DNA of 63,940 bases, the filler included, from Octopus bimaculoides (taxonomy: Eukaryota): assembly GCF_001194135.2 (NCBI RefSeq). It is 5 parts of 5 records of this genome, joined end to end, with 100 filler letters (N's around TTAATTAATTAA, not from the genome) between each part and the next. Parts side by side here need not be neighbours in the genome. Positions count along the whole stretch, not along the records: positions 1 to 7,789 come from NC_068991.1; positions 7,890 to 22,918 come from NC_068989.1; positions 23,019 to 53,896 come from NC_068981.1; positions 53,997 to 62,655 come from NC_068982.1; 1 more part is not named here. One strand, 5' to 3'. Below are positions 1-63,940 of this stretch, in pieces; the first letter of the stretch is position 1; each line of letters starts with the position of its first letter. The position numbers were made by a program, and so were the translations under genes. The notes below the pieces were generated by a model, which was not told the DNA's origin, ran no database searches, and was given only the letters and a program-made list of their open reading frames with translations.

Positions 1-672
1 ATATATATATATATATATATATATACACGCATACATATGTGGCGATCATTATATATACATATATATATATATATACACACACACAGAAAATTTACTCTTT
101 CTCTCACTATGTGTATGTATGTTTGTATATGTACAGATATATGTGTATGTATGTATGTATGTATGTATGTATGTATGTATGTATGTATGTATGTATAGGC
201 ACATATTGCTTTCCCAAAACACATATTACGTCAGTTGAATACGATGTGTTTTTCATATATGCTTGATTGTGTGTACACATACCTGTAAATATATACTTAT
301 ATATATGCATGTATGTCTGTGCGTGCGTGTTTGTGTGTGTCTACATACATACACACATGTAAATATATACTTATCACTATTATGACTAGTAGAAAACCGC
401 TAGGGGGCGGTGTTGCTGCTAATATGAACAATGTCGTTATTGTGACAACACAAACGCGCAAAATGAGTCAAAAATAAACCAAGATCCTGAATACCGCTTT
501 CGGCGTCCATCTTTAATATAAAATAGATAAGGATCTAAAGAATACGGCGAGCAACATTGTTAGACATTAATGTAAGAATAATAAAGAATATTTTAATATC
601 AGTCTACACCGAACACTTCTAAGGTATATCATGCAGGGTATTATATGTTATTGTAAAAATTCCTTCATCATA

Positions 673-699
673 TAGGCTTTCTGAGATTCTCTTCATCAG
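673..699 (-). ncRNA. Decayed minimal hammerhead-ribozyme-like core
   Basis: Minus strand reads CTGATGA-A-GAG-AAT-CTC-A-GAAAG-C-CTA: both core boxes, a 3-bp stem II and a CUA triplet, but no stem I pairing. Confidence 0.35.
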
Positions 700-1483
700 A
701 AACTGTACAACAAAAAGAACGCAATCAATTCAAACAAAAAAGTAGTAAATACTCTACTTCGATAAGGGAATACACCAAAATGAATAACAAAAGAAATAAC
801 AGAAAAAAAAAAGAATATTAAATAAAAAAAATATGCAACAGATATATCATTCATTTACGACAATGGAAACAAACGCTGCGTATGTATTATTACAATATGA
901 CCCAAATGTATATTGGTTACAGAATAGACTAATTTTCTTATAAATAACATTAGATAAAACAGAAGACATCATGAGCGCTATTAATCATCAAGCTACACAA
1001 ATATACACATGCGTGTGTGCGTGTATATATATAATANNNNNNNNNNNNNNNNNNNNNNNNNNNNNNNNNNNNNNNNNNNNNNNNNNNNNNNNNNNNNNNN
1101 NNNNNNNNNNNNNNNNNNNNNNNNNNNNNNNNNNNNNNNNNNNNNNNNNNNNNNNNNNNNNNNNNNNNNNNNNNNNNNNNNNNNNNNNNNNNNNNNNATG
1201 TATATATAATATATATATATATATGTTTGTATGTGTATATATATGTATATATATATATGTATGTATGTATATATAATATATATATATGTTTGTATGTGTA
1301 TATATATATACACGCATATATATGTGTATATGTGAGTGTATGTATATATCAAACATATATATACATATAGATATATACAAATATATGCAAGTATTTGTAT
1401 ATATATATATATATAAATATATATGTGTGTGTATATATGCATGTATATATACATTTATATACATATATATGGATATACATATA

Positions 1484-1515
<32 letters not shown>

Positions 1516-1535
1516 CGTACATTAATGTGTGTATG

Positions 1536-1569
<34 letters not shown>

Positions 1570-3282
1570 TGTATTGCAAGATGTAAGGAAACTTGTTTTA
1601 GAACTTCGTCATAATCGTAGAATAGAGATTTTTTTATTAAAAAACACATTTCTTTTCGCAGAACCCACACCGTATTAAGCATAATGCAACCCTGGTAACA
1701 CACGACAGAGCTATAATGATAATATTACAAATGTCCACATTCGTTACAAACCAGAGGCATGATTAGTTATGAATCAACTGAAATATGACCAACGTCTTAT
1801 ATAAGATTTCACATGAAAACATCAAATTTGCCACCCCCACTCCAAAACTAATACTACTACGTTAGTAATTCGAACAAGTCACTGTAGCCCAGCTTTTCCT
1901 AGTCGGATACAGTGATCGGTCGCAAGAGTTGCCGATATAAAAGTGAAAAACAGGTTAATAATTAAATGCAAATGCATTTAGGGTCCATTTTTGTTTAATT
2001 CTATATTCTTATTTTTATTATTCACATACCACATATTCGAAAACCTGCATTTGGAATTAATAAGGGGTTTCTATGAGAAAAGATAACGCCTCAGTAGGGA
2101 ATTGTGCAAAGTTTAGGTTGTACAAATTTTTGTTTGAGACGAAATTTCTAAACCTTCCTCGTGTCACGTAATGGATTTAAGACCGAATCTTTCAAAGACA
2201 GTTTTAGACATTATTCCCTATTGAAGTCGGCTGTCATAGGTTCCAAGCTTGATTGATGCGCTATTTCCTGCAGAAGATTGGTCTGGAACCGAGGCAACTG
2301 AAGAAAGCAAAACCATCAAGGAGATAGGCATGGCAGCTGAAAGCAGCTCAAGACAGTTATGATTGACAAGAGATCGCACGAGCAGCCCTTCTTCTGCACG
2401 AGAAAACTAATTCAGTCCTCGCTTCCACACTTAGGTGATGCGTACAGGTTAAGGAGCGAAACCGTTGTGGTCCTTAGGTGTCCTGCTGACGAAGCGGAAG
2501 TGTTTCAAACATTGCTATGAATTCAAAAGAGCTTACAATATTTCTGAGTAGCTACTTTAGTTTCTGTGTGAATTTGGTAATTTGTTTAAGCTCTTTTTTT
2601 TTTTTTTTTTTGGTAAAAAAACTTAACTAAGTAAAAAAATATTGATAATGAAGATATACAATAATATTTGCTACGTATGTGTTTTCTTTCACATGAAATG
2701 TATTTCGGGAGTTCCCTAAGCTATTTCATCACCTGCAACAAACAAGAAGGTATTCAATGAATTAATTATCTCATGCATTAATGAACAAACCTTGACCGGA
2801 AAATCATTAATTAAAAAAACACAATTACACTTTATTGAATATGCCCAACAACAAAAAAAAGAATAACAACTTTAAAAAAACTCACCTCACATCAATTCAC
2901 CAGAGGCATTGAGAAAACACTACAAGATTCAAAATAACAACTTTTCAAAATGCAATTCCAACATAACAGTGAAATGAACTTGCAATCATTGTGAAAGGCT
3001 TGGAGTATTAATGCCAATATTGACATTTGGAAATTATTATTTGATATCAAAAAAACGTTGAAGCAATACTGCAATAATAATGTTAACAATTAATCATGAA
3101 ATAAATGAGACTGAAGACCCTTATTTTTAATTTTATTCACAATCACACAAACACCGACGCATGTGTTTTGTCAAATTTATAGGCCTTGTGATTTAAGGAG
3201 TGTGTTTAAAGATGCTGGGTATTAGTATTCTATGAGGGTTAAATTAGGTCTCAGGTAACTTCTTTAACAGCAGATATGACTG

Positions 3283-3317
<35 letters not shown>

Positions 3318-3415
3318 NNNNNNNNNNNNNNNNNNNNNNNNNNNNNNNNNNNNNNNNNNNNNNNNNNNNNNNNNNNNNNNNNNNNNNNNNNNNNNNNNNN
3401 NNNNNNNNNNATATA

Positions 3416-3751
3416 TCAACGGAACAGCCTGCTCGTGAAATTAATGTGCAAGTGGCTGAGCACTCCACAGACAAGTGTACCCTTAACGTAGTTCTCGGGG
3501 AGATTCAGCGTGACACAGTGTGACAAGGCTGGCCCTTTGAAATACAGGTACAACAGAAAAAGGAAGAAAGGGTGAGAGAAAGTTGTGGTGAAAGAGTAGA
3601 GCAGGGTTCGCCACGCACCCCCCTGCCGGAGCCTCGTGGAGCTTTGAGAGTTGTTGCTCAATAAACACTCACAACGCCCGGTCTGGGAATCGAAACCGCA
3701 TCTTACGACCGCGAGTCCGCTGCCCTAACGACTGGGCCATTGCGCCTTCAC
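3416..3751 (-). mobile_element. tRNA-derived SINE, family A (resembles octopus tRNA-Arg-derived OR-type SINEs)
   Basis: Minus-strand head GTGAAGGCGCAATGGCCCAGTCGTTAGGGCAGCGGACTCGCGG...GGTTTCGATTCCC with A/B-box-like motifs; body matches copies at 22234-22560 and 41130-41505. Confidence 0.85.
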
Positions 3752-3808
3752 ACACATATGTGTGTGTGTGTGTGTGTGTGTGAGTATTATAAATAAGTAA
3801 CAATGAGT

Positions 3809-3900
3809 TTCATTAGCTTACATCTGTTTCTGCTAAAGGATGTGGTGGATTCTTAGTTGGATACCAGGATAACATCTCACAGCTTCATCAGAGCCTTGAA
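3809..3900 (-). ncRNA. Type I hammerhead ribozyme motif with 54-nt stem II insert
   Basis: Minus strand: TTCAAGGCT-CTGATGA-[AGCTG...TAGCA]-GAAAC-AGAT-GTA|AGCTAATGAA. Stem I GCU/AGC plus UUCA/UGAA; stem II GCUG/UAGC and GAUGU/ACAUC; closing pair is A-A rather than G-C. Confidence 0.65.
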
Positions 3901-4027
3901 TATGAAGCGGATTTTATTCGGAAAGTTATACTTTCAGAACATACAGGCGTCATGAGTCCACCACAGCTTATAGAAGGTTATTATAGCAGGTTCTACACCA
4001 GGTTGTTAGTCTCGCCTATACCTAAGG

Positions 4028-4166
4028 TGTGGTAAGAAACTTGCTTCCCAAACACATGGTTTCGGGTTCAGTCCCACTGCGTGGTACCTTCGGCAAGTGT
4101 TTTCTACTACTGCCTCGGGCCGGCTATAGCAAAACATAGTAGACGGAAACTGAAAGAAGCCCGTCT

Positions 4167-4219
<53 letters not shown>

Positions 4220-4428
4220 ATATTTATGTGTGTGTGAGTCTTTGTGTCTGTGTTTGTACCCCACTGTCACTTGATAACCGATGTTGGTGTGTTTATGTGC
4301 CCCGTAACTTAGCGGTTTGGCAAAAAGCAACCGGTAGAATAAGTACCAGGCTTACAAAGAATAAATTCTTGGGGTCGGTTTGTTCGACTAAAAGGCGGTG
4401 CTCCAGCATGGCTACAGTCAAAATGAAA
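4028..4428 (+). mobile_element. SINE family B (tRNA-like head, central TA/TG microsatellite, tail ...GCTCCAGCATGGC..CAGTC)
   Basis: GGTTCGGGTTCAGTCCCACTGCGTGG B-box-like head; collinear with copies at 43433-43832, 44855-45410 and 49240-49644. Confidence 0.85.
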
Positions 4429-4686
4429 GATTATACGTCCCTTTTACATACTACATCAGAAATCAATAAATCTAAGACAAGGAGCTATGCGTAAAGCAAC
4501 AACCCCTTCTACACACACACACAGTCAGTATGAACAGGGACCTATAAGATCGATAAATATTCTTCGAGTTTCTGCACGGTTCGTTAAAGAAAAATGGTTC
4601 CCGTTACTATACAGAGCTTCTCAATGCAGCGAACCTAGTTATGAAATCACTCACAAACACATGCATACATACGTGTGTTTGTGTGC

Positions 4687-4718
<32 letters not shown>

Positions 4719-5723
4719 ATGGTCTATATGTGTGTGTGTATGCATGTGCGTGAGTATCTGTATGAATGTGTGTATACTGACATATCGACATATATGTGTG
4801 TGCGTGTGCTTATACATCTATACGTATAATTCAATGCTTATACATACATGCAAACACGCACACACATACGCGAGTGCTTACGTACATATATATATATATA
4901 TANNNNNNNNNNNNNNNNNNNNNNNNNNNNNNNNNNNNNNNNNNNNNNNNNNNNNNNNNNNNNNNNNNNNNNNNNNNNNNNNNNNNNNNNNNNNNNNNNN
5001 NNNNNNNNNNNNNNNNNNNNNNNNNNNNNNNNNNNNNNNNNNNNNNNNNNNNNNNNNNNNNNNNNNNNNNNNNNNNNNNNNNNNNNNNNNNNNNNNNNNN
5101 NNNNNNNNNNNNNNNNNNNNNNNNNNNNNNNNNNNNNNNNNNNNNNNNNNNNNNNNNNNNNNNNNNNNNNNNNNNNNNNNNNNNNNNNNNNNNNNNNNNN
5201 NNNNNNNNNNNNNNNNNNNNNNNNNNNNNNNNNNNNNNNNNNNNNNNNNNNNNNNNNNNNNNNNNNNNNNNNNNNNNNNNNNNNNNNNNNNNNNNNNNNN
5301 NNNNNNNNNNNNNNNNNNNNNNNNNNNNNNNNNNNNNNNNNNNNNNNNNNNNNNNNNNNNNNNNNNNNNNNNNNNNNNNNNNNNNNNNNNNNNNNNNNNN
5401 NNNNNNNNNNNNNNNNNNNNNNNNNNNNNNNNNNNNNNNNNNNNNNNNNNNNNNNNNNNNNNNNNNNNNNNNNNNNNNNNNNNNNNNNNNNNNNNNNNNN
5501 NNNNNNNNNNNNNNNNNNNNNNNNNNNNNNNNNNNNNNNNNNNNNNNNNNNNNNNNNNNNNNNNNNNNNNNNNNNNNNNNNNNNNNNNNNNNNNNNNNNN
5601 NNNNNNNNNNNNNNNNNNNNNNNNNNNNNNNNNNNNNNNNNNNNNNNNNNNNNNNNNNNNNNNNNNNNNNNNNNNNNNNNNNNNNNNNNNNNNNNNNNNN
5701 NNNNNNNNNNNNNNNNNNNNNNN

Positions 5724-5770
<47 letters not shown>

Positions 5771-5844
5771 TGCATGTATGTATGTATGTATGTATGTATA
5801 TATGCAGTAATAGTACCTTAAAGTAAAGACTATTTGCCAACGTA

Positions 5845-6212
5845 GCAGTCCTGGATGGGACGATTGTTACTGTTGTTTAGTCCCAGGAAACGTCGTTTCC
5901 AGCTGGCTATACGGCACAGTATCTGTGTCCTTATATTTTCGAACAGGGGAGCTCATCAGCTCCATCCTGCACAAAGCAGCATCTGTGGACCAGTTTCTGG
6001 GTTATTGCCCTTTCTCAGCACACACTGCAGAATTGCCGTTCGAAAATATATAATTTTAAAAGTCACACGCACAGTTACTGATCTAATAAGTAGAAACATT
6101 ATTATTTCTAAATCTCCCAAAGAGAGATATTCAGTAACAGTACTTTACAGTAAAATCTATTTGCTAATATAATGTGGCAGTCCTGGAAGGGCCAAAAGTT
6201 ACTGTTGTTTAG
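5845..6212. repeat. 332-bp unit bounded by a 36-bp direct repeat (partial tandem of a repeat element)
   Basis: GCAGTCCTGGATGGGACGATTGTTACTGTTGTTTAG (5845-5880) vs GCAGTCCTGGAAGGGCCAAAAGTTACTGTTGTTTAG (6177-6212), 31/36 identical. Confidence 0.6.
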
Positions 6213-6369
6213 ATAGATAGATAGATAGATAGAAACATACATACATGCATGCATACATACATACATACATACATATATACATACATACATTTATGTGTGT
6301 GTAAATAATAAATATATACATATATTTATATATATATATATATACATACATTTATATATTGATATACAG

Positions 6370-6407
<38 letters not shown>

Positions 6408-6544
6408 CATGTATGTATGTATGTAAATGTATGTATGTATGTGCGTATGCATGTGTGTGGGTGTCTGTGCATGTATATATGTTATATATGCATATATATA
6501 ACTAATGGAGAGTATAATTATGTGTATTCGTTTGTATCTATATT

Positions 6545-6598
<54 letters not shown>

Positions 6599-7833
6599 CT
6601 AATGCATATCTGCATCGATACATTTGTATGCCCGTCTATAATGATATGTTGCGCTTATAAAGCGTTGTTGCAATCATATTTACATATGATATATATAATT
6701 TACACAGAAGATGTGCCTAAAATTCGCATCGTATGCGAAATAAATAAACCAGCATTCGATAGATGTAAACAAGTTCATTAGCCTACGTTCAACGTCAAGA
6801 TTTTTGTCTAGAATGTTCTACTTTAATACTACCTGTCTAATTTTTCTGGTGCACTCTACGTCTTAGCTGCCATAAACTTTGACACTTTTCTTGGAATTCT
6901 TCTACTCTAAAAATGCATTTCCATTAAGCTAAAGCTATATACTTATGCTTGTTCGGAAATCGATTTCTTTAGCTAATTCGCTTAACGAATCATCGCATAC
7001 TCTCAGTTCTCGCAAAATTACACTCTATTATTAGAAACCGTAGAAACACATTATTTCATCAATTTTGATATATTAACACTTACACGGCGGCTGTTTTTGA
7101 GGAAATTATGACAAATTTCGTTCGCAAATTCTAGTTATGAGCGTTATTTTTGTTATGTGAAATATATGTGAATGCCGCTAAATGTGTATGTATGTTTATG
7201 TGTTTGTATTGGGATATTTATTTTTGTATGCGCACACTTTATATGTACGTGCATATGTGTGTGTGAGGGTTGGGTGAATGCGGATATCGATCTTCTTATT
7301 ACGTATTTATCAATTCAAATATATATACGCAAATATTTGTATACATATACATACTTGTATGTATTTATGTGCATGTATATGTTAGAAATATATAGATAGA
7401 TATATATCTACGTACATATAGGTAGATAGATATCTTTTTATTATAGCCAAACAGGGCTAAATACAGAAAATGGACAAATTACAAAGTAGGGCTTTTGGGG
7501 GGGGGGATAATTTGGATCAAAAGGGATCGCGGGAAGAAAAAAAAACGTGGGAGGGGGCGATCAATAGGGATCGTGTATCACAGTCGATGTAAAAAACGGG
7601 GAACAGATTAGGTTTATCCGTGGAGAGAAAAGCCTACGGAAAAGACCACGGTCACCTCAGGCTTTTTTTTTTAAAGGTACATGAAAGTAAGTACCTTCTC
7701 TCTTTTTGTCTCTTTTTGTTACAAGTCTATGCTTAAAATGGTGTCGTCTTTCATTCTTACCATTCTTGCCACATTTACCCATTTTTTATNNNNNNNNNNN
7801 NNNNNNNNNNNNNNNNNNNNNNNNNNNNNNNNN

Positions 7834-7845
7834 TTAATTAATTAA
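7834..7845. other. Assembly gap linker TTAATTAATTAA flanked by Ns (also 22963-22974, 53941-53952, 62700-62711)
   Basis: Identical 12-mer with stops in all six frames, always embedded between N runs. Confidence 0.9.
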
Positions 7846-7889
7846 NNNNNNNNNNNNNNNNNNNNNNNNNNNNNNNNNNNNNNNNNNNN

Positions 7890-8300
7890 GCATAGAGGAG
7901 CTCCCAGGGGCAACCTGTCTTGAACTCCTCTGTGATTGCCTGGAGGACTATGGTAAATAATAGGGGGCTGAGGACGGAACCTTGGTGGACCCCTACCTCT
8001 ACCCGGAATTCATTGCTGTACTCATTTCCAACCCTCACCTTACTGGCAGCATCTCTGTACATGGCTCGCACAGCTCTCACTAACCATTCTTCTATCCCAA
8101 GTTTCCTCATTGACCACCAGATAAGGGATCGGGGGACCCTGTCAAAGGCTTTCTCCATGTCAACGAAAGCCAGGTACAGAGGTTTATCCTTAGCTAGGTA
8201 TTTCTCTTGCAACTGTCTCACTAGAAATAAGGCATCAGTAGTGCTTTTACCTGGCACGAACCCAAACTGCACGAACCCAAACTGCATCTCATCTAAATTG
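7890..8300 (-). mobile_element. RTE-clade LINE reverse transcriptase fragment
   Basis: Uninterrupted frame QFGFVPGKSTTDA...LAFVDMEKAFDRVPR...GVHQGSVLSPLLF...CPWELLY, ending at a gap just before the YADD motif; 15-bp in-frame tandem duplication (QFGFV x2) at 8254-8283. Confidence 0.93.
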
Positions 8301-8615
8301 ATGTGTGTTTGAAACAATTGCAAAGCACTTGATATTATTAATGCTGAGAAGAAAAAAACATGGAAATGTTACTGGAAGAGGTTACTGAATGTGATGAATC
8401 TAGTAGATCCAATAGTGAAACCAGGGCCGTCGCTAAACCCCGGCAACCCCTGTGGTCACAGGGGGCCTCCACGGTTGAGAGGCCCATGTTACCAGACTTC
8501 AAAAAATAAGTACTGGGCTCAATTCATTCGATTACAAATTTATTCAAGGTAGTACCTCAGCATGGAGGCAGTCTAATGACTGAAAAAGTTATATATATAT
8601 ATATATATATATATA

Positions 8616-8818
8616 CAGGGTGCAGCAGAAGTAGTGCCTTTTTTGCATTTAATAACTTTTATAGTATATAAATGTTTATTAAGTAATTTTTTTATTGAAC
8701 ACAAATTTATTGCATTGCTTAAAGAAATGAATAATAAACTAATGAGAAAAATTGCAAAGGTTTTAGGAAATAAAAAAGAAATTCAATTAGAAAAGGATGT
8801 TACTTCTGCCACACTCTG
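8616..8818. mobile_element. 203-bp Tc1/mariner-type MITE inserted in (TA)n
   Basis: TIRs CAGGGTGCAGCAGAAGTA / CAGAGTGTGGCAGAAGTA (15/18), TA on both flanks, no coding capacity. Confidence 0.75.
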
Positions 8819-8891
8819 TATATATATATCATAGTATTGACAAGGCCATTAGATACTATTACACACCATTGGTCACAATGTACTTCCAATT

Positions 8892-9107
8892 CTAAGGCGG
8901 TGAACTGGCAGAAACGTTAGCACACCAGGCAACATGCTTAGTAGTATGTCGTCTGTCTTTATGTTCTGAGTTCAAATTCTGCCAAGGTTGACTTTGCCTT
9001 TCATCCTTTCGGGGTTGATAAATAAAATACTAGTTGTATACTGGAGTCAAGCTAATCGACTGGCCCCGCTACCCAAAAATTTTGGGCCTTGTGCCTAGAT
9101 TAGAAAA
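8892..9107 (+). mobile_element. SINE family C with TSD (central domain resembles Meta/MESC type)
   Basis: Head AAGGCGGTGAACTGGCAGAA...GAGTTCAAATTC; central GCCTTTCATCCTTTCGGGGTTGATAAA; flanking repeat CAATG(T/C)ACTTCCAATT at 8876-8891 and 9108-9123. The Meta/MESC label is from memory of the consensus. Confidence 0.8.
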
Positions 9108-9518
9108 CAATGCACTTCCAATTTTGTCTTGATTGCACAATTCTTTTCTATCTTGACCCAAATTTCTTGGCCAAATCAACTTCCCATCATTGTGGAGGCC
9201 TTCCAAATAGCTTTTTCCAACCTCAAGGACACCACTCAGCATTTGTATGGGGCCTCCAGTTTTCTTGACCCTTGTAACATGCCTGGCCCAGCAGAACTTA
9301 TGTTTTCAATACTCTGCGATCATACTGTTCACTCCACTCCATTCTCAAATTACATGTGTGTGTGTGTGCGTGAGCATGTGTGTGCTTACATGTGTATAAC
9401 ACACACACACATAACACATACATACATACACACATACACACACACACATATATATGCGGATATTCTTGCACACCCACATGTGCACATGCATATATGAATG
9501 ATTTAAAATGTGTGTATA

Positions 9519-9565
<47 letters not shown>

Positions 9566-9964
9566 NNNNNNNNNNNNNNNNNNNNNNNNNNNNNNNNNNN
9601 NNNNNNNNNNNNNNNNNNNNNNNNNNNNNNNNNNNNNNNNNNNNNNNNNNNNNNNNNNNNNNNNNNNNNNNNNNNNNNNNNNNNNNNNNNNNNNNNNNNN
9701 NNNNNNNNNNNNNNNNNNNNNNNNNNNNNNNNNNNNNNNNNNNNNNNNNNNNNNNNNNNNNNNNNNNNNNNNNNNNNNNNNNNNNNNNNNNNNNNNNNNN
9801 NNNNNNNNNNNNNNNNNNNNNNNNNNNNNNNNNNNNNNNNNNNNNNNNNNNNNNNNNNNNNNNNNNNNNNNNNNNNNNNNNNNNNNNNNNNNNNNNNNNN
9901 NNNNNNNNNNNNNNNNNNNNNNNNNNNNNNNNNNNNNNNNNNNNNNNNNNNNNNNNNNNNNNNN

Positions 9965-10045
<81 letters not shown>

Positions 10046-10754
10046 TGCATATATATGTTTTTGGGGGCTAATACAGTAGGTATCAGTTGAAGGAATCAGT
10101 TGTAGTAATCATGTCTTCTCAGAGGTTTCAATTTTGGTATAGTTCCTATGACTGGATGCCCTACCTAACACCAATCACTTTACAAAGTATTCTGAGTATG
10201 TTCTTCATGGCACCAGCACCAGAGATCCTGTTGAGTTGCATAAAATTAGTTCATAGTTTATTTTAGAAAAGGGGGCCAGTATTTTACAGCAGAGAGTGAA
10301 AATGGGTTATTTTGATGTTCATGCATCCTTTGATGACCCAAATAAAGTGAATTTACACCTAAGCCATAGAAACTATGCCAAAATAGACATTGGTGCATGA
10401 GATGATTCTTCAACTCATCAGGCACTGTCCAAATCATGCCAGCATTGTGGTTGGACATTAAATGATGATGATGAGGATGATGGGGAGACAGGGAAGACAG
10501 TCATAGCAGAGACAGTGGTGGAGGCAGATGAGGTGAAGGAGATGGGGGGGATGACAATGATGTTCTATGCTGGTGTCTTTAAATTGGCAAAGAAAAGGCC
10601 ACATATTTACAAGAAGCCCTTCAGTGCATATTTAGTGGTCAGTTTATTAATAACAAAAGGTTGAGTTAGCAAAGCTAACCCTGAGTTCAACTTACAATGA
10701 AAAGAAGTGGAGGTAAATAGTGTAATTTATTCTGGAACTACCACATTGCTTAAT

Positions 10755-11022
10755 ATCAATTTCAAATTTTGGCACTAGGCCAGCAAGTTTGGGGAAGGGG
10801 AAAGTCAATTACAGTGACTCTAGTGTTCAACTGATACTTATTTTATTGCCCCCNNNNNNNNNNNNNNNNNNNNNNNNNNNNNNNNNNNNNNNNNNNNNNN
10901 NAAAAAAAGATGAAAGGCAATATTGACCTCAGCGGAATTTGAACTCAGAATATAAAGATGGATGAAATGGCACAAAGCATTTTGCCAGGCATGCTAACAA
11001 TTCTGCCAGCTCGTATCCTTCA
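10755..11022 (-). mobile_element. SINE family C copy (contains a gap)
   Basis: Reverse complement of the 8892-9107 element (GATGAAAGGC...GAATTTGAACTCAGAA...TTCTGCCAGCTC). Confidence 0.75.
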
Positions 11023-11528
11023 CGTTGCTTAAAGTTAGACTTAAAACTATGGCACAAAGCCAAGGGATGTATAGTTAATGGTACCATCTCTAGTATATGC
11101 CTAATACATATCTATTATTCTTGAAAGGCAATAATCAACCAAGGTTGGATTACAACTTGAAATGGATTAGAGATAATACAAATTACTGTAAAATGTTTTT
11201 GGCTATTTTATTAACATTAAATGGACTAAGTGGATAGTAAATTGGTGTCAGACAAAATGCCTTGTGCTGTTTGGTTATGGCTTGTAATATTCTGTCAACC
11301 TTGGCTTTCATCCAAGTCAACTCTGGCTTTCATCCTATTTGGATTGATAAAATAGAATGCCAGTAAGAATTGGAGCTGATTTGATATATTCTCTACTAAA
11401 ATATGAGGCCTGGAGATAATGCTATTAATTATTTAGTGTGTGAAAATTAGTGAAGTGTAATTGTTCAGTGTGTAAAGAAGAGGGAATAAGTCATCAGAAA
11501 TGGTAGTGAAAAGTTAAATGCTAGCACA

Positions 11529-11686
11529 GGTGCAGGCATGGTTGTGGAGTAAGAGGTTTGTTTCCCAGCCACATAGTCCCACTGCATGGCACCTAGGGCA
11601 AGTGTCTTCTATGATAGCCTTATGCTGACGAAAGCCTTGTGAGTGAATTTGGTAGACAAAAACTGAAAGAAGCCTCTCGTATATAT

Positions 11687-11724
<38 letters not shown>

Positions 11725-11795
11725 CTATATATTTATGTGCATGTGTCTTTGTGTTTGTGTTTGTCCCCACCACCATCACTTGACAACCAATGCTG
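11529..11795 (+). mobile_element. SINE family B, 3'-truncated
   Basis: Head and middle match 4028-4428. Confidence 0.7.
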
Positions 11796-11994
11796 CAAAA
11801 AGTATGTGAATCTGAGAGGGGAATATGTTGAATAAAATTATAACTGATCCTCCTGTATTTTCTTTTACCCAAAGCCAGGAATTTTGCAGCACCTCCTCAT
11901 ATATTTCGTTTTTAAGAGCTTACTCTAAAATAGAAAAAAATATATTTGCATGTTTCACTTAAGGATATTCTGTAACCAACCAAAACTGAATATT

Positions 11995-12475
11995 GAGGAC
12001 AGCTGTGTAAAGAAGTGCCAATCACTAACGGTGGAGGGAATCTATGGAAGTAGACCCAGGAAGACACGAGATGAGGTGATGAAATATGAACTTCAGTTGT
12101 TGAGTTTCACAAAGGCATTGACAAGTGACCAAGGCTTCTGGTGATTTGCTGTCCCTGAGAAGATATGTTAAGCTAAGCGAATCACAGTCAATGCCTGTAC
12201 CAGTGGCACATAAGAGGCACCAGTGCTGGTAATATATAGAAAGTACCTGTGCCAGTGACCAGTAAAAGGTACCCATGACAGTGTTATGTAAAAAAAACAC
12301 TCAGTACACTCTGTAATGAGGTTGGTGTTAGGAAGGACATCCAACCATAGAAACCAAGTCAAAATAGACTGGAGCTTGACGCAGCTGTTTGGCTTACCAT
12401 CTCTACTCAAACCATCTAACCTATGCAAGCATGGAAAATTAATGCTAAGTGATGATGATGATGATGATGATATTA
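11995..12475 (+). mobile_element. Decayed RTE LINE 3' end plus 3' UTR with (GAT)n tail
   Basis: DSCVKKCQSLTVEGIYGSRPRKTRDEVMK matches the RTE C-terminus; tail AGGAAGGACATCC...GCATGGAAA...GATGATGAT. Confidence 0.75.
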
Positions 12476-12992
12476 ATTCATTGGACAGGTTCATTTATAA
12501 TGAATATGTGATGATAGGCACATAAAAACTCAACACATAGTCTACTGACTACTTGAAACATTATTTTAAATCGTGTAAGAACTCTCCATAAAACCAACAT
12601 CAGATTGAATTTCAAGGAGACTAAATGAACATTAATAGAAACATGAAATGTCATCCTTTATGTTATAATGAACATTTATGTAAATTAAAAAGATTAATAA
12701 AACAACTAAAAAAAAAAAAAATTAGGTATTCTAGTACATTTAGGTAAGATAGAAAATATTTACAACCTAAGTATCAGAAAATATAAGGAATTAATTAGAA
12801 AAGAATTATGTTCCAGCTATAAACAAACTCCTTTATCTACATTAAATGACATTAATTTAGCTGGACTTAAGATCATAAAAGATCTTGAAATTGAAGATCA
12901 TACTGAATCATAAGAACTAAAGGTACCACATGTGTGTGTGTGTGTGCGGGGGCGTGCACATGTGCATGCATGTGCGTGTGTGTGTGTAAATG

Positions 12993-13280
12993 AACTTTAG
13001 GTTAGTTGATATATGTTTGTGACACATTTTAACTTCTAAAGGTAAATTAACAACTGTTAGCATTGAAAAGAAATTCTCTCTTGTGGTAAAAAGTATAAAA
13101 ACTTCTGGCACGTCAATATATCTGATTGAGGAAGGCTAAAGAGCCAGAAATGCATGTCTGGGAATCCAATGGGGAAAGCACTGACCAGATATGGTGTTCT
13201 TATACCTTTTAACATAGAAGAGAATTTACCTTTAGAAATTTTATATATGTCACAAACATATTTTTTACTAACCTAAAGTT
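12993..13280. mobile_element. MITE-like inverted repeat (about 57-bp arms, about 175-bp spacer)
   Basis: 12993-13048 is the imperfect reverse complement of 13223-13280 (AATTTACCTTTAGAA...TGTCACAAACATA...ACTAACCTAAAGTT). Confidence 0.6.
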
Positions 13281-14309
13281 TTTTTATTCCTAATAACTGC
13301 TTGGAGCTAATGCTGCTATATTTATCCTAACCAGGCAGTCCAATAGCAGAACTCAGTCACTAATGTTGACTGTAAACTGTTCATATATGTATGTGTATAT
13401 ATATATAAAGACAGGTATAGGAACAACAAGCAAGTGTACAAGTTTGACACTTGGGAAAAATGGGAAAATCTTTTACATTTTGAGCCTATGCTCTTTGACA
13501 GAAAGGAATAAGAGGAAATAAATAGAGAGAGAATGAAAATAAAACATGTATAGTTCAGCAATGATGAGTTTCTTTCAGTTTCCACCTAATGAATCCATTC
13601 ACAAGAGGCTTTCATCAACTTGGGGCTATAGTAGAAGATACTTATCCAGAGTGTTCTACACACTGGGACTGAACCTGAGACCACATGGTTCACAGCCACT
13701 CTTGCACCCATAACGAAAAGAAAAGCTTGTTATTGTCATTGTCATTACTTTATGTCCACCATCCATGCAGACATAAGTTGGAAGGTCATCACCGTCTGAA
13801 TTAGTTCATATTAGAAACACTACTCCCATATACTGGTGTTCATCCATGTCATCTGACAAGGTTTCTATGGTTTAATACCAAGAGCATATATTCCAGATGT
13901 GCTAGGTGTGTGTGAAAATGGTAAATTCATTATAAATATTAACCATACTCATTAATTTAATCACAAATCTTAATGGAAAACTTTTGGTATACCCCTGCTT
14001 GAAATTTGGTGCCATTTGATATGGCAGCACACCCATCGCAACAACCACCATATGCCACTGCTTGATACCCTTTCTATCGCCAACTATTTTACAGAGTGTA
14101 TTGAATGTATTTTCTCATGTCACTAACACTGAAGTGGTTTGAATAATCTTTGATAAAACAGCACTATATGTACCTTACAATTGTATGCTTTCTCTGCATT
14201 TACCATGTGTACCACATATTTTTGTGGCACCAACATAAGAATGGGAGTGCTTTGTATTCAGTAACTGTAGAGAGTACGAAGTAACCAAAGAGTGAGGAGA
14301 GGAATAACT

Positions 14310-14644
14310 GGTACTCTGTCAGTTACGATGACAAGAGTTTCAGTTGATCTGATCAACGGAACAGCTTGCTTGTGAAATTAATGTGCACTCCACAAACATG
14401 CATACCCTTAATACAGTTCCAGGGAGATTCAGCATGAGACAGAATGCAACAAGGCATTGTTGAAATACAGGTACAACTCATTTGAAATATCTTTGAAATA
14501 CAGGTCGAACTCATTTTTGCCAGCTGAGTGGACTGGAGCAACATGAAATAAAGTGTTTTGCTCAACAACGCCCTGCTGGGAATTGAATTCATGACCTTAT
14601 GGTCATGAGTTGAATACCCTAACCACTAAGTCATGCACCTTCAC
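14310..14644 (-). mobile_element. SINE related to family A (shared 3' body)
   Basis: GGAACAGCTTGCTTGTGAAATTAATGTGC...GGAGATTCAGC...GAAATACAGGTACAAC shared with family A; tRNA-like head at the right end. Confidence 0.7.
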
Positions 14645-15494
14645 TGAGAAGAATAAGACAGAGAAATATCAGAAAGGGGCAGAAAAGGGTAAACAAGAGC
14701 ATTAATGATAATTCTTGTCAAATAGGGCAAAGAGTGAAAAAAAACAAAAACTATAGTAGGCAGCTCACACACTCTACCAAAACTCTTCTAGTCATTGATT
14801 TAAGTTTAAATTCTGCAGTTGTCTACTTAGCTTTTTATTCTTTCCAGAGATCAATGAATTAAGCTCGGTTAACATACTGAGAGGTAATGTTCATCCCCAT
14901 TTAAACATGGGTGTTCTGTTAGAACAAACTAGACTATGGTAGATACCAGGAGAGAAACTTTGGCTTTTGGTGTAAAATACACTTTTCTTTATATCACTAG
15001 CAGGGAGATAAATCCCCATCATTTCTAGTGCCGAGGCTATCAAATCACGTAATTTCAACCTTCCTTGGTCTCATCAATGATGGTTGCATGACTACTGGAG
15101 ATAGCAGCTACTCATATAGAAAAACAGTGCCAGAACAGGTGCTGGTGTTGTGATTTGCCAATAAGCTTATTAAAAAATATATATTAGCAATTGAGGTAGA
15201 ATTAATACTGGCATTGAATGTAAGCAGTGCGAGGAGCAGCCAATATAAGTAAGGGAGATAACTGCACTGGTGTTGTATTGGCATTTAAAGAAGGTTAATG
15301 AATATTTTGGGAGTGTGGTAGAGAATAATCTAAGAAGATATGGAAAAGAATTATGAGGTTTGATTTCAAGATAATGAATTTTATAGGTAGCATGACAAAA
15401 AATTGAGTCATGTGTCAATTGCTATATTACAAACTAACTTGACGCAGGATGGCTGAAGGAGAGTTGAAGACACTAAATTGATAACAATATTGCT

Positions 15495-15700
15495 ACTGAT
15501 GATGATGAAGATGACTATAGTTGTAGTGAGAATGGTGGTGGAGGGCTGGATGTGTTGTTGTTGTTGCTGTTGCTGTTGTTGTTGTTGGTGGTGGTGGCAG
15601 TGAGCATGATGATGATGAAGAAGAGGATGAGGAGGAAGAGGAAGATTAAGAAAAGAACGAAGATGAGCTGGAGGAGAAGGTTGAGGATGATGATGATGTA
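15495..15700. repeat. Compound trinucleotide tract (GAT/GTT/GCT/GGT/GAG)
   Basis: Successive runs of different triplets; no supported coding frame. Confidence 0.7.
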
Positions 15701-16236
15701 CAACCGCCTCTTTCCAAAATCTTTGAGCACTTCATCAAAAGAGAATCAACATTGAATGTTTGAATATTTTATCCTCAAATAAAAGTGTTGTAATGAATCT
15801 CCATTTCAAGAATCACCAATTCACAAGAAACTTTCAAAGTAATTTTCAAATTCTATTTCTTTTGTTTGTTTTTTCTTCTTCTGTTTTGTTGTTTTAAAGT
15901 TTGAAAAGTTTGGGGGGAAAATATTCAGAATGTCATATTTTTTCTGTTTTCATCTTCTTTAACTCTTCTCTCTCCTTAATTAAAATGGTTTAGAATTGTT
16001 GTTATTCATGATTTTTGTTGCAGACACTATCGTGTAGTTATTGCTAGTTTCTGAATTATTCTTAGATCTCAAGTGAACAGGAATTAATCCCATGACCCAT
16101 TTCTCAGCATTTTTGATTTTTTTTTGATTTTCGGTAAAGCGCCACAGAGTCTTTTACATTTCTTCGAAGGAATTAATGTATGTGATTTTTTGTTTATAAT
16201 TTTCTTTTAAACTCTGTGTGTGCCTATGTGTGTGTA

Positions 16237-16272
<36 letters not shown>

Positions 16273-17063
16273 CGTGTAGGTATATGTGTATGGGTGAGTA
16301 ATTATTGTCTTTCTTTTCTGTTTTTGCTCTTGTTATTGTTCTTACTTTGATTATTAATAATATGGTGCATCATTTGGTAAAAATTTCCAAGTAAATGGAA
16401 TTTAATTAGCTTAATTAGCCAAAATATTCTTCTTGTAAAACATTTGAAATGCAATAAAGATAGCCATAACTAAAAACATCACAGAAATTCGCTGTTTTAT
16501 TCAGCAATCAGATTAAAAAGGAAGAATTTAAACAAAAAAGAAAAAAATCAGCATACAGCAACAACAACAAAACAAAACAAAAAACCTTTAAAAAATGAAA
16601 ACATTTGAGATTAAAAGAAAAATAATTGCCAGAAAAAATCAACAACAACTACAACAAAAATATGTTAATTTTGAAATGGTTTTCTGTGACAGACGAAATT
16701 TCATTGCAATCTTTTGTATTCACATGGTATGGGTAGAAAGTAGCGTTGTGGTTATAAAGCATTGCAATAATTCGATCATTGAAACCTTACATTCATTAGA
16801 CAAATAAAAGGGGCAGGAAAAAGAAGGAAAAAAAATAAATACAATTATTTAAAAACAGACAACAAAAACTAAAACAAAGATTCGAAATAGAAAACTTTTT
16901 TTAAAGCATCATAGTTGGGTCATAGATTTTATTCTGTATAAACACACAGACACACATACACACACTACATAAAAAGAAAATATCACATCAAACACACATA
17001 TATGCATAGATATTTCTCACACCGCACACACACACACACACACACATACAAAAAAACTCTATG

Positions 17064-17374
17064 TAGCTGAATTTTGATGGTGAGGATATATATATATTGC
17101 ACCATTTAAAAAAAATAATTTTGTCATACTGTAAGAACATGGGAGTGAATTAGAAGAAAAGTTAACTTCAGAAAGGTTGCCTTGTGGTATGTGTTACAAC
17201 CCTCTGAGCTCCAAGTTCAAAATCCTTTTGATGTCACCTTTGCCTTGTCAACATCATTATCATCATCCTCATCATCATCCTCATCATCATCATTTGAAGT
17301 CCACTTTTCCACATGGGTCAAGCAGAGTTTCTTTGAGGCAGATTTTCTACAAGTGGATTCTCTTTCTGTCGCCA
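17064..17374 (+). repeat. About 310-bp near-identical direct duplication, copy 1 (copy 2 at 18946-19247)
   Basis: TAGCTGAATTTTGATGGTGAGG...TTCTCTTTCTGTCGCCA present twice; differs by a few substitutions and simple-repeat length. Confidence 0.92.
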
Positions 17375-17603
17375 ACCCTTTCTGCCGCTAACCTTTTCTG
17401 TCGCTATTCCTATGGATAGACATATTCTTACAGAATATTGGAAAGGAATGATACTGCTTGTATGACAGTGACACTCATTTACAATTATCATACAATACCA
17501 AGACATGAAAACACAAACACACATACACCCACACACAAACATATACATACATACTCTGTCTCTTTCACACACACATGTATGTGTGTATACATTTATACAT
17601 ACA

Positions 17604-17684
<81 letters not shown>

Positions 17685-17743
17685 ACCGTTGACTGAACAC
17701 TATTCAATTTTTTTTCTCCGTGTTTTTCTCCTTGTCTCCGTAT

Positions 17744-17780
17744 TCTTTCTGTTGAAGAGCGTAGCTCGAAACGTCAAAGA
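17744..17780 (+). ncRNA. Minimal type I hammerhead motif (PLE-type, dimer-type stem III), core variant A6U
   Basis: TCTTT-CTGTTGA-A-GAGC-GTA-GCTC-GAA-ACGT-C|AAAGA: stem I UCUUU/AAAGA, stem II GAGC/GCUC, palindromic ACGU, GUC triplet. Confidence 0.6.
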
Positions 17781-17902
17781 CTTTCCGTATTCCCGAGCGT
17801 CATACTAATATATACTTTTGTTATTTACACCACCTGTCCTCGTCTGTTGTTATTATTTGTATATTCTCCTATATATATATACATACATACATACATACAT
17901 AC

Positions 17903-18066
17903 ATACATACAAGCTTCTTTCAGTTTCTGCCTGCAAAATCCACTTACAAAGCTTTAGTCAACCTAGAGCTATAGGTGAAGACACTCACCGAAGGTGCCAC
18001 ACTGTGAGACTGAACCCAGAACCATGTGGTTGAGAAGCTAACTATTTACCATACTGCCACACCTGC
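17903..18066 (-). mobile_element. SINE family B 5' fragment
   Basis: CTTCTTTCAGTTTC...ACTGAACCCAGAACCATGTGGTT...; reverse complement of the family B head. Confidence 0.7.
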
Positions 18067-18363
18067 TACTTAATTTACCAAGTTTTGTGGGGTTAATAAA
18101 TAAAGTGTCAGACATGTTTTGTGGATCAATGGAATTGTGGGGGCATCAGATGAGATATCTTGTAGTATATGTCAACGTATTTACCTGAGTTCAAATTCTA
18201 CCCAGGGACTCAAATGTCGCAGACAGTCAGAGTTAATCACCCGACAACGGATTCTAAAAACAATGAGCAGCACGAAGCAGTATCTGATAAAGAATATGCC
18301 AAGGGAAATAACTCTTAGTCACTCCACAGGCTTCATCTCCCTCTGTACTTGAACTACTGCATG

Positions 18364-18403
<40 letters not shown>

Positions 18404-18945
18404 TTCAAAAATATTAATGAACACACAAAATTTGAAGTGGAGCACTCAATAACACTCACCAACTCCTTATCTCTGCTTCATTTTGAACTCAAAATCACTG
18501 AGAATGGATCCATCTCCATTAACTTTTACAGAAAATTAGCATGCAGGTGCCTATATATAATTTATCCCTGCCCATGAGACCGAGAATGGCTAATATTAGA
18601 AATGAGATTCACAGGGTACACAGTAAATGCAGCATATTAAGAAGTAATACATCTCAATGCTTCTAAAAACAAACTTTGTATACCAACATTGTATAATCCT
18701 GAAAATTCCTGATGGAGAATGATTATCCATATTCTTTCACTAAACACGAGGACGTCACAAGACCACCCAAATGAATCCACACATCCAATGGTGTTTTTTT
18801 GAAACTGGCACATTTTCATGAAAAAGCTAAAACTGCAATCTGCCATGTGATCCATAGTGAGGGATTGAATATATGACTGGTCCACTCCAGCCCTTCACTA
18901 AAGAGGGTCTTGAATAAAATCAAACCAAGATAAAACATAACTATC

Positions 18946-19247
18946 TAGCTGAATTTTGATGGTGAGGATATATATATATATTGCACCATTTAAAAAAAAA
19001 TAATTTTGTCACACTGTAAGAACATGGGAGTGAATTAGAAGAAAAGTTAACATCAGAAAGGTTGCCTTGTGGTATGTGTTACAACCCTCTGAGCTCCAAG
19101 TTCAAAATCCTTTTGATGTCACCTTTGCCTTGTCAACATCATTATCATCATCCCCATCATCATTATTTGAAGTTCACTTTTCCACATGGGTCAAGCAGAG
19201 TTTCTTTGAGGCAGATTTTCTACAAGTGGATTCTCTTTCTGTCGCCA
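18946..19247 (+). repeat. Direct duplication, copy 2 of 17064-17374
   Basis: Direct sequence comparison; homology stops abruptly after TGTCGCCA. Confidence 0.92.
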
Positions 19248-19575
19248 TATACTACAAGATATCTCATTTGATGCCCCAACAATTCCATTGTAACAGAAAG
19301 TAACGGAAAGTAACGGAAAGTAACGGTCCGTCAGATCGATTATTATCTACCTATCTACCCATCTAAACCATTGTATTAATTGACCAGCCAGCGATATCGC
19401 ATACGGTGGGGTGCTGTAGCTGGTGGTGGCAGCAGGAGCAGTGACAATTATTTATTCACTCATTTACTCAATTATGTAAACCAATGATAGCTAGGTAGAG
19501 TTATTAACCTTAGGACCATACCCTCCCTTATTATCCCTATAGTAATTAACGCCCCTTGTTTTAACTGAACTGAGA

Positions 19576-19612
<37 letters not shown>

Positions 19613-20664
19613 NNNNNNNNNNNNNNNNNNNNNNNNNNNNNNNNNNNNNNNNNNNNNNNNNNNNNNNNNNNTTTTTTTATTTATTTATCCTTATTACTAT
19701 TATTATTATCTGCTTATAGTCTTCTTAAAAGTCTACCAATTTAATTCTATTGTCATTTCATTAAGAATTTTACCCCCTCAGTGTGAGTATAAAGTTGAAT
19801 TAAGAGATGTGTGCTTGTGCGCGTGCATGTGTATATACATACATGCACGCATGAGTGTGAGTATGGGGAGATATACATAGCATGTGTGTGTGTGGGGGGT
19901 GTACGCAAGCAAGCTAGTACTAGCATCTTAACCGGTTAGTGTCTATCCAACCGTAGCTAAGCGTAGACAGTTTAAAACAATAGTTGCCCAATTGGAAGGA
20001 TGGAAGTTAACAGTAGTAATTAACCCTCCCCCACTAGCAGCAGAATGGTCGAGCTGTTGGAAGAAGCAACAGGATATCCTACACCGTAAAGTTTGAAAGT
20101 TTGGCATATTATTATTGTTGTTGTTGTTGTCATCATCATCATCACTGTTATTGCTACCAGAACATTAATAACTCGTGTAAAATGAACTTCCACATAGACC
20201 CTTCCAAAATATATAGAAATGACACACACACACTCAGCAAAACTTCCTTTTTAAAAAACACTTACAGTTTTCTAGATACGGCAGTGGTGGAATGCCTGTG
20301 TATAAATACTTGTATATATACACATGTGAGTAAGGGAACATCCGAGTAAGGTTATGCACATGAACCCACACACATATATATATGCATTGGAGTGTCTAGA
20401 GCTATTTATAATGTTTGTAGGCTCTTTGTGTGCCTTATATTTTTAAGGGTTTTTTTTATATACTTTTACATTTCTCATATGCTATACTTTCATTTTTCAT
20501 TTATGTATTTTTTATTATTATTATTATTTTTTCCTGCTGTACCCTTATTTTTAATTTTATTTTTTATTTTTATTTCTATCTTATTTTTGCTATTGTTTTT
20601 GTTTTTGTCTCTACTACACCTCTGTTTTTACCTCTTGCTCTATATTTGTATGAAACCCTTTGTG

Positions 20665-20793
20665 AATCTCTGAAGAGGCCTAGCGGTTCGGGCATGTAAC
20701 CCCATTTCAACATGTCATCCGAGAATCACTCCGGCAAGAAATATTCGGATAGAATGGGGCATGCTAAAGCTAGGCCGAAACAGCTGTAAGATT
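20665..20793 (+). ncRNA. Intact type I hammerhead ribozyme with 100-nt extended stem II
   Basis: AATCT-CTGAAGA-GGCCTAGC...GCTAGGCC-GAAAC-AGCT-GTA|AGATT. All core nucleotides are canonical, with G10.1-C11.1 and a 5-bp stem I. Stem II helices are 8+5+7+6 bp. Stem III ACAGCUGU is palindromic. Predicted cleavage after 20788. Confidence 0.88.
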
Positions 20794-22233
20794 AAACTTC
20801 TGTTCATTCTCTAATTTCTTATGTACTTTGTACTTCTATATGTAAACCCGGTTGGCAAAATAACATGGTTTGTCATAAACACCTGTACTTTGGTTTTTTC
20901 TATTTTTGTCACTTTAGCTATGAATTAAATTAATGAATTCAATGGGATACACTGTCTGCAAGTAGTGAGGTTCAGCATATTATCCTCCACATGTCAGTAT
21001 GTATGTATATGTGTATATATATATACATATCCATCTATGTATCACACTTAATGTAAATACAATGCAAAAACCAAGTTTACAGCCGTATTCATTCAGAGAT
21101 AATATCTCTTATGGATGGGTTGTGTTTAAAAATACAATATTTATTGGAAGGTGACAAAAATCGTCCCAGCAGTGGCTAGTGAAAACAGTAGATGCATTTC
21201 TGCTTCATTGAATGCTGTCAATAGCATGTATTTACAGTCAACTGCATGCTAAAACAAAATCTGTTGCTACTGATATGTAGGAAAACAAAGAATAAACAAT
21301 CACTGGTATTGTGAAGAGCTGCCTGGCTGAATAAAAATCTGGTATATGTGAAAGAAGCAGTATTAGAGTAAAATAGCCATCTATTAAATTATGCATGTGT
21401 GTGTCATCATGACGCGTGACAGTGGTAAATAAGAGTCACCATCATACAAATTGTGCAGCTCATTTCAATTCCAGTCTTCCGTGGAAAGGAAACATGGTCA
21501 CTGGAAACAAGTGAGGATCGGTAAGAGGAAGGGAATGTAGCAGTAGAAAATCTACTTTACTGACACAGATAGATAGACAGACAGACAGACAGGTGGATAG
21601 TCATCATCGTCATCATCCTCATCATTTTGCATTCACTTTTCTTGTTCACATGGGTTAGACAAATTATTATAATCCAAGTCAGTTTTTATTCAGAATTGTA
21701 GCCCTTCTAGATAGGTCAGAGAACCACATCACATTCATATATTCCAATTTTGGCATGATTCAAGAACTGGATGTTTTTTCTGACACCAGCCACTTTACAG
21801 AATGAACCGACTGCATTTTATCATGGTACCAACATGAGTGATTCCAAGCACATAAAATACAACCTTTCTCATTGTAAGTTTGTGTCGAATTACATTGAAG
21901 TGTCAAGTATCTAACAAGTGCAAGTGCACAAGTGACAAAGTAAAGTTAGCCACTTAGTAGAGTGCTTGAAGTTTGGTATCGATAAAAACAGAACAGACTT
22001 TTTGATCAACTTGATATATCACATGTTACTGTTCAGAGCAGGAGAGTGAATACATTTAGTTTAGAATCCCGGTGAAAAGACTTGAACTATAGTCAGATCA
22101 CATGGTCTTTCTTTTGCGGTAGCAATGAAAATAATTCATAGCTTCTCAGTAGTGTTCTGATCATGCACATAGAAAGTTTGTAACTGTGGTAAATTTGTGA
22201 ACATCATATTCCTATACACACTCTCATTCATAT

Positions 22234-22560
22234 GTTGTTGTTGGCACTCTGTCGCTTGCGACGTCGAGGGTTCCAGTTGATCCGATCAACATAACAGCCT
22301 GCTCGTGAAATTAACGTGCAAGTAGCTGAGCACTCCACAGACAGTGACACAGTGTGACAAGGCTGACCCTTTGACTTACAGGTACAACAGAAACAGGAAG
22401 AAAGAGTACAGCAGGGTTCGCCACTATCCCCTGCCGGAGCCTCGTGGAGCTTTAGGTGTTTTCGCTCAATAAACACTCACAATGCCCGGTCTGGGAATCA
22501 AAACCGCGATCCTATGACCGCGAGTCCAATGCCCTAACCACTGGGCCATTGCGCCTCCAC
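22234..22560 (-). mobile_element. SINE family A, full length with TSD
   Basis: Head GTGGAGGCGCAATGG, tail (CAA)n; TSD TCTCATTCATAT at 22222-22233 and 22561-22572. Confidence 0.9.
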
Positions 22561-22617
22561 TCTCATTCATATATGTATACATGTACACACACACACACAA
22601 TCACATACATATATATG

Positions 22618-22811
22618 TATGTATTTTTATTAAAGCTGCAAAAACATCACAAAAAACTGTTACTAACAGTTTCACATATCCATTTGTCGGACAGTTGCGA
22701 TCAAAACTGTTACACAAAGTTTCACATTCCCAGTCTGTCCAATGAACGGGAATATGAAACACTGAGTAACAGTTGTTTGTGATGTTTTTGCAGCTTCAGT
22801 AAAAAAGCATA
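22618..22811. mobile_element. Inverted pair of PLE-type terminal repeats carrying decayed HHR motifs
   Basis: About 60-bp inverted arms. HHR-like CTGT-CCAATGA-ACG-GGAA-TAT-GAAAC-ACTGA-GTA|ACAG (+, 22735-22772) and CTGT-CCGACAA-ATGGATATGT-GAAAC-TGTTA-GTA|ACAG (-, 22657-22694), plus a partial third copy at 22707-22731. Confidence 0.6.
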
Positions 22812-23018
22812 TTACTTTACCTCTTGTATTCGAGTACTATTTTTTCCACCTTGTTTTGCATTTGTGCTTACTCATTTATTTTTGTATGTATGTACAAAAA
22901 TACATATGTAATTATATANNNNNNNNNNNNNNNNNNNNNNNNNNNNNNNNNNNNNNNNNNNNTTAATTAATTAANNNNNNNNNNNNNNNNNNNNNNNNNN
23001 NNNNNNNNNNNNNNNNNN

Positions 23019-23344
23019 CTTGTGCTGGTGGCACGTGTAAAGACATTCGAGCGAGATTGTTGCCAGTGCCGTTGGACTGGCTCCTGTGCAGGTGGCACGT
23101 AAAATACACCATTTTGAGCATGGCCATTGCCAGTACCACCTGAATGGCCTTCGTGCCAGTGGCACATAAAAGCACCCACTACACTCTTGGAGTGGTTGGC
23201 GTTAGGAAGGGCATCCAGCTGTAGAAACTCTGCCAAATCAGATTGGAGCCTGGTGCAGCCATCTGGTTTGCCAGTCCTCAGTCAAATCGTCCAACCCATG
23301 CTAGCATGGAAAGCGGACGTTAAACGATGATGATGATGATGATG
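23019..23344 (+). mobile_element. RTE LINE 3' UTR/tail, young copy
   Basis: GGTTGGCGTTAGGAAGGGCATCCAGCTGTAGAAAC...GCATGGAAAGCGGACGTTAAAC(GAT)n; near-identical to 53645-53896 (-). Confidence 0.85.
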
Positions 23345-24504
23345 TCTTATGCTGAACTGCTAAGTTAAGGGGTTGGAAAAGAAACTAACACCAGTTGTCA
23401 AGTGGTGGTGTTGGTAGGACAAACATAAAGACATACATACATATGCACTCACACATGCTAAGAATATCATTGTGAGACTATATCTGAAATGAGAAAATAC
23501 AAGCAAGAACAGCAAAGTGAACAACATGATTGCAGAATACCAAAAGCATAAATTCTGCTGGACCAGACATGATGAAAGTTATACAGACAACATGTAGACC
23601 TGTGCAGTTGCCAAGCAGTATCCAATAGCTCAAAGAAAGATGATGATGATGGGAAAATGATTCAGTTAAATGATTTGGATCAAGATAGAAAAGAATGGTA
23701 TAATCAAGTAAGAATTGGAAGTGCATTGTGATCAGTGATGTATAACAACATCTGAGAGTTTAATCGATACAGTGAGAGAGTGATCTATATCATCATCATT
23801 CTAACACCCACTTTTCTGTGCTCACAGGAGTCAGATTGAATTTGTGGAGATGAATGTTTCAATAGCTGGATGCCTTTCCTGTTGCTAACCCTGACTTGTT
23901 TCCAAGTAAGGTAATAGTTCCCAATGATCTGACATGTTTTCATTCAAGATTGGACAAAAAGCACACTGCTAGCATGACAATGACACTTGATTACGACTAT
24001 CAACATCAAAGCAAAGAGATGCACACATAGATACATACATATACCTACTCATACACCCCCCCCACACAGCAGTACAGACATGGCTGGGTGGTAAGAAGTT
24101 TACTTCCCAACCACATGGTTCCAGGTTCAGTCCCACTGTGTGGTACCTTGGGAAAATGTCATCTATAGCCTCAAGCCAATCAAAGCCCTGTGAATGAATG
24201 TGGTAGATGGAAACTGAAAGAAGCCTATTGTGTGTGTGTGTGTGTGTGTGTATGTTGGGTAAAGATTACCTTGCTTTGAAACAGGTGAGAGTTAGCAACA
24301 AGAAGGGCATCTGCCCATATAAACAACAGGCTTCCTTCAGTTTCTCTCTACCAAATCAATTCACAAGGTTTTTTTGTCTGTCCAAGGCTATAGCAGAAGA
24401 CATTTGCCATGCAGTGTGCTTGAACTTGAAATTGTGGTTGGGAAGCAAACTTCTTACCCGCATGGCCATGCCTCTTTATACACACACACACACACACACA
24501 CACA

Positions 24505-24539
<35 letters not shown>

Positions 24540-24727
24540 ACATTTAATGTCTGTTTCCAATGCTGGTATGGTTTGGATGGCTTGACAGGAACTGGTAAGA
24601 TTAGAAGCCACACCAAGTTCTGTGGCCCCATCACCAGTGCTTTTTATGTGGCATCAGCACCAGTGTTTTTTGTGTTGCACCAGCACCCACACCAATGCTT
24701 ATTACATGGAACCTTGGTTTTAGGATT

Positions 24728-25740
24728 TCAATTCTGTTGTGGTGGGCTGGTCTTCTTGCATACAGCAATGCACCACCTATCTTGATCTTCTATCATCTTC
24801 GTAAGGCTCAGTATTTTGAAATCGGCCTTCAGCACCTCATCCCATGTTTTCCTGGGCCTCTCTCTTCCACATCTTCCCTCTACTTTTATTGACCAGCACT
24901 TCTTAATACAACTGTCCTCATCCATCTGCCTTACATGACCAAACCAGCACAGTCTCCTCTCTTGCACACTGCATATATTTCCTCTTATGCCCAACTTCTC
25001 TCTCAATACACCAGCACTCTGTCACACTGACATCATACATCCAGTAAAGCATACCAGTTTCATTCCTACCCAGCCTTCACATGTCCTCTGCATTCAGATC
25101 CCACATCTCACTTCCATGCAGCATCACAGTTCAAACACAAGCATCATACAATCTTCCCTTCACTTGGAGAGAGAAAATTTTGGTTGCCAACAGAAGTAAA
25201 AGCTCTCTGAACTTTCCCTATCCTATTCTTATTCTAAAAATTACACTTTCTGTACAATCCTCTCCACTGTTAATTAGGTCACCTAAGTCACAAAACTTCC
25301 AGAGAGCCACCTGGACATATTTTTGGAAATCAGTTTCCCTTGTATCTGTGGTCTTTATGGCTTCCATACATCTACATGCAAACATTACTTTCTCTGTTAA
25401 CCTTCCTACTAGTCCAATGCATCTCTTGTGTGTCCATAGCTTGCACTGGGTATACCAAATGAAATTTCTGCCAACATCCTTCCTACATATCATGTTGGGC
25501 CATTTACTGGAAAGGTCCTGTCTGATTTCTTACTTACTAGGACCCAGGTCTTTGCTAAGTTTACTTTAAGATTCTTGGATTCCAGGTTTTGTTTCCACAT
25601 CTAGAATTTCTTTTCTAATTCTGTTACAGATTTTGTTAAGAGGGTAAGTTCATCAGCATACAGTAGTAGTTCTCATGGGCTTCTAGTCTTAAATTCCTTT
25701 GTTAGGGCCTGAAGGACAATGGTAAGTGGGAGGGGACTGA
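24728..25740 (-). mobile_element. Decayed RTE LINE (YADD region to C-terminus)
   Basis: ICRKDVGRN...CKLWTHKRC and MREKLGIRG...QERRLCWFGHVRQMDEDSCIKKC...RPRKTWDEV; multiple frameshifts. Confidence 0.85.
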
Positions 25741-25797
25741 AGACCTACTTTTGGTGGACACTTACCTGTACACTAAATTCATCGCTGACCCATGGCC

Positions 25798-25834
<37 letters not shown>

Positions 25835-27014
25835 GCACACATACACGCACACACACAGAAACATGTTTAATGTTCCTCACATTTTCTGCTCACAATACTT
25901 TGGTTGGGCTGGGCATGTAATAGAACACAGTTAGTCAAGGTGCTGCATGTGGTAGGACTGAACCTGAAACTATGTAGTTTCAAAATGAACTTCTTGACCA
26001 CACAATCATGTTTGTGCTTGTGGTTGTCTGTAGATGCATTTTGATTTGCTTAGTTACAGTTAATAGTTTAATAGTACAGTTTAATACAGTTTAAGTAGCT
26101 TAAATTAAAATAAAATTAGTTGTGTGCACTCCTGAAAAGTAATGTAACTTTCTACGGTAACATAATCTGGGTTCATTATGGCCTACCAAGCAAAAAAGAA
26201 AAAAAAAAATCATTAAATAATATAGTTCTTAATGTACAAGAAAGTACAGAAACTAGTCATGTCTGAAACACTGGATTATTGATCAGTTCAATCAGGATTC
26301 ATATGAGACTAACAACCAATTTTTGAAGTCAGCCCTGATTGAGCAGACTTAGGATCAATGACATTTCAGCTATGACCATTTTGTTTTTATCTTTATGTCA
26401 AAGTTATTTCTTAAATATTCAAATCATTCTCGAAATCTGGTATGTGAATTTGTTTGCATGAAATGTTTTTTAAGCCTGTGTCAACTCTGAGTGTGCAGAC
26501 ATCTAATCACAGACATTCCAGACCTACATTATCTAATGTGTTCTTTGCATTTTTAAAATTGTAGGATGGGTATGATTTGAAAGAAATGAGACTGCTATTT
26601 CTAGTTGGTTGAGCAACATGTTGAAGCTTTCTCAGTTCTACATGAATTTCACAAGATGTTTAATCATCTGTGAGTGTGTTGTAGGTCACATCCTCTCCAG
26701 AAGTTTTATTATCTGCTGAATGTTAAATAACCAAAATAAAGTAAACAAAGAAAACAGTCACAATGTACAGGTAAAACAAAATATAACTCATAGAAATGCT
26801 TATTGATTTATGAAAATAGTGCACCAGCTGCACTCAGGTAACTATAACAACCATGAAATATTCACATGGCTCATTGGAAGTTGTCGATAAGTTCTGTTAC
26901 CTGGCAGATGTGCATAGTGATAGCATAGCAGCTTAAGTTGAAGGTGTTGTGCTGCAAGGCATTTAAAGTATGATTACTGTTGTTGACAATTAGGGGTTTA
27001 TTTTTCACTGTATA

Positions 27015-27071
<57 letters not shown>

Positions 27072-27291
27072 NNNNNNNNNNNNNNNNNNNNNNNNNNNNN
27101 NNNNNNNNNNNNNNNNNNNNNNNNNNNNNNNNNNNNNNNNNNNNNNNNNNNNNNNNNNNNNNNNNNNNNNNNNNNNNNNNNNNNNNNNNNNNNNNNNNNN
27201 NNNNNNNNNNNNNNNNNNNNNNNNNNNNNNNNNNNNNNNNNNNNNNNNNNNNNNNNNNNNNNNNNNNNNNNNNNNNNTTTATATAGATATA

Positions 27292-28020
27292 TGCAGTGAA
27301 TAAACTGTCATCTGAATTATGCAAAAATGAAAATAACACTAACATCTCATTTTAACAGTTATATTTACCAAAATTACACAAAAATATCTTGAAATACTAA
27401 AGAGTAAATTTATTCAATAAAATCGCCATTGAATTCAACCATGACCTCCAGACGACTTCGGAATCTCCTGCAACTCTTCTGAACTGTCTCCTTGTTTAAG
27501 TTGGTAAATGCTGCCATAATCCTTGCCTACAGTTCATCTTTGGTGCTAGGAGTTTTGTTGGTCTCTTGTTGAACTGCACCCCGTACATAATAATCAAGGG
27601 GGTTGCAGTCTGGGGAGTTAGACAGCAAGATGTTAAGAGTGATATGGTTGCAGAAATTGTCTGACAGGCACAACTGGGTTCTCCTGCTTGGGTGGCATGG
27701 TTCAAAGTCCTGTTGTTAGGGTTAGGGTCTCCCAGCAGCCACCCTCTTGACCCAGATCAGCACTACCTCCTCCAGGCACTTGATGTAGGCATCCTTGTTG
27801 AGCCTGAAGCCATGTGGGAAGATGAATGGAGGCATAACGTCGCTGTCACTAGTGATCACTCCAAACACCATGATGTTGACTGGATGTTTGATTTTTTTAA
27901 CACTATCAGTACATGTCCTCAGATTGACACTCAAACACTCTGAAATGTTTGTATTGGAGCTTCCAGTGTGGATGCCAAGCAATACAGCATGTCATTTCCA
28001 AATTTCTGGCAGAGTGAATT
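27292..28020 (-). mobile_element. DD37D (maT)-type transposon relic, second copy
   Basis: KHPVNIMVFGVITSDSDVMPPFIFPHG...KRVAAGRP, homologous to 34967-35822. Confidence 0.85.
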
Positions 28021-28121
28021 GNNNNNNNNNNNNNNNNNNNNNNNNNNNNNNNNNNNNNNNNNNNNNNNNNNNNNNNNNNNNNNNNNNNNNNNNNNNNNNN
28101 NNNNNNNNNNNNNNNNNNNNN

Positions 28122-29820
28122 CCTCTATGCTGATGACCTTGCTCTAATAGCCGAGTCACTGCCAGAACTAGTGATGAAGTTTAATTGTGTGGAAGCAAGG
28201 TCTAGAATCGAAGGACCTTAGGTTTAACCTAGCAAAAACCAAAGTCTTAGTAAGTAGGAAGGCGAACACATCACAAACTCCTTCAAGTAGATGGCCCTGC
28301 TCGATCTGTAGAAAAGGCGTGGGTAGGTACTCCATTGGAGGTACCCGGTGTAAGCTATGGACACATAAAAGGTGTGGCAATATCAAAGGAAGGTTAACTG
28401 GGAAGATAGTTTTTGTGTGTGGCAGATGCACAGGGGCAATAAACACTGAAAATGTACAGAAAACAGATTCCATCACATGTCAGGAGGAGAAACTAGAGGT
28501 AATTAATAGCTTCCGCTACCTAGGTGACCAAGTCTGTAGTAGGGGTGGTTGCTCTCAGAGTGTAGAGGCTAGAATAAGAATAGTCTGGGTAAAGTTCAGG
28601 GAGTTCCTACCTCTGCTGGCAACTAAGGACCTCTTGCTCAGGATGAAAGGTAGACTGTATGATGCATGTGTGTGAATTGCCATGCTACATGGCAGTGAAA
28701 CATGGGCCATGACTGCTGAGGACATGCGTAAGCTTGAAGGAAATGAAGCTAGTATGCTCTGCTGGATGTGTAATGTCAGTGTGCATACTAGACAGAGTGT
28801 AAGCACCCTGAGAGAAAAGATGGGCATAAGAAGCATCAAATGTGGTGTGCAAGAGCGACGATTGCATTGGTATGGTCATGTGTTATGTTTGGATGAGGAG
28901 ACCTGTGTGAGGATGTACCACTCCCTAACTGTGGAAGGAACCTGTGGAAGAGGTAAACCCAGGAAGACATGGGATGAGGTGGTGGAGCATGACCCTCGAA
29001 CATTGGGCCTCAAAGAGGCAATGACAGGAGACTGAGACCTTTGGCGATATGCTGTGATTGAGAAGACTCTGCAATTAAAGTAAGATAGCAGCCGTTGCTG
29101 ATGTCAGTGTTGCATGTCCGACCTGTTTAAGAGTACCTGCTGATGTGTTGGGCGATATGATATGCTTGAGAAAACCTGTTGAGTCAAGTAAAACCAAAAT
29201 CGTAGCTGTGGCCAGTGCCCCCTGAATAGCTCCTGTTCCAGTGGCATGTAAATTGTCATTCGAATGCAGTTGATGCCAGTATCCCCTGGCAGGCTCCAGT
29301 GCCGGTGGCACGTAGAAAGTACCACCTAAATGTGGTCGATGCCTGGTCCACCTGATTGGCTCCCGTGCTGGTGGCATGTAAATAGCACCATCCGAATATG
29401 GCCAATACCAGTTCCCCTTGACTGGCTCCTGTGCTGGTGGCACATAAAAAACACTATCCGAATGTGATCAATGCCAGGACCGCCTGACTAGCCCCTGTGC
29501 TGGTAGCACGTAAAAAGCACCATTTGAACGTGGCCAATGCCAATACCCACTGACTGGCTCCCGTGCCCATGGCACATAAGCATTATCCAAACATGATCGA
29601 TGTCAGGCCTGCCTTACCGACTCCTGTGCCTGTGGCATGTGAAAAGCATCCACTACATCCTCGAAGTGCTTGGCGTCAAGAAGGGTATTAAGCTGTAGAA
29701 ACATATCCAGATCAGATTGGGGCCTGGCGCAGTCACTGGCACTCCAGACCTCAGTCAAGCGGTCCAACCCATGCCAGCATGGAAAGCAGATGTTAAACAA
29801 TGGTGATAATGATGATGATG
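28122..29820 (+). mobile_element. RTE LINE 3' half (LYADDL to C-terminus) with 3' UTR minisatellite and (GAT)n tail
   Basis: LYADDLALIAES...FNLAKTKVLV...PCSICRKGVG...CKLWTHKRC...FRYLGD...LHGSETWAM...RLHWYGHV...KPRKTWDEVV; a few stops and frameshifts. Confidence 0.92.
29211..29655 (+). repeat. About 66-bp minisatellite, 7 units, inside the RTE 3' UTR
   Basis: Units start at 29211, 29275, 29341, 29407, 29473, 29539 and 29602; shared core CTCC(T/C)GTGC..GTGGCA(C/T)GTAAA. Confidence 0.88.
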
Positions 29821-29837
29821 ATATATGTATGTATATA

Positions 29838-29871
<34 letters not shown>

Positions 29872-30173
29872 TAAATATATGTATATGTATAGATATGTAT
29901 ATATATGTATATGTGTATGTATATATATATGTATATATGCATATGTATGCATATATGCATGTATATGTATATATATGTATGTATATATGCGTGTATATGT
30001 ATCTATGCAAATGTATGTATATATGCATGTATATAAATATATGTATGTGTATATGTATGTATATATGTATGTATATATGTATGTATGTATGTATATATGT
30101 ATGTATGTATATATGTATATATGTATGTATGTATATATGTATGTATATATATGTATATATATGTATGTATATA

Positions 30174-30216
<43 letters not shown>
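29821..30216. repeat. About 400-bp compound (TA)/(TATG)n low-complexity tract
   Basis: Direct reading; source of several spurious YI/CMYV ORFs. Confidence 0.95.
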
Positions 30217-30220
<4 letters not shown>

Positions 30221-30673
30221 CACATTGTGTTCTTGAGCAAAGCATTTCATTTCACATCACTCCAGCCCACTCAGCTGACAAAATGAGTAATCCTGTGACG
30301 GACTGGCATCCCATCCATTCGGGGAACATATATATCATAAAATCCAGAAATCGACCCTTTTGAGTTGATATGACTCGAGAAAGTAACTTTATATCTATGA
30401 TCCATGGTTTCCTGTGGTAGAATGCAGTGCACCAAAATATAAAGTTTTCTTCAGAGCAGGAGTCTGATCTAAATGCTTCTTGCTGCATATTGGACTCTGT
30501 GGCATGTAAAGCTTCAAAAATCATTCCTGCATTGTATAAGAAATATCATTAGAAAATAGAATCTGAGATTAAGTACTCGGAAAGCCAAATTTATGACTTG
30601 GTTTCGCTTTATTTATAACATTAGTGTCTTTGCAAAAACCATAACAAAATTGAGATCCTAAAACCAAGGTGCC

Positions 30674-30942
30674 ATGTAAAAAGTTTTAGTGTGGGTGCTG
30701 GTACTATGTAAAAAGTTTTAGTGTAGGTGCTGGTACTATGTAAAAAGCACTGGTGCTGGTGCCACATAAAAAGCACCCAGTACACTCTGTAAAATGGTTG
30801 GTGTTAGAAAGGGCATCCAGCTGTGGAAACCAAACCGAAACAGACTATGGAATTTGGTGTAGTCCCTGGCCTTGCCAGTTTCTGTCAAGAATTCAAACTT
30901 GTGCCAGTATGGAAGATGGGCGTTAAATGTTGATGATGATGA
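30674..30942 (+). mobile_element. RTE 3' tail fragment preceded by a 32-bp tandem duplication
   Basis: ATGTAAAAAGTTTTAGTGT(G/A)GGTGCTGGTACT x2, then GGTTGGTGTTAGAAAGGGCATCCAGCTG...GTTAAATGTTGATGATG. Confidence 0.75.
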
Positions 30943-32085
30943 CAAAGCATTTTCCTCATATATCAACCTGTGAAGATTGTCATCACCACTACCACTAATA
31001 TCATCATCGTTGTCATCATTCTGTGTTTGCTTTTCGATATTTTCATGGGTTGGCTAGATCTTTAGCACAGTGTCTCACCATTTGTTTCCTTTGTAAGGTT
31101 CAACCTTTCAGATCAGCTTTCACCCCTCACCACCACCCACCTCTGCTCCTATCTTCCTCTTCCTTAAATTCCTTTCATGTGTATTGCTTGGCACAATTTT
31201 ACTCAACTCTCCTCCTCCACATTCATTACTAGTTGCCTTTCCTGTTTCCTGGTTATATTAAAAAAATAAATAAGTGGAGGTGGATTCAGATATTTGCTTT
31301 TTATTTCATATTTTCTATTTTTTCTTTACTTTATCTCATGTGACTGAGATAAGTAAGTCATTTAATTATTTTTATATGCACCAGTTAGTAAAAGCCTAAT
31401 TTTTTTTATACAACTATTTTGAACTATAGTCATTTAACTTTGTACTTAAGTCTTTGCTTTCATAAATACAAGTTGTTATCTTGTGATATTTTAAGTTGCT
31501 GTTTTACTTGAATTTTCCATGGGATAGGTTTTATTGTTGTTGCATTGAAATTTTTTTTTAAATATTTGTAAGTAGAAGTAAGAAATTTGAAATTTTTTAG
31601 TCTGGCAAACTAGAGCAAATTGCTATAAGCTTTTCTCTACTAGTAAGATTTTCAACTTATAACCATATCATTTGTAATCCTATACCTTAGTATCACATAA
31701 ATTTGAAATATATAATAATTTAATTTTTGTTTTTTTTTTCTTCGTGCTTATTGTGGTTTTACAGTCATGAAATATCAAATACAACCAAAGTTGAAGCAAT
31801 TTTTTTTCAGTTACAATGTCATCGTCATCATAATCATCATCATCATCATAGCATTTTGTTTCTCTTTTTATTTCTCCATTACATAGTTGTGTAATGCAGT
31901 GTCTCTTCATGATTTGTGATCTCTCTGTATAACCTAATATTCTTAAGTTTCATTTGAACAATTTCTCACCAGATCTGTTTTGAATTGCCTTTCTCTGTCT
32001 GTCTGTCTCTCTCTCTCTCTCACACACACATGCACAGATTTTCTCTTTTTCTCTCTCTTTTTCTTTATTTTTCATTGCCATTCAT

Positions 32086-32917
32086 GTATCAAAAGTTCCT
32101 GGACTAGCTCTGTAGTGCGCCAACAGGTGGCAGCACACAGTTGTGTGTGCAGTGAGAGCTAGCAATGACCTTCATGAGGCAATGTGGCAAGTGATATTGT
32201 TGTTTACTTCTCAAGTTGTGAAATTTGTGTTTTTGTGATCACGTGTATGCTGTAGTCTGTGATGTTTGTCATGAACAGGAAGTTGGGACAAAGAGCCAAC
32301 TTGAAATTTTGTGTTGAACTTGGGAAGTCTACTACAGAGATATTGAGCATGCTTCAGCAAGATTATGGCAATGAGGCAATGGGTCGTGCGCAATGTTTCA
32401 AGTGGCACAAGTGCTTCAAAAGCAGAAGAACATCCCTGGAAGACAATGAGTGATCTGGAAATGTAGAGAAAATTCATCAACTTGTGCGTAATGATCACCA
32501 GAGGACAATTGACAACACTGCTGGTATTGTTGGTCTGTTATATCAGTGAGTACCAAATGTCTAGATTACACACTGTGACTGAGCTCTCCTCACTCATGAA
32601 TTTCTTGCCAAAAACAGTATGTTATCACTTCCACACCTGCCCTACTTGCCAGATTTGGCACTTGCAGACTTCCATCTCTTCCCCAAGATGAGCATGCAGC
32701 TCAAAGGCTGCTGTTTTAACACCATTGTTGAAATCAAGAGCAAATCACAGGAGGTCCTTGATTCACTCATGGAAAGCAACTTCCAGGCTGGATTTCAGAA
32801 GTGGCAGGAACACTAGGATCAGTGTGACTATTTCGAAAGAGATGATGTTAAAACTTCTGTAAATAAATTATTTTTTATTAAACATAATTACTCCAGGAAC
32901 TCTTTGGTACTGCTTCG
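32086..32917 (+). mobile_element. Internally deleted mariner-type transposon
   Basis: N-terminal QRANLKFCVELGKSTTEILSMLQQDYG...CFKWHKCFK and C-terminal PHLPYLPDLALADFHLFPKM; TIR remnants TATCAAAAGTTCCTGGA / TACCAAAGAGTTCCTGGA; right end followed by TA. Confidence 0.85.
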
Positions 32918-33244
32918 TAAGTTATTTGTATTTCTTCTCCCTTCTTATAATTGCTGTTATTATTGTTGCCACTGCTGCTGCTACTATCATCTTCGTTATC
33001 AACAGTAATACATACATGCATGTATAGCATGTATACATACATATGTACATACATGCTGTTATCTTTATCATTTAACATCCATCTTCCATGGTAGCATGGG
33101 TTGGACAGTTTAACAGGAACTGATAAGCCAGAGGACTGCACAAAACTCTATTATCTGCTGTGGCATGGTTTCTACAACTAGTTGCCCTGCCTAATGACAA
33201 TCACTTTACAGTGCATACTTACTGGGTGATTTTTACATGAGACC

Positions 33245-33276
<32 letters not shown>

Positions 33277-33706
33277 TACACATAGTGGAGGCATGGAGGC
33301 ATGTAGCTTGATGATTTTGATTCCTGAACTGAGCAATGTGTTATGTTCTTCAGGAAAACACTTTATTTCACAGTGCTGGCAAAAATGAGTATTTCTGTGA
33401 TGGATCAGCAGCCCATCCAACAGGGAATATATACGCTTCAGAAACCAAGAAACTGGCCTTATGAGTCTATGTGACTTGAGAAGATAATGTCTTCTGCTCA
33501 AAAGGCAATTGACAAATGGTGGAATGAATTATCATTTCAACCAAGAAACCATGGGTAGCTATTATTGCAAGATCTGTGGATTTTAATTTAAGATTATCTT
33601 TACTCTCTTGGCTGATTGAGTACTTTTCTACTTGTTAAAGCATTACCACATAATATATATGCATGCATATATACATACGTACATACATACATACATACAT
33701 ACATAT

Positions 33707-34956
33707 GGTCATCCCATAAATAATGCAGTTGTTTCAATTGCATGAACTAAAAGTCAGAAGAGATTAACTACCTGCATCAACTTGCTATAAAAGCACGTAG
33801 TAATTTTACCTTGTCCTTATTCTTAGTGCAAGTTTTGATGAGTGCAGTTCGATTTTAACAGTTATTTTTTCAAAGCTATAATGGAAGTGACACAGGAACA
33901 TATTCGGCATATTTTGCTTTATGAGTTCAATAAAGGCAACAGTGCAATGGAAAGTGTGAGGAATATTAATGCAGTACATATGTATTGGACAATAAGCATA
34001 AGCCAGTGTCAATGGTGGTTCCAGAAATTCCGAACTGGAAACGACAGCCTAGAAGATGAGCCTCATCCTGGGAGATCTATAGAGCTCAATGAGGACATCC
34101 TGCAAACTCTGGTGGGACAAAATCACATTGTAATTGTTGAGGAATGAACAGAAAAGCTTGGATTCATTGACACCTGTGTGCCATCAAAAAAGTCAGCAAA
34201 TTGGGTCGATGGGTTCCTCACAAACTTTCTGAGTCTAATCGCATGCAGAGAGTGAATGTGTGCTCTTCTTTGCTGTCACGTCTCACAAATGAACCTTTTT
34301 TTGGACTGAATAGTGACTTGTGATGAGAAATGGGTCCTCTATAAAAATATCAAGCACTGAAGACAGTGGGCATGGAAAGGAGAAACACTGATACCCCAGG
34401 TTAGAGAAGGTCTTCACCCACATAAGGTGTTGTTTTCTGTTAGGTGGGATATGAAAGGTTTAATCCACTTTGAACTTTTAAACTCAAAGCAAACGCTGAC
34501 AAATGAGATCTACTCTGAGCAGCTTAAGTCGGCGCTAGAAGAAAAACAACCATCTTTGGTTTTAAGACAAAAGGTGTTCTTCCATCAGAATAATGCTCAG
34601 CCACATACAGTGAGAGTGACATTCCAAAAGTTGGAGCAGTTTGAATGGGAAATGTTGCCCCACCCACCATATTCACTGGACATTGCCCCATCTGATTATC
34701 ATTTATTTCACAGTCTTCAAAATCATTTGGATGGAAAAATATGAATTCTGTAGATGAGGTCAGAAAAGTATTGGAGGAGTATTTTTCATTACGGACAAGT
34801 GAATTTTGGAAGAGGGGCCTTGCAAGTTTACCAGTTAGATGGAAGAGCATTGTAGAAAATGAAGGAGAGTATATTTTAGATTAAAAAAGAACTTTATCTT
34901 AATTTTGAAAAATAAAAGGAGTATAAAAATACTGCATTATTTATGAGGTGACCCAA
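33707..34956 (+). mobile_element. Near full-length DD34D mariner, transposase pseudogene 33881-34884
   Basis: 23-bp TIRs GGTCA(TC/CC)(C/T)CATAAATAATGCAGT; MEVTQEHIRHILLYEF, TCDEKW, HQNNAQPH (D to N), HPPYSLDIAPSDYHLF with 34-residue spacing; stops and frameshifts. Confidence 0.93.
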
Positions 34957-34966
34957 CTTATATATG

Positions 34967-35822
34967 CAGGGTGTGATGGGTAAATTATCGTCATTTTATA
35001 CTTTTAATTTCGCGCATGTGCATTGCTTTTGATTTTGTTGACTACACAGTATAGTACGGTCAGTTGGCCACTGTCTGTGAGAAAAACAGCACCATAACAC
35101 AATTCAATCTGCCAGAACTTTGGAAAGGACATGTTTTACTGCTTGGCAATCACATCAGAAACTCCAATATGAACATTTCAGAGTGTTTGGGTGCCAATCT
35201 GAGGATAGTGCATGTACCGAGAGTGATAAAAATCAAACATCCAGTCAACATCATTGTGTTTGGAGTGATCACTAGTGATAGTGACAATATGCCACCATTC
35301 ATATTCCCACACAGCCTCAAACTGAACATGGAGGCCTACATCGGGTGCCTGGAGGAGGTAGTGCTGTACTGGCTCAAGAGGGTGGCTGCTGGAAGGCCCT
35401 ATGTCTGGTAACAGGACTCTGCACCATGCCACACAGGCAGGAGAACCCAGTCATAGCTATCAGACAATTTCTGTGACCACACTGCTCCTAACATCTGGCC
35501 ACCTAACTTCCCAGACTGTAACCCCTTGATTATTATGTGTGGGGCACAGTTGAGCAAGAGACCAACAAAACTTCTTGTAATACCAAAGATGAACTGAAGG
35601 CAAGGATTAAGGCAGCATTCACCAACTTAAACAAGGAGACTATCCAGAAGAGTTGCAGGGGATTCCAAAGTCATTTGGAAGCCATGGTTGAAGCTAGTAT
35701 GGCAATTTTATTGAATAAATTTACTCTTTAGTATTTCAAGATATTTTAAAGTAATTTTGGTAAATGTTAGTGTTCTTTTCATTTTTGCGTAATTTAGATG
35801 ACAATATATTTACTGTACCCTG
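34967..35822 (+). mobile_element. DD37D (maT)-type transposon, internally deleted
   Basis: Ends CAGGGTG.../...ACCCTG then TA. QDSAPCH...WPPNFPDCNP(L)DYYVW gives 37 residues between the aspartates once a 1-bp deletion at about 35524 is restored. Confidence 0.88.
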
Positions 35823-35829
35823 TAAATCT

Positions 35830-36125
35830 GAGGATTCATGGCTTAGTGATTGGTATGTTGCACTCAGAACCATGAGATTGTGATTTCAATCCCTAGAGCA
35901 GGTGGTGCGTTGTGTTCTTGAGCAAAACACACCATCTCGCGTTTCTGTGAGATCACTTTGACACCTGGTGTATGGTGTGCCATGCACCAGTTCAGACAAC
36001 GTTGATTTGATTGAGGGAGTGAGCTAATGTACAGCATATACATTTGATCACTATAAACAATCCATTTGTGCAGGTTGTTTGGCAAAAGATGAATACCCAT
36101 ATGTCATCTTCGATGGGAGAGTCCA
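35830..36125 (+). mobile_element. tRNA-derived SINE (further family; related fragment near 30225-30420)
   Basis: ATGGCTTAGTGATT...GATTTCAATCCC head followed by GTGTTCTTGAGCAAAACAC. Confidence 0.6.
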
Positions 36126-36896
36126 TCATGTATATATAAAATTGCTATGTATTCATCTACAAATTAGTGTGGTTAATTTCCTGACTTCTTACTCATTTGT
36201 GTTACTCATCAAAAAATGACTAGCCCTATTGATTTCTTCAGCAGTGAGAAAACAGTTGATTAGGTCAACCTGAGTACTTGTGTTAATTTTACTGAACCTG
36301 AATGAATGAAATAATGAAAGGCTGAATAGAATAAATACCAGTTGAGTGCTGGATAGAATAAATACCAGTTGAGTGCTGGGGTCGATATAATTGACTTGCC
36401 CACTTCCTGGAATTGCTGGCCTTATGCCAAAATTTGAAACCAATAGTTCAACTGCAAAAGGTTTTTCTACATCCAAATGTACACAAACGCATTAAATATG
36501 AAAATAAAAAACTATGCCAAGCAGACATTGGAGCATTACACATTCCTCTGCTTTGTAGGATCCTGTTCAATTTTCCAACTCATGTCAGCATGAAACACAG
36601 ATGATGTTAAATAATGGTGGTAACACACACACATGCATGTGCGCACATATGCACACATACACACACATTGTACTAGGAATTACAGTCAAATCACCTATGC
36701 TGTTTTAAATAAAGGGCATATTATATAATGTACTCTTAGGTTACACTGTTTATGAAAATAACCAAAGAAGAACTCAAAACAATGAACAGATAATAGAATT
36801 TGTTAAGTGTGAATCCAATCCTGATTTCCTAAAACTTGATATAAGTCCATTCATTAAATAAATGCTGATTATTCTTATTTATTTGTCTCATTTTAG

Positions 36897-37063
36897 TCAT
36901 CAAATCGCTCATTTAGAATCGATTATGAGCGCAACACCTTTGTTAAAGATGGCAAACCATTTAAATATGTGTCTGGCAGTATGCATTACTTCCGTACACC
37001 TAACTACTATTGGCACGACAGATTGTCTAAAATGAAAGCTGCTGGTTTGAATGCCGTTCAAAC
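36897..37063 (+). CDS. GLB1: Internal exon of lysosomal beta-galactosidase (GH35), equivalent to vertebrate GLB1 exon 2
   Basis: Pyrimidine tract plus TTTTAG acceptor; 167 nt encode [55 protein letters not shown](T); AC|GTATGT donor. Matches recalled human [53 protein letters not shown], with the same 0/2 intron phases. A GLB1-like paralog cannot be excluded. Confidence 0.9.
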
Positions 37064-40000
37064 GTATGTAGAAACATATTTTTAAAATTCCCAACAATAC
37101 TCTCCCGCCACCTCTCATCGCTACCCTGATACAAAAATGTGTCTGAAACAAAACCAAAACACGCACGCACGCTAAAGATGCATTGTTTATATTATCATAT
37201 TTGCCTTGTGTTGAATGTAAAATTTTGTTTTTGTGTTACATGAATACAATGCTTTGATGAAGGAATATACCAGTAGCAATACTTGTAACCTTTGAATTGA
37301 TTAAATGATTCTTTCTTTGAATGTAAATTTTGTGGAATTTGGAACATGTGATAAGATTTGGCTGATAAAACTGCAGGGAAAAATTATGATGTGTATTTGA
37401 TTGCCTGGGAAATTACAGAAGTTAAACTGAAACTAAATGAACATTATAGGGAGTATAGTATGTGGTTATTTGCTGTTGGTCTATCTTAATTTGGAGATAG
37501 ACCAAATATATATAAGCACTTAAGATAGACCGCATGAGAGTTAAAGTGTTACAAATCTATTCAGCTTTGAATAGGGAAAGAATCTTACAATAATCATTAT
37601 ATGACAATCACTACTGATCAGTGTTATTACTAAAAGACTCTACACTGTCTTCTGAGCTACCATAGAAAGCGGCTAAACCACCCTCAAATCACACCCTATT
37701 GTCTTAAAGAAGAATGGTTTTGGTAATTTGGTCTTGGATGCACTGTATTTGATTAAAAGATGTGATGGTCACAACTAGAAGGCTTTTGATCATACACTTG
37801 GGACTAAACAACAATAACATTATCATTATTACTGTGATATTTGGTTTTTTCTTTGTGCTAATGTAGGTTAAATGGGTCTGCAATTTCTTAACTTCCAGTG
37901 CATCTTGATCCTATGTTACCTCACTTGTGAGAACCATGTGTATTCTTTATTGTATATGTCCTTTCCCATCACCTCATACATGGCCATTGCTAAGTGGGGG
38001 ATGTACTGCAGGGCACTGTCCCCACTCTATTCAATGGTGCACCCTCAGATTTTCAGTGATTCACTTATTTCAAAACTCCACTTCAGCATTATTACAAATT
38101 AGTGCCCACTCAGAATATTCTGAAACACCCCAACATGCTAAAGTCTGGCAACAGGGCCTGATTTCATAGTACCACTTCACTCATAGTACCTCTTCTACCA
38201 TTATTGTAGTAACTCATTCATTCATTGGCCCAAACATATATTTATATCCTTCTTAACTCTACTCAAACGTGGAGTGTGTAATATATATTCTTCAAGTACA
38301 TAATAAATTGTAGCAAGTATAATTCAACATTTGTAGCAGAACTTTAATTCTAACTTTTGCCCCCATCCTTGTATCAATAAAATGCATATCATCTAACTTC
38401 TACCATTTAAACTGGCCCTATCTGGCAAAAATATTCTACCTGTTTTATGTTTGAACTGGCCAGATCCAGTCTCTTGCACAAGTCTTACAATGTCATTCTA
38501 AGCCATAAAATAATGCATGATTAACTGAAAACAATGTGAACAGATATAAGCATTACGTTTGACAGAGTAATCTGAATTCTAAAGGGTTAATGTTTTGCAT
38601 GTTAAGTCTGTGAGTTACCATGAATTATTTGATTAGTTATTCCTGAATTATGAATTTTCTTCATTAGAATTTATTAGGGTTAAGAAACATTACTTCTAAA
38701 AAGAAGTATGTGTGCATTTGGGAATTAAAAAAAAAAAAATCCTTGTAATGTAGCAAAGATTACATCTAGGAAGCAATGCAAAGTTATGGCAAAGTTGGCT
38801 TTGAAGAAGAGAGAAAAGTTCTTGTTCGTAGATTAGATAAAGATTGAAGAATTATTTTCTGTTACATTACTGTAGTTAGTATATAAACTTGCACAGCATT
38901 GAACTTGTTTGTTGATCTAAATACCAAAGACTTTGTAATTTTAAGAAGAAGGCTGTATGGAGACTTAGTTTATTACTGAAGGGATGGACTGTCAACTGTT
39001 TAATATTTTGTTCTTGGTAAAAACAGAACACTAAACTAGAGAATATTATAACTTTTTCTAATCTAGACCATGATGTTCCAAAACGTAACACTTTATTTAT
39101 AGCATAACTTTTAGGGTTATTCTACATCTGCTGTTATCAGGTGTATTAGCATTAATCATGTCATTAACATCTGTGCCTGTCTGCTGTTTGATAAGGAGAC
39201 TAGGGCACTGATTGTGGGAGATCTGTTGAGATTAAGGAAAAATAAAGGTAGCATGATTTGTTGGGTATTACAAGTCCAATAAATCATGTTTCTGACATTG
39301 TTGGAAGACACTAGCTGAATATTGAAGTCATTATGTACCTGCATGTAGGAAAGGTGACTGTGGTAGTATGGTCATATGATGGCTGAGTTAAGAAATGTGT
39401 GTTCATGGAAGGTCCTTCAGGCAGAGAAAGATTGAAGAAGACATGAGATGAGGTGGTTAGTTGTTAAGATTTCAGGTCAGGCTTCTGTGAAGAGAGAACA
39501 AGTAGCAGTAGTATCTATGGTAGACCTATCCTACTTTACCAGCATGAAGAATGAATGTTATTGATAATGTATATTTTTACTCTCCCAAGATTTGTTTTTA
39601 GTGTTTATGATCAATATTTGTGGTTGTTTTTAAATTCTCTGTTATCAATGTCTTTTGATATTAAATTTCATATCTCTTTAAGAAAAGTTTGCTTATGTCA
39701 TTAAATGGTATCAAAATGTCATAATCTACAGGCATGTTGAAGCATTACTGAAGATTTATCAAATAGTTTATCTTGGGGTAGACATCATACTAGAGCTCAT
39801 CATTCTTCATGCTATACCTATGAGAAGTTGTACCATTGAGCTTAGTATTGTAAGCAGATAAAATACCTGTCAGTTAAATAGTGTCAATACTGATGATCTT
39901 GTTTAACTCCAGGCCAGTCCAGATCAAACAGATCTATGACCAAAGATGTAGCCATAGTCATTTCATCATTTCATTGTAACTATGTAGAGGCTTCCTTATT

Positions 40001-41129
40001 CATGTGACTGTGCATTCCTTATAGACTGGGACAAAAGATGGATATGGGTTGATAATTTCTCATCCAGCCCATGCCAGCATAGAAAGCAGATGTAAAATAA
40101 TGATGATGAATTCTTTAACTGGTAGGTCAACACCTTCTAGATCCAGCCTACTACATCTGTCTTGGTATGTCATTATAGAGAGATTAAAGTGAGACCTAGT
40201 TATCTCAGTCTTCTTTTTGGGATGCTGCCATCTTTTTACAGCACTTTTATGTTTAGGAGATGATACCATATTGCTATTAATATTTATCAATTCAGTCATC
40301 TATTAATTGACTCTTTCACTTCAGTAAGGCCTCATATGTTTGAAAAAACCTTTTGTTTTTATTATCCAGAATATAAAGAATATATTGTAATTGTAAGTGT
40401 CGACTGTCCAAGAACCATATTTGATTTAATTAATTCTAGAATACATTTCTTGCTCATATTTTTATGAAAATATACTAAAGGATATATGTTCAGAACATTT
40501 TTCATCTTGATGTAGATAGACCTATCCAAAAGAAGGCTGTCTGACTGATTGACAAAAATTCACTCACCAACATTCTACAATACCTGGCTGACATATATGT
40601 TCTGATAGATCTCTCTGCCCATTCTGTTACTACTACATTGACCTCTGTTCCCCTGAGCTAGCTAGTTGTATACCATCTTCTCTCAGCTCACTCATTTCAT
40701 CTCCTTCCATGTCTTTCTCTCCTCTTTGCACCACCCTTACTATGTCTCAAATTTGCTAAACCTTGCACTCATTGTTTCCCAGATTTTCATTGCTTTTTGC
40801 AATTGTTAATCTAAAGGTGTTCAGGGTGACTGGAAACCATGTTGATCTTATCAGTCTCAGAAGGCCGAAAAAGATTGTAGATGGCGCCTTCTCTCCACCA
40901 GACTAAAATATGAAAGGAAATTTCCCCAAGTTCTTGCAACTCACTAGTAGTGTCTGAAAAAAATACTTTTGCATTCACTATCCTGGACATTTCCCATTTA
41001 ATCACACTGTTCTGTTAGAAGTAATATAACTTGTACCTTAACACAGAAAATACTAAACTTACAAAAAGGCTGTGAAATGTCAGAGTTATTAGAGCACTGG
41101 ATAGATTGTTTTGTAGTATTTATTCCAGC

Positions 41130-41505
41130 GTGGAGGCGCAATGGTCCAGTGGTTAGGGCAGCGGACTCGCAGTCATAGGATCGCAGTTTCGATTCCCAGA
41201 CTGGGCGTTGTGAGTGTTTATTGAGCGAAAACACCTAAAGCTCCACGAGGCTCCGGCAGGGGATGTTGGCGAACCCTGCTGTACTCTTCCACCACAACTT
41301 TCACTCACTCTTACTTCCTGTTTCTGTTGTGCCTGTAATTCAAAGGGTCATCCTTGTCATGCTGAATATCCCCGAGAACTACATTAAGGGTACACGTGTC
41401 TGTGGAGTGCTCAGCCACTTGCACATTAATTTCACGAGCAGGCTGTTCCGTTGATCAACTGGAACCCTCGACGTCGTAAGCGATGGAGTGCCAACAAAAA
41501 TTTTA
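41130..41505 (+). mobile_element. SINE family A, full length with 12-bp TSD
   Basis: GTGGAGGCGCAATGG head to GTGCCAACAAAAA tail; TSD ATTTATTCCAGC at 41118-41129 and 41506-41517. Confidence 0.92.
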
Positions 41506-42282
41506 ATTTATTCCAGCACTGTGAACTGTGTTCAAGTCTCAGCTTTGCCTTTTATCTTTTTGGGGTGGATAAAAAATAGACACCAACCCATTTGGATGGA
41601 TTGGTTGGATCTTAGAGAGTCAGGCAAGATGCCTTGTATCTGTTCTGGCTTTGTGTTCTGTCAGCAATGCCTGCAAATGGCACTGGTGCTAAGCCGTATT
41701 AACCCGAATTGGTGGCTTTCTCTTGGATAAGCATTGGTGGTTTGGAGTGAAGAGACTTGCACACTTCTACAAAATATCTTGCATAAGCCAGCTCATGCTT
41801 GTGTTGATGCAAGGTTGACATTGGTCGACAGGTGCCTTACTCAAGCTAATTTACATATTAGTCATAAATCAGCAGTTTGACACTGTCATTGTGCTAAACA
41901 TCATCATTATCATTCCTCAGCGGAATTTGAACTCAGAACGTACAGACAGATAAAATGCTACTAAGTATTTTGCTCAGCACACTAATGATTCTGCCTGCTT
42001 GCTGCCTTACATTTTGGTCTGAAAATTGGTTATTCTTGTTAATGTTATTTTCACTCTATTTCTTTTAATACTGAATTTTGGTTTGCATAACATAGGCAAA
42101 ACTTTGAGAAGAGAAATGTGCTTATTATTTCATAACAAACAGCATTTTGTCTATAGAGATATGGGATATTCGTTATATACCGTTATATACTGTTGTCTGT
42201 TCACTTTATTTAAGCTGCAGATAAATAAATAAATATATAAATAGGTAAATAAAAATAGATAATAATAATAATAATGATGATG

Positions 42283-42488
42283 GTTCTTTCTACTATATGC
42301 AGAAGGCCTGAAATTGTTGGGGAGGGGACCAATTGATTACATCGACTCCAATGCTCAACTGGTACTTATTTTCTCAACCCCAAAAGGATGAAAGGCAAAG
42401 TTGACCTTGGCAGAATTTGAACTCAGTACTTAAAGCTGGAAGAAATGCTGCTAAGTTTGCTAACAATTCTGCCAGCTCACTGCCTTAA
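42283..42488 (-). mobile_element. SINE family C
   Basis: Reverse complement of the 8892-9107 element. Confidence 0.8.
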
Positions 42489-43044
42489 CAATGGTGTTGA
42501 TGATGATGATAATATGATAAATAAGATATAATAAAAACAAAAATACAAATATATATAAAAAATGAAAATAATAATAATCATAATCAATATAATCCCTCTT
42601 AAGCTACTTATTGGATTTTGAAATACCACTCTAATCTTGAATTATAATTGGCAAAATAGTAGCATTTGTATCATGGTTGATTTTGTTTTGAAGTACATGA
42701 GGCACGTAAGTGTTTTATGTAGGTATGGATGAACAAATGGTTGAGGTAGGATTCTACTCCCTGTTTTAAATATCCTTTTTCTTTTTTTTTTTATATCAAA
42801 TAGTTAATATGGAATTTTTGAATAGTTATAACTATTTACTCAAATATTATCTCAGAATTTTTGATGAATTAATTATCTGAGTTTTTGACCTTTAGGGTTT
42901 TATACTTGTGTATATATTTGATGGACACTTGGCATTTTAGTTGCAAGTTAAATGGTCATTTACTTTTATAACCTTGGATTCTTTCTTCTCATTTATTGGT
43001 GGGGAAATATATAACTAAGTTAGAAGTCTCCATTGTTACATCCA

Positions 43045-43245
43045 CCAAAGGCAGAACTGTTAGCATGCTTGACAAAATGCTTTGTGGCATTTCATCCATC
43101 TTTACATTCTGAGTTTTCCCAAGGTCAGCTTTGCCTTTTTCCTTTTTGGGGTCAATGAAATGAGTACCAGTTGTGCACTGGTTTTGATCTAATTGACTAG
43201 CCTGCTCCCCTAAAATATTTCAGGCCTTGAGCCTTTAGTAGGAAG
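43045..43245 (+). mobile_element. SINE family C (diverged)
   Basis: GGCAGAACTGTTAGC...CAAGGTCAGCTTTGCCTTT...GGGGTCAATGAAATGAGTACCAG...GGCCTTGAGCC. Confidence 0.75.
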
Positions 43246-43432
43246 GATTATTACACCCAACACAACCAACTCCATAAACAATGGCTGGAATGTCTTTGGT
43301 CATAAGTCCAGTGCATTGTTTCATAAAAGGACTTTTGAGGAATAGCAAGATCTCATGAAAAATTTCTGGGGCACCATGAAATATGATGTTCTTTAACTCT
43401 TTACCGTTTAGGTTACTCTTGTCAAGTGTATT

Positions 43433-43832
43433 ACTTATTCTTTTACTTGTTTTAGTCATTTGACTGTGGCCGTGCTGGAGCACCACCTTAAGGGGTTTTA
43501 TTCAAAGAAATAGAACCCAGGACTTACTCTTTCTAAGCCTAGTACTTATTCTATCGATCCCTTTTACTGAACTGCTAAGTTAGAGGGATGTAAACACACC
43601 AACATTGGTTGTCAAGTGATGATGGGTGGGGGTGGGGACAAACACAAACACAAGTATATTCATCTATATGATATACTTCTTTCAGTTTCTGCCTACCAAA
43701 TCCACTCACAAGACTTTGGTTGGCTCAAGGCTATAGTAGAAGACACTTCCTCTAGGTGCCATGCTGTGGGACTGAACCCAGAATCATGTAGTTGGGAAGC
43801 AAGCTTCTTACCACACAGCCATGCCTGTGCCT
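43433..43832 (-). mobile_element. SINE family B, full length
   Basis: Collinear with 49240-49644. Confidence 0.85.
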
Positions 43833-44854
43833 ATATTTATTCACATTATTTTGAATTAATCATGTATTATCTTATGGCTTCAAAATTTTGATGATGTGAC
43901 TGTTTATTTTTAGAATGACATTGTAGGGTAAGTGTGAGAGACTGATCTGGACTGTTTGAGCATAAAGCAGGTAGAATATTTGGGCCAGATATGGCTGGTT
44001 TAAATACTGAAGGGTTAATGAAATTTAATAAGAATATACTTTATGAAATAAACACCATTCACCATTTTGAAAATAATAGATTATTATATACAAGGCCGGC
44101 CCTTCCGAATTACAGGTACAACTCACTTTTTCCAGCTGAGTAGACTGAAGGAGTACCATGTAACAATGTACTGTTGGTTTTTGAACTCACGATTGTGAGC
44201 TGAATACCATAATCTCTAAGCCACATGCCAGTAGATACCAGCTGACAATTGTATAATCTCCTATTGTTACACGAACATACACAGATAATGATGTATGCAC
44301 ATACACACTTAAACACAGTCACATATTTGTTACATACACATACACACAGTCGATTCGTTTTATACATACACACATGCATACATATATAAGCACACACACA
44401 TATGCACAGATATCAGTCTTATATTGTTACACAAACATACACAAATAACAACTGACACACACAGATATCAACAGACATTGCACATGCAGTCTGTCTGTTA
44501 AACATACAGATACCAACATATACATTCAGTTATTGTTTCACACACACATACACACACAGGGATACCAGGAGACAATCAGCGTCATATTGTTCATTTATTT
44601 TTTATTTATTGGAATGCTAAAATCTTTGTAGGGCTATTTGAAGGAGGCGGAGGGTGTAGTGACTATAGCAGACTGACATGTCAGTTTTACCAAACCAATT
44701 TTATTAATATAGATATATTTTTTATATGAATGAACTCTCCCGCTAAAACAAGTTTTATTTCATTTAATGTTTTATTAAGATTAGGTTGGTGGTGGATGAA
44801 AGTTGTCCATAATATATTGGTATATGTCTTTCATGACTTTTAGAAAATCATATA

Positions 44855-44915
44855 AGGCACAGGTGTAGCTGTGTAGTAAGAAGCTAGCTGGTAGATGGAA
44901 ACTGAAAGAAGCCTG

Positions 44916-44958
<43 letters not shown>

Positions 44959-45410
44959 GTAAGGATAAAATCTTTATAAGAATTTATGTATTTATAGATC
45001 TCTACCAAAAATTTCGTAAAAATNNNNNNNNNNNNNNNNNNNNNNNNNNNNNNNNNNNNNNNNNNNNNNNNNNNNNNNNNNNNNNNNNNNNNNNNNNNNN
45101 NNNNNNNNNNNNNNNNNNNNNNNNNNNNNNNNNNNNNNNNNNNNNNNNNNNNNNNNNNATATATATGTGTGTGTGTGTGTGTGTGTAATTGTTTCTGTAT
45201 TTGTCCCTCACCATCACTTGACAACAAGTGTTGGTATATTTATGTCCCTGTAACTTAGCAGTTCAGCAAAAGGAATTAATAGAATAAGTACCAGGCTTAA
45301 AGAAAAATAAGTTCTGTGGTCGATTCATTCAACTAAAAATTCTTCAAGGTGGTGCCCCAGCATGGCCACAGTCTAATGACTGAAACAAGTAAAAGGTGAA
45401 AGATAAAAGA
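44855..45410 (+). mobile_element. SINE family B (interrupted by a gap)
   Basis: Head AGGCACAGGTGTAGCTGTG, tail CCCCAGCATGGCCACAGTCTAATGACTGAAACAAGTAAAAG. Confidence 0.8.
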
Positions 45411-46020
45411 ATGAATTTTGTATCAAAGTAAGTTTGAGAACTGCTGGTCAAGTGGATTCTGAGTTGAGCTGGAGCTAAACAACCTCAATTCTCAATATAT
45501 TTATCTTCAGATATTTTCCCATATGTTTCATATTTCAGGAGACTATCATGAAGATATTTAAGGAAATTTTGGCGTATATGTGAAGTAGTTTGATTGACTA
45601 CACTGAAGTTCTTGTGTTAGCTTTTATGGTAGTATGCATAAGGTCCTATGAAAGATGGAATATATGAATTGCCAAATGAGGAAGGTGTTTTATTGGTGTT
45701 TAGCTCTTAATCAAGCAAACCCTTGATCAGAGGTATCTATTAATCAAAGATCCATTGGCGTCATCTTGACATTTTTTTTTTCCAGACAGTGTATTTCCAG
45801 GCTATAATATACCGTTCACTTTTAAGATATTTGAATGTTGTTTAGTTGCTGTTTCCAGTAGGCTGAGTGAGCACTAAGAAGCTCCTTTGTTGCCTCATTA
45901 GACAAAGATTAATGACTTGGAGGCATATGGTATTTCGTTATGCAACCATTACATGCTACAAAGTATATTAAACATTTTTATAAGTCAATACCGTGTACTA
46001 CTGTGTTAGCAGTGCTCTTA

Positions 46021-46171
46021 AATCATGTGTTAAGATCATCTCTACAGATTTTCTGAAGAAATTACAGCCAGCACTGATTTTATTATGCCTTGGATACAAA
46101 ACATCATAACAAAATCAGTGCTAGCTCTAATTTCTATAGAAAATTTGTAGAGATGACCTTAACACGTGATT
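46021..46171. repeat. 151-bp foldback: 61-bp inverted arms with a 29-bp spacer
   Basis: 46021-46081 vs reverse complement of 46111-46171: 54/61 identical. Confidence 0.88.
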
Positions 46172-48419
46172 AGGCAAAGAGGTTTACACTAAATGTTCAG
46201 TTGATTACATCACTGTCATGAGACAATGAGGACAGAAATAATCAGTTATCTCACATAACATCTGTCTCTCTTTGTAGATATTAACTGTGTGAGTTCTTTA
46301 CAATAGTGTATCTTCTTTTCATTCTGCTACAGTGCTCTTTTCTTTTATTTAAAAACTAACATATTTTAGTACCTGATGTAAATACGTTATGCCAGGTCTT
46401 TCTTGGAATACATCTGTTTCAAGTATTCTCAATTACTGTTTTACCGATTCAAATAACATTTTCAGCCAGATTGTGATCCGTGAAGCAATGAGAAAACTTT
46501 TAAATATTTGCTTTTTATGCTCAGTGCAGCTGTTAAATGAGCAACAGTCTCAACATGGTCACTTAACCTGCAGCCAAATTCTCTCAACACATACCTTGTT
46601 TCCTTAAAAAAGGGAAGGACATGTGTGACAAATTAGGAAGTACATGCAACAGTATCTAAGAAAGCATAATAAAGTTGATGGTCATTTCTGGAATATCTTT
46701 TGATCATAGGTTTGTCCTTTCAAGGTTGATCTTCATAGAGCAGACCTATGCAAATTACATACACATGTATCATTTAATGGCGAAGATTCAGTTGTTTAAT
46801 CAACTGAATGATTTGTTCCTGAGTAAACATGTAAGAGGCTGAGCATTCCTTTGAAACGTGTATCCGTAACATAATTCTCAGGCAAGGTTAGCATCGCACA
46901 GTGTGTATGACAAGGCTTTTGAGGTGCTTAGCATAATCTACTCTGTTGCAAGCATTCAGTGTTACAGTATTACAGACACAATCCACCTAGCAAGTTTCCA
47001 TATAGTTTCTGTGTACCCAATTCCACTCAACATATGGGCTAACTCAAGGCTTAAGAAAATATTTGTTCAAGGTGCTATGTACTCAGATTGAACCTAGGAC
47101 CTCATGGTTGTGAAACGAACTTCTTAAACATTCAGTCATACTGATCCTCCTATATATAAATATATATTTTCCCCATCCTCTCTATGTCTCCTACCTCCCT
47201 TTTAATGCCTTCAGCTATCCTTAAGAACAAGGCTCAAAGTATTATAAAAAGCATGATGATTATTTACTCTGAGATTAACATCTCACCAATTTACTATAAT
47301 GACATAGTTTTATGGTATTAATATCTCCCACATCTCTTTTCTGTAGACCTGAGAATGATTTATTATTGCTTTTGTGTTGGTGATGTGTGTCTCTATGCTG
47401 TGTATGTTTTTATTTACATGTTTTCTTTGCACAAAGAAAGGCCTTAAATGTTGTTAGAGAAGAGTGATATGTTCTGACATTCATATCTTGACCCAATACT
47501 ATGAATAATGACTTATGCACCCAGTATGCTTACAATTCAAAAACCTCCATGTTGTCGTTATCAAATTATAATACTTTACATTTTGAGTTCTGATCTCTCC
47601 AGGGTGGACTTTGTATTTCGTTTTTCTGGGGTAATGAAAAAGTATACACTGTCAAATAATTGGGTTAGTCAAATTAGCTACACCCTTTCTCCTAATTTTA
47701 TTTTATTTATTTCAGTTATTTTGGATTTTATAGGGAAGTATGTGACCTGTTGATTTAAGCGCATTTTAATGCATTTTATAATGAAATTCTTGATGTGTAA
47801 TGTTAAAAATTTCTTCCCTAGCTTTTTGCTATGATTTCCGTGATAGATCCAGTCCATTACCTTTTGAAGTGCTTTTAGCATAGTCCACTCTGTTGCAAAC
47901 ATTCAGAATTGGTTTCTAGTCTGAAAATGACATGATATTTTGATGTATTGCTTCTTACTAAAGCAGCACTTGAAAATCTATTTCTTCTCCAACATCAGTT
48001 CAGGAGCTTTGTAAAAGTCAATGGTATTCCCATATTTGCTCACACCATTAAAACAAATGTATTTTTTATCTTGAATAATTATAGAACTTTTCTTGTATGA
48101 TTTTGACCTGCACTGTATATGTTAAATCATCATCTACCACATAAATTCCATTGTCATCCACTGTATGTGTTACATTGACCTATATGTAGTTGAAGGATAG
48201 CTAAAGTAGTCCTCTGTAACCAGCAGAGACAGCTGCTGAGGGATTAAGTCTTTTATCCAATTTTCAGCTGTTGTTTCATATACAAGAGCTGGATATAACT
48301 TAATTTATACCTGATAATTTGTGAATTATTTTATAAATCTCAAAACTGATTATTCGTATTGATTAAAATTGCACATTGAGTTTAGGCAGTCTTTGCAGGA
48401 GAAACTTGAAAAATCACTG

Positions 48420-48745
48420 ACAAAATGGTTTAGAGGATGAAAACATTCCACCAATGTTGTCTGTGCAGAATACTCAAGATCACTTATAGGGACAGAATCA
48501 CAAACTCTGAACTCTGCAGGAGATTGTGGTAGAATCAAGAGGGAGACTTGCAGGTCATGTTTTCTGGCTACCAGGAGAATAAATACCCAAAACAGCTATA
48601 TAGTGGGTACGATCAGAGGGGTGAAGAAAGAGAAACTCAAGAAGTCATGGTGTGCCTCCTTCAAAGAAGGCCTGAAGCAGCTTAGCATCACCTGGAAAGA
48701 TGTAGGCAACTAAACTCAAAACTAGAATTATCGGAGATATCTTGC
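48420..48745 (+). mobile_element. Decayed RTE-like LINE C-terminal fragment
   Basis: FHQCCLCRILKITYRDRITN...RLAGHVFWLP..IPKTAI.W resembles the RTE C-terminal region (RLRWAGHV); stops and frameshifts. Confidence 0.65.
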
Positions 48746-49239
48746 TGCCTAATATACAGATCAACTGTATAGGAGGAACTAAGACCAAGACTCAATTTTC
48801 AGAGACCTGGATGTTGAGGTCATATGCTAAATTAATCATCATCACATGAGTACATTTAGTTGATAAAACAATCGACCAGTTATGATTGACATGTGTGGTT
48901 GAAGACCAACATGCTGGTGTGTTTGGTTAACATGCCTTCAGCAAAAGCTGTTCTAGTTTTGCCTAACTTCTATGTACGTTGTTCTTTCAGACACAAACAA
49001 TTTTATTACATCTCATAATGACAACTACAAAGAATGTAGCACAGGTTTGATGGGCAAAAATACTGACATTATCACTGAGACCTCAACAGCAAAGATGGTA
49101 ATTGATTTTCGTGATGTAGAATCATGCATGCAGTACTGCTCAGTAAACAAGTCCCAAAGTTGGTTATCACTGTAGTTATCAGTACTTCTGGCATCATCAG
49201 TAATAACATAGCTAAAATTCTAAAAAACAAAACAATATC

Positions 49240-49644
49240 TCTTTTACTCTTTTACTTGTTTCAGTCATTTGACTGCGGCCATGCTGGAGCACCACCTTTA
49301 GTTGAGCAAATCGCCCCGGGAACTTATTCTTTGTAGGCCTAGTACTTATTCTATTGGTCTCTTTTGCCGAACCGCTAAGTGACGGGGACATAAACACACC
49401 AGCATCGGTTGTCAAGCAATGCTAGGGGGACAAACACAGACACACAAACACACACACACACATGTATATAGATATATATACGACGGGCTTCTTTCAGTTT
49501 CCCTCTACCAAATCCACTCACAAGGCTTTGGTCGGCCCGAGGCTATAGTAGAAGGCACTTGCCCAAGATGCCACGCAGTGGGACTGAACCCGGAACCATG
49601 TGGTTGGTAAGCAAGCTACTTACCGCACAGCCACTCCTGCGCCT
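49240..49644 (-). mobile_element. SINE family B, full length, little decayed
   Basis: Retains CpGs (GGCCCGAGG, GAACCGC); head AGGCGCAGGAGTGGCTGTGCGGTAAG. Confidence 0.88.
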
Positions 49645-49984
49645 GGAGATTTTCTATTCATGGGATTTGCAAGACTTATCTGGGAACAATGAATTTTTAT
49701 TTATCAGTTTGTGATAATTTTAGGTTGTGTCCTCCACTTGTCATACAAATATCTGAAACGTTATCTTATTGATTATCTACTGATGAGTAATACAATTTAA
49801 AACTAACCTTGGAAGGGTTTTAATCAATAATCAAGAGGGATGAATTTAACTTCTATAAAAAGTATGGCAAAGAGTGATACAGAAAAGAATAAAGGAAGAG
49901 AGAGGGAGGAAGAGAAAGAGAGAGGCAGGGAGAGAGATTTATAAATGTCAACAGGTGATAGGGGAGGATTAATATAAAAGTGAT

Positions 49985-50049
<65 letters not shown>

Positions 50050-50840
50050 GTCTGTGTTTGAATAGAAGCTGTCTCTTGGGCAATTGGGCAAATGCTGACA
50101 TTCAGATCTGTGTTGTCATTGTCAAGTTTACATTGTTTCCAGAGATGAACCGTACTGAGAAGAGAATTATTGTGCAAGAAGCTATACCACAAATAAATTA
50201 ATGGGACTTTTTGCGGTAATAATGAGGATAAGTTGATCCAGTTATTTGTGCATGATGCGTGACGTCTGTGAGGAAAGACATTTTCACAATAAGAGTTGCA
50301 TTTGTTTTCCATATATAGATGTCATCAGCTGTTCTGCTATGCTGAGTAATTAGCAACAATCGATCCATTTGCTTTGTAATTAGTGAGCATTAGCTACTCT
50401 ATATCTGTACACAATTGGTTTGCAATGATTATAAAATTACACTACATATTCAAGTTAGCAAGAATTCTATTGTTACATTGCTTAGCTAGTTAGCAACCAT
50501 TTATTGTCTAGCACTGTATATTTAGCTATCAGCATGAATACTGCATGATTAGTCAGCAACAAATGTTTTTCTAACACTGCATTATCATTGCAAACAAGTC
50601 AGTAACTGCTGTTGTTGAATACATTTGCAACAACAAACAAGTTAGCAACAACTGTTGCAGAGTGCTTGAATTAACTGTAAAGATCTTAATGTAAATAACA
50701 TTTGCGTTAAGGCAGTGAATTGACAGTTGTTAGAGTAGGGTGTTGACAATTATTCTGGTTCTCTGTTGGAAGTTCAAGTCCTGCTTAGGCCAACATTGTT
50801 ATTCATTCTTTCAGGGTCAAAGAATTTCTGCTGAATTTAT

Positions 50841-50973
50841 TTACAGACCTGTAGAATTTGGTCTCTTCACCAAACTGCTACTCTTCCTCCTACTATTCCC
50901 TTCAACACTCAAATATTAAGGATTATCTCATGTACAAGACAAAAGTTGAAACTAAACAACATTTAATAATACC
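50841..50973 (+). repeat. 133-bp dispersed repeat (second copy 56206-56338)
   Basis: TTACAGACC..(T/G)GAATTTG.TCT.TTCACCAA...GATTATCTCA.GTACAAGAC.AAAGT.GAAA.TAAACAACATTTAATAATACC. Confidence 0.75.
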
Positions 50974-50990
50974 TTTTAAGAAGAAATGGA

Positions 50991-50992
<2 letters not shown>

Positions 50993-51024
<32 letters not shown>

Positions 51025-51105
51025 GTAGTATTAGTAGTAGTAGTAGTAGTAGTAATAATAATAATAATGGTGATGATAATAGTAATAATAAGTAATAATA
51101 ATAAC
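50993..51105. repeat. (TAG)n/(TAA)n microsatellite
   Basis: Direct reading. Confidence 0.9.
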
Positions 51106-51116
51106 TGCAAACATAA

Positions 51117-51252
51117 ACAGACTGTATATGAAAAGAAAGAATGGTGGCAGAGGACTGATTAGTATAGGCCATTGTAGAAGGAGTGAAAGGAGAACGCTTG
51201 CCAATTATTTGATAAATAGTGATGAAGATATGCTGCAATATACTGGGACCCA
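51117..51252 (+). mobile_element. Short R4/Dong-like fragment
   Basis: MKRKNGGRGLISIGHCRRSERRTLANYLINSDEDMLQY, closely similar to 57660-57790. Confidence 0.75.
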
Positions 51253-51839
51253 TATTATTATTGATAATTTTAAATGCTATAGGCAGAATGATGGTGGTAA
51301 TGATAATCACTTTGGTTATGCAGGCGACACACTGCAAGCATGTTATTTATATATATGTGTATGTACATACATGTGCACGTGTATATACAAATAAAAAGAG
51401 GAAAAGAGAGATGGGATCTCAATAACAACTCTTTTGGGACCCCCATAAACGACTCATGAAATCATGATGCAACACAAGGAAAGAATTAACGGCGTGAATG
51501 AAGCTATAGCCGATCATAGTGAAGGTTTCCCGCCTGGCACGTCCGAAACCACCCACATCAAGGGCAGTGATCTGGCCTTGGACAGTCGTTATATCACAAC
51601 AGATCACATACATGGTGTGTGCAAAAACAGATATAAGTGAACAAAAGAATAGTACGATACACTTATTGAATGTCATGAAAGAGCAAAGCTGGAAAGAAGT
51701 TATAGAGTAGGCCAATGTACCTTGAAATTTTGGATGGAAAAGGACATGTGTCCAATGTCTGAAAATAAACTAATGAACTAAGTGAGTGATTAGGAGGAAG
51801 GGTTACTTAAATGGAGCAGCAATATCTTGGATTAGTGAG

Positions 51840-53640
51840 AGTCTGAGAGACCCTGCAGATGGGGTACAAAGGATGGTCGGAGTTGAAAACAGAGGTAGGA
51901 GTTGAAAGTAAAGAGAAGAATAGACAGGAGGAACAGAGGAATGGTGATGGAGCTGTTAAGGATGAGGAATGGGAATGTTATACAGTGAACCCTGATTCTG
52001 TGGTGGGTGGACATGCAGGGGAAAAGAACCAACTAGATAATGAATTGCTTGAAATTCAAAGACGGATGACTCACCGACTTGATGAAAGCTCCAGAAGAAA
52101 AAAATCCCTATGAATATGAGAAGGGTAGATAGGAGTATGATAAATAAAGTAACACAAAAGATAAATATTGTCATACATACATCCAGACGGAGGACATAGC
52201 ACAAACAAGGAATCTTCTCCAAGCTATTGCGCTACTTGTTGAAGAGAAATTATAACTTAGAACAAAAAATGGTGGAGCAAAAGAACCATGGTGGAAACGA
52301 CACATTGAAAAGGACATAATGCGACCAAGGCAAGATTTAAGGAAAAAATTGAGCAATGGTTAAGAGGAAACTGGAAAAATGGGAAAAAGACAAACTGAGA
52401 AAAATTAGAGAAGAAATATAAAATACGGAAGAACGGGTTTGATGCAGTAATAAAGTAGTTAAAACAGAGGATCATGGCAAAAAGTCTGAAGATCAGAAGA
52501 TTTGTGAACAGAAAGAAGCAGTTTGAGGAGAACAGATTGTTCAAAAATAATCCAAAGTAATTCTTCTGAACATTAGGAGATAATGGGGAAAATGTTGCTC
52601 CTGATGCAAATCAAGCCAAGGAGTTCTGGAGCAGATTATGAGGAAACAATGTGATGCATAAAAAGGATGCCATGTGGATAGGAAATATCAAGACAGAATT
52701 ACAAGGAGGAAAGAAACAAAGGAATATTGCTATAAGCACGGGTGATGTGAAACAAGTGGGTAAAGTGCCTAACTGGAAAGCCCCTGGACCAGATGGGATA
52801 CATGGCTTCTGGCTGAAGAGATGCCATGCGGTGCATGAAAGGCTTACAGCCCAATTGAATGAGTGTGTCCAGAAAGGTACAGTCCCCGTGTGGGAGGACA
52901 ACACTTATAATGAAAGATAGAAGAAAGGGGGAATATTGTAGGAAACTACCGTCCCATAGCATGCCTAAACATAATCTGGAAGATACTCACTGGAATATGT
53001 GCGGCAAAGACATACACTTTCTTGGCACAGGAAGAAATACTACCAAAGGTACTAAAAGGATGTAGGAAGAGTTCTCAGGGTATCAAGGATCACCTGGTCA
53101 TCGATAAAAAAGTTTTGAGGCATTGTAAAAAACATACAAACATGTCTATGGCTTGGATTGACTTTAAGAAGGCATATGATGTGATGCCTCATTCTTGGAT
53201 TGTTGAATGCCTGCAGATGTTTGGAGTTGCTGACAACATCACAAATTTTCTGATGCATAGCATGAAAGAGTGGAAAACCAAATTGTACTCAAGTAATGTA
53301 TTCCTTGGAGAAGTTAATATTAAAAGGGGATTCTTCCAAGGTGACTTATTTTTTCCATTACTTTTTGCAATTGCACTAATACCCATAATAATGACACTTA
53401 GGAAAGTTAAGATGGGTTACTGATGTGGGAAGAAAGGCCCATCATTGAAATTGTGACTTGAAATTGGGAAATCTGAAAAACAGATAGATTTCTTAACCAA
53501 AACTCTCCAAAAGTGTGGTAGGGACATCGGTATGGAATTTGGGATTACCAAATGCTCAGTACTTAATATGAAAAGAGGGAAAAAAGCAGCCTGCAGAGGA
53601 TTGCAGTTACCATCAAGAGAGACCATAGATGAACCTGATG
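51840..53640 (+). mobile_element. R4/Dong-like RLE non-LTR retrotransposon relic (N-terminus plus RT)
   Basis: KEPWWKR, WKAPGPDGIHGFWLK, NYRPIACL, KDHLVIDK, AWIDFKKAYDVMPHSWI, IKRGFFQGDLFFPLLF, GMEFGITKC; cut off by an RTE tail at 53645. Confidence 0.85.
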
Positions 53641-53644
53641 GTAG

Positions 53645-53896
53645 TCATCATCATCATCATCATCATCGTTTAACGTCCGCTTTCCATGCTAGCATGGGTT
53701 GGACGATTTGACTGAGGACTGGTGAAACCGGATGGCAACACCAGGCTCCAGTCTGATTTGGCAGAGTTTCTACAGCTGGATGCCCTTCCTAACGCCAACC
53801 ACTCAGAGAGTGTAGTGGGTGCTTTTACGTGTCACCTGCACGAAAACGGCCACGCTCGAAATGGTGTCTTTTATGTGCCACCCGCAGAAGCCAGTC
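53645..53896 (-). mobile_element. RTE LINE 3' tail, young copy
   Basis: (CAT)n CGTTTAACGTCCGCTTTCCATGCTAGCATGGG..., reverse complement of 23019-23344. Confidence 0.85.
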
Positions 53897-54619
53897 NNNN
53901 NNNNNNNNNNNNNNNNNNNNNNNNNNNNNNNNNNNNNNNNTTAATTAATTAANNNNNNNNNNNNNNNNNNNNNNNNNNNNNNNNNNNNNNNNNNNNTATA
54001 TATATATATATATATATATATGTCCGCTGGCAGATATGTTTGTTTGTACGTATGCATCATTTTCAGCTTATAGTGTAGAACATTTTATTCTCTAAAGATA
54101 ATCCTCTATTCTGAACTGATATCAACTTCTGGCTCTATAAATTTGCTTTCCACCAACAATCACATTACTATTGCTAATAGAGTACCATAGTCCATCTCGT
54201 ATTAAATATATTTGTAATACAGTTTCATCGAATTAAGTTGGAATCTCCTCTAATCCTTCTGTTGTTTGTTCATTTTGCTTTTAAATTATGTTAGCGAAAT
54301 CATTTAGAATTAATATAAGAGCAATACTATTATCAGTGATCTAGTGGCAAGATGTGAGAATATTTAAGCAGCGTTGAATACTTTGTGAAATATGTATTTT
54401 GTTACGCAATAACAATGTACCACATATATTCGTATTAATAATCCAAATAATAATAACTAGTGGTTCCCGTGTAAATTCCACGGTTAGTTTGAAAAGTTTC
54501 TGATGAAATTGTATACTTTTCTGAAATATTTGATTGTTTAGTAGATGTAAATCTCAACATAGGTCCTAGTGAATTGGCAATCAACCAATGAATCAATGAA
54601 TCAATGAATCATTCAATTT

Positions 54620-54627
54620 CTCTTTCA

Positions 54628-54688
<61 letters not shown>

Positions 54689-54991
54689 CTCTCTCTCTTT
54701 CTCTCTCACTCTTTCCTCTCGTTTCAACTATGTACCGAATTCNNNNNNNNNNNNNNNNNNNNNNNNNNNNNNNNNNNNNNNNNNNNNNNNNNNNNNNNNN
54801 NNNNNNNNCTATGTACCGAATCCTGCGCTTAACGCATTTACATTTCTTTCTCTCTATTTCTATAACTTTCATCAACTCACTAACCAAACAGCTTAATAGC
54901 TAACAATCTTACCTCTCAGTGCTAACACTCTTCTCTCTCTCTCTATCTCTCTATCTCTATCTCTCTCTTTCTCTCTCTCGCTCGCTCTCTA

Positions 54992-55072
<81 letters not shown>
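54620..55072. repeat. Two (CT)n tracts (about 54620-54715 and 54925-55072)
   Basis: Direct reading; CTATGTACCGAAT is duplicated across the intervening gap. Confidence 0.9.
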
Positions 55073-55078
<6 letters not shown>

Positions 55079-55488
55079 CTCCCTTGAACTCACATATTCG
55101 GTTTTAGTGTAATAACTATTATATTAATACGTGTCACTCCTTCTTTTACTCTTGCTCTTTGCCTCTTCTTTGAACTAACCACATGACGGCATAATGCACT
55201 TGGCCTTAGCGTATTGGTATATAAATGATCTCTACTATCGATCCAAGACATGAGACATAAGAAGAATGGACTCGTCGATTACACTGATCCCTGTTTTCAA
55301 ATGTTACTTACTTTTTAAACCCCGAAAGGTTGAAAGGCAAACTCAACCTCGGCTGAATTTGAACTCAGACCGTAAAGCCTGAAGAAATATTGCTATACTT
55401 TTTATCCGGCATATTAACAAATCTGCCAGCTCACTACGCTAATGCTACTAATGCTGCTGTTGCTGCTGCTGCTGATGATGATGATGAT

Positions 55489-55490
<2 letters not shown>

Positions 55491-55552
<62 letters not shown>
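55491..55552. repeat. (TAA) microsatellite, about 20 units
   Basis: Direct reading. Confidence 0.95.
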
Positions 55553-55555
<3 letters not shown>

Positions 55556-56699
55556 TTTCCCCTTACATATCTACAATTTTGTCTGCCCGAACACACAAAT
55601 GATGATCTTTGAAAACTTTAAAAAAACGTTAATATTTGCATCTTCTGTGGATAACTATCCTTTCCTTTCTTCCTGAAAGTTCAAAAATGTAAACGTACTT
55701 TTTTACTGTCAGAGATCTACAGTTTACTCTGTTCGGACATACAAACGAACATATTTAGAAAATTTAGAACTTTAATATCTACAATTTTCTATGAAAAATC
55801 TACCCTTCTTTTCACCTTGACTACTCGAATATGTAAACATTACTTTTATTGCAACAAATTACACGCCCGATAAAATTAAAGAGATAAGCACCTGCCAATA
55901 TATACAAACTGTACAATTACGAAGACTGTAAACCACAGCAAAACATAGAGAAAGAAATGAAAATTTGAAACAAACAAATCCCAAAATTCAAAAGTTCAGA
56001 GATGGAAACATCACGCTATATTATTATTTTTCTATCAATAATTAAAAACAGAGCAAGGTGAATTGGTTCTTTCCAAGGCCAAGGTCAGCTTACTCATTGA
56101 TCGCTAGAAGTAGTAAACACATTTGACCGCAAAAGTTTGTCGTATCTTTTGTTCCCTGGTCGCACGAGAATGCGAAGCCCCATAGTTGATTTCCTTCTTA
56201 CCATCTTACAGACCGATGGAATTTGATCTATTCACCAACCTGTTTATCTCACACATACTATCTCCTCCATCCCTCCCATATTTATGATTATCTCAAGTAC
56301 AAGACGAAAGTCGAAATTAAACAACATTTAATAATACCACACAGTTGTAGGAGCAATGCAACAGGAGACCTAAAAAAAGACCAACAACAAAACGTAGTGA
56401 CACAATACAATATCCACCCCCGCAAGGAAAAATGCAGCACACACAACATCGGCAGATCAAAGGTGCAACGAATAATGTAATATAAAGTTGCTTGAAACTT
56501 CCAGATGTTGAAAAATAATAGTGGTAATGACGATGGTGACGAACGTTATTTTACTTCGGTTTATGAGAGACAGGAGTTTCAGAAGAATTCTGATTGTAAC
56601 AGCCAGCATGAAGCTGGACCTTTAATGAGAAGGCCCCTAGATCGGCAGTAGATCAGGAAAGATACAAACTGACTGCAGTTGTCATCCTAATACAGCATC

Positions 56700-58345
56700 A
56701 GTACATAATTGAGCCAGGAGGAGGAAGTGGACCAGCGAAGAAAACAGGATAGTGATACAGGGGTACTTAGAAAGTGAAACTAATAGAACCGGCTACAGAA
56801 AACGGATGCTAAAACTTTGGGTAAAAAAGGATATGTTTAATGTGTCTGAGCAGAGATTAGTTGAAGCTAAGAAAGTGGATGAGAGAATTGGAGGCAGTAC
56901 AAGTCACAAGAGAACTGGAAAAAGAGGAACAGGTAGTGGGAATCACAAATAATAATATAAGAGATACAACTCAAACCAAAGAAGAACCTAAAGGAAAAAA
57001 TAATAGTAGCGATATCAATAAGAAAGGGACAACAGGCACCAACGACTTATATGATTCAAATGAGGAAGGTCAGGAGACATTTTAGCCAAGTTGTTGGTGC
57101 CTTATAATGTTGGCAATATTTTTCTTACTTCTTTATTCATTAGTAAAGAAGTAAGAAAAAGATTGCCAACATTATAAGGCACCAACACAAGGAAACTACA
57201 AGAAATAAATAGGAAAGTAGACTGTGTTATCAGTACGATAGATACCAAAAAACATACAAGATACGAACTTTTTGATCTATGCAAGCAGAGTAGTAGTCAC
57301 TAGAAGATTAGATATCTCACAGGGAAAGATTTAAAAAGGGCAAATGTGGAAAAGGAGTCTAGAAAATAAAGTGAAGATTTTAAGACAAGATCTGAATCGA
57401 ATAAAAGCCTGGAAAATAAATAAGGTAGGAAACACAAGATGCAAATCTTGTCTCAAGTAAAGATACTTAGTCAAAGAGAAACGATTTGGGTCAATAATAG
57501 TAGAGTTGAAATCGAAAAATTTGAATACCGCAATGAATATCTGGGCAGTTACGGTGGTCAGATATAGCGCATTCATCCTCAAATGGACTAAGGAGGAAAT
57601 ATCAGAAGGATGAGAATGTTGAGGACCTACATGGAGCGCTACACTCTAAAGCAAACGTAAACAGACTGTATATGAAAAGAAAGAATGGTGGCAGAGAACT
57701 AATTAGTATAGACCATTGTATAAGGAGTGAAAGGAGAAGGCTTGCTGTGTATTTGATAAATAGTGCTAGAGACCTGCTGCAATATGCTGCGAAAGATATC
57801 GGGGTAAATGCAGATGAAATGATGAGCAAGGAAGACTTTAACCAAAGAGGTGAGAAGAGAAAAGAACACGTTGAAATGACAACGGATGGACAGTTTGAAA
57901 GGAATACACTAGACATTAAGGATAATACAGCATTTTGGGAATGGCTTGAGCGAGGTGATTTGAAGAGCATCACCGAAAGCCTGATCATTGCTGTACAAGA
58001 CCAGGCTCTCGCTACCAATTCAGTAAAGTATAACATCTGTAAAACCTCTGATACCCAAAAATGCAGACACTGTGGAAAGAGTGTGGAAAATGTGACCTAC
58101 TTGGTAAGTGGATGTGAGAGCCTTGCACAAAAAGAATAAAAACGCCGCCGCAATAAAGTGTGTATCTTCATTGGCTCTTATGCTGTCAATACCAATATGA
58201 AGTAACAGAGAGCTGGTACGAGCACGTAGCAAATAAAGTTATGCAGGAGGATGGAGAAGTAACGATACTCTGGGACTATGATTTTCAGACGGTTCGTGTA
58301 ATCGAATACCGTCGGCCTGATATTGTCATATTGGGTAAGAGACAA
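56700..58345 (+). mobile_element. Second R4/Dong-like relic: N-terminus joined to post-RT, CCHC and RLE regions; RT core missing
   Basis: GYRKRMLKLW...SEQRL; AMNIWAVTVVRYSA; WLERGDLKSITESLIIAVQDQAL; CRHCGKSVENVTYLVSGC (CCHC with H to Y); WYEHV...ILWDYDFQT..IEYRRPDIV. Confidence 0.85.
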
Positions 58346-58547
58346 ATTGTCCAAGAGTTTCTGCTACCGCTTCTGGAATATCTGAGCACTGATGACTTTC
58401 CAACTTTTGCGAATTCACTGTTGCTAGTTGTGGGATGATTCCAACTGCCGACTAGATCACCTGTACAGCATCAACTCTTGATCCGCCCAATTTGCACCAA
58501 CAAACATTATGTATATGAGTATATGCGTGTGTGTGTGTGAGTGTGTA

Positions 58548-58618
<71 letters not shown>

Positions 58619-61551
58619 GCATAAATATACACGTATGTGTGTGTGCGTGTATTTTTCTCTTGATATTCATATATTTACGCCGAATAATATGGTCATATTT
58701 AATATTCAAAAAATTTCATCTAATGTGTCTTTTTTCCTGTATTTCATTAATCTCTTGAATTAAAAATTTATATGCTAGGACATTCTACGTATATTCAACA
58801 TGTTTGAATTCCTCGTTTTCTATCTATGAAGACTCTATGTATAGTTCTGTAAATACAATAATATCTTCCTTCATTCTCTTCAATTTAATTTACATTTTCT
58901 CTGTCACATTGTTTTATTTTATAATTTATTCCTCTAATCTGTTATCACCAGAGTAGTCGCAAAATTGATTCTGTTTATTCGATTAACAACGATAAAGAGT
59001 GAGACGATTTTTCTATTTTGTTGAAGAGATGGAATTCCAGGATATATAATGTAATAATTATCTAATGTTTAATCTAATATACTATACAAACATTTTGTTA
59101 TAATTTCGTTATTTTTATTTGTAATTTTCGTTTATTGCTCTGTTTCTTCGTTTAGTTTTGTGGATGAACACTGTCGTAAGAATGGGTAACGTATTTTTGC
59201 ATCCGTTCGAAACACAGTCATGAAATAGAAGAAGAGAAGAAGAGAAAGCTTTGGAATAATTATTATATCGTTTGCTGCCTCGAGTTCGAGTGCCGTTAAA
59301 GTCAAATTTCTATATATTTTGTCGATATAGGAAACGTGTCCGTTGACAGAACTTGTTCGTCGGGTGAGAATACTTTGGGTATTGTTTGGTTTTTCTTTTT
59401 AAATTTCCAACTGCGAAACTAGCAAAAACACTTTCGTTTTATTTTTGACAAGGGCCGCTCCGTCGAGAAATGAATTTGGACAACTGTTGGTCCTAACAAT
59501 GAATATTGCTTGCGGCTGCATTTGAAGGGTATCCTTTCATGTTCAAAATAACAGGGTTTCCAAACTGACGGAATCTACGAATTGCGATGGCTTCATTACA
59601 ATTGTTTAATGCACTAAACTATATTGTAAAGCACAAAACAATTGCAATGAAAACGACGGCTACGTTGGTATTAACACATGTTAAAGTAAACATTAAGATA
59701 ATAATACTTTTAATAACTAATAGTGAATTCAGAGAATTCTATTTATATACTGGTCTTTTTATATCATCAAATCATAGCATTTTAACAAAGTAGTAATGCG
59801 TTGCCATATTAGTGATAAGAGAATATCTATGTAGACGTGCAACGAAGTACAGAAATAGGTGTTTTCAGTATATATCTAAAAATGAGTTTAATTAATATGG
59901 AACTACCAGTATGGAGGCACTGATGTTAGCGTTACCGATTATATTTTGACTCTTAACACAGGTAAGATCAGTGCCCGTGACACGTTTGCAAGCTTTTCCA
60001 AGCTGGTTGGAGGGAGGTAGACATCTCAAAATGGAGAATGTTTGCAACAGAGATCACTACGCTAAAGTCACTGGATGTGCAAGGTGGTGGCGTCAAATCG
60101 GGAGATATTAACGTCTTCCAACAAAGTTGACCATAGCAGTATACGAAATCAAAAGGCAAAATTCAAGGGCAAATAACCGAAAGTGTCCAGTCCTACGGTC
60201 ATACATTTTCCTCGATCCATCACCTCAGACTTGTTTTGTTTGTCTGCCTTGTATCGATGAAATGCATATTTCGCCTCTGGGACTCAACCCGCTGTAAGCA
60301 GAACTATATACTACCAGGTATTCTATTTGGTATTCTAACCATCTTTCAGATATATCATCAGATGAGCTGGGTGAGAAGTTCTGCATTTTAGTACAGTGTC
60401 ATAACAGACTTATCTGCACCGTAATTGTGACACAATGGTTCACATCGATTTGCTATATATTTTCATGGCATGAGAATGCTAGAGATTGTTGCGCCATGAA
60501 AATGTGTTCATCTAATATCCAGGTGGCACATACGAGTTTGTACGCATACGTGCGTGTGTGTATGTGTGAGTGAATGTATTTCATGTTGTGTCGGTATTTT
60601 GCGAATACTCTGTGGTGGATAGGAGTTCTCTATTCTGCATCGTCTACTACCTGAGTGGCGCATAGAAAAATGAACGATATTTTTTTAGTTTACGTCATTA
60701 GATTTGTAACATTTTTGCCCAGAATAAACGATACGAGGAAAGTGATCATGCTCCTGAAAAAAATTGTAGATTTTGCTAAAACTCAAATCAACTCTGATGC
60801 AGCAGTGACATCCTTAATCACCTTATTCCTTCTGGTACTAGTACGAGTATGTTTGTGATTTTGTAAGGTTATTATACATTTGCAGTTAATTAGCGTAGCT
60901 TTACAGATAAAATTACATTTTATATACACTCAAGTTCCTCAGAATGATTTGATAGCCAATACTAGAAATCACCACATTAATCACATTATGGATGAATTAA
61001 TTGCTAAGCGTTTTGACGTAAAGTAACATTATACACTATAAGAAGCAATTTGGGATATAAATTTACTCTAACAAGATATGTCGTTATCAACTACATTAAA
61101 TGTTCTAATACAGATAACATATCAAGATTTAAAAGTTGACAGGATAAATAGACTTAGGTAGTTATCATGCGATACTAGGGCTGTTTATTTAATTGGTAAC
61201 GCACTTGTATGTTATAGTATACATGCGTTGTTCCATAACACTCAAGTTTTCCTAGTTTCTAGTTTCAACTTTATATTATAACTACAATTATTTTTACAAT
61301 GCTGTGAGAGATTACTGGCGAAATCTGTGCGATTAAAAATGATATCAATGTGTGTCGTATCTGTGCAGTATCTTCTATAAATAATTGGAATTCTCCCATA
61401 TATTATACAAAAAAAAAATAAATTCATCTAACTTACTGCTAAAAATTTCCAATTATTTATGAAATATGCTCCTGGAAATATATTTTATAAAGGGAATAAA
61501 CAAACGCTTGGATAGGAAAAAAAGATAAATATCTTTTCTGTGTCATAAATA

Positions 61552-61602
61552 TTCAGGGGACCGGTTTCTCGGTTTCCGGGGACAATGTATTCCCCATCTG
61601 AA
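61552..61602 (-). ncRNA. Decayed hammerhead motif downstream of the PLE ORF
   Basis: Minus strand: TTCAG-AT-GGGGA-ATACATTG-TCCCC-G-GAAACC-GA-GAAACCGGTC|CCCTGAA. Stems I and II, ACCGGU palindrome and GUC are present; CUGANGA box partly deleted; GAAACCG duplicated. Confidence 0.5.
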
Positions 61603-61975
61603 CTTCATGGAAGTTCGTTGCAGANNNNNNNNNNNNNNNNNNNNNNNNNNNNNNNNNNNNNNNNNNNNNNNNNNNNNNNNNNNNNNNNNNNNNNNNNNNN
61701 NNNNNNNNNNNNNNNNNNNNNNNNNNNNNNNNNNNNNNNNNNNNNNNNNNNNNNNNNNNNNNNNNNNNNNNNNNNNNNNNNNNNNNNNNNNNNNNNNNNN
61801 NNNNNNNNNNNNNNNNNNNNNNNNNNNNNNNNNNNNNNNNNNNNNNNNNNNNNNNNNNNNNNNNNNNNNNNNNNNNNNNNNNNNNNNNNNNNNNNNNNNN
61901 NNNNNNNNNNNNNNNNNNNNNNNNNNNNNNNNNNNNNNNNNNNNNATATATATATTCGGTCTTCATTTAAAAAGG

Positions 61976-62655
61976 GGTGTGGGGTGGGGAATGTGAGGAT
62001 AGGGTGGTATCAATGAAGAGAAGAGGAAGATGGAAGTGAAGAGATGAAGTGGGTGTCAGATGAAGAGACGAAGGGAGTTTAACCCATGCGTCGCAAAGGA
62101 GCGAGCAGAGAAAATTAATTCCGGTTCACGCGAAGGCGGAAGTCTGTATGGCTCCTGTTTAAAGATAGTCCGAACACAAATAGATTTTGCAGTAAATGAC
62201 CAGTAGAGCGGAATTGGCGTGAGACCGGGGTGTCATTGCAGAATCTGATTTCTCTGAAGTGTTCCGCGAAGCGGTCAGCCATGCGGCGTCCCGTTTGACC
62301 GATGTTCAGTGAAGGGCAGAAAGAGCAGGAGATGCAGAAAACGACGTTACTAGAAATACAAATAGACAAGTCGGTGATGTGAGAAGGACTATGATCGGTA
62401 CCAGTGAGGACGGTGGACGGTTCGAGAGATAGGGATAAGTACGACAACGTGGGCGTGGGCAGGGGATCGAGCCAGGCTGGGAGGTGGCGTTAGGGAAGAA
62501 ACAGTGGACCAGTAGCTCACGCACGTTATGGACTCATTTGAAGGAGGGAAGGGGTAGGTCGAGGATGTGCATCGTGGAGGAGTCGGACTGGAGTCGCTGG
62601 AAGGCTCGGAAAACGGTGCGTTCGAGAAAAGGGTTGAGGGTTGGTAGGTGAGGGA
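61976..62655 (-). mobile_element. Penelope-like element 3' part: linker, GIY-YIG endonuclease remnant (62056-62655) and pyrimidine-rich 3' region
   Basis: LTYQP...NVRELLVH...PGSIPCPRPRCRTYPY (CCHH-type linker); NVVFCISCSFCPSLNIGQTGRRMADRFAEH (GIY-YIG); LIFSARSFATHGLN terminus; frameshifts. Confidence 0.9.
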
Positions 62656-62782
62656 NNNNNNNNNNNNNNNNNNNNNNNNNNNNNNNNNNNNNNNNNNNNT
62701 TAATTAATTAANNNNNNNNNNNNNNNNNNNNNNNNNNNNNNNNNNNNNNNNNNNNTATATATTTATATATATTTATATATTA

Positions 62783-63185
62783 CATGGAAAAATGTGAGCA
62801 AGAGAAATAATATTCTTAAGATAATAAATCTGGAGAGGTACAAGACAAATTATTACATCTGGTAAAGTACAGAGCAAGAAAATGTTTACTTAGAATATTG
62901 CAGCTAAGGATAAAATTTCAAATAAAATATTTAGATTTAGAAAATATTAGCTTTTATTAAAACTAAAAATTTTATTACAAGTTATTACTTGTTATTTCTA
63001 TTAGAAATAAAAAAAATAACTCACAATATTTTATTCTTAGCTGCCATATTTTAAGTAAAGATTTTCTTGTTCTGTACTTTACCAGATGTAACAACTTGTC
63101 CTGAACTTTTCCAAGTGTAAAACTTCTGTACTTTTCCAGGTTTATAATCTTAAGATATTATTTCTCTTGCTTGCATTTTTCCATG
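62783..63185. mobile_element. About 400-bp foldback/MITE with long TIRs (about 140-165 bp) and TA flanks
   Basis: TA-CATGGAAAAATG(TG/CA)AGCAAGAGAAATAATAT...TTACATCTGGTAAAGTACAGA.CAAGAAAAT...GCAGCTAAG.ATAAAAT matches the reverse complement of the right arm ending CCATG-TA; one arm has a 24-bp indel. Confidence 0.82.
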
Positions 63186-63940
63186 TAATCCATGTTTTTT
63201 CCAGGCTATGCTATTATGCTAATTAATGTGTCAAACGTGTCAATTAGCGGTGTCGTCGATAATTTTTCCTTATTTCAATGATGCTGGTGACATATATTAA
63301 AAATCCCATTATGGAACTATATTCGTAAAAAAAGTAAAGGACTATATTTTTACCCTCAAATTTGAGAAACAAACATTCATAACTTTTTTTTATTTTAAAA
63401 CTTCATTGCATGAGATTGATAGCATGAGATTCCTCGAATTGAGCTCTATCCTTTAAGCTTAATTAAAATATAGTCTGTTTCTAAAATATACACTTAAATC
63501 CAATTTTTTGCCTTCCTTATATTTTTTTCATGATATTTTACCTCACAACTTTTTTGATACAAATTTTTGTTGCATGGGAACAAAACTATGAAATTCTTCA
63601 TGTTTTCTTCTATCATTGAAGCTAAGGTAAATATATTTTGCTTTTAAAATAATAAAATTATTTAGATCTAAACTTGATTGGAGGTGTTACTTACTCTCCT
63701 ATAACGTTGCTACAAATTTTGATATAAACTTTTTTCTACTGGACTAAATCTCAATTTCTTATGCCAAAATATGGCTAGAGACCAGTCCTCTTCAAAAATG
63801 TTAACAGTTTTCAATTTGGTTAAGAACTGAATTAACGACAAGCTCTAACAGAGGCCGCGTGTGGGTAAACTGCGGCCTTAAGAATATTTTTCAACTGCAA
63901 CTGTAGTTGAATGCTATGACCCCTTTTCATTCACGAATAA

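What the first reader, a model, noticed from the sequence alone, without database searches (positions are those of the whole stretch)
3809..61602. Window-wide hammerhead system: at least four structural variants in 64 kb
Seen: HHR-topology motifs at 673-699, 3809-3900, 17744-17780, 20665-20793, 22657-22772 (2-3 copies) and 61552-61602. Stem III palindromes differ (ACGU, ACAGCUGU, ACCGGU) and stem II ranges from about 10 to 100 nt. Established: Penelope-like elements carry type I HHRs in their terminal repeats, often minimal with palindromic stem III acting as dimers, and metazoan retrozymes are non-autonomous HHR-bearing retroelements. Inference: this genome hosts several high-copy non-autonomous HHR elements mobilised by PLEs such as the GIY-YIG relic at 62 kb. 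I cannot confirm novelty, but descriptor searches with short stem II limits would miss the long variants.
Basis: partly seen in the sequence, partly recalled or inferred. Interest (0 to 1): 0.72.

Follow-up and report, generated by a model that had tools for sequence, protein, structure and literature searches.

The report
Penelope retroelement tail-end hammerhead variants
Four of the six reported motifs are hammerhead-ribozyme-shaped sequences from high-copy repeat families, likely the broken-off tail ends of Penelope-type jumping genes in what is probably an octopus genome; this is a known arrangement, but one family has a 100-base arm and another has a changed catalytic letter in thousands of copies, and cutting is untested.

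Summary
Partly confirmed; mostly a known phenomenon. The window is five unrelated stretches of a 2.34-Gb animal genome, so it is not one locus. Four motifs are type I hammerheads of high-copy repeat families: 20665 (A, 100-nt stem II), 3809 (E, 54 nt), 17744 (B, minimal) and 22625-22805 (C, fold-back). 61552 is the tail of a tRNA-type SINE with no hammerhead core; 673 has no stem I and no second copy. A lies 2.6-2.7 kb behind a Hydra-clade Penelope ORF. B lies 0.3-0.9 kb behind the Neptune-type endonuclease family of the 62-kb relic (10 of 29 loci). So A and B are truncated ends of autonomous PLEs, not retrozymes; the masters of C and E were not found. A Hydra-clade hammerhead is already published for Octopus bimaculoides. 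Not found in print: stem II up to about 100 nt, and a U at core position 6 in family B (8,530 exact copies, 53 with A6). RNA-seq shows transcription but no read ends at either cut site. The scan reported similar elements elsewhere in this genome.

The parts
20665..20793 (+). Family A type I hammerhead: 100-nt stem II, 8-nt palindrome ACAGCUGU, predicted cut after 20788
   Evidence: 40 of 40 scored genome matches 93-100% alike, 915 first-look candidates
19326..20989 (+). 5'-truncated 3' UTR and end of a Hydra-clade Penelope-like element (family A); assembly gap at 19613-19671
   Evidence: shared 3' end and variable 5' ends; same-strand Hydra-type endonuclease upstream in L164/L290, L234, L163, L215/L295
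3815..3895 (-). Family E type I hammerhead: 54-nt stem II with an A.A pair at its base; decayed copy (shared stretch 3957-3802)
   Evidence: 1,356 first-look candidates, copies 80-86% alike; master not found
17744..17780 (+). Family B minimal hammerhead with U at core position 6, palindrome ACGU, predicted cut after 17775; element 17684-17868
   Evidence: young subfamily, several copies about 99% alike
13408..13557 (-).
   Evidence: nhmmer E 2.9e-20
22625..22805 (.). Family C fold-back: two inverted hammerhead-bearing arms (+ 22734-22772, - 22696-22655) and a partial third (- 22734-22703); all window cores damaged
22806..22860 (+). One-sided tail of the family C insertion
   Evidence: tail on exactly one arm in 20 of 23 loci
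62115..62655 (-). Broken relic of a Neptune-type PLE ORF (linker and GIY-YIG endonuclease); its family ends in motif B
61520..61624 (-). 3' part of a tRNA-type SINE; not a hammerhead (rejected)
673..699 (-). Core-like match without stem I or relatives; unsupported

Best explanation
The four real motifs are type I hammerhead folds in high-copy repeats that are likely the 3' ends left by 5'-truncated insertions of several endonuclease-bearing Penelope-like elements: Hydra clade for A, Neptune type for B, and likely Hydra clade for C and E. Reverse transcription would start just downstream of the ribozyme and usually stop early, often adding an inverted second copy, so most insertions keep only the ribozyme end (inferred from copy structure and from the literature). 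In a full-length transcript two ribozyme copies would pair through the stem III palindrome and cut after the NUH triplet, probably slowly or with help from the element's protein (inferred, untested). Stem II length appears free to vary. Solitary and fold-back copies such as those in the window are predicted to be inactive.
For: A: same-strand endonuclease 2.6-2.7 kb upstream in L290 and L234, and RT+EN between an A-type end and A-type UTR in L215/L295; inverted A copies directly before truncated ORFs in L163, L194, L221, L222. These ORFs carry RWK, DKT, CxCX5C, CxxC and CxH, the Hydra diagnostics of PMC8557442 (section read). B: 283-908 nt downstream, same strand, in 10 of 29 relic-like loci with 1.5-kb flanks; the ORF has a CX4CxxC linker and cysteines between GIY and YIG. 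C: variable centre, one-sided tail in 20 of 23 loci, TA-repeat flanks, as in PMC8557442 Fig. 2 legend; topology matches Hydra-2_aMil in File S2. Across families, unrelated stem II sequences still pair: 23 of 30 at z below -1.65, and stem I of 3 bp or more in 21 of 30. The double-hammerhead fold of A (-91.9) beats two monomers (-85.6).
Against: No pile-up of read ends at 20788 or 17775 in 3 RNA runs (about 6% of each read), and no junction at either site among the joints shown. Covariation within family A is weak: 2 of 27 pairs, covariation term +0.5. No ORF is tied to C (8 further 10-kb loci) or to E; the RT after E in L136/L292 may be a separate insertion, as diverged Hydra ORFs also abut A in L291 and L293. 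The double-hammerhead folds of B (-9.5 vs -16.0) and of the window's E copy (-25.6 vs -28.8) are less stable than two monomers. Pfam recognised none of the 7 PLE ORF pieces; clade calls rest on motifs, not on a tree.
Confidence: 0.8

Rival explanations
1. They are non-autonomous retrozyme-like elements that spread through small circular RNAs and borrow PLE proteins.
For: Most copies are short and lack an ORF; no master found for C or E; PMC7229834 describes such elements in mussels (passages) and a 2026 preprint derives them from PLE ends (part 1 of 5 read).
Against: A and B are linked to ORFs. No direct-repeat pairs in 30 A, 30 E or 30 ACAGCUGU-class loci; 2 of 30 B loci (one place fetched twice). 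5' ends vary continuously. No junction at the cut sites among the joints shown.
Confidence: 0.12
2. Family B's hammerhead is a dead relic: the founder lost A6, and the element kept spreading because cleavage is not needed.
For: A6C lowered a hammerhead's rate in 0.3 mM Mg2+ from 0.30 to 3.6e-6 per min (PMC7151607, passages); hammerhead mutants did not affect insertion by the Anolis PLE in vitro (PMC11167929, passages); dimer fold unfavourable; no read ends.
Against: In 29 copies not chosen by the motif, positions 7 and 17 (free in hammerheads) are the most variable of the motif while the other core letters hold; mean identity 0.89 in the motif vs 0.77 upstream, but 0.85 downstream, so the contrast is modest.
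Confidence: 0.45
3. The motifs are chance matches in AT-rich repetitive DNA.
For: Holds for 61552 and probably 673; the relaxed descriptor was tuned on the data.
Against: 8,530 and 1,090 genome matches against 0 for reversed patterns; 2 vs 0.05 in shuffles; fixed position behind PLE ORFs.
Confidence: 0.02

Closest known systems
Hydra-clade PLEs and their hammerheads, including Hydra-1_Obim of Octopus bimaculoides (Craig et al. 2021, PMC8557442, Files S1, S2)
   Same: RWK, DKT, CxCX5C ORF motifs; type I hammerhead at the 3' end; 8-9-nt stem III palindromes (acag..ctgt, actc-n-gagt); unpaired letters at the base of stem II; TA-repeat targets.
   Different: Listed Hydra hammerheads have loop 2 of 3-10 nt and elements are generally under 3 kb; family A has a 100-nt stem II and a 2.6-2.7-kb 3' UTR (about 5.7 kb in all, estimated). 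The longest entry in File S2, PLE-X1_sMoe (9-bp stem, 35-nt loop), equals family E in size. A, C and E differ in sequence from the Hydra-1_Obim motif.
Minimal hammerheads of metazoan PLEs, e.g. Acropora digitifera Neptune (Cervera and de la Pena 2014, PMC4209133)
   Same: Family B: U-rich upstream, extra A after A9, G10.1-C11.1, 4-bp stem II, GAAA-CGU-H.
   Different: U at position 6 in the great majority of copies; that paper's core variant is U3-A8 and its descriptor requires cuganga.
Metazoan non-LTR retrozymes (PMC7229834; bioRxiv 10.64898/2026.07.22.740005)
   Same: Type I hammerheads, high copy number, relation to PLE ends.
   Different: Those are tandem units of 150-450 bp expressed as circles; here copies are single or inverted, variably truncated, and two families have their own ORF.
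Natural position-6 variant Bcep176 (A6C) (PMC3088659; PMC7151607)
   Same: Pyrimidine at core position 6.
   Different: A single phage example with C6; here U6 in thousands of copies of an animal retroelement.

Membership tests
Type I hammerhead | Core CUGANGA, GAAA, NUH with stems I-III | tested here: met
   A and E in the window; C in the family majority with C at position 4 (30 of 45 arms)
Type I hammerhead | A at core position 6 (family B) | tested here: not met
   53 A6 matches against 8,530 family matches; U6 in 26 of 29 copies
Type I hammerhead | Core present (61552) and stem I present (673) | tested here: not met
Type I hammerhead | Stem covariation | tested here: inconclusive
   weak within A (2 of 27 pairs); pairing kept across unrelated families (23 of 30)
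Type I hammerhead | Self-cleavage at NUH | not testable with these tools
   needs an in vitro assay; standard RNA-seq showed no read-end pile-up
Hydra-clade PLE (family A) | RWK, DKT, CxCX5C linker, CxxC and CxH in a C-terminal endonuclease | tested here: met
   L231, L216, L218, L219 translations against PMC8557442 section 11
Hydra-clade PLE (family A) | Hammerhead 3' of the ORF on the same strand | tested here: met
   L290, L234, L166, L300
Hydra-clade PLE (family A) | Short element (generally under 3 kb) | tested here: not met
   3' UTR alone is 2.6-2.7 kb; a typical trait, not a diagnostic one
Hydra-clade PLE (families C, E) | Linked RT/endonuclease ORF | tested here: inconclusive
   none tied to C; ambiguous neighbour for E in L292
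Neptune-type PLE (family B, 62-kb relic) | CX2-5CxxC linker, cysteines within a C-terminal GIY-YIG domain, hammerhead downstream | tested here: met
   10 of 29 loci
Neptune-type PLE (family B, 62-kb relic) | RT phylogeny (Neptune vs Nematis) | not tested
EN+ PLE insertions | 5' truncation, inverted second copy, one-sided tail | tested here: met
Non-LTR retrozyme | Head-to-tail tandem units | tested here: not met
   no tandem repeat over any motif in the window
Non-LTR retrozyme | Circular RNA | tested here: inconclusive
   no junction at the cut sites among joints shown; libraries not made for circles

The most novel reading that the evidence does not exclude
A Neptune-type element has spread to more than 8,500 copies, across subfamilies about 20-25% apart, with a hammerhead that keeps U at position 6 and is still under ribozyme constraint: a natural conditional ribozyme that cuts only with the element's protein or with another metal ion. 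In parallel, Hydra-clade elements use stem II as a free insertion site of up to about 100 nt, hiding thousands of hammerheads from published descriptors.
Probability: 0.3. Interest if true: 0.55.

Novelty: new variant of a known kind. Interest (0 to 1): 0.33.

Why it matters
The role of PLE hammerheads is open: they cut poorly in vitro and were dispensable for insertion in the one reconstituted element (PMC4209133; PMC11167929). Family B offers a natural test, a very successful element with a core change that usually cripples cleavage, beside sister families with A6. Families A and E show that descriptors capped near 25 nt of stem II undercount PLE hammerheads (1,090 exact hits for one palindrome class at 26-56 nt alone). 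The association itself is known, so the gain is incremental unless U6 activity is shown.

Tried and rejected
Rfam scan: no hammerhead family, only microsatellite-driven miRNA matches below the gathering scores. DNA search with B: nothing, common words are skipped; replaced by a pattern search. 61552 as a hammerhead or as the relic's end: rejected. 673: only the self match. Two C copies 2.26 kb apart looked like element ends but are a local duplication of host DNA. Search for masters of C and E in fetched loci: none tied. Run search: no RNA holder listed; raw-read runs were added by species label. Pfam on PLE ORF pieces: nothing above cut-off. Unconstrained cofolding did not return the double-hammerhead fold as the minimum for A or B. 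Look-ups of earlier findings by sequence for A, B and 61552: nothing. Lunse et al. 2017 on PLE hammerhead variants is not held, so I could not check it for U6 or long stem II; supplement file 1 of PMC4209133 was not searchable, and File S7 of PMC3088659 (inactive variants) was not read. Genome-wide counts for stem II above 56 nt and for family C were not obtained.
Full report
Setting. The window is five stretches joined by spacers. The genome has 2.34 Gb; the stretches with motifs map to C11 (673, 3809), C9 (13408-22805) and C2 (61552, 62 kb). An octopus is my inference from size, microsatellite content and repeat types. Co-occurrence in the window therefore reflects genome-wide density, not a locus.

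Observation. A strict type I descriptor finds 2 sites (20670, 3891) against 0.05 in 60 dinucleotide shuffles; a relaxed version, tuned on the data, adds 17749 and 22690. Rfam finds none. Family A: 40 of 40 scored matches are 93-100% alike, from 915 candidates; its fold has z -3.2. Family E: 1,356 candidates, 80-86% alike. Family C: 1,297 candidates. Candidates are not copy numbers. Family B: 8,530 exact matches to a 21-22-nt pattern, 0 for the reversed pattern. The class CUGANGA-N26-56-GAAACAGCUGUA has 1,090 exact matches against 0. In 30 distinct hits from the first 30 loci, 23 have a stem II more stable than mononucleotide shuffles (z below -1.65) and 21 have stem I of at least 3 bp, although the stem II sequences belong to several unrelated families. 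Stem II lengths in all fetched loci run from 12 to 105 nt with modes at 29, 49, 54 and 100; this sample is biased by my queries.

Two motifs fail. The 61552 stretch aligns with the 3' end of 4 of 4 other matches, three of which begin with tRNA-like A and B boxes (read by eye); none has a core there. The 673 motif has no stem I and no relative.

Family A is a PLE end. Thirty copies share a 3' end near 20989 and differ in 5' extent, several with inverted partial copies. Walking upstream reaches a GIY-YIG-type domain. The ORF carries RWK, DKT, YRDD, CxCX5C, CxxC and CxH, the Hydra features in PMC8557442 section 11. The hammerhead lies 2.64 kb (L290) and 2.75 kb (L234, a 74%-alike variant) behind the endonuclease, and further in L166 and L300, which carry insertions. 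L215/L295 has an A-type end, RT, endonuclease and A-type UTR in order. Many of the 40 endonuclease-centred 10-kb loci show no A end, consistent with truncation, gaps or other families. Covariation within A is weak: 2 of 27 pairs in 16 sequences.

Family B and the 62-kb relic. The relic has 150 scored relatives from 4,162 candidates. In 10 of 29 fetched relatives motif B follows 283-908 nt downstream on the same strand; the 61552 motif occurs in 0 of 29. B matches the published minimal consensus (PMC4209133, parts 1-2 of the text and supplement file 2) except at position 6. Only 53 matches have A6, and the 10 inspected sit in flanks of different subfamilies, so U6 is the family state. Of 48 profile hits in loci not fetched by the B pattern, 29 span the motif without N (one place counted twice; two are diverged sister families with A6): position 6 is U in 26; position 7 is U15, C9, G4, A1; position 17 is C8, U9, A9, G2, gap 1. 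This fits continued constraint but does not prove it, since the downstream flank is nearly as conserved (0.85 vs 0.89).

Families C and E. C is a fold-back whose centre differs between copies, with a tail on one arm only in 20 of 23 loci, the PLE insertion signature (PMC8557442 Fig. 2 legend). A transcript across it folds into one long hairpin (z -11.8), which would block the ribozyme. The family majority has C at position 4, and its G5A and G8A changes fall on CpG sites. E occurs singly or in inverted pairs (6 of 30 loci, one place twice). Both resemble Hydra-clade hammerheads in File S2, but no ORF was tied to either.

RNA. Three raw RNA runs (one study, about 6% of each read) cover A and B with reads in both orientations. 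No pile-up of starts or ends appears at 20788 or 17775, and no joint there among those shown (48 joints not shown). Reads come from many copies. Such libraries also missed the cut in Anolis, where cleavage was shown in vitro to need the protein (PMC11167929, passages), so this is weak evidence.

Mechanism. Shown: the folds, copy families, ORF linkage for A and B, truncation and inversion. Inferred: internal priming downstream of the ribozyme, dimer pairing through the palindrome, cleavage. The designed double-hammerhead is favoured over two monomers for A only.

Novelty. The association is known, and Hydra-1_Obim with its hammerhead is published for O. bimaculoides (supplement rows). Searches for hammerhead + A6U, hammerhead ribozyme + octopus, core variants, Terminons + stem II, terminon + hammerhead and long or extended stem II found no report of U6 or of a 100-nt stem II in PLEs; these were judged from listings, and a 2026 octopus repeat paper has no mention of hammerheads (passages). 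A6C is known from a phage (PMC3088659 and PMC7151607, passages), and a 53-nt stem II from a spike-moss PLE. Lunse et al. 2017 could not be read and may cover such variants. The published descriptor would miss A, E and B. Earlier notes of this scan on other pieces of the genome reach similar readings; I consulted them after forming mine.

Verdict. Real but largely known: PLE ends with hammerheads, with two apparently unreported structural variants. Interest 0.33.

Noticed in passing
window 7896-8368 (-), 52914-53423 (+): Reverse transcriptase relics (Pfam RVT_1) of LINE type; further LINE-like ORF pieces at 25218-25529, 28178-29035, 51092-51394, 57537-58139.
   Followed up: partly
window 33842-34744 (+): Mariner transposase relic (HTH_48, Transposase_1).
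   Followed up: no
window 22206-22560: A repeat with RNA depth 20-40 times that of family A in three runs; the window copy lacks a 36-nt piece at 22343 seen in most reads.
   Followed up: no
window 29273-29579: Tandem array of 66-nt units.
   Followed up: no
window 57092-57187: Near-perfect 44-bp hairpin; not examined.
   Followed up: no
L225, L226, L227, L228, L293: Further Hydra-type families with their own hammerheads behind the endonuclease (ACGUACGU, ACAGCUGU, ACAUAUAUGU palindromes; stem II 22-59 nt).
   Followed up: partly
L218, L219, L231: The Hydra-type ORF has long asparagine-rich insertions between RT and endonuclease.
   Followed up: no
L165:5833-6493: A Neptune-type endonuclease relic runs directly into a truncated Hydra-type endonuclease: one PLE inserted in another.
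   Followed up: no
L291, L292, L293: Diverged Hydra-type ORFs lie directly beside A or E ends, suggesting PLEs insert next to each other.
   Followed up: partly
L171:9172-9879: Intact single-frame Ras-family small GTPase ORF near a PLE relic (family named from recall).
   Followed up: no
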